Origin: Marsupella aquatica
Lineage: Eukaryota > Plantae > Marchantiophyta
Length of the DNA stretch: 64,000 nucleotides
Direction of reading: 5' to 3'
Assembly: GCA_973895155.1 (NCBI GenBank)
Contig: OZ316893.1
Span: 11,475,660-11,539,659, forward strand
The notes under the pieces are model-generated. The model was not told the DNA's origin, ran no database searches, and saw only the letters and a program-made list of their open reading frames with translations. The position numbers were made by a program, and so were the translations under genes. This document shows positions 1 to 64,000 of the stretch, piece by piece. Within the stretch, counting starts at the first letter, position 1. The number at the start of each line of letters is the position of its first letter.

Positions 1-341
1 CATACCAGTGTGGCTACCACTACAAGAACGCAAACATTCTGTACAGAGGAAGACTGAAACATCGAGAAGTCCAACTTTGCGAAAACTAGGGAAGCCAACG
101 AAGGCATGGTTGAAATATATCACGGGGACTCAATGAAAAGTACTCAATCATCTACAAAGGGAAATATATTGGTGGCCAGGGACAAAATATCCCAACATAA
201 CTCTCCAGGCAAAATTGATTGATTGATCTTGAAATGCAGATGAAACTCAATGAACCTCACACCCTGTTAGAAGGTCCATTCCAATCACTCATTGACATAT
301 TCTCGTTGCCACCATAGGTTCCGGAAATATACTTCACAAGG

Positions 342-3300
342 TCACTGTTTGTTTGAAGTAGCCTGCTTAAATAACTCAGCTGCTTTGGTTTGAGCTGATT
401 TCAAAATTGGTTTAGATGCCTCCACAACCTTTGCTGCCAAGGGTTTGGACGCATCCCAAGCCTTGACAGCGTACGGCTTTGCTGCCTCTGCGAATTCCGA
501 GGCCTTTTGCCCCGCCTGAGTACAATACACAAACCTCGAATCAGTAGAGCAAAAATAATGGGCATATAATGCTCATCGGAAACATCATTAGGTTTTCTTT
601 TGTATAATAACAAGCCCTGAACTGCTTCAAAGACCAGCAAAATCATTACTTTACTGAAATCATCTACGAAGCTTATTTAGAAACTGATCTATAAAAAACT
701 TGGCGGATAGAATATGAAGATCCACGCCACCTACCTGGACGGCCACAGGCTTAGCTTTCGCCCATGAATCCTCGACAAATGGGGTTGCCTTTGACACATA
801 TCCATCAGCAGTCTGCACATTACCATCAAGTTCACATGTTAGGTTTGATCTCCGGCAGGAATTCACAAAATCTTACAGTGCATATGCAAACGAAAATTTA
901 TTAGATTCGCACCTTCTCTATGCCTACACAATAAAGGAACTCGGGACAAATTACAAACATCAAACCGTACCCTTTGGACCTCCTCCCACTTGCTGTCTGG
1001 TGTGGTTATAAAAACATAGCCACCACCAACAGTTGCTACAAGTAGGAGGAATTGGGTCAGGAAAAGTGGAAGAAACCCATGTGTCTTCTGTTTCTCGGCT
1101 GCCACAACCTGGTTTACCTCCACATGTCAGCAGATCTACGGGACCATCAAACTTTGAGATTGGAGTCAATCAGGTGACTCTTCCCATTTTCTACAAGCAA
1201 GCCTATCTTCTGGGACCGTATTGGGCCGCTGTAGCTAAACGAGAATTCTTAAATGACAATTCCTCAGCTATGTAAGACATTCTGCTGAGAACAGAAATCA
1301 TGTAGTTGGACAACTTCAAAGACACGGAAAAACTACTCGCTCCTGTTCAAAACAAATGCCAGAAAAGATGATGTCTGAAGTACCGGTGCAACGACTTCTT
1401 TCGGGGTGCTTTGAACTGAAGTCAGCTTGGTTACTGGTGGTGCGGGTGTTGGTTCTGGTGTTTTAGCAACTGGAGGAGGCGCCTGCACATTTGACCTGTA
1501 TATTATGAAACTGTAGCATTGGCCTGGATAAACAGGCCAGCTGAAGCTGTGAAAGAGCCAAAACTACAGAGGAACTCACAACTTTAAATTTCCATGAAGA
1601 GAACTTAGAAATTCCGAACAGGATAGCGATTAACAGAGTCATCTTTCTTGATGTTAAAAACCTAACGCGTAGTCCAATTATTACGTCACAAACTTCTGGA
1701 ATTTCATTTTAGAGAATACTGCATTTGGGTAGATGGGATAGAGCCTCATTAAGACAACAATTCAAACTGTTCTTCATGTTCAGCTTGGCAAAAGTTGGCC
1801 CTTTTCAGAAAATAGTATACAAGTTAACTCACAGGAGGTGCCGGAGGTGTATATACTGGCGCAGGAGAGAAAAATGGAGATGAATAGGTGGACGCTCCTG
1901 CATCACTCTTCTGTTCGTCTGCTTGAACTGTAGGGGCTTTCTTCTCCCTGGCTGCTCTCCTCTCCTGCAAAACCCACAAAAACCAGAGAAATTACGTACC
2001 CTTCCAATCTAAATTCCTCATTACAGGCTGCAGTCAAGTCCACTGAGGTGAGAAAAACCCCCATTGAGGTAGTCGACACTATTTGTAAGGGTTCAGTATC
2101 CCTCACTTTTTATCGAGCCTCAGCGCTCATGAAATTCAGAAAAGATCGACCTTCGTACTATAACGTGAATGTAGTGAGGATTGATGACTACGCCCGCAAA
2201 CCACAGTGATGCAAATTGGGATACAATTACCTAGAAGGTGTATAGCGAGCATTGAATGGCAGTTAAGTAGCGGAAGACTGACAAAGCAGGCTACCGAGTC
2301 TACGCTCAAAGGAACTTCAGGAACAGTTCAGAAGCTTGGGGTTAAATTGTAATATCACTTAGAGTTGACTAGCGTTCACAGCAATGATGTCATTAGAACC
2401 CATTCAGTAACTCTTTCATGTTGATAAGCGAACCATGCTGATGCTACCTTCATTTTCTCTAGCAGATCTTTATAAGGTTCATCGGTCGATGAAGTAGTTT
2501 CCGTATACTCCACTGGTACCACGAACTTGTCCCACTCGGAAGCTTGAACGGCGGGCTGAACGCTCCCTGTGAAAAAAAAAACAGAATAGCAACAACTTTG
2601 TGGTTTCAATAGACAGGACTCTGAGTGCGACTGGTATAATGGGAGTGAATTAGAGTGAGGTAACACCATATTCACTGTTCCCTTATGGTCGAATTCGCAG
2701 ACGTCAATGATTTCACATCCAATGGCAAATATACTTAAGAAATTACTTGAATCCACAGAAAAATCCTTTCCCGAAAGGGGCAACTATGGCCTGAGGAATA
2801 ATTCTCAAAGAGATGCTTAACGTCGACACCAGAAGCGACCCCCACAGCAATTTGTGACTTCACGAATGAGTCCACCCGAACACTGGGCATTTCCAGACCA
2901 AATCCTGCTGGAAGACACAAATGATTGAACTCTAGAGAACGACACAAAGAAATAATTCCCAGAGTCGTCTTCCTCTGCCTCTGACCAATTTATCTCTCAT
3001 GATCTCACAATCCAGAGATCTTCAATAGGAACCAGCAGAAGAAGAGATGGCGCAGTGAGCCATTTTGAATCTCGACAAAATACTCACTAAGCCATTTCAA
3101 AGCACTTGAGCATTTCAACTCACGATTCAGTGGCTGGAAATTCCAGTTCAAAATTTGTGGGGCTTTGAGCTGTATTCCGTGCGAAATGGAGACAGACCAA
3201 CGAATGGGTGGAATCTAAAGACCACGTCAGAAAGAGCTGAAGCGTCCAAAGAAGAGAGCTCACCAACAAAAGCAGCAGCCAGCACGGGGACCACGACTGC

Positions 3301-3504
3301 AGCAGAGAGCATTCTGATGAGGGGGGCATCACTCTTATAACTGGATTCCACGCATGATCGGCCACCATCCTCACCATTCGCATTGCATCGAATGAGACCC
3401 AGCTGAGAGGCGGATTTTCTGCTGATGAGCTTGGCAGCACGGCTGGGTACGAGGGTTCTTCTGCCAGTGATAGCAACAGGGTTGCTCGCCATCATCGTCG
3501 CCAT
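342..3504 (-). CDS. Uncharacterised plastid (thylakoid) membrane protein, multi-exon
   Basis: GT-AG exons joined in frame by eye: 3504-3264, 2566-2448, 1964-1833, 1482-1384, 1108-971, 812-735, 515-342. Product: Ser/Arg/Ala-rich transit peptide (MATMMASNPVAITGRR...), hydrophobic stretch ending in an AxA-like site (VLAAAFVGSVQPAVQA), Pro-rich segment, one TM (FLPLFLTQFLLLVATVGGGYVFI), Ala/Lys-rich amphipathic tail. No family recognised; a small extra exon could be missed. Confidence 0.75.
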
Positions 3505-4055
3505 CTCGGCTGGTCTTGCGCTCGCGCTGATAATCCCCTTCAAATTGGGAACGAGCTGAGAGAGAGGGAAAGGAGAGCGTGATCGATTACTTTCTATCCA
3601 CTCGTACATGCATCCAAATGACTACGTACACCATCAACGTTGTGACTTGTGACCCACCATGGTTGTCACTGTGGCGAGGATCATGGGCTCGACGCGAGGG
3701 AGTGAGAGGTAAATGGGGTCACAGTGACAATCATAGTGGGTCGCACCCTCACCCCCGATTCGGACCCGACTTTCATCCTCACTCCCTTTCATGAGCCCGC
3801 CCTCACCCCCAATTCGAACCCGAGTGTCCGCCCTGCAGGGTCTGAAATCAGCGGCGAGTTGCCCCCCGGCTTCGAATGCAGATCGCAAACCTTGAAGTGC
3901 ATCCAGAGCCGTCCCGGCCTTACTCGTGCTTCGAAACAGGAAGGAGCTGGAGTTTGCACGAAGGTGACATAGGATGCTCCGCACAATTCACACTTGACGA
4001 ACCCCGAAAGAAGGCAAGTTTAATAGTGATTTGCAATTGTTGCTTTGAATGAGTT

Positions 4056-4063
4056 TAGGGTTT
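4056..4063. promoter_or_regulatory. Telo-box (TAGGGTTT) in the 5' region of the EF-Ts gene
   Basis: Exact reverse complement of AAACCCTA; telo-boxes are known from plant translation-machinery genes. An 8-mer may occur by chance. Confidence 0.3.
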
Positions 4064-5035
4064 ATCGTAATCGTGGAGACCTTTTTTAACCTCAGGCGTC
4101 ATGAGCCTTTTGATTTTCATTCGAGGTGAATTGGATGAACTGGATGATTGTATAGAATGTTGAACGTATAATATCTGCGGACAAGAGTAGAATGTGAGCG
4201 CTTTAAGTAATGTAATTCTGTTAGGTTTAGTGGCCTGGAAATTCAACGAGAAGGTAGCTCACATCATTCACGAATCGATCTCGAGGCCAGGCATTGAACT
4301 AATCCGGCCAGGCAGATGCAATGTACATTTCCGAAGTTAATCTCGTCTTGAAAAGGTTCAGGTGTCGTGCACAAAATGCTCAGCACAGTACAGAATGATT
4401 TCCTTTTGTACGGCCAGTTTTGCATCATGTTGAAGTCGATCACCTATTGTCGAAATTGTTTGAGTTCAGTTCTCTATGTATAATTCAGTGTATAGTTCAG
4501 GTAAAATTTTCCACCATCGAGGTACAAGTTTTATTTACTGTTCAGATTTATCAGCAATGCGTGCGTTATTCAGGTCGTGGTCGCCTTGTTTACATTTGGT
4601 GTTGGTATGAAATTGTTAAACTGTTCAGTTTAAACATCAAGCATTGGTCTTCATAGACGTGCAGGCCTGTAGGAGGCTCTAACTTGATTTGAGTTCAGAT
4701 TGCGTTGAATTGAATGGGTTTAGATATCTACTGGACTTGTTTCTTTGAAAGAATGAATGGTCTATGAAGCCCACAAGACTCCAGTTCAGAGCAAGGCATA
4801 GGATACTGCTAGATGAATTGATTTCACGCCGGGGCATGTGACCATTAATAAGATTGAGGTATGTGAGAGGTAAACAGTTATCGTTGTTACATACAGCAAT
4901 CGATTAGCGAGATTGCCTGATTGGAACCTATTCACAACAGTGAGTCTTGACTTGACAGAGGCCGATTCTTGCAGCAGTGGTGGAGCTCAGGATTTGAAAG
5001 TTGCGGAAGTAGACGAGGAAATTGGAAGCGATTGA

Positions 5036-6160
5036 ATGGCGTCACCGAGGATTAGGTTCGGCCAGGCACTGGCCAATGCGTTTAACCGGAGCATTGACAA
5101 GTGCACAGGCGCCAGCTCCATTGGTGGGCGATTGGCTCATGCAGAATGCAGAGAATATAGCATTGCTGGGGCTGGAGGAACGATTGCGCTCATCAAGCAG
5201 CTCAGAGAACGAACTGGTGCTCCAATGAAAGATGTAAAGGCCATCTTACAGCAATGTGAGTGGGATCCTGAAGCGGCATTCACGGAGTTGAGGAAAAAGG
5301 GTTTAGCAGCAGCGAGCAAAAAGGCTGGTCGAGTCGCTGCAGATGGGCTCCTCGGCGTTGCACAGGAGGGCAGAACTGCTGCAGTTGTGGAAATCAACAG
5401 CGAAACAGATTTTGTTGCCAGGAATGACCTATTCCAGCATCTGGTTTCTCAAGTCGCAAAGGCGGCTCTGGGTGTACACCCACTGCCGACCTCACCATGG
5501 GAGGCAGATATTATCAGCTTGGATGCCCTTAGGGAAGTGAAAGTCGTGCTGACTCATCCCAAACTCCAGGGAGAGTCAACAGTTGAAGAAGCAGTGGCTG
5601 AGGTAGGGTCTATCATGGGAGAGAATGTGAGGCTCCGCAGAGGGTTTCAGATGACCTCCTCGTCATCAGGGATTTTGTGTTCTTACCTTCACTCCACTTC
5701 TCATCCAGGTCTCGCCAGAATTGTTGGATTGCTGACCCTGGAACCTGAGGAGAAATCTAAATGCACCCCTGTTGCTGAGCTTCAGGCTCTGGGTTCTTCC
5801 CTGACAATGCACGTCGTGGCCCAAAGACCTCTCTTCCTTTCCAAAGAGACCATTTCCACTGAGGCCTTGCAACGTGAGCGTGACATTCTCAAATCTCAGG
5901 CACTTGCATCAGGCAAACCTGAGAAGTTTGTGGAGAAAATGGTGGATGGACGGATCCGGAAATATATGGAAGACGTGGCTCTCCTGGAGCAGAAGTATAT
6001 TTTAGAGGACACGAAAACTGTCCTGGCAGTATTGAATGACTTTTCCAAGCAACACGGAGGAAAATATACCATCGGTCGGTTTTTGAGGATGGAGGTCGGG
6101 GAAGGCATTGAAAGAATAGAGAAAGACTTCGCCTCCGAGGTATTATCTCAGGCTGCTTAG
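5036..6160 (+). CDS. tsf: Elongation factor Ts, mitochondrial (single-exon CDS, 374 aa)
   Basis: IKQLRERTGAPMKDVK UBA-like region, LRKKGLAAASKKAGRVAADG, EINSETDFVARND signature, MHVVAQRPLFLS, GKPEKFVEKMVDGR, FLRMEVGEGIE; Arg/Ala-rich N-terminal presequence. Confidence 0.96.
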   Translation: MASPRIRFGQALANAFNRSIDKCTGASSIGGRLAHAECREYSIAGAGGTIALIKQLRERTGAPMKDVKAILQQCEWDPEAAFTELRKKGLAAASKKAGRVAADGLLGVAQEGRTAAVVEINSETDFVARNDLFQHLVSQVAKAALGVHPLPTSPWEADIISLDALREVKVVLTHPKLQGESTVEEAVAEVGSIMGENVRLRRGFQMTSSSSGILCSYLHSTSHPGLARIVGLLTLEPEEKSKCTPVAELQALGSSLTMHVVAQRPLFLSKETISTEALQRERDILKSQALASGKPEKFVEKMVDGRIRKYMEDVALLEQKYILEDTKTVLAVLNDFSKQHGGKYTIGRFLRMEVGEGIERIEKDFASEVLSQAA

Positions 6161-7721
6161 ATGGTCAGCATATATGCAGAAACTTATCCGAGTATGTGAT
6201 AATTGCCAAAAAACCTTCCTTTCATTACACCCATTTCACAGGTTTGTCAGACTCTGTCCAAATCCCAGTCTTGACATGTACCTACTGTACATGTCTCTAC
6301 TGTACCATCCTCATGTATCTGTTGAAAGCTCGCTGGCAGCAACAAACCCTAAGGGTGCCCTAGTCATAGGTCAATCTAAACTTTTCGGACTGGATGTTGT
6401 CTAGTAGTTACTTGTGCAGAGAAATGTCTCCTAGCTCATGTCAAGGCTCACGTAGGCTGCGCATGATGCTGTGATACATCGAAAGTCACTTGCTCTGACG
6501 GGAATTTGGTTTTGTGTAATCCGACAAGGGAGTTGGAAGAACTTATCATCTGTGGGGACTTTTCCTCATAAACAGCATCTCTTTGGAAAGCCGCTGGTTT
6601 GATTCCTCGCAAGTAGTCCTGAATTAAGAAGTTTTCAGGTTTCTAACTTGGCGACTGAGATGAGGATGACAACTGTTCTTTATAAATGATCCGGATATTG
6701 TCTCATAGTTGGACCGGGAGTTCCCAGGACTGGGAGGTTATCAGAAAAGAGGCGGCTTGAGATGGCCTTTCGGCCGAAGTCGGTTCCGCGAGGAAGTACC
6801 AGTAATCTGAATCGAAATTGCAACTTGGATAGGGGCTTATCTGATGATATCGAAGTGTACATGACGGCGTTGCTGTTTCAGTAAATTTGAAAGTCTGCCA
6901 AATATTTCTTTTGGCAGACTAGTTCCATAAAAGTAAATGGTTTGGGGAATCACAAAATCGCCAAAATGAAGCGACTTGATGCCTGGATTGCCCCTGCCAG
7001 CGCACATCCATTGTACGCGAAAGAAATGACGTGCATTAGGTTATAGAGCTTGGTATGACTGGATATAAGGAATTATGCTTCCTTATCATTCTGTATCCAC
7101 CAAAATTTGGCGGCTTATTTGACAATGCTCTGGTGCTCTGGTTTAAAAAATTATGGCAAACTGCACCATGCAGATAATTTCTTGCTATTCGAGCATTTGT
7201 GCTTCCTTTGAGGATCGATATGGAGTGCATTGCCTTAAACCTTTTATTCCGAGTCCTCTCGTACTGGCGCAAGTTGGCATGATTTTCCTTGTGTTTTCCT
7301 TACCTAAGGCTTAGACCCTGCATCACCCGTATGGTCTGAATGTCAACACTTGACCATGAAGCGAATGGAGTCCTCTTTTGCAGAGTAACTCGTATAAGGC
7401 AGATCCTCAGGGAGTCGAGGTTAACATAGTGTTCAAATCTTTTCCAATCCACTCAGTTGGTCGTCCATTTCTTACTCTATAATTTAACCAGAAGCAGTCC
7501 TCCTTCTGATTCTATGTTTGGCTCCCCTGCTTCTGTTTTGCGCATTGAGCAAAGAGATTCCAGTTTTCTTATCACTTTCGTTTTACGGTCGTCTCACAAT
7601 GCATGTCGTTAAATTAATGAACCCATAAAATGTACCGAATATTCCTGTGTTCCCCACTCCTGATGAACTCTTGAAGTAGGTAACTCACCTCTTTTCCCTA
7701 CATCCATCTTGCATCTTGCAG

Positions 7722-8150
7722 ATGGACCCTACCTCCTCAGTTGAGAAGCATAATCCGTGTGGGAGGGAAGATAAACATTGGCCAGAAGGTAAGTGTACAT
7801 TGGAAGTACCTAAGGAATATGTGTTGCGGTCTACAGAGTATGAGCCATCTGAGGGCACCCCTGACCCTTCTCTGGCTGCTGTTGGAAACTTGGAGTTTAG
7901 CCCTCCTTCTACCCCAAAAGCCACAAACAAGCAGGATTCTTTTGAGGAGGAATTCCAGGAACTCAGCAACAGCACTTATGGCCAATGTTCAGCACCTTCC
8001 ACCGTCAGCTCTGCTTCTGGACGTGTTGCACAAAAAACACAGCGCTTGGAGGAGGCAATAGGGAGCTTGAAAGCTTTAATTCAGAGGCTTGAGGACTTGA
8101 AGAATAAGCTCGTGGTGCAGTTGAGACAACTGCAGGAGAAAGCCCAATAG
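7722..8150 (+). CDS. Hypothetical protein with C-terminal coiled coil (possibly the last exon of a gene)
   Basis: About 142 open codons preceded by an acceptor-like catcttgcag; acidic/Ser-rich middle, heptad C-terminus (LEEAIGSLKALIQRLEDLKNKLVVQLRQLQ). No homology recognised. Confidence 0.4.
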   Translation: MDPTSSVEKHNPCGREDKHWPEGKCTLEVPKEYVLRSTEYEPSEGTPDPSLAAVGNLEFSPPSTPKATNKQDSFEEEFQELSNSTYGQCSAPSTVSSASGRVAQKTQRLEEAIGSLKALIQRLEDLKNKLVVQLRQLQEKAQ

Positions 8151-9539
8151 CCCATGTTTAGTAGTCTAGACTGATCGTGCAGATTCAAGTTATGGCAGAG
8201 AAAAGTGAGTAGGATGTTTGCGGAGTTACATTTCGAAATTGTAGCAATTAGCGTACCTATCTCTTTTAACTGTTTAGCAGACCTCAAGGATCTCGAATAA
8301 CAACGTATCAACATGGAATTGATTTACAAGTTGGACCACAATATCAAATCAGGTTTGAAGCTCCTAAGCGTGGTGCATGTCAATGATGAATTATGATGAT
8401 TTGCTTTTTGCTCTACAAATCTGATGTCCTAGATCCTTCCTTGCATTCATTTCGGTTTAAGTAAAGTCGAATGATAACTTGTTTAGGCTGTATGAATTGC
8501 CTTCTAATCTTGTGATTGGAGGACGTGTGGTGGTATGTCTGGAAACACACACCGTTGTCAACAGTGCCATTGGAATCAACAATAGCTTCCTTCGGATTTA
8601 GTTGGCATTGCCCTTCTGCTCGGGAATTGTGTCTACAATTTCCAATCTCCTTTCTCGGATTTACTGGGCACACTTTCTAACAGTACTCTAGCCTATTATG
8701 ATTTCAGATTGCTTTAGTTTGGTCTCATCATGCTCGCCGGATGCTCCAGTATCCGTGCTTGTGGTGCATTTCTACTCTCAAATATCCGTGACCATTGTCT
8801 TCTGACAATGCTCTGTAGAATCTCCCCAATTTTCTTTCCTCTAGCCGCTTTTATTGAGTCAGCTGGAAAGACCATTCTGCTCTTATACCGTTCTTCATAA
8901 TTTCCTATCTATTTGGTATGACTATTTTTCTGATCTAATGCTATCTGGAGTCACCCATCTCCTTACCTAGAGTAGCTTATGTGAAGCATTGCCTGCTGAT
9001 TTTTTCTTGGGGTTGGGTGGGGGGTTAGCATTGTCTTTTGTTCTCCGCCCCATCCCCCCTCTTGGATGGTATTGATTGATGGGGCTTCAAAGAATTGATC
9101 ATCACATTTACTACTATTTTGATATGTGCACACAATTTAATTACTCGTTTAAATTGTGTGCACTCGTATGTACTACTGTTTAAATTGTGTGCACTCGTTG
9201 ATTTTAAGGAAATAATGAGATTTATCACACAACCTTGTCCATAATCACACATCAACATGTATGCACTCACTGATTTGAAAGAAATAATGAGGTTTATCAA
9301 TGTGGTAATCATATTTTGATGTGCAAGAGGTTTATCATGGTATAGAGTGATGTAGTACACCTACACCTTATAATTATGTCAAATGTTGATGTGCAATTAC
9401 CAGGACATGTTACTACTACTAGCCACCTACACCTTATATGTTGATGTGCAATTACCGGGACATGTTACTACTAGCCGGCAGTACAGTGTGCTGGTGGGGA
9501 TGCTTTGAGCTGCAGGTCTCAGCGTTAATAAGGAGAATC

Positions 9540-9690
9540 GACCCCTCCTATCCAACAGTCAATTTAAAAGACCCCTCTTTATCCATCAGTCAATTTGAAA
9601 GACCCCCTTTATCCATCAGTCAATTTGAAAGACCCCCATTATCCATCAGCCAATTGCCAAAACACCTTATTATCCATCAGAATTGCCAAA
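9540..9690. repeat. Tandem repeat, ~30-bp unit x ~5
   Basis: gacccc(t)tttatccatcagtcaatttgaaa repeated; an additional ~55-65-bp direct repeat lies at ~9358-9476. Confidence 0.85.
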
Positions 9691-10071
9691 AGCCCGCAAC
9701 TACGTCAATATCCAACGGACATTTGCAACGCATGCAAACCTTGCGTTACTCTATAGTGTACTACCGTACTACGTGTGCTGTGCCCGTCGCCGTCGTGGAG
9801 AACGATGTCACGCAGATGTAAACATTCTATTATTTATTAATTTATTATTGTCTCCCCGCGTGAAATCGAAACCATTATTTATCTTCTATTTTTAGCCGTT
9901 AGATGAATCAATCGACGGACAGGTAGTTTTACGAGTTTTGGTAAATTCGTTTCTGCCTTCTTGACTTCGATCGCCCGATGCTGTCGGGGAAAATCAGGGG
10001 AAGGAGGAGTCCTGTCAAGGCCGGGCTCATTGTTTCTCGTCGGCCCTGTTAGAAATCGCAATTTGTTTCTC

Positions 10072-10155
10072 GCTCCCCTCTCCTCTCCTCTCGTCTCCTC
10101 TCCTCTCCTCTCCTCTCGTCTCGTCTCGTCTCCTCTCCTCTCGTCTCCTCTCCTC
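10072..10155. repeat. (CCTCT/CGTCT)n microsatellite
   Basis: Pentamer run directly visible upstream of the tomosyn-like gene. Confidence 0.9.
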
Positions 10156-10157
10156 GC

Positions 10158-10432
10158 TTTTTGCGAATTCATTGAAGTATTTTGGTTCTCCTTGGCTTCA
10201 ATATCAATCTACCCTCTTCGCGCTGTTGCAGAATCTCTTGCAATTTCTTTTTCCCTCTCCTTGGCTTGATCGATACTCTAATCTCTGCGCTTCCATTTTC
10301 TTTGCCTCGCTTCGCTCTTTGCGAATTCGTTGCATTATTTTGGTTCTCCTTGGCTTCAATATCAGTCTGCCCTCTTCGCGCTGTTGAATCTCTTGCAATT
10401 TTTTTTTCCCTCTCCTTGGCTTGATCGATACT
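10158..10432. repeat. Direct repeat (~115-120 bp core, two copies) in the 5' leader of the tomosyn-like gene
   Basis: ttgcgaattc...ggttctccttggcttcaatatca...cttggcttgatcgatact at ~10158-10277 and ~10318-10432. Confidence 0.85.
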
Positions 10433-10554
10433 GGAATCTCTTCGCTTCCGTTTCCTTTGCGTTTCTTTTTTTTTCGTTCTTTCTTTGTGCGATGGGAAGC
10501 GTGGCGTGAGCAGGTGAGGAAACGGTCAGCGGGGACGAGCGTGGAGTGCACACA

Positions 10555-13500
10555 ATGTTCGTCAAGCGCCTCATCCAGAAGGCCGTCCAGGACGTGAGTG
10601 GTGTACCGTGATACTCTCGCATTTGCTTTTTCCGAATTGGTGGCATTCTTCGTGTCTGTACGTTCAGAACAATTTTCGATGTCTCGAAAATAAGTTCTTC
10701 AAAGTCGTCTGCTTCATTTCAGAGAATAGTTTCATTGATTGTCACAAGTCTTTGCGTTTGAAACTCGGAATTTGGCTTCGACCAATTAATGCCGTCTCTT
10801 GCGTCCGATGAGTCCCGATCTTGGCAGAAATCGTCGCAGGAGAGGTCCGGGTCGTCCATTCCATCGTCCATTCCATCGTCCATTCCTGTCCCTGTCATGG
10901 AGGTGAGTTTAGGATGATTAAAGAGTTTGGAAGCAAGAAGGAATGTGTGCTTTTGCCCCCTTGCAAGACAGGCGGGGCTTGTTTGAGGCCATATGAGAGG
11001 ACTGGATTTTTGGGAAGGAAATGCTCGGCGATCTAGTGTAAATATGTCTTCAGGAAGATTCCGATTGTTTTGTTGTCTCCAATTGTGTAACTTTGGGCAT
11101 TTTTCGTGGCGACAAATAGCTTCTTCTACCACAGGAGGTTGTGGACAGGCTCTTTTGAAGATTTCATGGTAGATGATACGTTTGGCCTTCGAGAAGGCCG
11201 GCTTGTATTGCGTGTAGAGTATACTGCGTTCAGCCAATGTAATGCATAGTTGTCCTCGGAGTTAGATGAAATGATGGAATATGTAGTCGGGATGACCATA
11301 ATATGTCTGATGCTCTGTGTGAGACCTCTCAAGTCTCAACCCCTCATTCTGTCGTTTGTCACGTTAATCTTGCGACATTGCTCAGCGGCAAGGTAGAAAT
11401 TCGCCGTAAGGCTCGTAATTCCGCAGAGTCGTAACACCAGACAGAGTAGTGAACCGTTTGTCGGACGAGCACATTCCGTCGATGAGCAGACTCTTTCTAG
11501 AATTGTCTGGCCGAGGCGACTAGAAGTACATTTGTTGGGGTTTGGTAGGAACAAGGGTAATAAATCAGTTGCAACAGTTCAGAGGTACGGTTTTGCTTTG
11601 TTCGACAGAGTAGGGTATGTAATGCAATGTGATTTGTTTTCAACGGTCCACTGATGGATTTTCTTCGTGCATCTCAGTTGCCAATACCATCGGGCAATTT
11701 GAAGGAGTCGCAATTGGTTCCCCACCTGGCAGTGCACCATGGAATTCCCTACACAGCCTCCATTGTTGCTTATGAGCCCGTTCAACGGCTTCTCGCTGTG
11801 GCCTCTTCGTGAGTTCTTCCCCCCCCCCCCCCTCCCTTGAGGGCAGCTTTTGTGAGTATGATGCTTTACAGATTGGCAATGATTTTTGGTGGATTTTCTG
11901 GTGTTGCTAAACCAAAGTCTTAAGAGATGGGAGTTGCATTTCCAATTAACGGCGGTGGATATGAGCACATCACTGAGAAAACACCGAAACTCTTTGATTC
12001 GAATCCTTCCCCATTCTACAACAGAATACTGGAATACCTGACTACCTATTGTGCCACACGTCTATTCTGACATTTTATTCTCAAGGCTCGTTGCATTCAC
12101 GCACTTAATATGCGAATTTAGCACAGTAATCATAGTACGAGCCATCATCTGGCTCAAAAGTTGCACTCTCCAAAAGCAGTATTGCTCGTGGGAAGAGTGA
12201 GCTGTAAAACATCAGGACTGCTCACTGGTTCATCGGTGGTTAGGATCTTCTCTAGAGTTCGATGTATCGCAGAGTGTGGAGTTGTTGAATCAGACGGTGA
12301 AATTCACTAATTTCGTTTAAGTTGGGTACAGGAACACATTGTCTGTTTTTGGATTTTGAAGAATCAAACAGAATATATGGGAATTTATAATTGGAGAAAT
12401 TCGCTGGCACCATACTAAATAAAGAAACTCTGTCTGCAGGGATGGTCGGATCAAAATATTGGGTGCTGTAGGTGTGGAGGGACTCTTTCATTCATCAAGT
12501 CCCGTTCCCTGCAAATATTTGCAGGTCAGCGGAGTATTCAGCCGTGCCTGAGGATCTGCCAATTTTGCACCTTTTTTGTTGGAAATCTCAAGACTTCGTG
12601 ATAGGGACCGATTTGGTATCAAGGTTGCTGTCTTATGTGGATGTCTGGCAAAGGACTCGGAACTTCTCTTGACCTTTTGAAGTTCTGGCACTGACTGCAG
12701 TTTTTGAACAACCGAGGCCTCCTGGTTCATGTCAACACCCAAAATGACATTGAAGTAAGAAGAAGTTGCACCTTTGTAGAGTGTCATCTGAAAATTATGT
12801 TTAGTCTTGAGTGTGCTCCGTCAGTTTCCAAGTACTTCGTCAGTTGTAGGACTCCCCATGGTTTGGATTCGGGCGGTTCAGGCTATATCCTTGGGAATCC
12901 AAAAGTCTGAGAATATATTCATGCGGTTTAATTCTCGCTGATGGTTTAGTTATTTCACGACCTGTTACACCCGGCATGATCTTCTATAATAATAATCTTC
13001 TATCGCAGGTGTGGGACGTGGAACAAAGGGAGCTGGTCTATTGGAAAAAGTGGGAGGCCGAGATTACGAGTTTTAACGTTCTTCAAGGTTCTCCATTCAC
13101 GTATGCAGTCTACCTGTCTTATGCTTGGGTCATATGAGTATGTTAAACTTACTCAATTGACTCATGTTCTAGCATCTCTTCGTGTCAGCCAGTACCTTAG
13201 TTGCCATTGGGCTAAATTGTATTTTCCGGATGAGAACCAGGTTCCTTGGTGATCAAACGGGAGCGGTGTTTGTCTTACAATTTGTGTACGATGATGAACA
13301 ACCTCAACTCTCCGTAATGCCCTACGTCATCCCTGCACATGGCACCCTCGGTACGACTCTGATTGACATCTTATTCTCCTCTGATGCTGGTTTTGTTCTG
13401 CATCTGCGGAGTGTCCTGTAGCCAGTGTCACATGTTTTGTAAGTTAGCGTCATTTGTTCTTAAACTGCTCTCTATTATTCAGGGACGATAAGTGCCGTTG

Positions 13501-16500
13501 TGAGATTTCCTTATCAGTGAATTGATATAGGTGGACTCGTTAGAAGCGGAAGTTCGGATGCTCCCTCTGTGATTGGTGTCCTTCCACAACCTGACGTTTT
13601 TTACACCAGGTAAATGCCCATATTAAGATTTGCCATTTTTCATACGGTGCTTCTCTTACATGCGTGATAAGAATAATCAGCTCTTTACTGTCTAAATGTT
13701 TATAGCCGAACAGAGAAACAGTAGGAGCGAGATGCAGAGTGACTCCCTCTAGTGAGAGCGTTTTCTTTCTGTGAGTAATGGGGAATCTTCCATGAGTCCA
13801 TATCGTGTGATATGTGCTGCACAGGTTACTAGTCGCGTATGGGAATGGCCTGATAATACTCTGGGGACTTCATGAAACTCAGGTTCTTGCTGTGCGTGGT
13901 GGCACTGAAGATCAGCGCTTGCAGCTTTCTAACTTTTCTGCTAGCCTAAAAGGGCGTGCTACGTCTGCCCCATCAAAACATGAGGCGACTGATGACGAGG
14001 AGGAGATCAAGGAGATTTGCTGTGTTTGCTGGGCATGTCCAGTTGGAAGTGTACTTGCTGTTGGCTACATTGATGGAGAGATTCTCTTATGGAGCTTTCC
14101 AACCATAATCAGTGGAAATGGCCAAATGGAAACAGAGTTTGTGGAAGGACCAGTTTACTCTGGTGAGCCCTTACATAAGGTGGACCTGGCTCCTGGGAAG
14201 GTCAAAATGCCTGTAACAAATCTGATTTGGGGTGCCAGTGGCAGACCAAGTAGCAAGGCGGTTGGTGGCAGACTCTACGTGTTTGGTGGTAGAGAAGTTG
14301 GTCAATCTGAAGCTCTCATGGTTAGCTCACACCTCAATCCACTTTATATCATTCGAAGTATTCTGTCATTATGGTGGAGCAAGATTGGGATGCACCTGTG
14401 GTAATTCAGGACCTGTGTCAAAAGTCAAAGTATTGTTGTGGAGGAGGGTTATGGCAAAGTGTTGTTACCACCACTATTTCTTTCCGATAACGTTATGATG
14501 GTTTGTTTCAGATACTCTCACTGGATTCAGTAAATGAACAAGAAAATGGGTCAAAGCTCTTACGGTTAGAGCTCAAATTACAAGGACCCTTTGCAGACAT
14601 GGCTCTGTTGCCAGCACCCGGTGGGAGTTTGACAATTTCTGCAGCGGCGCTAGTTTTGCTTACGATGCCGGGGTTTCTACATGTTTTTGATGAGCTCAGT
14701 ATTGCAAATTATTTTGCTTGTCTGGTTGAAGGCACGCCGCCCTCTCCTTCAATTCCACAGCCTGTCCCATTACAGCTCTCCGTAACAGAATCAAAAGTAA
14801 CTTGTGCCAAGCTGGTTCTGGTCTCAAATGGTGGGATGGCTGCAAAGTTACTGCTACAGGTACTTGCTTACCATTTCATTTAAACAGAGAGGCTTCCAGT
14901 GTGAAAAGGCAAAGCAATGCATCTCCTGAGCCGAGTGTTTGTGATCATCCGAACCAGCATCTATAGGACTTTCCTTCGCTATTTGCAGATCTGACATCAT
15001 CAAAGTGGTATTGGTTTTATTTTTCCAGTTACCTCAGACCGTAAAAAGTCGCGTACCGTCTACCTTGCCTGCTGGCACAAGATGGCCTATTAGTGGAGGA
15101 GTACTTTCAGCCACTTCGTCCGGCCAATTTGGAGAAGAAAACCTGTATATAACAGGCCATGAAAATGGCCTTGTAAATGTCTGGGATGCATCGTCACAGT
15201 TTTACAGCCTCCTCTGCACAGTTGAGAGCAAGGTGAGATTGTGCATTGCAAGAAGTTGGGGTAAGACAGTCACCATATCTGACATCTAATTCGTAATGTA
15301 ATGGTCTAGTAGGGCGTTATTCAGAAATACTGAATGTGCAAATGTTTCGAAATATTGTGGTTCAAACTGTGATTGGTTGAAAACGTTCTCGGGGAGAAGA
15401 GAGATTGGTGACTTTTACTGGGTAATATACGTTGGTTTTGGGGAAATTCTACTTGAGCTTTCCACTCTGGACAGGATTATTGTTGGAGAAACTCTGATCT
15501 GTTCTCTGCTATGGCTACCATCCTCAGCATGCATACTGATCGAATGGCTTGTTGTGCAGAGTGACCTAGCTGAGAGTGGCAAAAATTCGGTCTCTGCATT
15601 GGAGTTTTGTCCTACATCTGGACTTCTCTCTGTAGGGAGGGAGAATGGGACGGTAAAAGCCCAATTTCCTTTGCTTCCCCAATAGTTTGCTCACCTTGGA
15701 AGGTCACAGGTGTCGCCTCATAAATTCTGATCCACAAATGTTTGTCAGTGCAGGTTTTTGTTTATAGACTAAATAAAGAAGATCACCAAGTGAGGTGCTC
15801 TATTCTTGAAGAGTCGAGTGCCAAAGGTGAGTTCTTAGAATTTTCCTTCTCCTGAATGCGTTGATCCTTCACTCTTGGTTTAGAAAGAAAAGCATTTCAC
15901 TTGCTTTGTAAATGAGCTTGATGTTGTCGTGAAACTTCACGGCATATTCTTGTGTTTCTTCTGTATTGCAGAAGAATTGCTGGACTGTGCACCTGGATTC
16001 GGCTGCATTCTCATACAAAATATTCACAAAGCAGCCATCACCGCAATCTCGATTGCAAGTGGTCCATCCCGAATGGCCATTGGTGATGAGAGAGGCATGG
16101 TATGTTAGGGGGCATATAGGTTGATCTAACTGATCAACGAATTGTTCATTTTATTGTGGCGGTAGTGCAAGCTGCAGTTCCCTGCTGTTATGGCGGTAAC
16201 AAATATTTCCACACAAATTTGACTGTTCTGCTTTTTATTATCTCCGACTAGATTTCTCATTTGGCTATGCTTGGTTGTGGGTGGCAGGTTTCTCTTCTAG
16301 ATTTACAATCACCATCTGTTACTTTCTATGACTACTGTTTTCCAAAAAATCCATCGCCCATTTTAGCTGTTGCCTTTTCATCCGAGTCATTGTCAGAGGA
16401 CAGCACACCCTTATCCCCTCGCTCTCCTCGTTCTCCTCGTTCCCCTCGCTTATCACATTCTCTGTCCAAAAAATCTGCTCCAGTTGCGATCGGCCGCCCA

Positions 16501-19500
16501 ATAGTCTTGTATGTTGTAGGCACGGATGCTTCCATGGTTGCCATGGATGGAAGTACAGGAGTCTTCTTCGGCTCAGGGGCAATGCAACCTAAGAATCCTT
16601 CTACAGCAGTGTCTCTGCATCTCCTAGGTGAGGAGCCCTGCCAGTTTAAGCGGGTTGTATTAGTTTGGAGGTTTACTAGCTTCAGCAACTGTACTCATGC
16701 CATACTCTCTTGGTCATTAAGTTCTCTCTGCTGACATTGGAATGGGGAGACATCGCAGATGCTGGCGGTGCTCCTGTTGCGCCATTGGACAGGCAACTCG
16801 ATGAAACATGCGAACGTGGAGATCAAGCAGAACAAGTTGAATCGGCTAGTACTGCAACAAGCTCTGTGGAGAATGAGTCATTCCGAAGGACTTCACTTGA
16901 AGTACAGAGCACTGATTCACCAACCTGCGCGACGAGTCCAGAAGCTATGTTCTTGTTGTTGTGCTGCACTGATTCGTTGCGGTTGTATGCAACACATGCT
17001 GTCATACAGGTCAGTTGGAGAGGGAGTGACCTTTGATTTGTCCAGGGTTTAAAGTTTCAAGTTCTTCATACTCTGTATGTTGTTGATCATGTGTCTTCCT
17101 CACTGTGGCTGCCACTTGTTGTCGATGCATCGCTACATTGGCATGATAAGAAAATCGGTGCTCCATTTGAGTGACAGGGCCAGCGCACCACGCTATGCAA
17201 GGTGAAGCTTGACATTACATGTAGCTGGACATCAACCTTTTCGATCAAGGGCGACAGGGAGCCAGGACTTATCCTGATGTCCACCACTGGTGATCTTGAA
17301 TTTAGGTGCGATCGTCAGTCTTTGGAGAAGGCAAACCGTGTTGCATGAATAAATATCCATAGTGAAACGAAAATAGCCTACAAATGGAAATTAAAACACA
17401 ATGTCTTCAATTACTTGGAAACATGTAATAGGTCGATTCAAAGTTATTTATTGCAATATAAATCTGATCAGAGATGTGTTACTAGATTCCTTTTCCAAAC
17501 CGTTCCTTGCAGGATTGCTTTTTCTTGGCCGGAATAGGTCACATTGAGTAAACTTATTTGGAGAAGAGATCCGACTGACATTCTGATGAGGGTTTTGCAA
17601 TTTTCATGATGCAGGTCCTTACCGGACCTCGTATTGCTGAAGAAAACCTCATTAAGTAGTGTTCTCAATTGGGAAGTAGAGACGAGTGTGGGCTCTCAGA
17701 AGACCATGGCATGTAATAACAATGGTGAACTGATGATGGTAAGTGAAGTTTCCAAGGCTGTTTGCTACGTTCCACTGTAAGGTGATCAACGATCTCCAAT
17801 TCAGTAAGAATTATACTTTCATTGGGTGGCGAGGGTGAGATCTGTTCAATTCTGATGAGAACTTTGGTTCTTGGTAAGTGACATCTATTTGGGGCATGCC
17901 GGTTGCTTACGTTTGTTATGAAACGTGTCATATTAAATAGATTGTTTTTGGCTATTAATAACGGGGTTGCAATCGTTCAGGTTGATCAGAGTGAACTCAT
18001 TCATATGTCTGTCCTCGAAGATGATGGCTCAAGGTAATTTCTTTTCAAGTGTTAAGACGTTTCAGATCTTGATATCCTCAGAGTTGGACCTTTCCAGTCT
18101 AGGAGACTCATTATCTCTAGTAGTAGATGTGCTGCCTGCACCTTCATACAAGACTATGATTATGTTTTCAGTTCTTCCAATTCCTGGCCTTCGTGTTGTT
18201 CTCTGTAATACCTCCCTAAAAACGGCAGGCTTAGCACTCGAATCTTTGCTTTTTTTTGTCAGAGAGAAGGTTTCCCTCCCACGGCTCTATGATAAAGATC
18301 TTGCCAAAGCTGCAGATGCTGCCATCGCTTACGCTAGAAACGTGCCAAAGAAGAAGGTATTATTGAGCCCGTTGTCGTTTAGAAATGTCCTACTAGATTC
18401 AGACTTTTTAAAATGCTAACTACATGTCTGCTTCCCATTGAAACCTACATTGACTTGGTGGAGCAAGTTTTATGTCGAGGAATGTCTTCTGTTGAAAGGT
18501 TGTCTTGTACTCTGATGTTTCCGTAGGAGCCCATTTCAGTAGCTTTGTTACGTCCAGTATCACTTACCAGGTTATGACTTCTGTCCCGATTAGTGCACGC
18601 CAGTTGTTTTTGAACTCAAGCGCAATTCCCCAAGTCTAATAAAATGTAATTAGAAAATGTCTATCTGTATATGCGCATGATATAAAGTTGTTGTGGTAGC
18701 TGATGTTTCACAGCTCTCTTAACCTTTTTTTAATGTGGTCAAATGAAGCAGTCGCAGACACCCATTCAAGGGATGCAAGGCCTGATAGGTGGAGTCTTGA
18801 AGGAGCTGAGAAATGCGTTGGATATCGAGCAACAACAAGCTGTTCATTTTTCTTCGGAGCTTCCGAAGCTTTTCACTTCATGCCCTTTCAGCATTGTTCC
18901 AGTTGAACCAAAGACATCACCACACCTCGACGCATCAGGCAGCTCACGTTCTGGCACAGATATGACTGTGGACATTGGTCAGTGGTTACTTTATTCATGG
19001 ACTTCATGGCTCTACTGGTTGATATATTCTAATGTTGGCTACCCTGTCCATGCTTTGGGAATGCTGGACTCTCCTCACGCTGATGTTGTCTTACAGTTGC
19101 GTTTTTCTAGGCCTAGTTGTTGTTGATGAATCAAAACATGTGAGTTCCTGATACAGATGATATTGATGTGGCGTACCCCGAGGCCGAGGTAGCAGAACCT
19201 CCACCCGTTGGAACTTCTAAAGCGAATAAATTTACCAACAAATTATCAGGGGCATTAAAGAGTTTGAAGGGTATGCACATAACTCATTTTTAAAGAACTG
19301 CGATTTCTTTTTCCCTTCCCTTCAAATGATACCTGAGATTTTGTGAACTACCCTATTTACCACAAAAACTTATTAGTTTATATTCGATTTTCTTTTCTTT
19401 TTTCCTTTTGTCGAAGCTTTGCCTAATCTTTGAAGTAATAATTCTTTATTTCGACAGACTTTATGTTCATTTTTGTAATTGCCGGTATCTTTGTTCTTGT

Positions 19501-20089
19501 GCAGGGAAGGAAAGAAGAGAGAGCCTAGAGAGCAACAGGATGAAGCTCTTTGATGGGAAGGATGAACACAAACCATCAAAAGCCCAAACAGTAGATGATA
19601 TCAGAGCCAAGTATGGACATCCTAGAAAATCTCAGGTGGGCATTGGTCATTTTGAAGATTTGATAATGCATTCTCTTGTGTCATTAAAAAAACTCGAGCT
19701 GTGGTTGTTATATTGATTACTCCGTTCCTACGTGATCTCACAGGAACTTTCAAGTGCCTTGGACATGACCAGAAATAAACTCGCTGAACGGGGAGAAAAG
19801 CTGCAGGTAATTGGCAACAAACTTCTCTGACCTGGTGCACCTTGGGGCACATTCTTCTACGACAAAAGCCTATAATAGTATCTTGATGCCAACTGGAAAA
19901 GGAACGTGTCAAATCCGCTTTTTTTAGGGTCTGAGTAGAATTGGGGAGGCAGTCGACTGATGTGTGATGGGATGCTTGCAGGACATTAGTGACAAGACTG
20001 CTGAGATGGAAGATAATGCCCACAATTTTGCTTCAATGGCCGAGGAGCTTGCTAAGAAAATGGCCCAAAAGAAGTGGTGGGAATTATGA
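10555..20089 (+). CDS. Tomosyn / Lgl / syntaxin-binding protein 5-like (WD40 beta-propellers + C-terminal R-SNARE), >20 exons
   Basis: Exon 1 [13 protein letters not shown] (10555-10593); [24 protein letters not shown] (~11680-11808); DGRIKILG (~12440); [49 protein letters not shown]; C-terminal [22 protein letters not shown] (zero-layer R), [32 protein letters not shown]. Confidence 0.93.
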
Positions 20090-23000
20090 AACGACAAGGT
20101 GTCACAGCCTCCCACCACCTCCCGTCACCTCCAAGGTCTGCGATGTCTTGTGCGAACAATAATTGTATATCAGACATTTCATCCGAGACGATTTTAGCTG
20201 TCGTCATGCTTTGAATAGCAAGTTCCTTACGAACTGGATCAGTCACCATGAAAAGTTTTGTACCAATTTTGTTTTGTTGGGGGATGCTAAAACTTAATCC
20301 CCGGCTTACATAAAATCTTAAAATTGTTACTGACGGTATACATCTTGTACAGTCCTTCAGTTGACTGCCCTTCCTATTCCTGCTCAGGGATGCCTGATGG
20401 ACTGGGCCACTTTAGTGTGTTGTTTCTTAACAATGATAAGCTTATTCTGGACAACGATTCGACACAGAAGTTCTCCACAGGCGCATTTGTAGTCGTCTCC
20501 TGTGACCAGCCAGTGCGTGGGGTACGCCTGGGTTCGAGGACGCTTGGAGCTGTGTGTTGCCAAGTGAACAAAGAATCGTCTTCGTATTTGGATTTTCATA
20601 AGCTCGGGAAGGGATCGGAAAATGCTCTTTGTATGGAACCCAAGCTTCTTAACTCTAGATCCTTTCCTGTCGGTTAACATGCCTACGTATTTAGGGTTTT
20701 TTCCTCCTATGACAAGAAAGTATGGTTTTCAGGAAAAACTTTCCTGTTTGCTAGCACGCCACAACTGCCCGGAATCTTGTGGGCATTTTTGTTGAGTTTG
20801 AGCAGAGCACCACTGGAGGAGTATTGAAGTGAATTTGAAATTCTCTGATTCTCTGCACAACCCTGAAGTTTCCCCTGGTTACAAATGAGTAGTGTAATTA
20901 AAACAAGGTTTGGATGGTCCATGTCAACTCGTGCATTTTTCTTCACGATACACCAAAGCACAATTGTCACTCAAAAGGATGGCACTCACATGGTAATTGC
21001 AAGATGTGCGCAGCCACTCTCTAGAAAGAAATTTGGAAGCTTGGAGGTACTTGCCGTTAGATAGCTCTCTCAAATCCTAGTTCTGCTTTTCTACCTATGG
21101 AATTTCTCATCCAGGGTATTTTTCAGATTTGCACTCCACTGCAAACTGCCTTAAATCACCAGTGGCACATGCTCACATTCAGGTAATTTCAGAACTCACC
21201 AAAATTAGTGTCATCTTATTGAAATTTTAGAGGAGACTGACACCATGAGGGGAAATGATACTCCCGTGAATCATACAACCTACAGGGGTTTTGACACCTT
21301 TATACCTTCACTTGTGGACACCCTTCTCACCAAAAGTTGTCAACAGCAGAGTTTGATTTTCAATATCTCCCTTGAGATCCAACATTGTTGTCTCTTCTTT
21401 GGCTCATTAGCAGTGGCTTGGAAATGTGTTTTCAACCAGTCTATTATAGTTTCATAAAAATTTGAAAGAGTCATGTATTTCTGAAGGTTACCCAATCACT
21501 TCCTGGCCGCACAGACTTTGCACTTGCAAAAGTTTTTTAGCAGCTACTTTGACATTCAGTATCTCCCTGGATGGGGTCTGACTTGTTTGGGTTCCTTAGA
21601 AATGGCTTTGAAAGATGTTTCCAATGAAACTGCTATTGTCAAATTTCTTTGAGAATGGAGAGACCTACAAATTTCCAAAGATGACTCCCGTTTTTTTGCC
21701 ACAGTTCACTCAGTGGTGTACTACTTATTATACCAGCAGAAAAGAGGGTTTCACTGCAGTCCATCCGGGTTGCAAAACTCTATCAGACCATTTGGGCAAA
21801 TGTGGAGGTTCATCCATGCACAGGAGGGCACTGACTGGAAAATGGAAAATAGGGAGATGTGTCCATCCAGGCTTCAAGTTCTAGAGGAGGGCAATGACTG
21901 GAAAATGAAAAAAGGGGGATGTTTTGGATGCTTCACCCTTTTATAGTGCCACTTCAAATGGCAGCTGGAGAATGTAAGCAGCCACACCAAAGATTATAGT
22001 CCAAGGATCAGTACACCAGGCAGCTGGAGAACTGGTGTTGTGCTAAGGATAACTGTAAACTAGGACTATCCTACAATTCCTGAGGTTTATAACCTACTCT
22101 AGGCAAAAGTTCCTTGGAGAAGAACTTAAACCACACCTGCCCGTACGGAAAGGAAGTCCCATTTCCTGCCTTGCTACTACTCATTTTTTTCCTGTGGTGA
22201 ACAGTGTTCTCACCATAAAAGGTAGAGCCCAAACCCATTCTAAGTGAGATGCCTAAACCCATTATTAGTGAGACCAAACGTGTGCATTGTATAATGAGAG
22301 CTACGGGTTAACTGTAGCTCTTATATAGGTAGTTGTGGTTTAAGAGCAAGGTTGCAGGTGCTTGAGATATCCATCAAAGTACTAAATCTGGAAAGCAGCA
22401 TACAATAATGATTGTACACTTTTGGAAATAGAGCTGCAAGAGGACAGTCAAATTGCAGATAGTTACATTAGGTGCTTGCAAGGGTTTGGTGTTCACAAGT
22501 ACCAGAAATCCCAGGCAAGACCTAGTGGGAATTCATTTAGGCCACATGAGAGGAGCCAGAACCCTTTGATGGTCGTCTGAGGATGGAAAATATCTCCAAA
22601 GAGTGATTGTCAAGACATTGGTCACCTTGACATCCTTATGGTAGCTTCTGGAGCGTGAAATTGAAAACCAGGTAAATACTCTTAGAAAGCCAGACTGTCA
22701 AGTTTGGTGCTTGAAATTGGAAACCAGTTAAACACTCTTACAAAGCCAGCCAGATTGTCAAATTCTATTCATGGTAGCCCAAACATTTTACATAGTGCCA
22801 AGGCATACAAATAGACCAAGAGAGGAAGAATAAGAGACTTCAACCCAACTTACTTGAACACATCAATGACTGCCCAAATGTAATTTCAGTTTCTGAAAGA
22901 GTGATTTTTGGGGATATGCGATTGTGTGTTGGAGATATACAGAAAGTCTCAACTTTTTTGTCACATTGAACTGTGTTCAAGTGCAGGCTCCTGGAAATAA

Positions 23001-23810
23001 GCCACTAGCCAGCAGTTATCCATGGATTGTCCTATGCTATAACTGCAGGGGACATCATATATACACTTCTCCACATGTGGCTGGTCTGCCATATCTAATA
23101 AGTGCATGAGAAGACACTTATGCACTTCTCTGTTTTGTTGTCAGGTCACACATTGGACTCCTCATACCCTGAGCCATCCTATTGCCTATTTCAACTGGAT
23201 AAGTGCATGAAACTCATTTATGTCATTGTTTTTTGTAGTTTTTAATATATGTTTCTTATGTATGCATTGCAGTAATTCATAAATGCATGTGTAGGCTTGT
23301 AGACAAAAGGGAACTTATGCATTTGTTGTTTTGTGCTGATTTTTTGTCATGTAGGTTGACCTGCTTATGCGAACTGCATTTTTTGGTGCATTTACAAAGA
23401 AAATCCTTGAGATATTTGGGGACTACATGAAGGTAGACCTGCACTTATGCATCTACAGTTTTTTGGTGCATTTACAAATAAAATCCTTGAAACATTAGGG
23501 GACAACATGGTTGGCCTGCACTAATCCACTAATGCACTTATCCAAGCCGCACTTATACCCTGTTCACTGTATGTAGCTTGACCACTGTATGTAACTTGAC
23601 CTTCAGACATCACACCAAACAATTTTATTCAAACAGATTTCATTTGTCATCCAATGAAATTTAGGATTTTACCAAAAATTAGCATTTAATAGGTTCTGTG
23701 GCACCCCGAGTTGAGCAGCAGTGAAGGCAGACCCAACTTCAATTATCAATTTACTGCATTTTAAGAATTTTAGAGGTTCCACCATCAAATGGGCTAGATT
23801 CCTTTAGGAA

Positions 23811-24000
23811 CTACCTGAGTTTTGGACCACCCCTTGGTGCAGTTAATTAAACCACAAGTGCACCTATACCTGAGTTATGGACCACCCCTTGGGACAGCTA
23901 ATTAAACCACAAGTGCACCTATAAAAAGTTACAGGTTGCACCTATACCTGAGTTATGGACCACCCCTTGGTGCAGTTAATTAAACCACAAGTGCACCTAT
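23811..24000. repeat. Tandem repeat, ~55-bp unit x3
   Basis: tacctgagtt(a/t)tggaccaccccttggtgcagttaattaaaccacaagtgcacctat in three copies. Confidence 0.85.
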
Positions 24001-24760
24001 GAAAAGTTCCAGGTTACCCTTCACACTGCTCTCATTATAAAGTGCACAACTGGGCTTGAGCTCCACAAAAGGTGCTAAGTGCTCCACATGTCAGAGTGAG
24101 AGGACAGGAATGACGAGTAGTGATGGAGGGAATGGGGCTCTTATATGGGTAGATGTGGTTTAAATCCGGAAGCCCATTTTATCCCTATCCATCTAGCCCG
24201 AGCTGGCTTTCTCACGACTACCCAAACAGAATGCGCATCCTCGTCAGATGTGCACTACAAAGACGTATATTGTGAAGCAGGTTTGCATGTTTTCTTTCCC
24301 AGTAAAGATTGGAGAGAAGATACTTCGCTACTGTAGCTGAAATGAACGACAACGCAAGCTGTCCTTCTGTAAGATTGTCAGTTTGTACAATTGTGTTTGT
24401 GCAAATAAATGATACACCTCTTGAGCTCTGCGTGATGCACTTTACGAGTCCAGTCAAGTCTAGAAACTGGGAAAGGCTGGACAACCAACCGCATGATATG
24501 CAGTGACGAAACCGGAAACAACAATGAAAGTATTGAAAGCTAGCAAGTAAGGGAAATTTTGCCTAAATTTAAGTCTAAGAACCGGTCCAACAAGGATTAC
24601 AGATTAAGTTTTCTTCCAAAACTGTTGTGACTTACATCAGGAAACTTCACAAATGTACAATGTCTCACGGAAACCCAGCTTAAAATGGGATATGATTTTA
24701 TTACGGTATGCCAGAAGGCCGTAACTTCGAAAACTGCAGGACACCTAAACCTGTCCATCC

Positions 24761-26408
24761 CTACTTAATTTCGAGCACTTCGATTTCAAAAACAAGAACA
24801 GAGTTGGGCTGGATCCCCCAGGCCGGAAAACCTGAAGCTCCGTATGCATAATCAGGAGAGCACTGTAGAAAATACAAACAAGGGGTCAGCCGCTCAAGAA
24901 CAACTGCTGGAATACGAAACAAGGGGATAAACCTCAGAACGATCAACTTAATTGCTTCCCAAAAGAGTTCGACAATCCGACCCACACTCAGAAACAAAGT
25001 GCATAAAAGACCGCAAAGCAATCTCGAAGAGCTGTTCCACCACATGCCCTCGATATGAACTTGGGAACTTCATTTGTCAAAGAAAATCCAAACATTTCAA
25101 CTGCAACGGACCCAGCTCTAGCTCAAAGGGTGGAAATAGTCATCACTTTTCCCTGTTTTCAAAAGTGTGGAGTAATTTGAGTCCAGTATGGAAGAACACA
25201 GGAGAAACGTACCTTAAGGCGGGCAACTTCACCAACGTTCATGCCCAAAACTCCCTCGTCCCATCCTGCACAGGCACGTTTGATTAGACTCGTTTCCAAA
25301 AGACAGATTCTACAACAAAACTCTCATAGACCAAATGACCAGTTAAATTTCTTTGGAAGATGGCCGCTTGCAGGACACGGATTTGAAAGCAGAGACTAGA
25401 CTATAAGTTTCCAGCACTCGCTTCCTGTAGACCGTTAACGTCCAGTCCTACTTCGTGACCACCCCAACGAACAGAAGATTCAACACAAAATCCGAGAAGA
25501 AACATGTAACCTATAATGCTTTGCCAATCTCGGAAAGTCATGCTTCTCCCTGACAATCACATCTTAATTAAACCTTCATTTTTGCAGCACATCGTTGTCT
25601 GATGGGCAGGTGCATACCTGCAATAACCTTCTTCCTTCCAATGGTAAACGTGAAGGGCTTCTGACCAGGATCCTTGGTGCTGCAAAGATAAGAAATCTGT
25701 GTAAGCATCAACAAACACACGCCGAAGTAAAGGAGAAACAACCGTCCAGAATGAGAAGCATCGATCCACCTTCTATGCCACAAGTCAGGACGTATGCACA
25801 ACCACAGATCTGACACAATGTGTACTTATAATTGGGTATCACGCATACCTCCAGAATTTCTTGGAGAGGTCTCTGTCCTTTCCTGCACAAGCAAAGTACG
25901 GTTCCGTCAAACCAAACCAAACCACACAGCTCCTCAATATACCCACAACAGTTGCAATGTGGTCAAATTTTGCGGGATCGCCAGCTTCACTTCGTGACAA
26001 CCTGCACCAGAGCTGAGGTCACAGGAGACCGTCCCCACTATCATATCGATCAAACACCTCCTTCACGGGGATCGTGAGAGCCCGACCGCCATCATCAAAG
26101 AGGGCCACCAAAAGAGCAGCTGACGGGCTTTCAAAGAAAGGTCACAATCACAGCGGAAGGCCGGACGTTGATGAAAACTGTTTGGAACATGAGGAAAGGA
26201 TAACGAGATGGATGAGCGAGTTTGTAAGTTCAGAGGCCTATCGAGAGAACAGGAAAGACCCAACAATCAAAAGAGTGAGAGAGAGGTGGAGAACGAAACA
26301 GAGCAATCCTTCACACTCACCGAAGCCAGTGCAGTGGACGGTAACGTCTTGGCCTGGTTGAGGCTTTGGGCCAGTCCCCTCCTGGAGGATTTCCTTCTCG
26401 AATCCCAT
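24761..26408 (-). CDS. FKBP12: Peptidyl-prolyl cis-trans isomerase FKBP12, 5 exons
   Basis: Exon 1 26408-26321, then exons near 25882-25849, 25680-25619, 25266-25214 and 24862-24761, giving [112 protein letters not shown], with the plant-type Cys pair. An in-frame upstream ATG lies at 26555. Confidence 0.96.
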
Positions 26409-29400
26409 GATGTCCAACTGGGTTGCTGCTGGTGGCTTGTTGGGTTCTCGACTATTTCTCGTTCGTCCCGTGGTGGTGGGTGGAGAAGATAGCTGGTACA
26501 CTATACGAAGAATTACAAGGGCAGAGAGGAAGAAAAGGAGCGTCTTTACCTTCATAGCAACGTGTTCTTTGCAATCCTCTCCTCGCTCTCTCTTTCTGGA
26601 CGCAGATTGCAGTTTTAGTGTACTGTAGTAATAGGTTGGCCAAACTCTCACGTGTCATTTCTTTTTTGGAGCAAGAGCCCCTCAATAGTCTTACAACAAC
26701 AACAACAGAGAATTTTTTTGATACAAAGCACAGCCGTAGATCTAGTGAAGATCTGTCTTCTGCAGATGGCCGGCTGAAATGGATGGACGAGATCGCTGGA
26801 TGTAAACTGAAATGGATTGCCAAAATGCAAGACTTTGAATTGAATGGACAATTTGAATGGACAATTTGAAATGGACAGCCAATATCTCAGGGTCTCGGGA
26901 TCTTTTTGGTGGATCCCAAGATCTCACTCAGTATTCCCAAAATTCTCACTTAAGATTCCTTATGCAATTTGTAGCAGCTGTAGATCTTGGAGACTTCTCT
27001 TTTGAGCCCTTTATAGCATGGAATGGTGGAGAGGAGGCACAAGGGCAAGTGAAAATCTGATAGCTCAAGGGAGCCACTGGGATGGTCTGCATCCAAAGGG
27101 GGAGGATCAATACCCAAATGAGAACTCCAGATGAGAGGGAGCCCTCTGGAGCCTCTTATGGGTTTACTAAACTGGTGTGTAATTACAACTCTACCACACT
27201 TTTAATTGTATCTACTGTATTGTCAAAGTTCTGAACTATGGGTTAACCAAGGGCTTATGTGGGTTAGAGTCCATCCTGTAGTAGATACAAGACAGCATTT
27301 GATTTGTTTCTGTCCACCCAGTCCATCGTACTCTCAATGTAGTAGTTTAAACCACCACTAGCCATGACAAAACCTGGATGCAGCAGGTTTCATTAATAGT
27401 ACCATTTTCCTGAAATTGTGGAGCAAAATGGCAAGATAGAGGAGAAAAATGAGTGGAATGTGAAAAAAGGAGAAATCTTGGAAGCTTCCACCTTTTATAT
27501 ATGGCTAGTGCCGGTTTAAAGTAAGAAACCCTCTCCATTTTGAAAATTCATCAAGGTCCACTGAATTGCGCCCATTTGATTGAGGGACTTTGAGGATGAC
27601 ACTATTCAGTGGTGGTCTCTTCAGTCAGCAGTGGCTCTCTGAACATATCACTACAAGGACCCATAAGCAATGTAGCCCAATAGCTAACAAACCCCTACTG
27701 AAACCTAAACTCAAATGCCTGGTAAAGGTCAGGTGTAAACAAACACGGGAGGGTGGCAAAGTGGAAGTTATCTTTGAATGCCATGCCTTCCTTTGAATTG
27801 TGTTCAGCACATGAGCCCTCTGAAGTGCAAGAGATAAATGAACCCTGATCCGAAGGTTTTGACTTCAAATAAATGGCTTCCTCGTCCAATTAAAATGAAT
27901 ACATTTGTATTATTTTTTGAACTTAATCGTGTGACTCGCTGTGTCTTTTTCCTAGAGCGTGTTGGTTTTAAACCAAGGGAAGAATGATATTACTTCTTTT
28001 TTTTTAGCATAAATGTTGAGAAACATGGGTTCCTAGATACAGGTTCTTTGCACTATTTTCAAATGCTATCATAAAATGAATTTGGTTACAATTATTGAAC
28101 CGTACTATAGGGTTTGGACTTGAATAAAGAGCATTGTTATATTTTTGAACTCAAAACGAAGAACCAGAATTGCCATTTTGTTCCCCCGCGAAAAGCCCCA
28201 CGGGAAGAAAATATCAGGGTTCATCTATGCTTTGAAGAGATAAATGAAAACGAAGAACCAGAATTGTTTAGTCTTGTTGAGTATGCTCTCACACAGAGCT
28301 CATTCAAACTTGTTGAAGTTATTCTAGTGCCAATAACCTATATGCATCCAGGACCATAGCCTTTACACGATACCTCAAATGATACTTGTCAAGGTTAAAT
28401 CTGCCCTGCACCATTGACCTTTTAGTTTCTAGTGTAGACAGAAAGAACAAATATTATGCCCATCTTTTGCATAAAATCATCTGAAGTGTGCCTTTTAGAT
28501 TCTAGTGTAGACAAAAAGAATGTGAAAGGGCCCAAACCCGGTAGTAACTTAGTGATGACTTATAATTGCGTATATGAGTAGAAAGCAAGTAGGTGTACCA
28601 AAAGTGTTTGGTTTTCAGAATTTTTAATTTTTGTTAGTTCTAAAAAATTGATGCGACAACTGGAGGCCGGAGTAGAGAGGGGTGTCGAGCGGTGATGGAT
28701 GACAAGGGAACCATTGAGGGGGTAAAAGGAGGCCACAAGGCAGCCCAAGGACTTGGAGCCAAGGTGTGGGCATCTTGGAGGGGTGGGGGCTGGTTGGAGG
28801 CTCCACGTAAGGCGCAAAACGGGAAGAATGACCAAAATATAGAAAATGTTGAAACTTAGAACAGACGTTGCTGCGCTAGTACTATTCTAAACATGGTCAT
28901 GTTTGGATTCATTTTGAAGCCCTCAATGAGCCCCATGCGAAACTGAGGTTCTCTAGTTGAGTTTAGGTCTATATCAAACAGTGACATCTCGAGGGACCTC
29001 AACACCCGTAAAACGACAAACTAGACAATCTTGGAGTAGTGATGGTGGGAGGGCCCTTAGAAGAAAGGGGTTCCCACACTTGTGTTCCCCTTCACCTTTT
29101 GTGTGGTCCTCACATGTTTTTTTTTGCTCTCTTTCCCTTCCCCATCGTAGAAGGGCCACCGTAGAAGGGGCCCTCGCACTTTCTTCTTTCCCTTTTTCTC
29201 TATTCTCACTTGTGGGGTTTCCATCCATACCTAAACCCTAAACCTTTTCCTTCTTGTGCTTGCTTTCAATGTGTGTACGGACCCTGGTTGTACGAACATC
29301 CGATTTTTTACCATCTCAAAATCAAGAGTCTATGGGCTTGTTGGAAAGAGCTCGCCGAGCTGAATCCAACGATGTGTCACACGGCCGAAACGGAGCTAAG

Positions 29401-29783
29401 ACGGGGGAGATACGACAAATCACATTTTTTGACAATACGAGGGCTTTGGGGCCGTACGGACGTCCGTACGGAAGGAGGTCCCGGCTTTGCAAGGGAAGGA
29501 AGAGGTAGTAGCACATACGGGGAAACCGTGATCCGTGTTTTGCAAAGTCGGGGGAAACGTGTTGTACGGACGAAACGAAGGGAGACGGTGCCCCGTAAAA
29601 ACTTAAACGATCATATCTTGGCCGTTTGACATTCGTTTTGTGCACAGTTTATGGAGCCGTGAACAGGAAGATGAGGGCTCCTTAGATATGTTTTCAGAAG
29701 TGAATTCTGAGAAAATTTTAGTTTCGACAATTATAGGGGCCCCCTCCTTTTACAACGAACCGGTGGTGGCGAACAGGAGGATC

Positions 29784-29947
29784 GGGGCTCAAGCCAAGGC
29801 ACCGTGAGTGAGGAGGAGGAAGACTGATGAGGAGACCAACTCACGGGGCTCAAGTCAGGGCACCGTGAGTGAGGAGGAGGAGGACTGATGAGGAGACCAA
29901 CTCACGGGGCTCAAGCCATGGCACCGTGAGTGAGGAGGAGGAGGACT
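29784..29947. repeat. Tandem repeat, 61-bp unit x ~2.7
   Basis: ggggctcaagcc(a)..gcaccgtgagtgaggaggagga.gactgatgaggagaccaactcac starting at 29784, 29845 and 29906. Confidence 0.9.
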
Positions 29948-31941
29948 AGGTAGCCATGCGGACTTGGTCGTACGACCTCTGGATTGTGAAACTTTTCAGA
30001 AATGTGCACTCCCGGGCTTGTTGGAAAGAGCTCGCAGAGCTGATTCCAACAAGAGGCGGCGCTCCTCAAACGGAGCCAGGATGAGTAAGTTAGGGCCCGA
30101 CGAAGTTGGTAAGTAAGTGATTCTGAAACGGCCATAACTTGGTCGTTTGATGTCCGTTTTGGGAGCGGTTTGGTGATTCGTGATCAGGAGGAGCAGAGCT
30201 ATCCAGGGCTCTCCTCAGGGGAGTAGTTGGACATATTTGAGGTTTCGACCATGAGTGGCCCCCTCACTTCCCGGAGACTACGGATGATTACGGTTGGTAC
30301 CTGGCGAAGGCACCGTTGGTACCGTAGTGGGCTAGGGTTTTTCATGGTGTGTGTGTGCCGCACGCTTTAGGTTAATTTATCTCTTAGATGTTTTTGGGGG
30401 CGCCGCTAGGGTTGCCGCCGTTGTTGCCATTCCGTGAGGGGTGCTTTGGTGTTTTTTTCAGTATTTAGGGGGGAGGCCCGTAGTGAGAAGGGGGAAACTC
30501 AGTCTAGTGTTTGCTTAGGGAAGTTAGCTCATAGCCAGAAGAGGGAATCAAGCCAGAGTAGTGAGGTAGAGGTGTAGCACTTGCCCCAGTGAGGCAGTAG
30601 TTGGGCAGATGGCAGGAGGCCGAGTTGTCCTTGCAATGTGTTACGACGTTTTGCCAAAAGATATGGGTTTGGTTTGATTCCTCAAGTTTTGGTGTGGCGT
30701 TATTTTTTTCTAGTTCAAGATTGTGTTCTTTCCCCAAGAAGTGTCTAAGGAATCCTTGCACGATTTGGTCAACCATGTGAGTAGGAGGGGTGGTGACAGC
30801 ACTCCACCAACGACCAGTAGGAGTGTGTGTGTGGCGTAGTCCATGGGACTTGATCAAAAGCAAAGCGGCTAGTCGGTAGACTTGATCAAAAATTACATTT
30901 CCGGGAGCGGAAATAAACATACTCATCCTACATGCAATAGAATCCTAATAGCGTCCCTCCACGTTCCTGTCACACGATAACAAACGATTTTAGTAGGAGT
31001 AAATACGTATTTGTCGTGTAAATCGTTTGATAAGCAGGTGACAAAGAACATAAGCTTTGTCAAATTAATCTGGATTTCACTCTTGAGTACAAGCTCACCA
31101 GTGCAGTCCTCTTCATCCTCCATCATCCCCTCCAAATTTGATCAGGTGGGAAGTCGCGGAACTCGACTACCTTAACACTTAGCTCCGGCGTCGCTGACTC
31201 CGACGCTGAGCTCCCTTATGGTCCGGGCCCAGATAGGCCATACGGGGAGGACTTAGCATGGGGAGACTGGTGGGCAACGAGACATGACGCTAGCAAAGGC
31301 AAGGAGCCAAGCTGGTGACACACACTAAGGACTTCGACTAGCTGAGAGCTGGTTGGGTCAAAAGGGGAAATGGGCCAGGCTCAAGGACGACCGTCCGGAC
31401 CTCTGGATGGACTTTGAGTTTTGAGGGCTTGAGTGTGAGCTCCTCTTGGGCCCAAGGCCCATGGAGTTGACGCCATGGGCAATAGACGCTTGGGGCGCAA
31501 GTTATGGTCCGATCCGGGTTGGGCCGATCGAAGGCCCCGAGCGGCGATGAGACCTGAGGACCTAGGCATGAGCACTGGGTCGGCCCGATCACAACGGGCT
31601 AAGGCACTTTGCTTGCGGATGCCTAACGAGAGAGTTATGGGCGTTGCCAGTTGGTGGCGCACCCGTTATGCGCGATAGGATCCGGGTTGGAGGCCAAATG
31701 TTTAGGGACCAAAGCTGGCCCGGGGGTGGCAGGTCTCCAGAAGCATATATGAGGGGAGTGGTGTCTCCCTGGGGGCTAAGGGCGAGCCAAAGTCGTGAGC
31801 TGCGGCGCTCCCCTCCTTGCACCACGTCTACGAAAGAACGGCGGTCGGAGCATCCCGGAAAGCAAAGGTATCATTTCCCGTTTGTTGTCCGTCGTAGACG
31901 GCTAATTGTCTACGATGCTTAGCCGTCCACGATGCTTAGCT

Positions 31942-32002
31942 CCCGGTATTCTCGATATTCGGTTTTCAAGACCGACTCTTTCAACCGCTCAGACATCCAT
32001 CC
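31942..32002 (-). pseudogene. trnS: 3'-truncated mitochondrial-type tRNA-Ser(UGA) fragment (NUMT)
   Basis: Minus strand reads GGATGGATGTCTGAGCGGTTGAAAGAGTCGGTCTTGAAAACCGAA...AATACCGGG, matching the 5' part of plant mitochondrial trnS-UGA as I recall it; the T-loop and acceptor 3' strand are missing. Confidence 0.8.
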
Positions 32003-32225
32003 CTTTCGTAATAAGCTCTTGAGCTTGAAGCAAACAATAAGAAACCTAATATTCAATTACTATGTAAATTAAAGTTCAGAGAATACACAAAAAAAAAAAA
32101 ATTGTTTGGCTAGACTCGTAGAGCTCGACCCAAACTCGAAGGGGCCAAAGCACGGAGTACGCGACCCGAGTGGGCCCGAAGGCTAGAAATGGCTTGACGA
32201 TTTCTGCCCACGAGCACCAGAAGGA

Positions 32226-32271
32226 CGGCCTTTGATGCCGGGAAACAAAGGTTCGAATCCTTTTACTCCAG
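32226..32271 (+). pseudogene. trnQ: 5'-truncated mitochondrial-type tRNA-Gln(UUG) fragment (NUMT)
   Basis: CGGCCTTTGATGCCG (anticodon arm, TTG) followed by AAAGGTTCGAATCCTTTTACTCCAG, the T-arm/acceptor 3' end typical of plant mitochondrial trnQ; the 5' half is absent. Confidence 0.75.
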
Positions 32272-33269
32272 GCCGCCCCCCCATTTGGCGAAAGCAGAAA
32301 GAAATATTTTTTCTTGGTCGAAGGCCCATGGGGCATAAGGCCAGGCTGGTCGCGACACTAAGGGAAACCGCCAAACGGAAACGGCGATATCTTCCCAACG
32401 AAAGTCCGTTAGAGTACTTCTTGGGTGCGTTGGAAAGCTCTCAAGCAAGGCTACGCCTTCCTGAGCTCATCTGGGTCTGGGGGCACCATGGGTTCTCGGG
32501 GTTTGCGGGTGTTATCTCGTCCGCTTGCCAAATCCTGCCGAACAATAGTCAAGCCGTGTTCAATCTCCCAAGGGAGCTTGCGTTGGGGAAGCAAGGCCAA
32601 GTAGGTGTGGAGGTTGAGTTCTAAGAGTGTTCGGTCCCTAGACCATTAGTGAGGCAAATCGGGAGTTGGTTGCTAGAGTCGGGGCCATTCTGGTATCGAC
32701 GTGTTGGGACAAGCTTTAGAACAAGCTACGCTATTTGGGCCATGAGCATGTCCTGGGGTCAGGACGGTCAGTTGGTGATGGATAGGTACGAGGGGGAACC
32801 CGGACCGCGCCCAAGGAAGGAGTTGTTTTGGACAAACTGTGGGCATGGGTTCTAGTTCCGGCTTATGGCATCGGGAAGACCTATCGCTAACCTATTTAAT
32901 TACCAATGTCTGTTGAGCTTGAGTTAGGATGCTAGACTTGGCGAGTTCTAGATCCTGAAGGGTTACTTATCGAGGTGCTTGCATTGGTTGCTTGTGCAGA
33001 CAATGAGGACCGTTGAGTAGCGGTCGTGTTGGAGAGCAAGTGCGGCTTTGTATGGGAGGGGCCGCTAGCAGTGCAAGGGGCACTAGGGTGCTTGCTTGAG
33101 GTATTCCGTGGAGGCGTTCGGGCACCAGGGGCACTTAGGCGTGAGTGTTGGGATTGGTGAGGGTGCTGGGTGGCAAGGTCCACCACTTGGGACTTGACAA
33201 AGCAGTTAATGGTAAGCTTGGGGTTCAGATTGCATACAGATGGGACTGGAAAGAGTAGTACATGCAAAG

Positions 33270-34178
33270 ACTTGGGTTGGACTTCTCAATTCTTTTATTT
33301 TCCAGCATCCATTTCTTCATGGAGTTATATTGAAGTGGTTTTCCTCATTAGAGTTACACTAAAGTGGCTGAAACCAGACGAGTCTACCAGAACTTTGATT
33401 CAAGTTCAGGGAGTTATTCTTTGACATCTATACCAAGTGTTCAATACCTAGGTGAGACTGTGTTTAGGCCTTCTGGAGGTGCTTTCTCCAAAATTACCCC
33501 GAGTTCATAACATGACAAACTTAGCTCTAGATGAGTAGAGGCCAACTTTGTACAACAAGAGAGGAGGAAATAACTCTCTTGGCAATAATTTATGGGTTAA
33601 GCAACACTGCATATTTTGACCACTTGTGGGAATCATCCTCTCCATTTTGGTACTAGTCTCCTCCTGCCTTTCTCGTCCTCCATCTTCTCTTAGATGAAAT
33701 CAATTACATACAAGTTGGGCTTGAAGGAGTAGCAAGTGTAAGACTACCTCTGTGGCATACCCATTTTGATTGTAGATTTATTACTCATGGTCAGACGGGT
33801 AGTCCTGGAAAGATGGTAATCAAAGTGGTCCTTCAAGATTTCCATACCCATGTATTACTTGGGGAAAAACAATAGGATCAGTTTGCAAGGTACGCAATGT
33901 ACACTACTAATTTGCTATAAGCTCTAGTGCAAAGATAGCATTCCGTGATTTTCTCAAGGAAACAGGTTTCGAGAAAATTGGAAAAAGAGCGGGTAGGAAA
34001 GAAGCCTGCACAACTCTTCTACCATGATTTACAGTACAATGTTCAAAGTAAGGCGAATTTCTCTAGAGAAAAGGTAAAAAATTTCCTAGAATCAGAATTA
34101 CTACAAAATTGACAGACTAGCAAAAAACCAAATTAGCCATACTCAAATGAATCTCCCGTACTTGTGCATCTGATTCCA
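33270..34178. repeat. Diverged direct duplicate of the MGD1 3' flank (other copy ~41470-42098)
   Basis: Collinear matches, e.g. ccagcatccattt...agagttacactaaagtggctgaaaccaga, gtagtcctggaaagatggtaatcaaag and gaatctccc...cttgtgcatctgattcca; this copy is interrupted by a 333-bp insertion. Confidence 0.92.
33461..33793. mobile_element. Probable solo LTR (TG...CA, 5-bp TSD)
   Basis: Insertion starts tgttt and ends ggtca, flanked by gactg / gacgg; the paralogous empty site near 41714 carries gactg once (ttg-gactg-gtagtcc). Confidence 0.6.
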
Positions 34179-36169
34179 TAGTGCTATTGATAGGGCTAGT
34201 GATGATATAATATAGTAGCACCACAAACTAATATATTAAATTTGATAATTAGAGCCGTTGCTTTTGACCAAAATTTATAGCAGCGCCTGGTGCTAATCAA
34301 AATTAATATATCCTTTAGACTATACTTATTTTTGTTCATATTTCCATAGTAGCACCCAATGCCAACAAAGAGTCCTCTTTGGTGAGGTCTCATTTACATA
34401 GATATTTCTTTATTACTTGCAAAATTGCATGACCTTATAAAATATACTTTGGTGTATTTACCAACGATAGCAAACACAATAGATAAAACAGTAATACTGT
34501 TAGTGAAATATGTGATATAGCAGTAAACAATTAAAGCTAATAGACTCAAAAAATGTTTTTCTAGAGGGTTTGGATCAGTGTTTAAACCCTAAACCCTAGC
34601 TCTCGGCATTAGTAATATTTTTACATTTTTATACTAATTCTTAAAATAATATCATTCCTAGAGGAGATCAAGTCAATTATAATATTACCAAGTCCCAATG
34701 TAGGTAATATTTAAAAAATATATTTTTATATTCATTTATGGATTTATGTTTATTATTTCTTGTAATTGACTCTTTTGCCAAATTTTCCTTAAAAAATAAT
34801 GGATGTCACTACACATGAAGGTATCATTTCATAATAGCACTTATCTGCTGCTTTTATCAATCAATACGTCAAATAAATATGATGTATGATAGCACCTGGA
34901 GCTATTATACATCCTACACAAGATGTTAGGACTATTGAGATAGCAATTAGGTACTAAATTAGATATTATATCATATTAAGATGTCAAATTTGTCTCAATT
35001 TCTTTTGCATCTCAAGCTATCATGATATTTATTCCCAGATTTAATCCAAGAGTTTAATCTCTATGACCTTTAAACATATTGAAATATGTCAGTTTGCATA
35101 GTATTAGTATGGCATTACGATCATTTTGTTTAATTCTATGCTAGATATTTTAATTGGGGTCACAAGAATGCATCAAACTCTAATCCATTGTAGCCCCCAA
35201 ATTTTTTACACTTTCTTACGCACCTCACCCTCTTATGGGATTAATTTAGAAATAATTCTAAGAATTTTTGTGAAAATAACAACAACACACATTTATACAA
35301 TCAACAACTTAAAAAATATAATGATATTTGTGGTTTAAATAAGACAATTTTAACAGCAGTAAAATTAATATTGTCCCAAATCGCTTGCATTCAAAGATTG
35401 AAACTAGACTTCGTTTTATAATTTCATCCCATTCGTGTGTCTATCCACCACATGGGTTCAGAAATCTTTGTTACCCATGTGAAACTATATCCATACATTG
35501 ATACATATGTTCAAGAAGTTACAAAAGAAATCCATGAGATTTCTATGTATTGAAGGTTTGATTTAATTAGGAATTAGATATAAGAAATCCTTCCACATAA
35601 GATTTTATTTGGCCAAGATTGTGCCCTTCACGTAAGCACTATTTCAATAATCTTGATAATGATGTACACTTTAAGTCTCCTCTTGAGAATTCACAGAGTA
35701 TCAGATTTGGCCAAATGCAAGAAATATGCACTTGGTTATAGGAGAAGTGGGTATGTTGCATTTTTATAAGAGTTCAACAAATATAGAATTTTGTTGTATG
35801 GTAATTGTAAATCTTGCCACTATGTGAAGACTATGATGGTATTCTGGCTAATTATAACCCTTGCAACTAATATTAGTTATAGTTTGGCTAGCGCCCGACT
35901 CCAGTAAACTTACCCCATTATGACAAGTAGTAGAGATTTTTTAAGACAAAGAACGGTGGATCATAGATATCATAGAAAATGTGTTTTTTGGCTCTTGAAA
36001 TGAAACAGTTTTTTTGGTTGTGAGCACAAAAACTCCTGTTATCTCCCTTGATTTTTCCTGTTATGATTTTTTCTGTTACCTATCACGGAGATCAGGCCCC
36101 CTATGACTTTTGAGGCAGCACCATTGCAAGGAAGGCAATTAATATTACCAAGGAATTTGTTACCAAGAT

Positions 36170-36335
36170 ATGATATGAGTGTCTCTGCAAAGAGAGTGGA
36201 TCCAAATTGGAGAAAGGCGCAGGTGGCGACGAAGGGGAAAAAGGCAGAGGACATCGTGGACAAGAAGAAAAGAGAGTGGATTCCAAATTGGAGGAAGGTG
36301 CAGGTGGCGAAGGAGGGGGAAAAGCAAAGGTCATG
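36170..36335. repeat. Purine-rich direct repeat, ~80 bp x2
   Basis: agagagtggat(t)ccaaattggag.aagg.gcaggtggcga occurs twice. Confidence 0.75.
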
Positions 36336-37073
36336 GTAAACAAGGAGGAGAGGGACAGTAGCGGAAAATGATTGTTGGCGCCATAATCTTGATCTGAAGA
36401 TACTTCTTTTATCAATAATGTTTTTGATCCAAACTAAATTGTTCAAGTTAACGTCGACGGTTACAAGAGTTGAAACTAATCTATTCCAGTTAATGGCTAT
36501 GGTGATAGAAGTTGAAACAAAGTTATCTGAGCTTAGGACAGATGTGTTATAGTTAACTTCTCAGCTAAGAGCCTTTGAAAAAAAATCTTAATAAATGACA
36601 TATTAAATAAAGTCATGAGCCTAGGTGGTCTCCTAGGTGTCATTGGAGCAATAGGAGACAACTCATTAGTTTTCAAGTGCTGTCTGAATTTTTGGATCAA
36701 GAAAAATAGATTTAGTGATTTCCTTTTCAGATATGATATAGATTTCTATGTCTCTTTCTAGTGTGTAGAATGTCAGATATTGCTCATATCTGCAAAAAAT
36801 TCTGTACTAAGGGCAGTGTTAAGCGACGACATCTAACACTAATGCATGTTTTACACTATCTACTCACTATTATATACAATCTCGCCTTTTTGTGCTCATC
36901 ATCTGCTTACAAAATCCACTTTTGGAAAGAACTCATTATGACCATTGGATTTAAAACTTAAATTTTCCAGCCCCCCAGATCTGTGTAAGGAAGAATAAAG
37001 AGTTTGCCCTAGCCTGAGGCACGGATGGGCTTCCACCCACACCTAAATTCATACACAAACATATAGATAAAGG

Positions 37074-38071
37074 GAGATATATGCTTGATGGGCCCCCTGG
37101 TGAACCTTTCTTACCTGATGGGCCCCTAGGGAACTTTTTTTACCAAGTAGGACCCCTCTTAATGATCAGTACACATGTTCTTGTGTGGTGCCTACACCTG
37201 TCCTTGTGTGGTGCCTACTATGTATGGTGACTCCAAGCAAACTGCATAGTTGAACCGTGCGGTCAACCTTGCATGGTCGACCGAGAAACCACGGAGATGA
37301 TTTGGGAGAAACCGCGAAAAGCGATTGCCGCTGCCGAATCTGCGATTTGAAGACAATATGCATTATGTCTTCGGATTCACTGGGTTAATGCCTGAAGACA
37401 CAATGGATTATGTCTTCGGGTTCAAATTTTTACCGTATCGTGGGGTAGTTATTAGGTATGTTTTTCATGTTGCGCACATGGGTTTTTCACGATGTTTTCA
37501 TGCACGACTGTCAGTGTCAGTGTGGGGTACCTCCAAATGTCCACAAAGAATATTCAAGTTCAATGTTCGGAATTTGCCTACTGCCGCCACAACAAAAATT
37601 GGCAAATGATTGACAAATGCGCTCAAAAAATGGTAATACTCCCCTATGTAATGCATACAAACAATTTCCAAAGAAGACAGACCCAAAGGTGTCGGGTACA
37701 CCCTAAACCCTAAACCTTGAAACACGGGAAAACATAATCCATTGAGTCTTCAGGCATTAACCCATTGAATCCGAAGACATAATGCATATTGTCTTCAAAT
37801 CATAGTTTCGACAGCGGCAGTCGCTTTTCGCGGTTTCTCCCGAATCATCTCCGTGGTTTCTCGGTCGACCATGCAAGGTTGACTGCACGGTTCAACTGTG
37901 CAGTTTGCTTGGAGTCACCATACATAGTAGGCACCACACAAGGACAAGTGTAGGCACCACACAAGAACAGGTGTACTGGTCATTAAGAGGGGTCCTACTT
38001 GGTAAAAAAAGTTCCCTAGGGGCCCATCAGGTAAGAAAGGTTCACCAGGGGGCCCATCAAGCATATATCTC
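37074..38071. mobile_element. Non-autonomous Mutator-like (MULE) element, 998 bp, with 340-bp TIRs
   Basis: 37074-37413 is the near-perfect reverse complement of 37732-38071 (ends GAGATATATGC...GCATATATCTC); flanked by a 9-bp TSD AGATAAAGG (37065-37073, 38072-38080). No transposase. Confidence 0.92.
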
Positions 38072-38350
38072 AGATAAAGGTCATTGGGAATTGAGTGTGA
38101 GTCTACATGTGGTTATCATGGGTAGATGGGTCTGACAAGAAAATCTAAGTAGACCCCACATGATTGCCCCATTCACTTAAAGTAAAAAGTATAGACAAAG
38201 TATATTACAAATTAAGTTGCGAGTTCAAAAGGAGTGATTTATAGGAAAAGTGAAAAAAAAGTCTACTAGGAGTAGATAAAAAAAAGTTTTTTTCTAATCT
38301 CTAAAAAGTATTTTTTCCAAGTTATAATAACATTCAATCCTAAATTCTTT

Positions 38351-38682
38351 GTTTTTGTCTTGAACGGAAATGGGGAGGAATTGAAATACAATTAGACTCC
38401 CCCCACCCCAATGTGACAGTTTTTCTGTAGGGAACCCAGACCAGGGTGAGCCCCAACGGATCTGACAGGGACCCGCACCAGGAAGGAGAGAGGATTACAT
38501 CAGGGCCACAAAGTGGGCAACCAGGGGCCAAGCAGATAATCAGAGCTCCAATCCACTACCCACAAAACCCATCCTAGCCACACACATATACCCTCCACAC
38601 CCCAGTGTGTGGAGGGGGGATTGAACCTGGCACCTCTCAGTTCCAAGCAAATCCCCTAGCCAATTGACCTAAGCCAATTGGT
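38351..38682 (-). mobile_element. tRNA-derived SINE
   Basis: Minus strand begins with A-box-like TGGCTTAGGTCAATTGGCTAG and B-box GGTTCAATCC and ends in an A-rich tail; flanked by a perfect 18-bp TSD ttcaatcctaaattcttt (38333-38350, 38683-38700). Confidence 0.85.
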
Positions 38683-39199
38683 TTCAATCCTAAATTCTTT
38701 ATTGCAATAACCTTATTGACCAAAGACACAATGGCCTTAAGAATAAAATGGCCCCAACAACTAAATGGCCAGAGCGATAAATGATTGTAAAAATAATGAA
38801 AATAGTTGTAAGAATGAAATGGTAATGACAAATGTGCAATGCAAGTTAGGGCAATGGGTTTGTATATATGTCATATTTCAAATCACATTATAAAAAACTA
38901 TCTCATCTCAAAGAGTTAGTGCAATCATTCTACAAAAGTGGAAAAGGGAGGAACAAACCAATACCATCAGATATATTTCAATGATTTTGACACCCTTGGT
39001 ATGAGAGAAAATGCATCACCTATGGAAGTGAATACCATGGATATTTTTGCTTCTAAAGTAGGTATTTACAGAATACATGTGCTGGCTAAATACTTTCAAG
39101 AATGACATGTGCATTACGTTGGTATCAGATTTTTTGGCTAAGGAGAAGATAAATTTTCATTTTTCTAGAGAGATCATTTATCTTTTGCTCCATGTTGTT

Positions 39200-40973
39200 T
39201 CTTCTTCTTTTTCTTAATCATGTTGGAAGGGGGAGGGAGGGTGCCAAAGAGCCAGGATAGGAGACTGGAAGGAGAGAAAGGTAGGGCACATTAGAGGAGA
39301 TTGAAGAGAAAAAGGAAAAAAAGTGAGTTTCTTTCCCTCCATGTAGCAGAGGGCGACCACACTTGACCCCGTAACACCCCAGCCGCCGCCCCATCTTGAG
39401 TTCACTCCCATGCTCTCACCCTCGCCCACAACATTGCTTCACAATAGCACCTTGGGACATGCTTTGCCTCAACATCTTTGCCTCGACTCGACAATTTTTC
39501 TCGTCTTCACATATTTTTTGTCTTCTTGGCATTATCTCCTCAGCAACTTTTATCATATTGACATGTTTTCTCTTCTCCTTGACATCCTTTTTCTCACCTC
39601 AATGTTCTTTTCAATCTCACGTCGACATATTTTTCTCACCTCGACATCTTTCCTCTCCATTTCACCTTTCCTCTCCTCAACATCTTTTATCACCTCAACA
39701 TCATTTTCTCACCTTGATAAATTTTCTCTTCTTGACATATTTTGTCCTTGGCATCTTTTACTCAGCTCAACATCATATTCTCATTTTCACATATTTTCTA
39801 TCATGGACATGATTTCCTCACTTTAATATCATTTTCTCACCTTGACATTTTTCTCTCATTAACGTTTTTCTCACCTCAACATCTTTTTCTCTCCTTGACA
39901 TCTCTTCCTCACCTCAACATCTTTTTCTCACCTAACATCTTCTGTGCAACGCACGGGCATTGGGCTATATATATTGTGCCAAAATTAACATGAGATTTTC
40001 ACACCCATAAACTATGACAAATATTACTATGGGTTTTCACCACAATTGTCTTACAAAAATTGACTTTTATCATCCTTGGAAGCAAATCAAAGAGGGGAAG
40101 AGGCAAGGAGAAAGGGGAAGGGGGGCACATGGATGGGAAAAGAGGGAGGGAGAGGCTTCATCTTGTCCCTTCCGGCCACGGGTAAGGGTGGAAAAAGTGT
40201 CAAGTTTATTTTCTCACCTCAAAATCTGTTGCTCTACTTTACATATTTTTCTTCTCAAAATCTTTTTCTCCCCTTTGCACACGTTTCTCTCCTCAACATC
40301 ATTTGTTCACCTAGACATATTTTTGCTCCTCAAATTTTTTCTCATCTCAACATCTATTTCTCTCCTCAACATCTTTTCTCTCCTGGACATATGATTCTCA
40401 CTTCAAGGACATCTTTTCTCTCTTTGACATCTTTTTCTCTCCTTGACTTCTCTCTCCTGGACATATGATTCTCACTTCAAGGACATTTGTTCTCTCTTTG
40501 ACATCTTTTTCTCTCCTCGACTTCTTTTATCACCTCGACATCTTTTCCTCACCTTGACATCTTTTCTCACCTTGACATCTTTTCGCTCCTTGATATCTTT
40601 TATCACCTTGACATCTTTTCTCTCCTCGATATCTTCTATCACCTTGACATCTTTTCTCTCCTGGATATTTTCGATCTATCACCTTGACATTTTTTCTTTC
40701 CTCGACATCTTTTATTACCTCGACAGATTTTCTCTCCTCGACATCTTTTATCACCTCGACATCTTTTCTGTCCTTGACATTTTTTTGCTCCTTGACATCT
40801 TTTATCACCTTGACATCTTTTATCTCCTCGACATCTTTTATCTCCTCGACATCTTCTATCACCTCGACATCTTTTGCTCACCTCAACAGTTTTTCTCTCC
40901 TCGACATCTTTTATCACCTCAACATCTTTTCTCTCCTCTACATCTTTCGTGCAACGCACAGGCATTGGGCTAG
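39200..40973 (+). mobile_element. Non-autonomous Helitron remnant with CT-rich minisatellites (5' boundary uncertain)
   Basis: Helitron-type 3' end: hairpin cgtgcaacgcac(a)g + gcattggg + CTAG|T at 40948-40974; a second degenerate end (gtgcaacgcacgggcattgggctat) at ~39943-39968. Confidence 0.7.
40205..40946. repeat. Minisatellite, ~18-20-bp unit (tcacctcgacatcttttc); a more degenerate array lies at ~39460-39941
   Basis: Dozens of cct(c/t)gacatctttt variants; explains the repetitive LDIF/RCQGD ORFs in the track. Confidence 0.92.
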
Positions 40974-42166
40974 TCATACATGAATGATTACTAGAGAAAT
41001 ACATAGACCTGGCTGAGCACCTATTTAGGGTCTGTTATCTCAGTCAAGTCCTTGCTTAAGTGTTACAGTGAGTAATTGAGAGTGTGCAAGCTATTCTCCC
41101 AACCTTTCTTGCATTGCTCTGGGAAGCGACATCTTTCGTATGCTTTCTAGAGTTACGCCTACTGGATTCAAGGCATTTCGTTGTGCTTGATATGACCATT
41201 GGTCACATACAACTTTGGACTACTTTAGCGTCGTCAGTCGAGCCTACTTTCGCCCTGGTAGTTTGTAGTGTAAAATGCGCGTGAGCTGTGTGGTAGAGAG
41301 TTTTCGACCTTCATCATGACGGATTGGTTTGATATGGTCTCTTCAGCAGCACACCTGTTATCTACTTATTAGTAGTGGAAGGTATGGACAGTGCAAGTTC
41401 TTTGAAGCTTACCTTACGTACAATTGCACAATCTGGTGCAGTGGAGGTTCGGTCTGTGGTGGAACAAAATTTGGGTTGAACTTCTTGATTCTTTACTTTC
41501 CAGCATCCATTTCCTCATGGAGTTATGTTATTGAAGTGGTTTTCCTCGTTAGAGTTACACTAAAGTGGCTGAAACCAGATGAGATGAGTCTACCTGAACT
41601 TTGATTCAAGTTCAGGGTGAGCTATTCTTTGACATCTACACGAATTCAAGTTCAGGGTGAGTTATTCTTTGACACCTACACAAACTCGCGGGTGTTCAAT
41701 ACCTAGGTGAATTGGACTGGTAGTCCTGGAAAGATGGTAATCAAAGGGGTCCTTCAAGCTGTCCATACCCATGTATTACTTGGGAAAAAACAATAGAATC
41801 AGTTCGCAAGATCTGCAAAACCACCTTTTGATGTACACTACTAATTGTCTATAAGCTCTAGTGCAAAGATAGCATTCCATGATTTTCTCAAGGAAACAAG
41901 TGTCAAGAAAATTGGAACAGGAAAGAAGCCTGCACGGCTCCTCTACCACGATTTACGGTACAATGTTCAAAGGCGGATCTTTGTGGAGAAAAGGTAAAAA
42001 ACTCCCTGGAATCAGAATTACTACAAATTTGACAAACTAGCAAAAAACCAATTTAGCCATACTCGAATGAATCTCCCGGACTTGTGCATCTGATTCCAGA
42101 AGTGATGTATGAAGCTATTGAATATATCTCTGCTTAAGACCCTGTGTTCCACCGGAGTGTTCCCAA

Positions 42167-45100
42167 TTACACATATGCAAATTTGCGTTCATCCAAAGTC
42201 TTCCGAGTTCGTGCCAATTCATCGATGTCATGGACAATTTTGAAAACAGCATCTGGTCGTCCCAGCTTGGCTGCATTTTGGGCCATTTCCTTGAACTCCG
42301 CAGCCTTTGGACCAAACCAATCAGCTACAATGGAAGCAATCTCTTGGGGCTTCTCACAGAATTTTCCTGCAGCATTCTCAACCACAAATGATACGTTTCC
42401 CACTTCCTGCATGTCAACCAAAGTCTATTCAGTTCCATAACTCGGTATTGCCAACCAAATTGGTTGGTCTCTGGCAAGTAAATTGTTTCATTTTATGGTA
42501 CTTGCTTCAAAACTAGAGCAGGATGTTCAAGTATACTGAAAGCAGCCACAGCAATCAGAGTACATATCTCGGGATGCCCATGCAACACAATTTAAGCTAG
42601 AAGTAAGTTCGTGAATTACCTGGCCGGCAATGTAGCTATTTAATATCATTGGTAACCCGCAGATCATGGCCTCAGCTATTGTTCCTGGTCCAGCCTGCAT
42701 CCAAACAGTTACTCAATGCCGATGCTCGTACTTATAATTACTTAATTCCATCTCCAGCAAGACTTATCCATACATTCGCAATATTGGACTACACGCATTT
42801 GGGTATATGCACGAAACCAAAGAGACCATTTAGAAAGAATATTTTAACTGCTCCACAATGACAGATTCTTAAGATACGTCTTAACAGAGTAAAATTCTTT
42901 ACTACGTGAAGGTTTAGCCCTGCTTTCCCCCAAAAAATCCAACAAAACAAATAAGCTCATGCTTGAATTTCGCATCAACGGGGCGCCACATCAATAGTGC
43001 CCTAGTTTTTTTAATCTGTAAAAAGGCAGAAATCTGATTGTACTTGAGATATTCAGGACGTGGAATTTTTCCGGTACCTTGGTTATAACACAATCACATG
43101 CCCCCATCCAGTCAGGCATGTTGGTCACAAACCCCTGAATCTGTTTAATGGACAAGATTCCAACCTTTGGCCATCAGTAAGATATTCATTAACAATTTGG
43201 AGAACCTTATTATCCATTTCTGAGTCTGTCCTACAACTACAAACAAGCGCACATAAACCGTAACCCACTAAACCCAAAAGGGCCACGGGAATCGAGAGAC
43301 AACCAGCAGACAAGGTCTGTGAAGCATCGTAAACAACTAGCACAAGGGGTGAGGATTTAAAGCAGGGATACCTTTACAGGTACAGTCCAATCAAAGGACT
43401 CCAGCTTGCTGACCAGCTTCTTGTTTCGCCCACAAATGACTACAAGCTGGCCTATGGGTTTTTTCGAGTCCTGATCGTATAGTGACTCCAGAAGAGCATG
43501 AGCGGTTGTCTCCACTGGACCCATTCCTTCCCCACCTCCCATAAGAAGAACCGCCGGCAGATCATCTACTAGTCCCAGTTCCTTCCGCAGCTGAGCCTGA
43601 CAAGTGGCAAAAGTGCTAAAATGCTCTCAGTTGCACATACTAATTAAAAAGTAATATTTCAGGAACAACCAAGTTATTTGGCGAGGAGAACAGTGGTCCG
43701 AGGTTCTTTTCAGAAGTTTCCAGACGAAAACACGGGGATCTGGTTCTCCTGAGGCTCTCGACACACTGGTAGGACACCTGCATGATGTTATCTATCTTCC
43801 ACCAGTTCTACGAGCAAAATCAAATTTTTGCGCCACAGAGGAAATTAATGCTCTGAATTAGGGCATAGTTTGTTTAATCTATACAATGGCTGCCTCTTTC
43901 CTTGAATTGATATTAAAAGCAACAAACGTAAATTCAGAGCATCTAATGCACAACTGTATAAGCATATCATCACATTGGAGTCGGCTTTCCTAGTCATAAT
44001 AGTCATAGTCACTCACACAAAGGGTTCCAAGGTTACGTAAGTCGACGAAGGGCCTGGATAGTCCCAATCCTCAGTACGTGCCATCTGAAACGACTAGTAA
44101 ACATCAATTCCAAAACGGAGCTATTTTACCTGAGAACGAAGAGACTGACTGAAGCCAGGTCTTATCGGTAGACCGTATACACGCAGCTGTGATGGACGTA
44201 AGCCAGCCTTGAGAGCGCGTCGCTCCACATCTTTGGTTGGACAGAAACATCTTGTGACTGATCTATGAAACCTGCGGGTGTCGCTTACAAAACGTACGGC
44301 TTTAGCAAGTATCGATGCCTTCTCATAGATAGAACATGTAACAACTGGACGGTACCAAACACTGCACAAAGATACTACAGACAGCTGCTACAATATGCAC
44401 CGGATAGTAGAAAAAGGTGAAAACACCATACCATGTGGGATGACAAGTACTGAGATCAGTGATAACGGTGGTGAAGGGAATCTTGCCCAAAAGTCCTTTT
44501 GCCCTTAATATTCGCAAGGGAACATGTTGCATAAGTGGATGTACGCTCACAATAACATCCGGTTGGTACTTCAGCAGCCCCTTAGTCACCTCTCTGACTT
44601 CCCATCAGCATTCCCACCAACTCAGGGTGTAAAAATTCAGTCCCAGAACATTACCGATTTAGCAACTGGAAACAAAAAAAGCAAGTACAGATCCCGTTTT
44701 TCCTCCACATCCTAGCTCAGACATGAGAAATGTCAACCTTTGAAACCGTCAGTTCCCCATTAGTGGACGAGAAATATTTATCATAGTCTTGAACAAATCT
44801 CAAACACAAGCCCGTCCAGGATGGTAGTACCGGGCAATGAAAGTCGACGTGGCAGCCATCTGAGACTGATGAATGAAGCGTGGGGCTGTGCTATGGTATG
44901 CAAGTTTCCAGAGCGCCTCATGCTTGACCATAAAACTGTATGTTTTTGGCACTTGATTGAACGGCCATGGGGTGTAGTCTTGCCATAAGTCGATGATAGT
45001 CACCTGAATCCCCAACAAGCGGCCAATATACCATAATCACTTCAGCTACAGTGGTGCATATTCGATCCGTCATTACATCGTACCAGAGGAAGCGTGGTGT

Positions 45101-46673
45101 ACTACTGTTCTTAGTTCCCGCTCTGGATTCATGCACAAACTATGAACAGATTGAGCCAGTAGATCAATAAACACCACTTCAAAAGGGAATCTGAGAACTC
45201 TATCTGCCATTCTCTATCAGTAAGGAGACAACCAAGTGAAATGGGAGTTTGCTCCCGAGGGATCCCCATTCGTGCTCTACAATTTTCTAATATAGGCAGA
45301 AGGATTGCCAATATCGTAGCAGAAGAGGAAGGACAAAAGATAGGGTAGGGCAGCAGCCCAACATGACGTAAAGAGACTTGAAATTCCGAAGCGGAAAAGG
45401 AATTCGAAACCCTTAAAAAATATACCGAATCCTACATGAAACAATTTCTGGACAACGGATCAGAAGAGTTACGACCGAAGTTGCAGTTTTCTTAGATTGA
45501 AACAGAGAAGACTTCAGAAAGAATGGACGTCATTTGAAAGCTCTTCACATGTTTCAAAAAACGAGCCTGAAGATCGGGAAGCAGAGACATAAATAATTCA
45601 TCACGAATTTAACAGACCAGCAACCGCTTTGCTTTGGTTGACCTTTAGGGCTAACACCTTAGCGAGAGAATGGGACAGAGTAATCACTCGCCTTATACTC
45701 GTCACCGAACTCGAGTTCGAAGGTCGCTTTTATAGCCTCAGCAGATGCACGATGCCCCCCACCAGTGTCACTCATTAGAATGAGAACTTTTTTGAACCTC
45801 CGCGGTTCCAGTTGTAAGGCTCCATCATCCTCCGTCACAAGACCTCCGTTTTCAAAATTTTGGCCCCTACTAATATCGTCCCTACCAAGCAAGGCTCCAC
45901 CAAATGGGACTCCTCCCAAAGGCACCCGTTCGGTTCCTCGTTTGATCAACCTATTTACCGTCTCTAAAAGCCTGGCTTGCCTGCTCCTTGCCCCTTCTAA
46001 CCCAGCTGTTACTGAAGCAGCAACGAGACACTTTTGCCCACCTAAAATCCCAATCTGCTTGCTCTTCCTCCCGCATGGATTCATAAGATTCGCCCGCCTG
46101 ATGCTAGAGCCATCTATCCACAACAAAAGCCCACGCGTGCGTTTAGCGGAGATGTTACTGAAGAGATGTCTACATAGAAGTAGACATTGCGTGATACGCC
46201 CAGCTAGAGCTCCCAAAATTACACGGTTAGCTATAATTACAGCTCGCCAACAATGGCCCGTGCAGTCAGGCCTTTACAATGCAACCAACAAAATTTGTAA
46301 CGACAGTAATGCATTATGCACAGAAGCCCTGAAGACGACCCATGCAAAAACCAGCGGGAGGGAGACATCTGAATGTGAATTGCCCGCAACAAAAGGTCCA
46401 AAGTTTCTCAACCCATCGATCTCGCTGCAGCTGCCATTAAAGCACAACGACTATTTCGGATACAAGAGAGCATAAAAGCACGAGGGAATCAAAGAAGGAA
46501 CGATTTTACACATAAGGTCCCACACAGAGCGAGGAGGAAGAAAGTAAAAACAGAAATGGAGACAAAAGCAGAGAAAATGCCTCACCGAAACCACCAGGAA
46601 GGACTGTAGCGACTGGGCCTAGGCAAGGCTTAGGGCCAGTGCCCTCCTTAAGGATCTCCTGCTCGAATCCCAT
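42167..46673 (-). CDS. MGD1: Monogalactosyldiacylglycerol synthase (type A, MGD1-like; GT28)
   Basis: [109 protein letters not shown]. Approximate exons: 46113-45692, 45003-44831, 44593-44432, 44271-44130, 43596-43372, 43140-43078, 42694-42620, 42406-42167. The start is uncertain: either the FKBP12-like exon 46673-46586 or the internal ATG at 46084. Confidence 0.93.
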
Positions 46674-46947
46674 GACGTTTACCAATTCGAGATGGGCACT
46701 TGCGGCAATCGGCTATTTCTCCTTCCTCCCTTGGGCCACGACAGCTGCTACGATTTCCGAAGAAAACGTCATCCCAACAACGCAAGATGGCACCCGAGAG
46801 CCAGAGGCCATGGCGTTGTATCGTCTAGCAGACGCTCTTCACTTCCATTTCAGACCCACAGTAGATCGATCCCTTCTCTCCTTTCTCGCTCTCTCGGGTC
46901 CTGCAGCTCCTGATCTGGAGATTACAAGTCAGAGCAACATTCAAACC
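46344..46947 (-). other. FKBP12-derived 5' cassette, copy 1 (leader + 88-nt exon 46673-46586 + intron start)
   Basis: Exon encodes [30 protein letters not shown] (19 of 29 residues identical to FKBP12 exon 1) and ends G|gtgag; collinear with 52345-52940. Confidence 0.9.
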
Positions 46948-47389
46948 TTCTCCCTACTCCTTTGTCCGGTTGGGTGGAGGTTGGGATAGCGTGGACCACG
47001 TCAGCGGATTTCCATTTGGCTGATTGTGAGAAAACTCCAACTGCGGCACTGCAGGTACTGCCGTACTGTACTATACACAGCGTCCCAGGCTTGGCATTGT
47101 TAACCACGGTATGACACTACAGTAGTGCTGACTTACGGTAGCCTAAACAGTACAGCAGGAGTGATTTACAGTAGCCTAAGCTGAAACACCAGTGCGTTAC
47201 AGCAGCCCCTTTATGAAGAAGAAGGAGAATGATACGTGAGTCAACATTATTTTAACTCCAAAGGAGCCAAAACCCATCCATTTGACACCCGAGTGGCCAA
47301 AACCCAAAAGGACACGAGAAGATAAGTTGGCTAGACCGGCGAAGAGGCAAAGAAAACGAAAGGAAGGAACGGAAGGTGACCACCGCACA

Positions 47390-47428
47390 GAGGAGAAGAG
47401 AGGAGGAGAGGAGAGGAGAGGAGAGGAG
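47390..47428. repeat. (GAGGA)n microsatellite in a 5' leader
   Basis: Directly visible pentamer run just before the ATG at 47440. Confidence 0.85.
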
Positions 47429-47439
47429 ACGCAGCAGCT

Positions 47440-48003
47440 ATGGCGTCGTGTTCAGCAGCAGCAACGATGCCGAGCGCGCAGACGAGTGGACGCAGCTTCA
47501 GCGGATTGAGGTCGGTGTGCCCATCCCGCAAAACTGCTTTAGAAAATGTGTCGTTCGTCAAACACCTCAGAAGCAACAACAGCAACAGCAGCCAAAGGAT
47601 ATTTGCCGAACCTCCAGACGGGAAACCAACAAGTCCCTTCACTCAAGTTGGATCGTCTAAGCCAACGGCTCCACCAAATCCTTTCAGGAAAGCTCCTTTA
47701 ATTCCGGCTGATTGGGAGAAAGCAGGAGCTAGACCAGCAGGTTCAGGGAAGAGAGTATTGGATGCTTTCAAGGAAGGAGAGAAGACGGGCACCACAACCA
47801 AGTTCGGGCAACCTATGGTACCTAAGAATATATTTGATGAAGTGAGGCGAACACCAGAGGAAATTGCCGCGGATGCCTTCAAGTTTGAGATAAGTCCTGG
47901 GCAGGTCTTCTTGGCTGGTTCATTTCTGGTAGTTATAGCGATTATGTTTGGCACCGTTTTCCTCGTATGGAAAGTGGGTGCCATACACTTCAATGAATAC
48001 TAG
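47440..48003 (+). CDS. Uncharacterised plastid-targeted protein with C-terminal TM helix (187 aa, single exon)
   Basis: Transit-peptide-like start MASCSAAATMPSAQTSGRSFSGLR; TM VFLAGSFLVVIAIMFGTVFLVW; C-terminus KVGAIHFNEY*. Confidence 0.8.
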   Translation: MASCSAAATMPSAQTSGRSFSGLRSVCPSRKTALENVSFVKHLRSNNSNSSQRIFAEPPDGKPTSPFTQVGSSKPTAPPNPFRKAPLIPADWEKAGARPAGSGKRVLDAFKEGEKTGTTTKFGQPMVPKNIFDEVRRTPEEIAADAFKFEISPGQVFLAGSFLVVIAIMFGTVFLVWKVGAIHFNEY

Positions 48004-50959
48004 GTCTTTTTGCTATTCCTCTAGTCGGCTATGAGGGAGGATAGTAATACCCATGTACATATAAACGAGTCGCTGGTTCTATCTTGCTCTCAATATTAAT
48101 GAGTCGCTCCTTCTATCTTGCTCTCTGGTCTAATTGTGTACATCGCAAGCATGGCAATCCAATTTTGTGAAAGCAGACGAGTCTGCACATCTTTGATCTG
48201 ATCAGTGATACGGACTTCTATCTGTTGATTCTCTGCTTGGTTTGGACTGTTCCTTGTCGTCAATTGCCGTCTTCGCATCGCTGATGTGTGTCCATCATAA
48301 TTTTGAGAGGACATGATCCCCCCAGTCACCAGGAGAGTTGCTCGTGTAATTCAAATTCATGATCTCGTACATCCACGAACTTGCAGAATTTACACTCCGG
48401 AATATAGTTACCATCTTCAAAGGTTCAAAGTGGACAGTACTCCGGACCTGCCTCCTCTGTGCGCAGACGATTCCGCACAAACTGCGCCTTGGCTCTTAGA
48501 GTAGAAAAAATTTTCACAACTAATTCAGATTCCTTATTTGGGGTTGAGTTATGTAGGCAATAGTAGGAGCTGAGAATGATCAAACCAGTTCTCGATGAAA
48601 TATTTACTTTTACAGAAACACAGTGTTCTACTCTACTTTGAATCTGAGAGTGATCTTTGGGCAACCTACTAGAGCGCTGGTAGCTTCACATTCACGATCT
48701 GATGACAAAAATGTATGCATGAAAGACGTCATCCATTCCTAAAAGCTAGGAAAAACGACCGGTCTCAAGGAGAATAGCAGAACAATATCTTGGTCCAAGA
48801 TTTGAGGTTTAAGTGCCTTACGACAGCCCCTGATTATTCATGTAACAAAAAAAGAGCAGAGATATGGACGAGTAAATATCATGTGCCAGCCTTCCAGCGC
48901 TCTGAAAGAGTGAGAAAACGTGTGCTAGGAAATCATGGGGGATGGGTAACAAAGTCCCCGGCAGTACTAATGACAAGATCAATTCTGAGCAATTGCTAAT
49001 TTCCTTGGTTTACTGGGAGAATAATTACCTTGAAATGATTGTGCTACCGTTCGAGTGCAAGTTCTGCTGACCGGGTCAAGCTCCCCATTGCTACGTGACT
49101 CATGGCTTATGGGAGATCAGAATCACGATCTTCTGACGGACATTATAATCGATGCACTTTCTATGCCTGTCGAAGCAAATTGTTTCTCTTTGTACACGGC
49201 AGTGCTTTCCTTCATCGTGGCGATCACTGTCCTTCTCGATGAGAAACATGAACTCTACGGATCCAGTCCTATGCCTCCTTTGGATTTCTCAGACGAGCAC
49301 CGCATTTTGATTCGGCAAACAAGCCAGGCAATTTCGGCTACAGAGCACGATGATATCAGCCATGACTTCCAGTTGTCCAACACTGATGACGGGAGGCACC
49401 AGAAGTTCGGAAATGGGCAAAGACCCACAAATCTTGTTGGCACTGAATATATCAGGGAAGATAACCGCGAGGCTGCAGATCCAGAACAGGCACGACATTA
49501 TTAGCAAATACCCGTTCAAATCGTCCTAGGTCTTGCTCATGAAGTGCAGGGGTGGTGAAAACCAATATCTTGGGAGGCCCTTGTTTAGAAAGAGTTGTCA
49601 TGCTCATTCTCTTTGGAGTTCTTTCTGCTCTTCCAGGTGGTGACACATTCCCTAAGTAAGCTTTCAAAATAGTCAAAATACTTTGGAGAGAGGGCCATGT
49701 GATGAAGGATACATTTTTGCGACAGCCCCGATGCAATTCAATGAAGACATTTTTAGGTTGGCAATTTTGATCATTTTGGTTCGTTGATAATGCTTCTTGC
49801 GTATTGCGCAAGGATAGATGCTGGAGTGGTCTTTTCACGTTGTGCTATTGGTGGAGTGCATTTGATGAGTCTTCGGGATCGCTGCTAGTCCAAGGTGATA
49901 CTAACGTTCATGAGGGATTGCCGCTAGTCCAGGGTGACCCAATATCGACTTTCACTTTGATGTCTCGGTAAGATTATGCATTCCAAAGCCTCAAGTACCT
50001 GGAGGCCACTAGCACTTTTGTGATCATTTAGTTCTGTTCTGTAAATTTCAATTCTTATTGTTCTCTGATTTGGTTGAGTTTTGTGTTCATTCTTTGTAGT
50101 TTGTATGTTTGTTAAATTGATGGTAGAACAGACACAAATGTGTTGGCCAGGCCTAGAACTAGAGATACAATGGCACAGTAGGGATTAGAGTGGAAGAGTT
50201 CACAAATTCCTGACTCGGAAATGGTTGTCATTATCACTGAAGTACAACAGAAAGTAGCCTCTTGCTCACCTCACCTCCCAATGATTGAGGCTCTCTCAAT
50301 GTGGGTAATCAGATTACAGATGGGATCGGCCGACTACATGGCTGAGACTTCAACTTGGGACAAGAGCTTTTTCCCTAAGCCACAAAATGAACAAATTTAC
50401 AGCCAAAACTTCCAGATTGGTCCCATATTTGATTCAGTAACCTCCGTCCATTTTCTCTGCTCATAGAAGTAAGAATTTATCCAGTCATTACGACTACAAT
50501 TTCTTTTGAAGATACGTATCAGAAACTATTGGTAAACGAAGTCCTGTTGCGCCCAGAAGATACCTCGTTACTGCTGTTCAGCAGCTTCAAGATGCCCATT
50601 TCCGCGCTCGTTGCTGCTCTTCAGCAGCTTTTTCAAGATGCCCATTCCGCGCTCTTTGCTACTGTTCAGCAACTTACTCAAGTATGCCCATTTCCGAACT
50701 ACATCGACTACAACTTTGCCTAGGGAGCATTTGGTCTTCAAGCTTTCAAGAGGTGGACATGTATTCCTGCAAGCCCCTATATCTGCAAACGTAGATATTG
50801 GGGGGCGAACCTGATAATTCAATTAGTTTTGGGGCAGGTTAGTATTTTTTACTATTTTGGGGGACAGGATAGTAAAAAACGGTTCCAAGATGTAGCCAAC
50901 ATGGCACTCAGCTTAGGAACCAGATTCGTTCTCTTTCTCTTCCTCTTACCACTCACCTA

Positions 50960-52681
50960 CTATTGGGCTTCAGCACGGGGCTTTCGTCTCTTCCTCTTGT
51001 GTTTGGCATTTTCTGAAACAGTGAGGCCCTTGTCCTTCAAACTCTTCAGCTTCAAATCTTTGCGGGCTTTCACTTTGTCCTCAAATCCACTATCGAGCAT
51101 TTTCAATGAAGCAACCCGCTTTGCCTTGTAGACCTTAGTGATGCCTTTCAAGACGGCATCCTCTTCCGTTTCATATTCGTCCAATTTCTTCCCAATGGCA
51201 GACTCGATCCTTTGAATAAGCTCCACATCATACTGGGTTACCAGACTCACAGCCAAACCTCCTCTTCCAGCCCGAGCAGTTCGTCCTACACGGTGAATGT
51301 AGTCCCGAGCAAGTCTCGGAAGATCATAATTTATGACCAGATCAACTGTCGGAATGTCAAGACCTCTGCTTGCCACATCAGTGGCAATCAGAATAGGCAC
51401 TTGCCCAGCTTTGAATCGATTCAGTGACATCAACCGCTGCTGTTGCAGTTTCATCGAATGCAGTGCAGTGGTTTCTATCTCCAGCTCTTCCATAATAAGA
51501 CTCAACAAGTGGCAGGTCCGGCAACTGGCAGCAAATATAATGACAGAACGTATAGAGAGCTCCTCCAGACTGGACAACAGATGCAGAAGATAGACGTCTT
51601 TCGCATTCGCTGGCATAAACATGTACTGCTGTTTCAAGGACGCCACTGTGGTGGACTTCTCATTACCCTGATAGAAAAATGGCTTATCCTTCCCAAGAGA
51701 CAGATCTTGCACAACTTTCAGGCTACTTGTCATGGTTGCAGAAAACAGAAGGGTTTGGCGCTTGGCCGGAAGGCTCTGCAGCACGGTCCGCATCTCACCT
51801 TCAAACCCCGCGTCCAGAAGCCGATCCGCCTCATCGAGAACGAGAAACCTAGTGTTGGAGAAGTACCCTGCCATGTCCTTATCATTGATGAGATGGTCTT
51901 TGATCCGGCCAGGAGTGGCAATCACAACATGAGGCCTGCTCATCAAAGCCTGAGCCTGAGTCGTCATGTCCATCCCTCCCACTGCCACCACACACCGCAG
52001 GCTCATCGTCGAGCCCAGCGCTTTAAATTGGTCCGAGATTTGGAATGCCAGCTCGCGTGTGGGAGTCATGACGAGAGCGAAGATGCCATAAGGGTCCTCC
52101 GCCAGCTTCTGCAGGATTGGAAGAGCGAACGCAGCGGTCTTTCCGCTCCCTGTCTCCGCCAACCCTAACACATCCTTCCCTTGCAACACCTGAGGAATGC
52201 ACTGCCGCTGAATGGGAGTCGGCTTCGCCATCCCGAGCTCCCTACACGTCTTGTGCAGCCATGGCGATAACCCTAAATTGGCAAACGAAACTCCTCCTCC
52301 TCTATCGCCATCGCCATCATCGCCATCGACTCCTTCTCGAACCAGCAAAAACCAGCGGAAGTGAGAAATCTGACTGTGAATAGCCCGCAACAGAAGGTCG
52401 GACGTTTCTCAACCATCGATCTCGCTGAAGGTGCCATTAAAGGACGACGACTACTTCGGATACATACAAGAGTGCATGAAAGCATGAATGAGAGAATTAA
52501 CGTATGAGTGATTTTACACATAACGCCCCACAAAGACGGAGCAGGACGAAAGTAAAAGCCAAACCAGAGAAAAAAGCAAAGAAAATGCCTCACCAAAACC
52601 ACCAGAATGGAGGGTAGCGACTGGGCCTGGGCGAGGCTTAGGGCTAGTGCTCTCTTCGAGGATCACCTGCTCGAATCCCAT
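50960..52681 (-). CDS. RH36: DEAD-box ATP-dependent RNA helicase 36 (DDX49/Dbp8 family)
   Basis: Q motif GMAKPTPIQ, AETGSGKT, PTRELA, TPGR, DEAD, SAT, ASRGLDIP, HRVGRTAR and the RH36-type tail KAKRVASLKMLDSGFEDKVK; the body 50960-52335 is uninterrupted. There is no in-frame ATG before the conserved FANLGL, so the start is placed tentatively in the FKBP12-like exon 52681-52594. Confidence 0.93.
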
Positions 52682-52940
52682 GATGTCCACCATTTCGAGA
52701 TGGGCACTTCCGATAATCGGCTATTCCTCGTTCCTCGCTTCGGCCACCATAGCTGCTACGATTTCTGAAGAAAACGTCATACCAACAACGCAAGATGGCA
52801 CACGACAGCCAGAGTCCCTGGATTTGTACCGTCAAGCAGACTCTTCTCACTTCCGTTTGTGAATTTACAGCAAATCGGTCCCCGTCTCTCCTCTCTCTCA
52901 CTCTTTCACATCCTGCAGCTCCTGCTTTGGAGATTACAAA
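52345..52940 (-). other. FKBP12-derived 5' cassette, copy 2 (leader + 88-nt exon 52681-52594 + intron start)
   Basis: Exon encodes MGFEQVILEESTSPKPRPGPVATLHSGGF/G (17 of 29 residues identical to FKBP12 exon 1) and ends G|gtgag; the leader shares ggacatcATGGGATTCGAG with FKBP12. Confidence 0.9.
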
Positions 52941-53375
52941 GCTCCTGCTCTGGAGACGACAAGTACCAGCAACATCAAACCCCAAGACCTTCTCACTGCT
53001 CGTGAACCCCTCCGGAGACTACAAGCTCCTGCTCTGGAGACTACGAGTCAGAGCAAACCCCAAAAACATTCAAACCCCAAAAACATTCAAACCCCCCGAA
53101 CTTAAAACCCCTATCGTGAATTTCTCTCTTCTCTCAATCTTTCGCATCCTGCAGCTCCTGCTTTGGAGATTACAAGCGCCGGCTCTGGAGACTGCGAGTC
53201 AGAGCAACATTCAAACCCCAAGACCTTCTCACCGCTCGTAAAACCCTCGTGGAGTTTTCTCTTGCTCGTAAACCCCTCCTGAGATTACAAGGTCCAGCTC
53301 TAGAGACTACAAGTCAGAGCAGTATTCTAAAACCCCAGAAACGTCAAACCCCACGACCTCAAACCCTTATCGTGA
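52912..53375. repeat. Degenerate repeat array (gctcctgctctggagactacaagtcagagcaac...aaacccc), several copies
   Basis: A unit present once at 46900-46947 is repeated multiple times here. Confidence 0.75.
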
Positions 53376-55287
53376 ATCTTCGTTTGTTAGTCTGTCAAGG
53401 TTGTGAGACATTTGGCCATAAACAAATGTACGTATTTTTAATTTTATTTTTCAGTACCGTAGCCTCTAGGGTGGCTCCTGATGGTCATTGCATCATGGTC
53501 ATTGCATCAATCTTTCAGGCAAAGAGTTATTAAGTACGAGCCCTATGCCCGAGCTTTGCAGAGTGCAATGATGGCTGGCCCACAGGGCCGGGGTGGGGGG
53601 GCGCTGAGAGCCAAGAGAGGGCAAGTGGTAATTCAAATCGAATAGATACACAAATCTTCTAAAATATGTAACGGCCAGATTTGATTCCTGTCAATTCTGT
53701 ATTTCATAATGGAACGAAAGACGAAAAAAGGCGGGATCAGCTATTATAGTTATAGATGATTTTGGTAGTCCTTTCTGTCGATAGCCCTTAAGTACTAAAT
53801 TAAGATCCATCAAAATTGAAGTGTGTCAAAGCACACATAAGGCCTTATGGCTAAAATGTTTTTGATGTACCATCCTTATTGGGTATGTATTTAGGTAGCC
53901 TATAGCATTTTTCCTGGCCAGAAAAACAATATTGTCCTTGCTTGCTTTGACACCTTACCCTGCTGGTGAGTCCATAAAGTGAGACAATAGAAATATAATT
54001 TTTCTGCAATCTGATTGGTTCTTGCAAAGTTTTGAATTGCAAAAATGAAGGGCAGCACTTTGAGCAGGACCCTGACAGCAATGGACATAATCACTGGCCG
54101 GGGCAGGGTTGCTAGTGTGTGGTTTGGAGCCTTTCTTTCTTTGGTGGCAAAATTTGTTGAAATTCCACCTCCTTCAAAAGCCATAGTTTCACACCTAGCC
54201 ACAGAGCACACCATACTAACCCAAATGTAAAAGTTTCCCTTAAATCTAGGGACATCTAACTGTCCCAACTTTATTTAGCTAGGAAAATTAGATAAAGAGT
54301 AATTTTAACATCTTCGTCCTTCACAAAAGGTGACATTCTAATCTATCAAAGTTGTTAGACAATAAATATTCTTAGCGTTCAGACTGGGTGACAGTAGCAT
54401 TAGCCACCTGGCCAAAAAGAAAAATGACCCTCGTTTTGGTGCTTTTCGCACACGCGTGCCCTGCGGTGGAAGACACGCTTGACGGGGTGACGGCGTGTGG
54501 CAGCTGCAGTTAACAGAACAAGTGGCACTGCTCCCCCTACTCACAAAGGCATGCCCGCCACAGACCACTCAATCACTCCACTTACACACAATTACACATT
54601 ACACATCGACGTCCAGTAGCACTGTAGTGTCGGTGTAAGATCCTCTCACTCTACAGGGGGACCCTGCTACCGTCGATTTCAAGCCTTCCAACCGCAGTTA
54701 GAGCACGACGTTGTCGAAACCGAACCTGCGATCCAGGAAATCACTACCCATGGCCTGAATTGTCTACTCCAGTAGACTTTTTCACGAACCATTCGTCTAC
54801 TGTAGTATGGGTTTGTCAATTTTGGACTACGGTGTGGTTTCATTTGGTACGATGGGGAATGGTGGAGGTTTAGTGAATGCCCCGGTCGGTCGTGTGCGGA
54901 GAGGAATCCTATGAGAATATTCTTTTCTTAACCGTCGGTCCGCTAACTGTGGCGGTTACGGTGTCATGACGGTGCGATGTGGACATTCGAAGACCTCAAC
55001 TCTGTGATGTGGTGACACGTCATACTCCTTCCGTTTATTCGAATGTAGTGTTCTGAGTTCGTGTCGCAAGTAAGGAATCTTCGTTGCTCGAAATCCGTTT
55101 CTTCCCAAATGTGTTCGCTAAACCCCTGAATCATTCGGAGTCGGACTGCTTCAAATCATCGGCTTCTGTGATTCTTCGAGTACGTGGGTTGATCGAATTG
55201 ATCAGATCGAGAAATGGGCCGCAGTTGAGGTCAGATCAGCTCGCAGTAAGAGGTTAATGCCTGTTGTCGAAATTAGGGATTTCGCCT

Positions 55288-55295
55288 TAGGGTTT
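55288..55295. promoter_or_regulatory. Telo-box with nearby site II motif (TGGGCC ~55215) upstream of MTM1
   Basis: Exact TAGGGTTT; co-occurrence of site II and telo-box is known in plant promoters, but both motifs are short. Confidence 0.3.
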
Positions 55296-55778
55296 AGATT
55301 CTGTGCTTCAATTTGATCGAACTGCGTTCTGCTCCGCATTTTGAGAGTTGTAGAGAAAGAGCTCCTTCTCGTCTGTCTTCTTCGCTCGACGATGGCAGTC
55401 TACCGACGGAGGTTTGGCTCGACTTTATGTACGGAGGGACGAAGGAACTGCGCTCTGCTCATTGTCTCGGAGAGCGGGCTGAATTCTAGCTGAGATCCAG
55501 CGTGCACCATCTCGGAGATTCTTCGCTTGTCTCGCACTAAATCGATGTGAACTGTGGCGTCAAATCTCGAGGTGAATGAATGGTTGTCGACAGTGTGCAT
55601 GGGTCCTTTGGCGGTCGACGCAATTTTGCTGCTGATGTGTGATCATCAGGACTGAGGACTCTGCTGTGTGTTTTCTGGGTTGGATTTTGCAGAAAGGCGA
55701 GGAGAATTGCAGGAAATTCTGCTCGAAAGGGCGGACGTGGGCGTAGAAACATGTGCTAAGTGCAGGTGGATTGGCAGG

Positions 55779-58700
55779 ATGGTAGCCGAGAGCGTTCAGT
55801 CGTCTCGATCTGTATCTTCATATATGGTGCATCTATTAAGGTTGGACAGTGCGGGCGCGGTGAATTCTACTCAAGGAGGAGGTGAAGACCACCAGCAGCA
55901 GACGGACGCTTCAGCCTTGACTAGCAGCTTGGAGGAGAGAAATGGGCTTTTGGAAATGGAAGGACCACAGTTGAAGGATGTGAATATCAGAGAGAAAGCC
56001 GTCTCTGCTGCGGGGGCTGCCTTCCTTTCTGCCGTGTTGGTGAATCCTCTCGACGTTGCTAAGGTGTGTCTATCGGTCTATGTCTGCATAAGTTCCTTTT
56101 ATCTTCCGTCTTCTATCAAATGCGGAGTTTTGGGTTAGATTGTTTCCGTGAGTTTATCTCAACTTCAACGCATGAAAGTTAGCATATTCTATCCTCTCAT
56201 GCATCATAGTACAGCTTGTTCTCACAGAACATATGCGAATACTCGCCCATTGCCCGCTTATACATTCGCTCATACTATGATCTGTACCGCATTGGTGGTT
56301 TTGTAATGGGAAAGCATTCCAAGACTTGCTCTAGGCGAGGCTGGTTTCTCTGCCCGTTGGGGTGATGAGGGAGAAAGAAATTAGAGCTTCAGCCCTTAGA
56401 ATCCGCTTTACGCCCTCCGAACTCCGTAAGCTTTCTCATCGTGCTCATCCATAATGTGCTGCCCGAAGCAGGAGGTCTACGGCGAAAGTGGTGGCTGTGG
56501 AAGGCCATATTTTAAAGCTCCTGTGAACTAGGTCGCTGATCCACATTGTCGTATGAGATCAGCTCTATTCCCGGTTCTTGTTTTGGGGAGCAGCAAAGGA
56601 GCTCCTGTAGTTGCTAGGGGGAGAGTGGTCCCCCTGGTTGCGATGGATCTCATTATCCTGATTGATCCTGTGGGGCTATGAAACCAATCCTATGTGTGAT
56701 TCAATTGACGGAAGATGTAGTGATCCCTTTTGTTAGGTGATAAGTCGAGCTAAGCATTCTCTAGACGGGTTCACTTTTCTTCCCTTTTCTGACAGTGGGT
56801 CTGCTCAATTACTGCAGACTAGGTTGCAGGCGCAAGCAGCCGGTTTTGACTACAGCGGTAATGGGCAACTTCCAAGTTCAAGAGGACAAGAAAGGGTAAG
56901 ATTGAACGTAAACCTCTCCGTACTTCACCAGTTTGAAACGTTTCGCACAAGATTTAGATTGAGTCCATCGATTTAACATTGATAGTTCTTATCGAGGTCA
57001 GGTTTCTCATTACTACGGTCAGAGGGTCCTGGATAATGTTTACTTTACGGAACGATATGTTCTCCTCCAAAGGTTGTAGTTTGTAGAAGTGATATTCTAC
57101 TAAATTTTATTGAATCTCATGTTCCTCTGTATATCAGATTTTAACTGCTGGGAAATGCCCGCCTGTGTGTCCTCGCCTTGGCAATGCTGCACTTGCACCC
57201 CTGTGTGAACCAACATGCTTTCAGTACAAGGACACGTGGGACGTCTTTAGAAAAGTAGTTCGCCAGGTAAGCTGACATCTTCGAACATATACCTGAAAAT
57301 AATGTAATTTGAGACACTCGAAACATGGAGTTTTGATGGATCTGGAGAAACTGTTTGCTACCAGTAATCACAGTGCGTTTTCACCACTTTCTTTGGATGC
57401 TTTTGCATGAAAGAGTATTCTGTGTCTTGCTCGTTAATCATCCACTTTGAGACTGGATTCCCACTCCGTCGGTCGTTCTGACTCATTGCCACAGAATCTG
57501 TTCAGCAGCTTTTAAGCTATGATTTGATGGTTTATTTTGCAGGAAGGAGCCTTAAGACTTTGGAGAGGGACGCCTGCTGCCCTTGCCATTGCTATACCTA
57601 CGGTGACTCTCCTGACATTGCCTTATCTCCGTGCCATCGACATTTCATTTAATTTGAAGTTATCATGTTAAAAGATTTGACCTACTCTATACTTTCCTGA
57701 TGTGTTGTGATACCACTGGACATGGTCGGATAGCTACAAATCTTACTGATTTGGAGTTCTTGAGACACGTCTTGGCAGGTCGGTATATACCTTCCTTGCT
57801 ATGATGTACTGCGTGAGCGATTGGAGGATGCTGCCACTCACCACGCTCCACAGTTAGCTCCGTACACCCCATTTCTCGCTGGATCAATGGCCCGATCAAT
57901 TGCCTGTATTGTCTGCTCTCCCCTTGAGCTGGCAAGAACACGCATGCAGGTATAGATTATTGCTGGCACTTTTTGTGCTTTCATGAGCTCTACGACTACT
58001 GCACATCACCTTTATATTAGGCTGTCTAGGACTTTCAAATGTAGAATAGCCTGGTGTATCTCTTTAGGGGTTCTATAAGCTCCACTTGTGGCGATTGGGA
58101 TACTTTCAGATTGACGGTGTTTAGGCTATTTCCGACTTCTCAGTCAGGACGAGTTAATGAAGTATATGGACGTCAGGCCCTACTACTTCTTCCTGGTTCA
58201 GCGCACTCCTTTTACAAAGATGTGCCCGTAATCCAAATCTTACTTGAAGTGTCGTTTGTCTTCGAAACGTTATCTCATAGGCCACTGCCTGAACGTTTGA
58301 ATTAGTATTGTCTGTGTCCGTTGGCTGCAGGCTGCAAAACAGATACGTACTGGCGTAAAACCCCCTGGAGTTGTGGCAATTCTGCAAGGAGTTGTTTCGA
58401 CAATGACTGCAGCACAAAGCCCATGTAAGTATTACACAATTCTTGATTGGGACTGAGTAGAATGCTCTTGCAAGGGTTTAGAAATGAGGAAACTGCAGCA
58501 TCATGGTCGCCGATACTAGTCAAAAGTCTGTGGGCGTGAATTCTTTGCCGGGAGTAATATCTATTCTGCTTTGCACAGACCCTGGTTGCTCTCCCACCTA
58601 GCTTGTTCCAAGGGTACCTGAGAACTGTGATTTGTTTTGCAATCTTGCAGTGCAAGCAGTGCGGCTGCTATGGACAGGAGCAGGTGCTCAATTAGCCCGG

Positions 58701-59638
58701 GATGTTCCATTTTCTGCCATCTGCTGGGGTACTTTAGAGCCTGTAAGATATCTCATTCTTCACTGTACAACCCTGCAGTGCCCAGTGCTATTGCAGAGCT
58801 CTTATTTTCCTTCTATGAGATTGCTACTCATGATTTGAAGACAAATTCTCTAAAGTAACCATCACTCTAAAGGAAGTTGTTACCGTCATGCAGGCAAGAA
58901 GGCGCCTTCTAGATATGGCAGGTCCCAATCCAGATGCGTCTACTGTCTTGGGTGCTAACTTCTCGGCCGGAGTGCTGGCTGGCAGCATTGCAGCTTTTGC
59001 CACCTGTCCTCTGGATGTAGCCAAAACACGGAGGCAAATCGAGGTCAGCTTCTGATCATGATATTTTGATTGGAACGATGCAAGAGTACAATGCTCCAAA
59101 ATCTCTTCCAAAGGTTACTGTGTTGATATGTTGGTCTGCTCCGGGTTTTACTAGACTTGGAAAATCTGTCTAGAGGCTTGTAAAATTTTGGCTTTTGCTT
59201 GCTGTTATTCAAACTCAAGAACAAAGCCTTTTTGTATGTCAAAGGTGTGAAGTGTGTTTTGGAGGACTTTTTGTTACAATCATTTCATGAAATTAATTTC
59301 GATATTTGCAGCAAGACCCTTTGAAGGCGATGTCCACTCGACATACTTTACAAATGGTCTGGAGGTGAGTTCAAAGAAGCTGGCATGTGATGATTTTTGG
59401 CATTGTATTGTTCTTTGTGAGTCAATTACTTTGGAAGTAGGCCGCATTGTCTTCGGATCTGACTCTTTCGGCCGTTTCCACGTGACTGATGAAAATGGAA
59501 AATGTTGTGATTGTTAGGGATGCGGGTGTGAACGGCTTGTTCACTGGTGTTGTTCCGAGGGTAGCTCGTGCTGGACCTTCTGTCGCCATTGTTGTTTCAT
59601 TCTATGAAGTGGTGAAATATTTCCTTAATGGAAATTGA
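55779..59638 (+). CDS. MTM1: Mitochondrial carrier MTM1 (SLC25A39/40-like), ~10 exons
   Basis: Three carrier signatures: VNPLDVAKTRLQAQ, SPLELARTRMQ, CPLDVAKTRRQ; also Cys-rich loop CPPVCPR...CEPTCFQYK, EGALRLWRG, QLARDVPFSAICW, PRVARAGPSVAIVVSFYEVVK. Exons start at about 55779, 56818, 57138, 57543, 57779, 58331, 58651, 58894, 59311 and 59518. Confidence 0.94.
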
Positions 59639-62294
59639 GCTAGATCACACTCTCCAAGGAAACCCAATTTTGTGGGTAGCTGTCCAGATTGGAAAGCTCT
59701 CCCAGACTAAAGCAATTATACACTATAAGTCCTTATGGATGTAGTTGTGATGATCCAGAGTGTCGATCCACTGGGCAGCTGGTGCTGGACCCCAGTGCTT
59801 CTACGATGGTTTCGAGACGTATTTTATCGTGGTCAATGCTGAAGAAGTACATCCCAAGTTAGAAATTCAATCTTACAATGAACCACAATAGAAAGTGTTC
59901 ATCTCCAGACTAGAAACGGGAGATGAACCATTCAATCCTGAAAACCGACAATATTTGGATATACAACGAAAGTCGTCTTTACTTCGAGTGAGTCTTTTGG
60001 AGGCTGAGTAAGACAACGTCCAGTAATGAGCAAGTCGTTCACGGGTATATTCTTAGATTTTGGACTCGTTTAGATGATTAATTTAGTCCCTAGGGAAGTA
60101 CGATTTTGGTAGTATTTATCTTTTGGAGGCACTAGTGATTATTTTCACCGACACGTGCAGATGCACATGAATTTTGACGCCAGGATTTGGTCAAGAAGTT
60201 TAGCTTGATCACCAGTCAACAGAACGAATGAATAAAACAGAGAGAAACTATTACGCTGTAACAGTAGTCAATTGAAATTATTGAGGCAGAGTATTGATAA
60301 GTGTCTAGAACTTCTTGCGAGGATGTATGAGGTGAGTTCCAGAGCTTCACGTCGCCATCTGGAGAAATTTGTTTTACCACTTCGCGAGGTTGACTGTCAG
60401 CTGATGTTATGTGCATTATCTAGGGGAGTAAGAAGGTTCGTATAATTGACACTGTTGGTTGTTGACGGGGCAGTCTTCTTAGATTTAACAGCTGGTTGGT
60501 ATTATGATGTTCCAGTTTGGGCTTATTGTAGACCCTCTCTTCTACCCAGTACTGGCTTTGAGTGTCCTTCGCCTGTTAGTTCCGTGATGTCACCATCTGA
60601 AGAAGTAGATCACCTGCGTGCTCACGTAGTTGAAACTCCACGTCTAGTTGAAACTCCACGTCTAGTTCACCGTATTGTCCTTCTGCCAATGAATTTGAAG
60701 GGCTATGATTGCTTTAACTAGGCTTCCCAAGACGAGTAAAAGCAACAGCCTCAGCTCGTACTATGGCTGAAAAGAATGTCCTGTCCATCGTAAATAATTA
60801 TCGGTATGCCTAGATATGTGTTCTGTTTAGACAAGTGTCGCAGCGCTGGCCAAACCTGATCAGATACTGAGTGCACGATCTATCACGAAGTGCACATTGC
60901 CATGTCCAGGCTTGTCAAGATTCTTGACAGTGTTAGGCAATTAGTGGACTTTGTACGGATAGAATAGTACATTGCGCTGGTAAAGTAATTGCTAAACACA
61001 GTTATGAGTATAGCATGCCCAGTTCATCATGAAATGTCTTGCATGGTCCATCAGTGTCACAAGGCGGCTAGGTAAGAAACCATAATCAGCAAACACATGC
61101 CATCTGCCCTCCTCCCCTTGGGAATTTCACCTCAAAGGTGCGTCGTGCGAGACATGCATCATCATCAAACAACTTGGGTTTGCTCCCGGTTGTAAAGCTT
61201 GATGTACGAAAATGAGTATCAGACTGCGACCACACAGCTTTTATTACGGTCCCTACTGTTTTTTGCCCTGCTGGTACTAGAGGTTTTCAGCAGTGCCATC
61301 GTGTGCAGTCCCTCTCTCGAACTACTTTCGCAGGAGAAGCCGCTGTCTACATCCAAAAGCCCATAAATGTGAAAGCTAACCGACAATGTTTGCAAGGCAG
61401 TCTGGAAGGCTGTCCGTGAAGCTGGAAAGGGAAACTCTTGTTTTGGTAAATATCGGTAATCATGAAGTTTTTCCGCTGATACTGTGACAAATTGTATCAG
61501 TACAATCATGTTGGACGCAATGGATTGAGGTAAAAACCTCAGACTTTAACACCGTAGACCGCAATAATAGGTAGGATTCTACGGTACACCCTGGAGCCAT
61601 CCTTTCAGCACGACCTGTGTCCACCATGAAACAAAAACGAAAGGACAATCATGAACTTTTCAAAAAGCTTGATCCACTTCTCAGACATCAAATTTCGCGT
61701 CCACAAATTCCAATTATTGTCGGACGCCAGAGTCTAGTGTAGCTGTCCCGGTAGCTGTAGATCGATCACTGCAAAACGTCCCCATTCAATTTTGAGAAAT
61801 CTGATTGAACTTCCTCCAACGATGTAACACACAGCAGTGCACTTTGAAATTTGTGATGAGTGAAAGTGCTTTGATCGATGGGATGAAAATGGCGTTCGAG
61901 GCTGTCATCAATCACCGAGCGCCAAAACTTACTCCGGTCAACATTTGGCATCAATTTTGTCTCCGGCACTCTGTTTACCTCGCATTATACTCTGAGCTAT
62001 TGGTCCCTGAGAAGACCTATCACGTAGCATCTCCTAAAGCAAAACGAGTATCTCATCTTGCAGTGGACCTCGTCTCTCCACCCATTCCATCCATGGTCCA
62101 GAATTCCAAATTTTCCCCCGACGATTTCCAATTCCTCGAAACATGGACGAGAGTATAATCGTTCTCAGCCAGTGCCATAAAGTTGGGCAAAATGATCCCA
62201 TCCATTCGGGCAGTCGACGTCTCTGCACAGGAGCCCGTCACATGTTCGCTGTAAAGGAAGTGAGAGGGAATGGCGCGGGCAGGCCAGGTTAGGG

Positions 62295-62462
62295 CAGGGC
62301 AGGAATGAAACTGACTTCCGAAAGAAAAGAGGGAGAGGAACGGAGGGGGGCCCGGGCAGGGAAGACCGGGCAGACAGGGCAGGAATGAAACTGACTTCCG
62401 AAAGAAAAGAGGGAGAGGAACGGAGGGGGGCCCGGGCAGGGAAGACCGGGCAGACAGGGCAG
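62295..62462. repeat. Perfect 80-bp tandem duplication in a GC-rich patch
   Basis: aggaatgaaactgacttccgaaagaaaagagggagaggaacggaggggggcccgggcagggaagaccgggcagacagggc starts at 62301 and 62381. Confidence 0.92.
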
Positions 62463-64000
62463 CAGGAGAAAAAATGTGATGAATGCCACGATGGGCATTC
62501 GAGCCCGATGGTGCATTCATGCCTTCATGGGCCCTGAGCCGGGCGGGCGGGTCGGCGGGCGGGCAGCCCCCACCTGCCCTGCCTGGCACCCCAACTCTAT
62601 GGACCCCAAGAATTGCTACGGTAGAGTGCACGACCTATAAAATACGATCCTGTACAATACAAGGCCAGACAACCTCAAACTTTACAGTACGGCATGTAAC
62701 ATGCGCTTCCCAGGCATGTAAGCTGTAAAGCATCATGGTGAAAGACCATGGAAAGAGGCCTGTTAGCCATATTGGTTATCAGTCATCAATATCAGTGAAG
62801 TTTAGTGATCTTGTGAAACTTGAACATCAAATTTGTGATTGGTCTATTGAGGTGTGAAACTTTCACTTGGCTGATCTCGCTCAGCACTTGGTTGACCTTG
62901 CTAAGCACTAAGTTGACTGAGAGATATGCTTAGTAGACCCTCTTATGGAAAAAGTTTGTTTAATCAATCCCCTCAATACTTTTCCCCAATCTGGACCGTT
63001 GATGGACCTTTCGATCTCAGATCTGGACCGTTGATAAACCTCAGGGGGTCAATCAAGTAACAAGTTTCATTTTGGGGGTCGATCAAACAAATACCTCCAT
63101 TGCACTCTTGACTGACCTCTCAACTCTCGGCTAACCCTTGTTGAGTAGGAAGTTCCACACACAAGTGACTGATGGGAGTGACTGATACGTGACATAGACA
63201 ACTGATAACTAATGGGGTTGCAATACTCCCATGCAGGTGCAAAATGGAATTACACATCAAAAAACAACAGCTTACAATGTATCTAAATCAGTGATATATA
63301 AACAATCGGGTCTATAATGGGCATGAAAATTCCATGCAATGTTGGGGCCTGTGCCACATGGCACAAAACATGGCACAAAACATTATAGGTTGCAACTTTT
63401 TTATGTGCAATTGCGAGGTGTGTCCAAAGCAGTGAAAATATAGTGCAACATGTTTCATTGTGCCCCTATTCCAGATGGGTCCAATTTACGTTTGTGACAT
63501 GTGTTTCAAACAAGCCCAGGCACACCAAGTCCATTTTTTGAGTTTTGGCATCTATAGTATAGATGTTCCTGATCTGGTCACTACAGTGAGGCTATATTTA
63601 TACAGGCCTTAATTTCTCTGGGAACATTTCTGGGTAATTGTAACATGCGAGCAAACAGTAAAAAATTTACTCGCACGAGCAAAAACATTTCCTGCATGAC
63701 CCCTATTTTTCTACATGCAACTGTCTCGCTATCAACTACCTGGTTGGTAACATCCCTTTTGGGGAATCCCTTTTTGCTAGCGAGCTCGCTAGCAATCTGG
63801 AATCCTTAAAAAAACACCAAAAATGTAAAGGGCACCAAAAAGCAACTGAAATTTGGAACCATTATTGTCTCGCTATTAAAATCTACTCGCTATCAAAATC
63901 TACTCGCTATCAAAATCTCCTGTTTGCTCGCAACATAGAATACCTCAACATTTCTTTTAATTCAAACTATAATTGTGAGTAAGGTCGACGGGCAGGTACA

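Follow-up and report, generated by a model that had tools for sequence, protein, structure and literature searches.

Exon shuffling is a known process. The cytochrome c1 gene is a described example (Long et al. 1996, cited in PMC7456531), and organelle-derived genes are described as having taken copied targeting peptides or promoters: rice rps11 from atp2, Arabidopsis sdh3 from hsp70 and carrot rps10 from hsp22, with the rice rpl27 promoter gained by recombination (PMC2631504). Here we analyse a stretch of 64,000 nt (the window) from the leafy liverwort Marsupella aquatica, in which the gene of the chloroplast galactolipid synthase MGD1 starts with an exon 1 taken from the unrelated gene FKBP12. 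As in the organelle-gene cases of that account, part of the 5′ end of one gene has become the start of another, unrelated gene by way of DNA recombination and a joint at an intron. The recipients described there, however, were without a start of their own and in most cases acquired a targeting peptide that already existed, whereas MGD1 was resident and already had an extension; it took the acidic front of a cytosolic-type immunophilin and then appears to have passed this front on to a second gene, that of the neighbouring RNA helicase RH36. The case is unusual among exon shuffling because resident core genes were re-headed.

On the short arm of rice chromosome 3, 14 of the 28 new genes described are chimeric, with duplication at the DNA level (PMC3673630). 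There, as we propose here, a chimeric 5′ structure arises when DNA is duplicated and recombined locally. The rice chimeras are described as extra, recent copies, whereas here the MGD1 chimera also occurs in Calypogeia, and neither MGD1 nor RH36 was seen in an unmodified copy. Pack-MULEs are reported to alter gene 5′ ends (PMC5861414, PMC8277862). They are similar in that GC-rich 5′ gene ends are captured and placed at the 5′ ends of other genes; unlike with the elements described, neither terminal repeats nor a target duplication were found at the RH36 copy, and the copy number is three.

The MGDG synthases are divided into type A, with a transit peptide region of ~100 residues, and type B, with ~30 residues (PMC5809773), and Marchantia is described as having a single MGD (PMC10550880). 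The MGD1 of M. aquatica resembles type A in its ordinary catalytic part and typical extension length and, unlike type B, is not cut to ~30 residues. It differs from type A as described there in that the front 29 residues of the transit peptide region are foreign. A literature search, with most subscription papers outside its scope, found no published report of an MGD1 or RH36 headed by FKBP12.

Three copies of the FKBP12 first exon

The window contains three minus-strand copies of the same exon (Table 1). All three (3/3) run for 88 nt from the ATG to a phase-1 donor (G/gtgag), with an open frame and no indels, exactly as the original prediction had placed them. BLAST within the window recovered the exon matches with E values of 3e-14 and 2e-16. 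FKBP12 differs from either copy at 22/88 sites and the two copies differ from each other at 13/88. At 15 sites the copies in front of MGD1 and RH36 agree against FKBP12, while the other two patterns occur at 6 sites each, and the VHCTG residues of FKBP12 are gone from both copies. The predicted shared substitutions and loss of VHCTG are thereby confirmed, and the analysis supports a single capture from FKBP12, followed by a second duplication. Exons 2–5 and the introns of FKBP12 were found nowhere else in the window, in line with the earlier remark that no FKBP exons lie downstream of the copies. The moved part comprises 29 of the 112 FKBP12 residues and not the whole PPIase domain; neither the exon peptides nor the Calypogeia fissa MGD protein P0123 gave a Pfam FKBP match. 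The name FKBP12 rests on the translation and on the label in the original prediction.

Table 1. Features of the FKBP12–MGD1–RH36 locus, in window positions
Feature	Position	Strand	Basis
FKBP12, intact donor, 5 exons, 112 aa	24761..26408	-	gene model, GT-AG introns
FKBP12 exon 1 (88 nt, donor in phase 1), from which the moved exon derives	26321..26408	-	exon comparison
FKBP12 leader stretch aligning with MGD1 leader 46764-46709	26448..26512	-	0/1000 shuffles
MGD1 exons 2-9 (MGDG synthase; 529 aa including exon 1)	42165..46113	-	gene model; X1 joints; Pfam on P0123
FKBP12-derived exon 1 of MGD1, giving ATG and 29 codons	46586..46673	-	exon comparison; X1 joint; C. fissa proteins
32-codon upstream ORF in MGD1 leader, ending at a TAG inside the FKBP12-like leader	46713..46811	-	ORF comparison
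MGD1 upstream element of 43 nt, at the outer end of the segment copied to RH36	46905..46947	-	sequence comparison
RH36 (DDX49/DBP8-type DEAD-box helicase) frame, one exon, intact, without the ordinary N-terminal ~40-50 codons	50960..52335	-	gene model, comparison with relatives
MGD1-derived 5′ copy with 82% identity, fused to RH36 coding DNA; spans upstream DNA, leader, exon 1 and ~250 nt at the start of intron 1	52338..52939	-	BLAST; X2, X4, X5 contigs
Second-hand FKBP12-derived exon ahead of RH36, predicted exon 1	52594..52681	-	exon comparison, gene model
Partial copies in tandem of the 43-nt element above MGD1, five matches	52894..53377	-	BLAST

The junction of the copy with RH36 at 52338 lies inside DNA contigs of runs X2, X4 and X5, and an assembly artefact was rejected. 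Every sampled word occurs in X2, which may be the source sample and so does not count as independent; X4 and X5 have another label and come from another study. Among all 8 X2 contigs listed (80% likeness; contigs filtered), three bear the exon, and a high-copy repeat was rejected. A weak search with residues 1–48 of P0123 against proteins of 292–930 aa (9 candidates) returned only P0123 itself and thus revealed no additional recipient.

The start of MGD1

The predicted junction of 46586 to 46113 was found in a relative, organism A. Contig 2 of its run X1 skips exactly 46585–46114, with GT–AG ends; it has 226 nt on the exon-1 side and 93% identity in MGD1 exon 2, and by hand translation its loose end reads in frame past the joint into exon 2. 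X1 is one run of this relative and its RNA status is a program's guess, though all eight MGD1 introns (8/8) appear in it as joints. Both MGD proteins of C. fissa (P0123 and P0246, gene models) begin with the exon peptide, and their next Met is residue 145, in the catalytic domain. P0123 is 92% identical to the window MGD1 and carries PF06925 and PF04101 (Pfam). The spliced contig and the C. fissa proteins support the claim that the FKBP12-derived exon gives MGD1 its start codon and N-terminal peptide.

Among the proteins fetched, the exon peptide is present in 2 of 122 MGDs, both from C. fissa, and in 0 of 124 RH36 proteins. The MGDs of Marchantia and Riccia and the protein P0124 are without it; since the exon is absent from outgroups, its presence is the derived state. 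P0124 groups in the same clade as the chimeric MGDs (support 100/99), as a single record at a fork that the tree leaves open. The catalytic part of the window MGD1 is that of an ordinary MGD of the liverwort clade and its extension is of typical length (motif at 144; median 145). From these comparisons, the MGD1 capture appears older than the split from Calypogeia.

Between FKBP12 and MGD1, codons 2–16 have pN 0.06 and pS 0.40, and codons 17–29 have pN 0.41 and pS 0.41 (Fisher p 0.016 and 0.0006). Constraint thus seems to act on the first 16 FKBP12-derived codons of MGD1. The window and C. fissa proteins are identical at 14/16 of these residues versus 37/57 in the rest of the extension (p 0.07, not significant). 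Three acidic residues stand among the first ten of the window MGD1, which holds for 0/119 other MGDs. A recent gene conversion by FKBP12 was considered as an explanation for the conserved codons and is disfavoured by the similar pS in both parts, which is based on few sites.

The likeness to FKBP12 had been predicted to reach into the leader and into intron 1. In the leader it is above chance, the score against the two copies being reached by 0/1000 and 1/1000 shuffles, and it stops ~105 nt above the ATG. For intron 1, the word that had been named is present, but the best alignments with the copies were equalled by 129/300 and 106/300 shuffles and are at chance level. Between −600 and −151 nothing above chance was found either (31/300 and 24/300 shuffles). 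Any likeness of older date higher up may have been lost, pS having already reached 0.40. In the X1 contigs of FKBP12, one loose end is similar to the MGD1/RH36 leader directly upstream of the ATG (mixed consensus, agreement 0.62).

An upstream ORF begins 138 nt above the MGD1 ATG, at 46811, and its start matches the first 11 residues of the non-chimeric P0124. This is the best match to P0124 among 1236 ORF starts in the window (shuffle p 0.005); it amounts to 6/11 residues, was first spotted by eye, and the length of 11 was one of four tried, with 5/1236 at length 15. The FKBP12 leader match starts at codon 16–17 of the ORF, and its first ~15 codons are likely a remnant of the old start of MGD1. 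Given that a liverwort MGD1 without the chimera begins in a similar way, MGD1 has likely retained its own promoter. The MGD1 contig of X1 extends to 46811, above the FKBP12-like part, and the upstream region is common to a head-to-head gene starting at 47440. A scan of the upstream regions for TATA, telo-box and site II motifs found nothing shared.

The front end of RH36

A BLAST match of 600 nt with 82% identity is confined, in the window, to the MGD1 and RH36 copies (46336–46927 against 52338–52939), and the MGD1 DNA copied before RH36 includes ~270 nt above the ATG (83% identity). The 5′ ends of RH36 in relatives were also compared. The proteins of C. fissa, Marchantia and Riccia have the ordinary N-terminus, and the RH36 contig of organism A (X1) follows the window only as far as 52310 and does not cover the cassette. 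With Calypogeia and organism A keeping the ordinary start, the RH36 capture is, as judged from these sequences, younger than the MGD1 capture. A tblastn search of the window with the RH36 N-termini of C. fissa and Marchantia detected nothing left of the ordinary start.

We consider it probable that the two genes were re-headed in a relay, in which an FKBP12 exon likely landed within MGD1's own first exon and a DNA-level copy of the MGD1 5′ end later replaced the front of the neighbouring RH36, likely with promoter, start codon and first exon. In the first step, before the Calypogeia split, ~105 nt of FKBP12 leader together with exon 1 and its donor would have entered MGD1 ~15 codons below the old ATG. 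A stop within that leader would have left the old start behind as a separate upstream ORF, while the own promoter would have been retained. The FKBP12 ATG would have become the MGD1 start, with the phase-1 donor joining exon 2 in frame, as observed in the relative. The 29 residues would have taken the place of the transit peptide's front part, and selection appears to keep the first 16 of them. In the second step, after or close to the organism A split, ~600 nt of the MGD1 5′ end and tandem copies of the upstream element would have been joined to RH36 at ~52338, most likely by template switching during repair or replication between neighbours 6 kb apart. The predicted new acceptor is an AG within what used to be RH36 coding sequence, with in-frame candidates at 52335, 52332 and 52329, and the copied MGD1 front is likely used as promoter and start codon of RH36. 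The borders of the RH36 copy offer a possible microhomology of only 3–4 nt and neither TIR nor a TSD of the 8–11 bp expected for a Pack-MULE (longest direct match 6 nt, longest inverted 9 nt), so that the mechanism of copying is one that we infer. Rfam and tRNA scans gave 0 matches.

It is possible, although unlikely, that the pieces were moved by a transposon of the Pack-MULE or Helitron type with decayed ends, or that RH36 is a 5′-truncated retrocopy in a duplicated MGD1 intron; in either case only the vehicle would differ, and the relay could still hold. At a distance of 9 kb there is a MULE-like element that has arms of 344 nt and a target duplication of 9 bp, a piece of the MGD1 3′ flank has also been copied nearby, and MULEs are described as inserting near gene 5′ ends (PMC5861414), but the RH36 copy shows no TIR/TSD and there are only three copies. 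RH36 is intronless here, which would fit a retrocopy, but the X2 contigs (filtered) include no parent RH36. No A-run follows right after the stop.

Somewhat more doubtful is the explanation that MGD1 is chimeric and the RH36 copy a mere passenger, with RH36 starting at ATG 52231 or at a non-ATG codon, or recently silenced with a working copy elsewhere. Constraint is not evident on the RH36 exon copy, which diverges from the MGD1 exon by 0.148 (flanks 0.169 and 0.161) with a pN/pS of 0.78 on 13 changes; its freedom from indels has a chance of 0.25, and its first 16 residues have drifted to 11/16 identity with FKBP12. The acceptors are weak as well: those that are in frame and keep the conserved F..LG motif read GAG, AAG and GAG, whereas the other modelled acceptors are CAG or TAG in 12/12, and the best-looking in-frame TAG acceptor, at 52272, would lose the conserved F. 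The ATG at 52231, the first in frame and the only one of RH36's own, has G at −3 and +4. A start there, however, would drop the F..LG motif, which is found in 113/122 relatives and is intact and in frame in the window, and five out-of-frame ATGs lie right above it. Moreover, 22 of the 30 changes listed for RH36 on the branch of the window are synonymous and 8 are replacements (dN/dS ~0.12, over a span that includes time before the capture). The ATG, donor and frame of the copy have outlasted 15% divergence. A second RH36 copy was not found among all 8 X2 contigs matching 52000–53380, which is weak evidence, as the contigs were filtered.

The original reading of a portable FKBP12 promoter and first exon, set on both genes and placing three pathways under FKBP12-like control, is very improbable: the leader likeness to about −105 may include the FKBP12 start-site region, its older reach may have decayed and the loose end in X1 would fit, but the upstream DNA is at chance level, the likely old MGD1 start lies above the FKBP12 piece, the X1 contig of MGD1 passes beyond that piece in a region common to the head-to-head gene, and the three copies, without TIR/TSD at the RH36 copy, stem from two events of different age. 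With the FKBP12 likeness ending where it does and the likely old MGD1 start above it, the proposed regulation of three pathways shrinks to a predicted link between MGD1 and RH36.

Implications for MGD1 and for leafy liverworts

The enzyme MGD1 synthesises the main thylakoid lipid. Which face of the inner envelope is the site of work of MGD1 is described as still debated (PMC5809773). A natural MGD1 with an acidic, FKBP12-derived transit-peptide front, kept in two liverwort lineages, is a test of what MGD1 needs for import. We tentatively suggest, as a rather unlikely reading, that the 16 kept residues have a new job, capping the transit peptide with an acidic stretch poor in Ser/Thr. This cap would redirect or split the envelope location of the likely sole MGDG synthase of these leafy liverworts, akin to the division between type A and type B in seed plants but with one gene; the same cap and the MGD1 promoter would now tie an rRNA helicase to thylakoid lipid synthesis.

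Both replacement steps are preserved in 27 kb of DNA that includes what is likely a fossil start codon, and one relative shows the first step but not the second; this makes their order and mechanism testable. For leafy liverworts, the serial replacement would also provide a clade marker of a rare kind.

The three exons and the extent of their likeness

The first exon of FKBP12 and its copies in front of MGD1 and RH36 each run 88 nt from ATG to a phase-1 G|gtgag donor with no indels, as the original prediction claimed. The FKBP12 exon differs from either copy at 22 sites, and 13 sites separate the two copies. Fifteen sites unite both copies against FKBP12, compared with six for each alternative grouping, which bears out the predicted common substitutions. 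The FKBP12 gene is whole (five exons), and nothing beyond its first exon and leader is repeated elsewhere in the window; the earlier statement that no downstream FKBP exons lie beside the copies thus holds. Homology had been placed in both the leader and intron 1. The leader was confirmed to about -105 (0/1000 and 1/1000 shuffles), and intron 1 was at chance level (129/300 and 106/300 shuffles). A match of ~600 nt at 82% is confined to the MGD1 and RH36 copies.

The start and promoter of MGD1

Joining 46586 to 46113 yields an open 529-residue MGDG synthase of nine exons. This predicted junction was found in contigs of run X1, which stems from a relative (organism A) differing from the window by 7% in MGD1 exon 2 and by 6% in RH36. 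The joint skips 46585-46114, the contig reaches 226 nt to its exon-1 side, and the letters past it are in frame when translated by hand. The X1 contigs skip all eight MGD1 introns, which shows spliced RNA; the labelling of X1 as RNA is otherwise only a guess. Intron 2 at 45691, also skipped, has a GC donor.

The nearest relatives of the window's proteins are from Calypogeia fissa (Jungermanniales in NCBI), both for MGD1 (92% over the MGD core) and for RH36 (88% over its frame), and on these grounds we regard the window as leafy liverwort DNA. Both C. fissa MGD proteins start with the 16-residue peptide, their next Met being residue 145. Among 122 MGD proteins (the best 120 of 695 matches plus two cluster members), these are the only two with an FKBP12-like start. 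It is absent from MGD of Marchantia, Riccia and P0124, a non-chimeric liverwort MGD1 that clusters with the window and Calypogeia proteins (support 100/99; the fork among them lacks resolution). The X1 splice joint and the C. fissa proteins therefore substantiate that MGD1 takes its start codon and N-terminal peptide from the exon. Marchantia is described as having one MGD gene (PMC10550880), and MGD1 would be a single gene in the window's species too. Over 41500-54500, X1 has more distant second contigs for MGD (~84%), RH36 (~82%) and FKBP12, which stem either from paralogous genes or from another liverwort mixed into the sample.

In the comparison of FKBP12 with MGD1, codons 2-16 have two replacement changes on 35 sites and four silent on 10, and codons 17-29 have ~12 on 28 and four on 11 (Fisher p 0.016 inside codons 2-16 and 0.0006 between the segments, with few sites and the split at 16 picked post hoc). 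C. fissa retains 14/16 of the first residues versus 37/57 over the remainder of the extension (p 0.07). MGD1 residues 1-10 include three acidic residues and no Ser/Thr; none of 119 other MGDs has three acidic residues there, and three lack Ser/Thr. Type A MGD1 is reported to carry a cleavable peptide of ~100 residues (PMC5809773), and the front of transit peptides is described as uncharged (PMC7456531).

FKBP12 had also been named as the source of the promoter. This was not upheld, because the likeness ends at about -105, -600 to -151 is at chance level (31/300 and 24/300 shuffles) and the X1 MGD1 contig extends to 46811, so that RNA runs above the FKBP12-like part. From 46811, 138 nt above the MGD1 exon, an in-frame ORF ends at a TAG within the FKBP12-like leader, and FKBP12 likeness sets in at its codon 16-17. 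Six of its first 11 residues match P0124 without gaps, a short match first spotted by eye. P0124 is its top scorer among 243 fetched N-termini, followed by Marchantia paleacea MGD. For the P0124 N-terminus, in turn, this ORF scores best of 1236 window ORF starts (shuffle p 0.005); at length 15 the figure is 5 of 1236. Judged from sequence, the FKBP12 piece was likely inserted into the first exon of MGD1, in which case the old start would survive as an upstream ORF. The MGD1 promoter is likely MGD1's own; the upstream DNA is common to a head-to-head gene starting at 47440. The product of that gene starts like a transit peptide, includes a hydrophobic stretch towards its C-terminus and has no Pfam match; an X1 contig covers the gene.

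The later copy in front of RH36

RH36 of C. fissa, Marchantia and Riccia has an ordinary N-terminus, and none of 124 RH36 proteins (the best 120 of 7905 matches plus four members) starts with the peptide. The X1 RH36 contig departs from the window at 52310 and continues as differing sequence like an ordinary extension, which includes an AG-rich word found at 52335 in the window; by depth arithmetic, no part of it lies on the cassette. The RH36 step is later than the MGD1 step. An assembly artefact at the junction (~52338) is ruled out, as the junction lies within a single 5535-nt contig of run X2 with zero differences (X2 may be the source sample of the window) and within contigs of X4 and X5, runs of another label and study. 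In the X2 contigs on the RH36 stretch (8/8), the exon was seen three times and no second RH36 was seen.

Upstream of the RH36 copy, a 43-nt MGD1 element recurs in partial form five times within 52894-53377, and no TIR or TSD was found at the copy. The pattern fits template switching between neighbouring loci, by which the copy may have arisen. At 52882-53326, the tandem region comes in two forms in X4 and likewise in X5, set apart by substitutions and by gaps of 8-17 nt; the forms reflect either alleles or mixed plants.

RH36 probably uses the copied exon as its start. In favour of this count the intact frame, the excess of silent changes (22 of 30 listed where both X1 contigs oppose the window; dN/dS ~0.12), the lack of any leftover of the former start within the window, and the position of the first own ATG (52231) below the conserved F..LG motif, present in 113/122 relatives. 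Against it count that the exon copy is kept no better than its own flanks, that the absence of indels has a chance of 0.25, and that the useful acceptors are GAG/AAG/GAG while 12/12 others are CAG/TAG. Two further points favour such use. The MGD1 and RH36 copies are ~16% apart, or roughly 8% each, which is near the silent change of 7% or more on the window's RH36 branch; by this rough reckoning, much of the purifying selection on RH36 would postdate the capture. AtRH36 is reported to be essential for female gametophyte development (work cited in PMC11350083). The leader copy (sites 52693, 52780 and 52750) has lost the ATG equivalent to 46811, keeps one upstream ATG common to MGD1 and has gained others, one of which precedes the main ATG by 12 nt and is in frame with it.

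Surroundings and relation to known transfers

The MGD1 locus has given rise to another local duplication as well: ~630 nt of its 3' UTR and flank have a copy at a distance of 8 kb. The intronless EF-Ts-like frame indicates that intronless housekeeping genes exist in the window.

Features of the window
Feature	Position	Strand	Remarks
FKBP12 exon 1	26408-26321	-	
Exon copy, MGD1	46673-46586	-	
Exon copy, RH36	52681-52594	-	
Intronless frame	5036-6160	+	374 codons; resembles mitochondrial EF-Ts
tRNA-like stretches	31960-32000, 32185-32275		short; resemble decayed organelle-type tRNA genes; zero ARAGORN or Rfam matches
MGD1 3' flank pair	33272-34178, 41471-42098		84-87% alike; split by insertion
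MULE-like element	37074-38071		344-nt inverted arms, 96% complementary; flanking 9-bp direct repeat AGATAAAGG
Degenerate array	39400-40970		18-19 nt units
Head-to-head gene	47440-48003	+	intronless, 187 codons
Multi-exon gene	55800-59640	+	divergent from RH36, ~3 kb apart; resembles a mitochondrial carrier

Among the literature matches listed, there was no report of an FKBP12-MGD1 chimera or of a leafy liverwort gene fusion of such kind. That a plant gene can acquire a copied 5' piece from an unrelated gene is known from PMC2631504, PMC3673630 and PMC5861414. Unlike in these earlier cases, resident core genes are re-headed here, the donor peptide is not a targeting peptide, and the piece was handed on a second time.

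Follow-up and report, generated by a model that had tools for sequence, protein, structure and literature searches.

An FKBP12-like first exon spliced in frame to MGD1 in a liverwort, and its possible reuse by a neighbouring helicase gene

The presequence of potato cytochrome c1 was reportedly gained by exon shuffling, in work attributed to Long et al. 1996. Targeting sequences are recognised to arise by exon shuffling, and a search for alternative first exons in transit peptides detected no candidates (PMC7456531). Transit peptides are described as void of acidic residues and rich in hydroxylated ones (PMC8836251, available portion). Type A MGD enzymes reside in the inner envelope and carry a transit peptide that is cleaved off and measures about 100 residues, the corresponding length for type B being about 30 residues (PMC5809773, in its accessible part), and Marchantia has one MGD gene (PMC10550880, as far as the available text goes). 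Chimeric genes that arose from partial duplications are known in Drosophila yakuba (PMC5460883) and in Oryza (PMC3673630, PMC9199173), by the accessible sections of these reports.

We hereby describe an MGD1 gene of Marsupella aquatica in which the front of the precursor resembles another gene, within a 64,000-nucleotide stretch of DNA analysed as a whole and called here the window. The gene lies on the minus strand, and its nine-exon model has 1590 nt and encodes 529 aa with one stop, which is terminal. Coding exon 1, likely derived from FKBP12, occupies 46586..46673 (88 nt, 29 codons plus 1 nt), with its ATG at 46673 and a phase-1 GT donor at 46585; it is followed by a phase-1 GT-AG intron of 472 nt (46114..46585, with a TAG acceptor ending at 46114), by exon 2 (45692..46113), which holds the remaining native leader and the start of the catalytic domain, and by exons 3-9 (42167..45003). 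The model is identical to two MGD proteins of Calypogeia fissa, P0121 and P0241, at 465 and 469 of 532 alignment columns respectively, exon 2 being 84% identical to P0121. The catalytic domains PF06925 (MGDG_synth) and PF04101 (GT28 C-terminal) are present in P0121, and the match to PDB 4wyi places the start of the catalytic domain at about residue 137.

Four of five listed sequence runs, none recorded as RNA, were compared with the window. Splicing of the model can be followed in X1, a run from a related species that is about 93-94% identical in exons; it comes from one study, is available as contigs, and its RNA status is a tool's guess. X1 skips all eight MGD introns at canonical ends and therefore behaves as spliced cDNA, and it differs from the window at 30 of the 423 bases of exon 2. 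Its 808-nt contig covers 44844-45002 and 45691-46113 and then joins 46586 and the 226 nt beyond, skipping 472 nt with GT..AG ends; since 582 + 226 = 808 nt, there are no letters between the joined pieces. Intron 2 (45004-45691, minus strand) is a GC-AG intron, and the X1 joint agrees with it. X1 cover is zero in MGD1 intron 1 and at 52739-52950, other isoforms being possible, and the run also contains a second, roughly 84%-identical contig set that seems to come from a different organism or a paralogue. The in-frame join of the phase-1 donor at 46586/46585 to the acceptor at 46114 had been proposed in an earlier sequence-only reading of this DNA, and it is borne out by the open 529-aa frame, by the X1 contig and by the two C. 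fissa proteins; the ctaaac branch-like motif that the same reading placed upstream of the acceptor was located at 46146-46141. The FKBP12-exon::MGD1 chimera is real and goes beyond chance, given the exon homology, the spliced X1 contig and the two C. fissa proteins: its parts are homologous to two unrelated parent genes, FKBP12 and MGD, and are joined in one in-frame spliced transcript in the related species. We consider it highly probable that a chimeric mRNA is formed in MGD1, the spliced contig being known from that relative.

The likely donor family is represented in the window itself, by an intact five-exon FKBP12 gene model (24761..26408, minus strand, 112 aa, Pfam FKBP_C on the last exon) that lies about 20 kb from MGD1 exon 1 on the same strand and that the sequence-only reading had not included. 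The first exons of the two genes have the same 88-nt length and the same phase-1 GTGAG donor, and they are collinear and identical at 66 of 88 nt. Similarity to FKBP12 reaches about 70 nt into the MGD1 5' UTR, with none of 2000 shuffles as good; these are the proximal nucleotides of the 5' leader that is present in the X1 contig (46674..46811, minus strand). An FKBP12 origin was not established for the far-upstream region and the intron body, for which p ranges from 0.002 to 0.97 by segment, the low values falling in GA- or T-rich sequence. FKBP12 exon 1 matches a 113-aa peptidylprolyl isomerase (PDB 8z28); the MGD copy, with 29 of the 112 FKBP12 codons, has neither a Pfam nor a PDB match, and the parent exon 1 alone likewise has no Pfam match. 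A complete FKBP domain (PF00254) is absent, with no Pfam match in the P0121 N-terminus or in the exon. Judged by its sequence, the MGD1 leader exon is a 29-codon remnant and not an FKBP domain. We know of no targeting role for the donor, a small FKBP. The FKBP12 gene also has an in-frame upstream ATG (26555-26409, minus strand), which would add 49 codons with a hydrophobic start and may be a chance feature of a CT-rich UTR.

Both C. fissa MGD proteins, which are annotation models located on different contigs, start with the FKBP12-like leader, and the frame across the junction is preserved in three taxa. An RNA-type contig shows the junction and both C. fissa proteins carry the leader, so the fusion predates their split. 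The leader is absent from the MGD proteins P0122, P0123, P0124 and P0195, of which P0122 is an MGD closer than that of Marchantia; among the MGDs without it are those of Marchantia paleacea, Riccia fluitans and Physcomitrium, and fern MGDs. When a search was scored on residues 1-75 of P0121, P0121 alone was found among 116 candidates; the profile used to look for leader-bearing proteins included 206 glycosyltransferase positions and was uninformative on the leader. At the position of intron 1 there is no intron in any of four metagenome MGD loci (L001-L004), moss-like and fern-like by sequence, all of which read open from the ATG to the next conserved D-E/K-Y-K/Q donor, and because of this the intron would likely have come together with the new exon. 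Within this sampling the FKBP12-MGD1 fusion appears lineage-limited, a putative rare genomic marker for a leafy liverwort clade.

What the new front does to the precursor was considered against a set of 82 of 120 homologues, mostly angiosperm, with 500-600 aa and a Met start and with P0121 excluded. MGD1 has 139 residues before the first catalytic motif (homologue median 140, range 124-193), so that the long N-terminal extension typical of type A MGDG synthase is present. The FKBP12-derived 30-residue remnant would likely act as the front of the transit peptide and be removed on import, and we judge normal plastid import of the chimeric precursor probable: with about 110 residues of the native leader behind the new front, the protein would still reach the envelope. 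A different outcome, in which the chimera is real and retargets MGD1, sending it for instance to the outer envelope as with type B, or lowers import, we hold to be unlikely, for all that the composition of the leader gives it some ground. Four D/E and two S/T are found in the first 30 residues, values reached by only 6 and 3 of the 82 homologues respectively, and over 60 residues MGD1 has 5 S/T, below every one of the 82, which makes it the most Ser/Thr-poor leader of the comparison and atypical for a transit peptide; three Glu/acidic leader positions are largely preserved in C. fissa, and the first 10 residues are stated to affect import strongly (PMC7456531, accessible text). Against it, the acidity of MGD1 is unremarkable over 60 residues, where 56 of 82 homologues equal or exceed it, and the bryophyte MGD leaders P0124 and P0195 are also acidic at the start. 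Moreover the MGD gene appears single, and type A MGD is described as crucial for photosynthetic membranes in Arabidopsis (PMC10550880, available text). Over the same 60 residues C. fissa stands at the Ser/Thr median of the homologue set. The count of MGD genes rests on contig depth in a second run, X2, which is flat at 14.1 across most of MGD and so suggests that there is no second copy at >=85% identity, a more divergent paralogue lying outside its reach. In the AlphaFold model of P0121, which is weak (mean pLDDT 62.9) and has few rows in this part, residues 1-73 are without structure. A loosely constrained leader with drifting amino-acid sites would fit, because at least four differences between X1 and the window in codons 1-19, with sites near piece ends omitted, all change amino acids (three codons), and because pN is 0.14 and pS 0.19 between the exons of the two copies described below.

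Where translation starts bears on two further explanations. The exon ATG at 46673 has a strong context (G at -3, G at +4) and is very probably the main start. It had been suggested that the internal ATG at 46084 gives a second isoform, and in an extreme form the FKBP-like exon would be mainly a 5' leader and the protein, shorter or as a second isoform, would start at Met40; this ATG is in frame, and the drift of the amino acids of the exon would suit such a role. However, its context is weak (C at -3, A at +4), it is preceded by the strong in-frame ATG and, at the splice junction, by an out-of-frame ATG, and the frame of that junction has been kept across taxa; neither P0121 nor P0241 contains a Met between positions 1 and 145, and because Met40 is absent in C. 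fissa the internal-ATG isoform looks unlikely. We give the leader-only explanation little credence, and of the sequence-only reading the in-frame chimeric N-terminus is supported and the two-isoform idea is not. Equally little credence is given to an N-terminus, more like a transit peptide, contributed by an upstream ORF, perhaps the old MGD1 start, through TAG readthrough or an unseen splice. This uORF (46713..46811, minus strand; 32 codons, or 19 from a second ATG at 46772) is in the MGD1 frame, its first ATG is strong, and its stop lies 39 nt before the main ATG. Its similarity to the P0122 N-terminus reaches p=0.007 when anchored, a score reached by 1 of 83 MGD N-termini, and the two copies of this region align without indels over the 138-nt leader; but anchoring was chosen after the unanchored test had failed (p=0.31), neither copy has lost the stop, the X1 contig goes no further than 46811, the first ATG of the uORF, and in the C. 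fissa models translation begins at the FKBP-like Met. The uORF may possibly be what is left of the old MGD1 start, separated from the gene by the stop of the incoming FKBP12 UTR, and as an in-frame uORF with a strong first ATG it could make the main start less used. The intron at 46115-46335 was also searched for remnants of the old leader and this candidate was rejected (p=0.56 in the MGD frame); its 53-codon stop-free run is matched in 123 of 2005 windows of other introns. An artefact or coincidence, that is a misassembly or a dead FKBP12 fragment upstream of an MGD whose first exon lies elsewhere, is very improbable. X2 is probably the sample behind the window and thus not independent, but X1 with its spliced junction, the two C. 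fissa proteins, and a contig of X4, a run of another study, that spans the FKBP-like exon with 3 differences all speak against it.

The 5' end of MGD1 is found a second time, in a position that the sequence-only reading had not taken up. The source module (46336..46930, minus strand) comprises the upstream region, UTR, exon and first 250 nt of the intron, and its second copy (52338..52939, minus strand; exon 52594-52681, with ATG and GTGAG donor intact) is fused to the intronless body of a DDX49/RH36-type DEAD-box helicase (50960..52335, minus strand) that is without its native ATG and about 41 N-terminal codons. The two copies are 81.6% identical across 604 columns, or 77-88% by sub-region. 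They agree against FKBP12 at 15 exon sites, as compared with 6 and 6 for the other pairings, and have UTR and intron sequence in common that FKBP12 lacks; the second copy therefore derives from the MGD version and not from FKBP12. An X4 contig (52143-52503, another study) bridges the junction of module and helicase without differences, and X2 bridges it as well. The module abuts the helicase at the point matching residue 42 of the C. fissa helicase P0001, which has an ordinary N-terminus; the window helicase is 92% identical to a C. fissa protein. Around this copy, units of 40-60 nt that are single in the MGD upstream region (46875-46948) are tandemly expanded at 52887-53377, and in DNA runs high-depth repeats at 50800-50890 and 53535-53600 flank the helicase and module.

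DEAD and Helicase_C domains, RH36 orthology and an F-x-x-L-G-L stretch before the Q motif were all found in the helicase. This stretch is present in 110 of 118 homologues, and the first in-frame helicase Met in the window lies 18 codons after it; the missing N-terminus was not found elsewhere in the window by tblastn. Three candidate phase-1 acceptor AGs, at 52336, 52333 and 52330, match the phase of the module exon and would give 485-487 residues with F-x-x-L-G-L kept, the candidates being GAG/AAG and not YAG, as against 12 of 12 reference introns that end in CAG or TAG. We think it somewhat probable that the module supplies the promoter and start of the helicase through the predicted phase-1 acceptor near 52333. 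Both X1 contigs depart from the window at 30 helicase sites, with 22 synonymous and 8 non-synonymous changes (expected synonymous share 24%; p about 1e-8), a pattern that points to purifying selection, though part of this branch may predate the capture. Contig depth in X2 is single over the helicase core, and DDX49/RH36 is apparently single-copy. The X1 helicase contig has 450 further letters unmatched to the window, and the X1 species therefore likely keeps a native start; the C. fissa MGD and helicase are on contigs of different sizes, so that the adjacency in the window is probably derived. In Arabidopsis RH36 is nuclear, and mutants are retarded in female gametophyte development (PMC11350083, accessible part).

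These observations can be assembled into a common origin. The resemblance to FKBP12 takes in the exon, its donor and about 70 nt of UTR, and splicing leaves an open frame. A partial duplication at the DNA level would have placed the 5' end of FKBP12 into or before the old single first exon of MGD1, a cryptic AG within that exon would have become the acceptor, and translation would start at 46673. A 600-bp copy of the 5' end of MGD1 now adjoins the helicase. Because the donor site and part of the intron were copied, both captures would likely be partial duplications of this kind. A handful of similar bases spans the helicase breakpoint, and microhomology-mediated repair would fit there, weakly. 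Among 17 inverted pairs in 45500-56000 there is none that encloses the module and helicase as the long terminal arms of a Pack-MULE or transposon; a transposon with degraded ends or a Helitron may yet have been involved. That the MGD1 exon was likely copied from FKBP12, with the remnant likely fronting the transit peptide, is as a whole an explanation we favour with fair confidence. The wider scheme, a serial capture from FKBP12 to MGD1 to RH36 of a portable 5' module (upstream region, uORF, exon and donor) that now starts the only copies of both recipients, is put forward tentatively, as an idea that falls a little short of an even chance.

Other features of the window were observed around these genes. 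Head to head with MGD1 lies a single-exon 187-aa ORF (47440-48003, plus strand) with no Pfam match and a Ser/Thr-rich start (15 in the first 50), covered by X1 contigs that extend to 49678; its product would likely be a plastid protein. The 3' flank of MGD1 is involved in another local partial duplication, 33272-34178 and 41471-42098 being 84-87% identical and about 8 kb apart. A 344-bp inverted repeat (37074-37417 and 37728-38071, 96% identical, 310 bp between) resembles a fold-back element or small non-autonomous transposon, and 39456-40972 is taken up by a long, degenerate array of tandem repeats whose copies are 67-78% alike. An intronless ORF of 374 codons at 5036-6160 (plus strand) presumably resembles organellar elongation factor Ts.

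The locus matters because the donor gene, the recipient and the outgroups are all known, which makes MGD1 a traceable transit-peptide change, and because the swapped part is the region held most important for import. It permits a test of how far the import machinery tolerates an acidic, Ser-poor front on a probably indispensable enzyme of the envelope. Should the helicase splice prove true, one borrowed start rescues a second, 5'-truncated housekeeping gene. If the serial capture is true, two housekeeping products, destined for the plastid envelope and the nucleus, begin with the same 30-residue front; that front would be neutral to targeting, and the locus, as a natural experiment, would contradict the idea that import is decided by the first residues of a transit peptide. 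In the literature covered, mostly without subscription papers, no published report of an FKBP12-MGD1 fusion was found.

Compared with the known type A MGDG synthases (Arabidopsis MGD1; Marchantia MpMGD, Mp2g10950), the liverwort protein has the same GT28 catalytic domain and a typical leader length, whereas an additional exon, likely taken from a different gene, encodes its first 30 residues, the outgroup leaders being contained in one exon. With FKBP12 it has in common the sequence, length and phase of exon 1 and the nearby UTR, although just 29 of 112 codons are present. As is reported for potato cytochrome c1, an organellar precursor owes its N-terminus to one or more exons of an unrelated gene; unlike it, MGD1 already had a leader and the front alone was replaced. 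As in the Drosophila yakuba and Oryza chimeras, by the accessible parts of those reports, a copied 5' segment was joined to a neighbouring gene body; by the same parts, the recipients here differ in that they appear to be sole housekeeping copies and not spare duplicates, and the module seems to have moved twice. The locus is thus probably a case of chimeric-gene formation by first-exon capture, repeated twice in one place, and what is probably new in it is that the front of an existing transit peptide was replaced by a fragment of an unrelated gene and that the same start was probably reused by a second gene.

Follow-up and report, generated by a model that had tools for sequence, protein, structure and literature searches.

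In the window, by which we mean the whole 64,000-nt stretch of Marsupella aquatica DNA analyzed here, the DEAD-box helicase RH36 is encoded by what is probably a working, chimeric and relocated gene, and probably the sole RH36. Judging from sequence comparison, this gene is likely transcribed from a duplicate of the 5' end of the MGDG synthase (MGD) gene, with an FKBP12-derived exon likely supplying its start codon via predicted splicing.

Table 1. Positions of the features discussed, in window coordinates.
Feature	Position	Strand	Remarks
FKBP12 gene, intact	24761..26408	minus	5 exons, 112 aa; original exon source
MGDG synthase (MGD) gene	42167..46927	minus	9 exons, 529 aa; FKBP12-derived first exon; cassette source
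RH36/DDX49 helicase body	50960..52345	minus	Intronless, 5'-truncated; motifs Q, I, Ia, Ib, II, III, IV, V, VI intact
Tandem acceptors GAG (exon start 52335) and AAG (exon start 52332)	52332..52338	minus	In frame with donor 52593; predicted
Duplicated cassette	52345..52940	minus	Upstream region/5' UTR, FKBP12-derived exon, first 249 nt of intron 1
Candidate CAG acceptor (exon start 52369)	52369..52372	minus	Reads in frame from donor 52666 but not from 52593; predicted
FKBP12-like coding exon of the RH36 copy	52594..52681	minus	88 nt; ATG 52681; inherited GT donor 52593, phase 1
Candidate new donor CAG/GT	52661..52669	minus	First intron base 52666, phase 0; predicted
Additional in-frame ATG	52691..52693	minus	RH36 copy alone; missing from the MGD and FKBP12 copies of the window
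Upstream ORF in leader	52721..52780	minus	19 codons; also in MGD copy
Tandem amplification of a 45-60 nt unit	52894..53377		Unit single in MGD upstream region

The helicase occupies one stop-to-stop frame of the minus strand (52408-50960, 482 aa) in which DEAD and Helicase_C domains, motifs Q to VI and the upstream aromatic residue of the family are all found, together with a basic C-terminal tail. The best 120 of 4477 protein matches to this frame are RH36-like. Among named proteins it is closest to a pair from Calypogeia fissa (gene models CAM6114445.1 and CAM6118667.1), at 92% for P0001 and, in alignment A1, at 91% for both; those of Marchantia and Riccia follow at 73-74%. A 20-row tree makes the frame sister to C. 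fissa within plant RH36 with a support of 97/90, as expected for DNA of a leafy liverwort. A PDB search returned no DDX49/Dbp8 entry among 27 matches at 1e-60. By orthology, the protein would act like AtRH36/Dbp8 in pre-rRNA processing (available part of PMC5809497).

The conserved F-x-x-L-G-L of the frame lies 5' of its first in-frame ATG (52231). None of the nearby ATGs (52326, 52320, 52317 and 52311) shares the helicase frame, and their products have 12-17 aa. A first-pass annotation had described exactly this, a helicase with an intact, intronless body, no start of its own and a nearby cluster of out-of-frame ATGs, and all of its coordinates hold on recheck. Alignment with the C. fissa RH36 begins at about residue 42, and the preceding ~ 41 residues, including a P-L-I-F motif, are absent from the window; the missing N-terminus is also kept in the RH36 contig of a relative (X1). 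The strict plant N-terminal P-x-L-F motif is present in 99 of the 120 listed RH36 homologues. It is absent from the window's helicase frame and from every in-frame chimeric product of the window, and the extension that carries it is typical of plants but not required for the RH36/DDX49/Dbp8 family. None of the 120 listed homologues has an FKBP12-like start.

The sequence in front of the helicase is most similar to the MGD gene. Positions 52940-52345 match the MGD 5' end (46927-46344 on the other side of the comparison), ~ 6 kb away, at 81.7% over 596 nt (blastn), and match the FKBP12 gene over only 101 nt, at 78%. The blastn match stops at 52345, where an abrupt end of homology had been noted before, and gapped extension pushes the likeness to 52338. 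The earlier label of an FKBP12 cassette therefore needs correction: the cassette duplicates the MGD 5' end, and a direct copy from FKBP12 is rejected on the lengths of the two matches. Cassette and MGD differ by 17% in the upstream part, by 15% over the exon and by 16% within the intron; the alignment has 7 gap events, and the first 14 intron bases after the exon are identical. The exon occurs three times within the window, with equal length in the FKBP12 gene (26408-26321), as the first exon of MGD (46673-46586) and in the RH36 cassette. Its peptide is not conserved between the RH36 copy and MGD (9 replacement and 4 silent differences). A candidate fourth copy at 47400-47550 was discarded, as it scores 42 against a shuffle maximum of 39 and the region is the start of a separate gene. 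That gene (47446-48003, plus strand) is intronless and head-to-head with MGD; it encodes 185 aa, compared with 277-311 aa in most full-length relatives, and only its C-terminal part finds matches, one Sphagnum relative being named 'Chlororespiratory reduction 3' in UniRef.

Several features lie upstream of the cassette exon. The amplified unit is present 3-6 times and accounts for 11 of the 44 AAACCCY motifs in the window. Teloboxes are typical of ribosome-biogenesis promoters, and no exact telobox was found upstream of RH36. A high-copy repeat (53535-53820; depth of 200-450 in runs X2-X4) sits just upstream of the cassette, followed at 55779-59640 (plus strand) by a multi-exon gene that by eye resembles a mitochondrial carrier protein and has no match in the family search.

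The fusion of FKBP12 to MGD is real and older than the RH36 join. The first exon of MGD (46586-46673) is in frame with exon 2, and the splice itself is seen in a relative that is without the RH36 junction: a contig of X1 (organism A) joins 46586 to 46113 across GT..AG. Among the runs compared, X1 alone has spliced contigs; that it is RNA is a guess, but its contigs do skip introns. Both C. fissa MGD proteins begin with an FKBP12-like peptide, 18 of 23 residues being identical to the window's FKBP12, and the head is not found in the MGD of Marchantia, Riccia or P0144 (MGD, 70%). As X1 carries the splice and the C. fissa MGDs begin with the peptide, the FKBP12-derived exon works as a start exon of MGD. 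FKBP12 is a cytosolic protein without a targeting peptide. The C. fissa MGD has no further Met between its FKBP12-like head, which is rather acidic, and the catalytic domain, and this raises the question of plastid import with such a head. A candidate origin of the MGD intron from the ancestral presequence was checked with 3 proteins in 3 frames, and no likeness exceeded that of shuffled sequences. MGD intron 2 (45691-45004, minus strand), which the X1 contig skips, is a GC-AG intron. Elsewhere in the window there are a 344-nt inverted repeat of 96% with a degenerate tandem array (37074-38071 and 39456-40972; one frame weakly matches DUF7640) and a long, apparently intronless single frame with an elongation factor Ts domain (5036-6160, plus strand).

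The junction of cassette and RH36 is genuine and not an assembly error. A contig of X2, which may be the window's own source, equals the window over 47438-52938 with 0 differences and 0 gaps. The junction is also spanned in X4 (52143-52503, 0 differences) and X5 (52190-52503, 1 difference), which stem from a different study and organism than X2, so that three DNA runs from two studies bridge it. Bubbles of a second X4 haplotype flank the junction (depths of 34.7 and 34.9) with no branch at the junction itself; the RH36 contig of X1 does branch away, at 52310. Over 44500-54500, X4 and X5 (organism C) carry a pair of haplotypes, at roughly half depth, through MGD, RH36 and the cassette, as from a mixture or a doubled genome. 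An assembly frameshift hiding a true start at 52326-52311 was rejected, since the X2, X4 and X5 contigs are gap-free there and C. fissa shares the window's Asp/Gly run in the helicase frame.

The first-pass annotation had asked whether another, intron-containing RH36 exists. With a likeness threshold of 80%, X2, X4 and X5 yield no second form, and the depth over 52264-52317 at that likeness equals that of one contig (17.9, 64.3 and 70.2, respectively), which suggests a single copy, with the proviso that contig placement may drop records and contigs cannot prove absence, so a parental RH36 may have been missed. In organism A, the X1 RH36 contig (2109 nt, 78 differences over 50937-52310) continues off the cassette for an extra 450 nt that do not match it even at 80% and whose first letters resemble the C. 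fissa linker, indicating that here the MGD fusion coexists with an RH36 of normal structure. Because a further RH36, at ~ 82%, occurs in X1, the run may be a mixed sample.

A distinctly less probable explanation, though the strongest of the competing ones, takes the locus for a recent truncated copy that is silent or redundant, with a normal RH36 elsewhere in the genome. It would fit the higher depth over the RH36 piece in X3 (70.9, compared with 32-50 for the listed neighbors, in a run of very uneven depths) and an inherited donor whose in-frame acceptors are either weak or remove the conserved Phe. The single form found in X2, X4 and X5 argues against it, and so does the pattern of substitution. 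In the best 40 of 255 differences between window and contigs, chosen by support, the listed coding differences from X4/X5, which carry the same junction, comprise 8 silent and 2 replacement changes, where neutrality predicts 71-76% replacements (P of 3e-4 to 1e-3 for kappa 1-4). The two X1 contigs both depart from the window at 24 listed sites, with 16 silent and 8 replacement changes, and a further 5 listed differences, unique to the closer X1 contig, each replace an amino acid; the 29 listed X1 differences together give P <= 0.003. Among the listed differences from the junction carriers X4/X5, the helicase shows purifying selection since the join, as judged by silent and replacement counts.

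Conserved positions and evolutionary rates point in the same direction. Columns kept in at least 95% of homologues number 178, and the window differs at 9 of them; 7 of these departures are common to C. fissa and the remaining 2 are lost N-terminal positions, with no further loss at conserved columns to indicate a silent copy. The relative rate is 9-10 for the window against 10, pointing at no rate increase, and the end branch in the RH36 tree measures 0.051, compared with ~ 0.07 for C. fissa. Simulated neutral decay left an intact frame in 0 of 2000 runs at the divergence of the cassette, which counts against a silent duplicate only if RH36 arrived with the cassette. At lower divergence the frame survives more often (7% of simulations at 2%, 26% at 1%), so the argument depends on the arrival date of RH36, and survival at 1% favors the silent duplicate.

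A working RH36 raises the question of where translation starts. An unspliced transcript of the cassette contains 16 ATGs before 52231, none of them reading into the helicase, so splicing is needed. In the 12 introns of FKBP12 and MGD in the window, the acceptor is CAG in 11 and TAG in 1, with GAG and AAG in none, and GAG acceptors are very rare in Physcomitrella according to the available part of PMC3095350. With a rough scoring matrix built on these 12 local introns, the pair of donor 52666 and CAG acceptor 52369 ranks first at 13.0, with a predicted product of 474 or 478 aa. The inherited donor 52593 scores 8.0 with the AAG acceptor and ~ 4 with the GAG acceptor. The GT at 52666 is specific to the RH36 copy, being at exon position 17 and derived against FKBP12. 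Further in-frame acceptors exist at 52407, 52329, 52299 and 52272; the last, a TAG, is in frame but deletes the conserved Phe. Joining donor 52593 to the CAG acceptors at 52424, 52373 or 52369 leads to a stop after 46-79 aa, and much transcript may thus be wasted. In favor of the GAG/AAG pair there is a switch from U-rich to purine-rich sequence at 52345, and CTCAC, a motif common by chance, occurs ~ 25 nt 5' of the tandem AG with no AG between.

The first-pass annotation had proposed the GAG/AAG pair as the acceptors of RH36, in phase with the 88-nt exon. The phase is right; their actual use is doubtful, because none of the 12 local introns ends in this way and a canonical in-frame pair exists. 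The predicted pair 52666/52369 takes about half of the weight in our estimate; donor 52593 joined to AAG 52332, or to a different phase-1 acceptor, comes next. Whichever route retains the upstream Phe, the predicted product has 474-511 aa and a complete helicase core. The ATG lies in the FKBP12-derived exon in every workable predicted route, so a start supplied by that exon, as claimed before, is the simplest reading even if the proposed acceptor is wrong.

Two further explanations dispense with the borrowed start. In the first, an improbable one, the gene works with its FKBP12 exon unused, a transcript begun inside the old intron being read from a near-cognate codon (CTG 52345, TTG 52348, ATT 52369 or ACG 52405). 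Several such codons lie in the helicase frame, which is open from 52408, and two DDX49-like metagenome proteins (L004, L014) have a Met within ~ 4 residues of the Phe, indicating that a short N-terminus can suffice. However, the cassette has retained its ATG, exon length and donor, a leader begun at the cassette's likely start meets the 16 non-productive ATGs noted above, and a new internal promoter plus a non-AUG start would be needed, with no sign of either. In the second, which we regard as very unlikely, translation begins at ATG 52231, the sole in-frame ATG and one of good context, giving a 423-aa helicase without its Q-motif cap. Such a protein would lose the isolated Phe (codon 52285), which caps RecA domain 1 as described in the available part of PMC7912733. 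The F/L-x-x-L-x-L pattern of this region is present in 119 of the 120 listed homologues, the codons 5' of 52231 are still conserved, and five out-of-frame ATGs (52326-52262) lie just upstream.

The chimera with a borrowed start, our preferred reading, places RH36 at a new site. RH36 and MGD lie on different sequences in C. fissa (8.9 and 7.8 Mb vs. 46.8 and 25.0 Mb) and likewise in M. paleacea, R. fluitans and R. sorocarpa, as judged from sequence sizes and accession numbers rather than gene order, so the place beside MGD is likely derived. Insertion of the cassette into RH36 at its native site, with the ancestral first exon farther upstream and spliced across the cassette, would require no relocation, but it has very little chance of being right given this separation in four liverworts, the divergent gene ~ 2 kb upstream and the failure to find a remnant of the ancestral first exon above shuffles, the N-terminal 45 residues of C. 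fissa scoring 42 against the six frames of the window (shuffle mean 39-40, maximum 47-48). A synteny search via the neighboring gene gave no C. fissa protein among 8 matches or their listed members.

The order of events that we infer would start with the copying of the FKBP12 5' UTR, exon 1 and donor onto MGD, the older step common to C. fissa and organism A. A second copy of about 600 nt of the MGD 5' end would then have arisen 6 kb away and been fused to an RH36 copy from another locus, which had come by an RNA or a DNA route and lost ~ 41 N-terminal codons. Recruitment of a cryptic acceptor and loss of the parental RH36 would complete the series.

The odds between an RNA and a DNA route are about even. 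The first-pass annotation had spoken of a retroposed or 5'-truncated RH36; truncation is borne out by the N-terminus kept in C. fissa and X1, and retroposition is not established. The Sphagnum-like RH36 gene L028 has five introns and the window none. The leafy-liverwort RH36 P0002 (JGI contig, 1483 nt) is unbroken across all five of these moss intron positions, so the introns may have gone long before the move. P0002 breaks only at the window's C-I-P-Q / V-L-Q near the Q motif, where its sequence looks like the end of an intron; neither of the Sphagnum-like loci, L028 and L030, has an intron at this point. No poly(A) remnant, searched as a run of at least 7 A on the sense strand over 48000-50960, was detected, and it may have decayed. 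A 7-nt repeat occurs at 52345 and 50923, with none of at least 8 nt and ~ 2 such 7-mers expected by chance. The flank right of the RH36 insert does not continue the MGD intron. A metagenome scan (best 80 of 500) contained two Sphagnum-like RH36 loci and no leafy-liverwort one.

The join itself may have left a trace. The last 14 nt of the cassette (52345..52358, minus strand) recur unchanged in the MGD intron. Read in another frame they spell P-L-V-F-A, resembling the P-L-I-F-A of the lost RH36 N-terminus, a likeness noticed post hoc. Patterns of the P-L-x-F-A type occur 4 times in 128,000 positions, two of these being the cassette copies. Donor 52593 with CAG acceptor 52369 reads this frame and reaches its stop after 46 aa. 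As a lead, we propose that the join occurred by microhomology at the motif, giving a chimera in frame at birth, with a later linker deletion shifting the frame and a new donor restoring it. A programmed frameshift that would carry ribosomes out of the motif frame and into that of the helicase was set aside a priori; a G-GUU-UUU is present, but also in the MGD intron, and frameshifting at this heptamer needs viral proteins. Taken to its furthest, which we put forward tentatively and hold less likely than its negation, the FKBP12 first exon would be a portable starter, reused twice within 30 kb to open three unrelated proteins in three compartments (FKBP12, plastid MGDG synthase and nucleolar RH36); the sole essential helicase would depend on it, and a microhomology join at P-L-x-F-A would have been in frame at once, the new donor later re-tuning the frame.

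AtRH36 is required for female gametophyte mitosis, which its loss disrupts, and for rRNA maturation (available part of PMC5809497), so a sole RH36 copy should be essential. If the preferred reading is true, an essential single-copy helicase was relocated and given the promoter region, start codon and N-terminus of a neighbor's already chimeric 5' end, and RH36 persisted despite losing a motif that is conserved all the way from Klebsormidium to flowering plants. One small clade would then allow tests of the need for the plant RH36 N-terminal motif, of cryptic acceptor recruitment after fusion and of the import of a plastid enzyme headed by an FKBP12 peptide. Gene finders are likely to mis-annotate the RH36 locus. 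In the literature covered (titles and abstract openings, with most subscription journals outside the scope), no FKBP12-MGD or FKBP12-RH36 fusion was found.

The class of mechanism, chimeric and orphan relocated genes, is already well known; what sets this case apart from the textbook ones is that a single exon was reused in series and that an essential single-copy gene was likely replaced. In the window, parts of two genes are joined in DNA with a predicted in-frame splice route, and RH36 is 5'-truncated at a new location, the latter judged indirectly. On these sequence features it probably fits a chimeric, probably orphan, relocated gene, and we do not class it as a retrogene.

The host part of jingwei is itself a duplicate, as in the RH36 cassette. 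Like jingwei, TRIM5-cyclophilin A and the chimeric retrogenes of rice and Arabidopsis (available part of PMC5470649), the window's RH36 is an intronless, relocated, 5'-truncated copy joined to a neighbor's 5' exons. Unlike them, its exon is second-hand (FKBP12 to MGD to RH36), an RNA origin is only one candidate route, and the product likely keeps its old function rather than gaining a new one. Orphan retrogenes are retrocopies that replaced their parent (Ciomborowska 2013, cited in the available part of PMC5470649), and RH36 resembles them as an apparently only copy, strongly conserved and in a new place; it differs in its swapped N-terminus, and the loss of its parent is a reading of the contigs. 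By similarity and tree it is the orthologue of AtRH36/SWA3, OsRH36, yeast Dbp8 and human DDX49 (available part of PMC5809497), without the plant N-terminal extension and its P-x-L-F, and without the five introns of the Sphagnum-like gene.

Organelle-targeted genes are known to take a first exon from another gene by exon shuffling. The FKBP12-to-MGD step is alike in that a foreign exon heads the presequence of a plastid enzyme, and unlike in that the donor FKBP12 is itself cytosolic and without a targeting peptide, and in that the same FKBP12 exon was then passed to a nucleolar protein.
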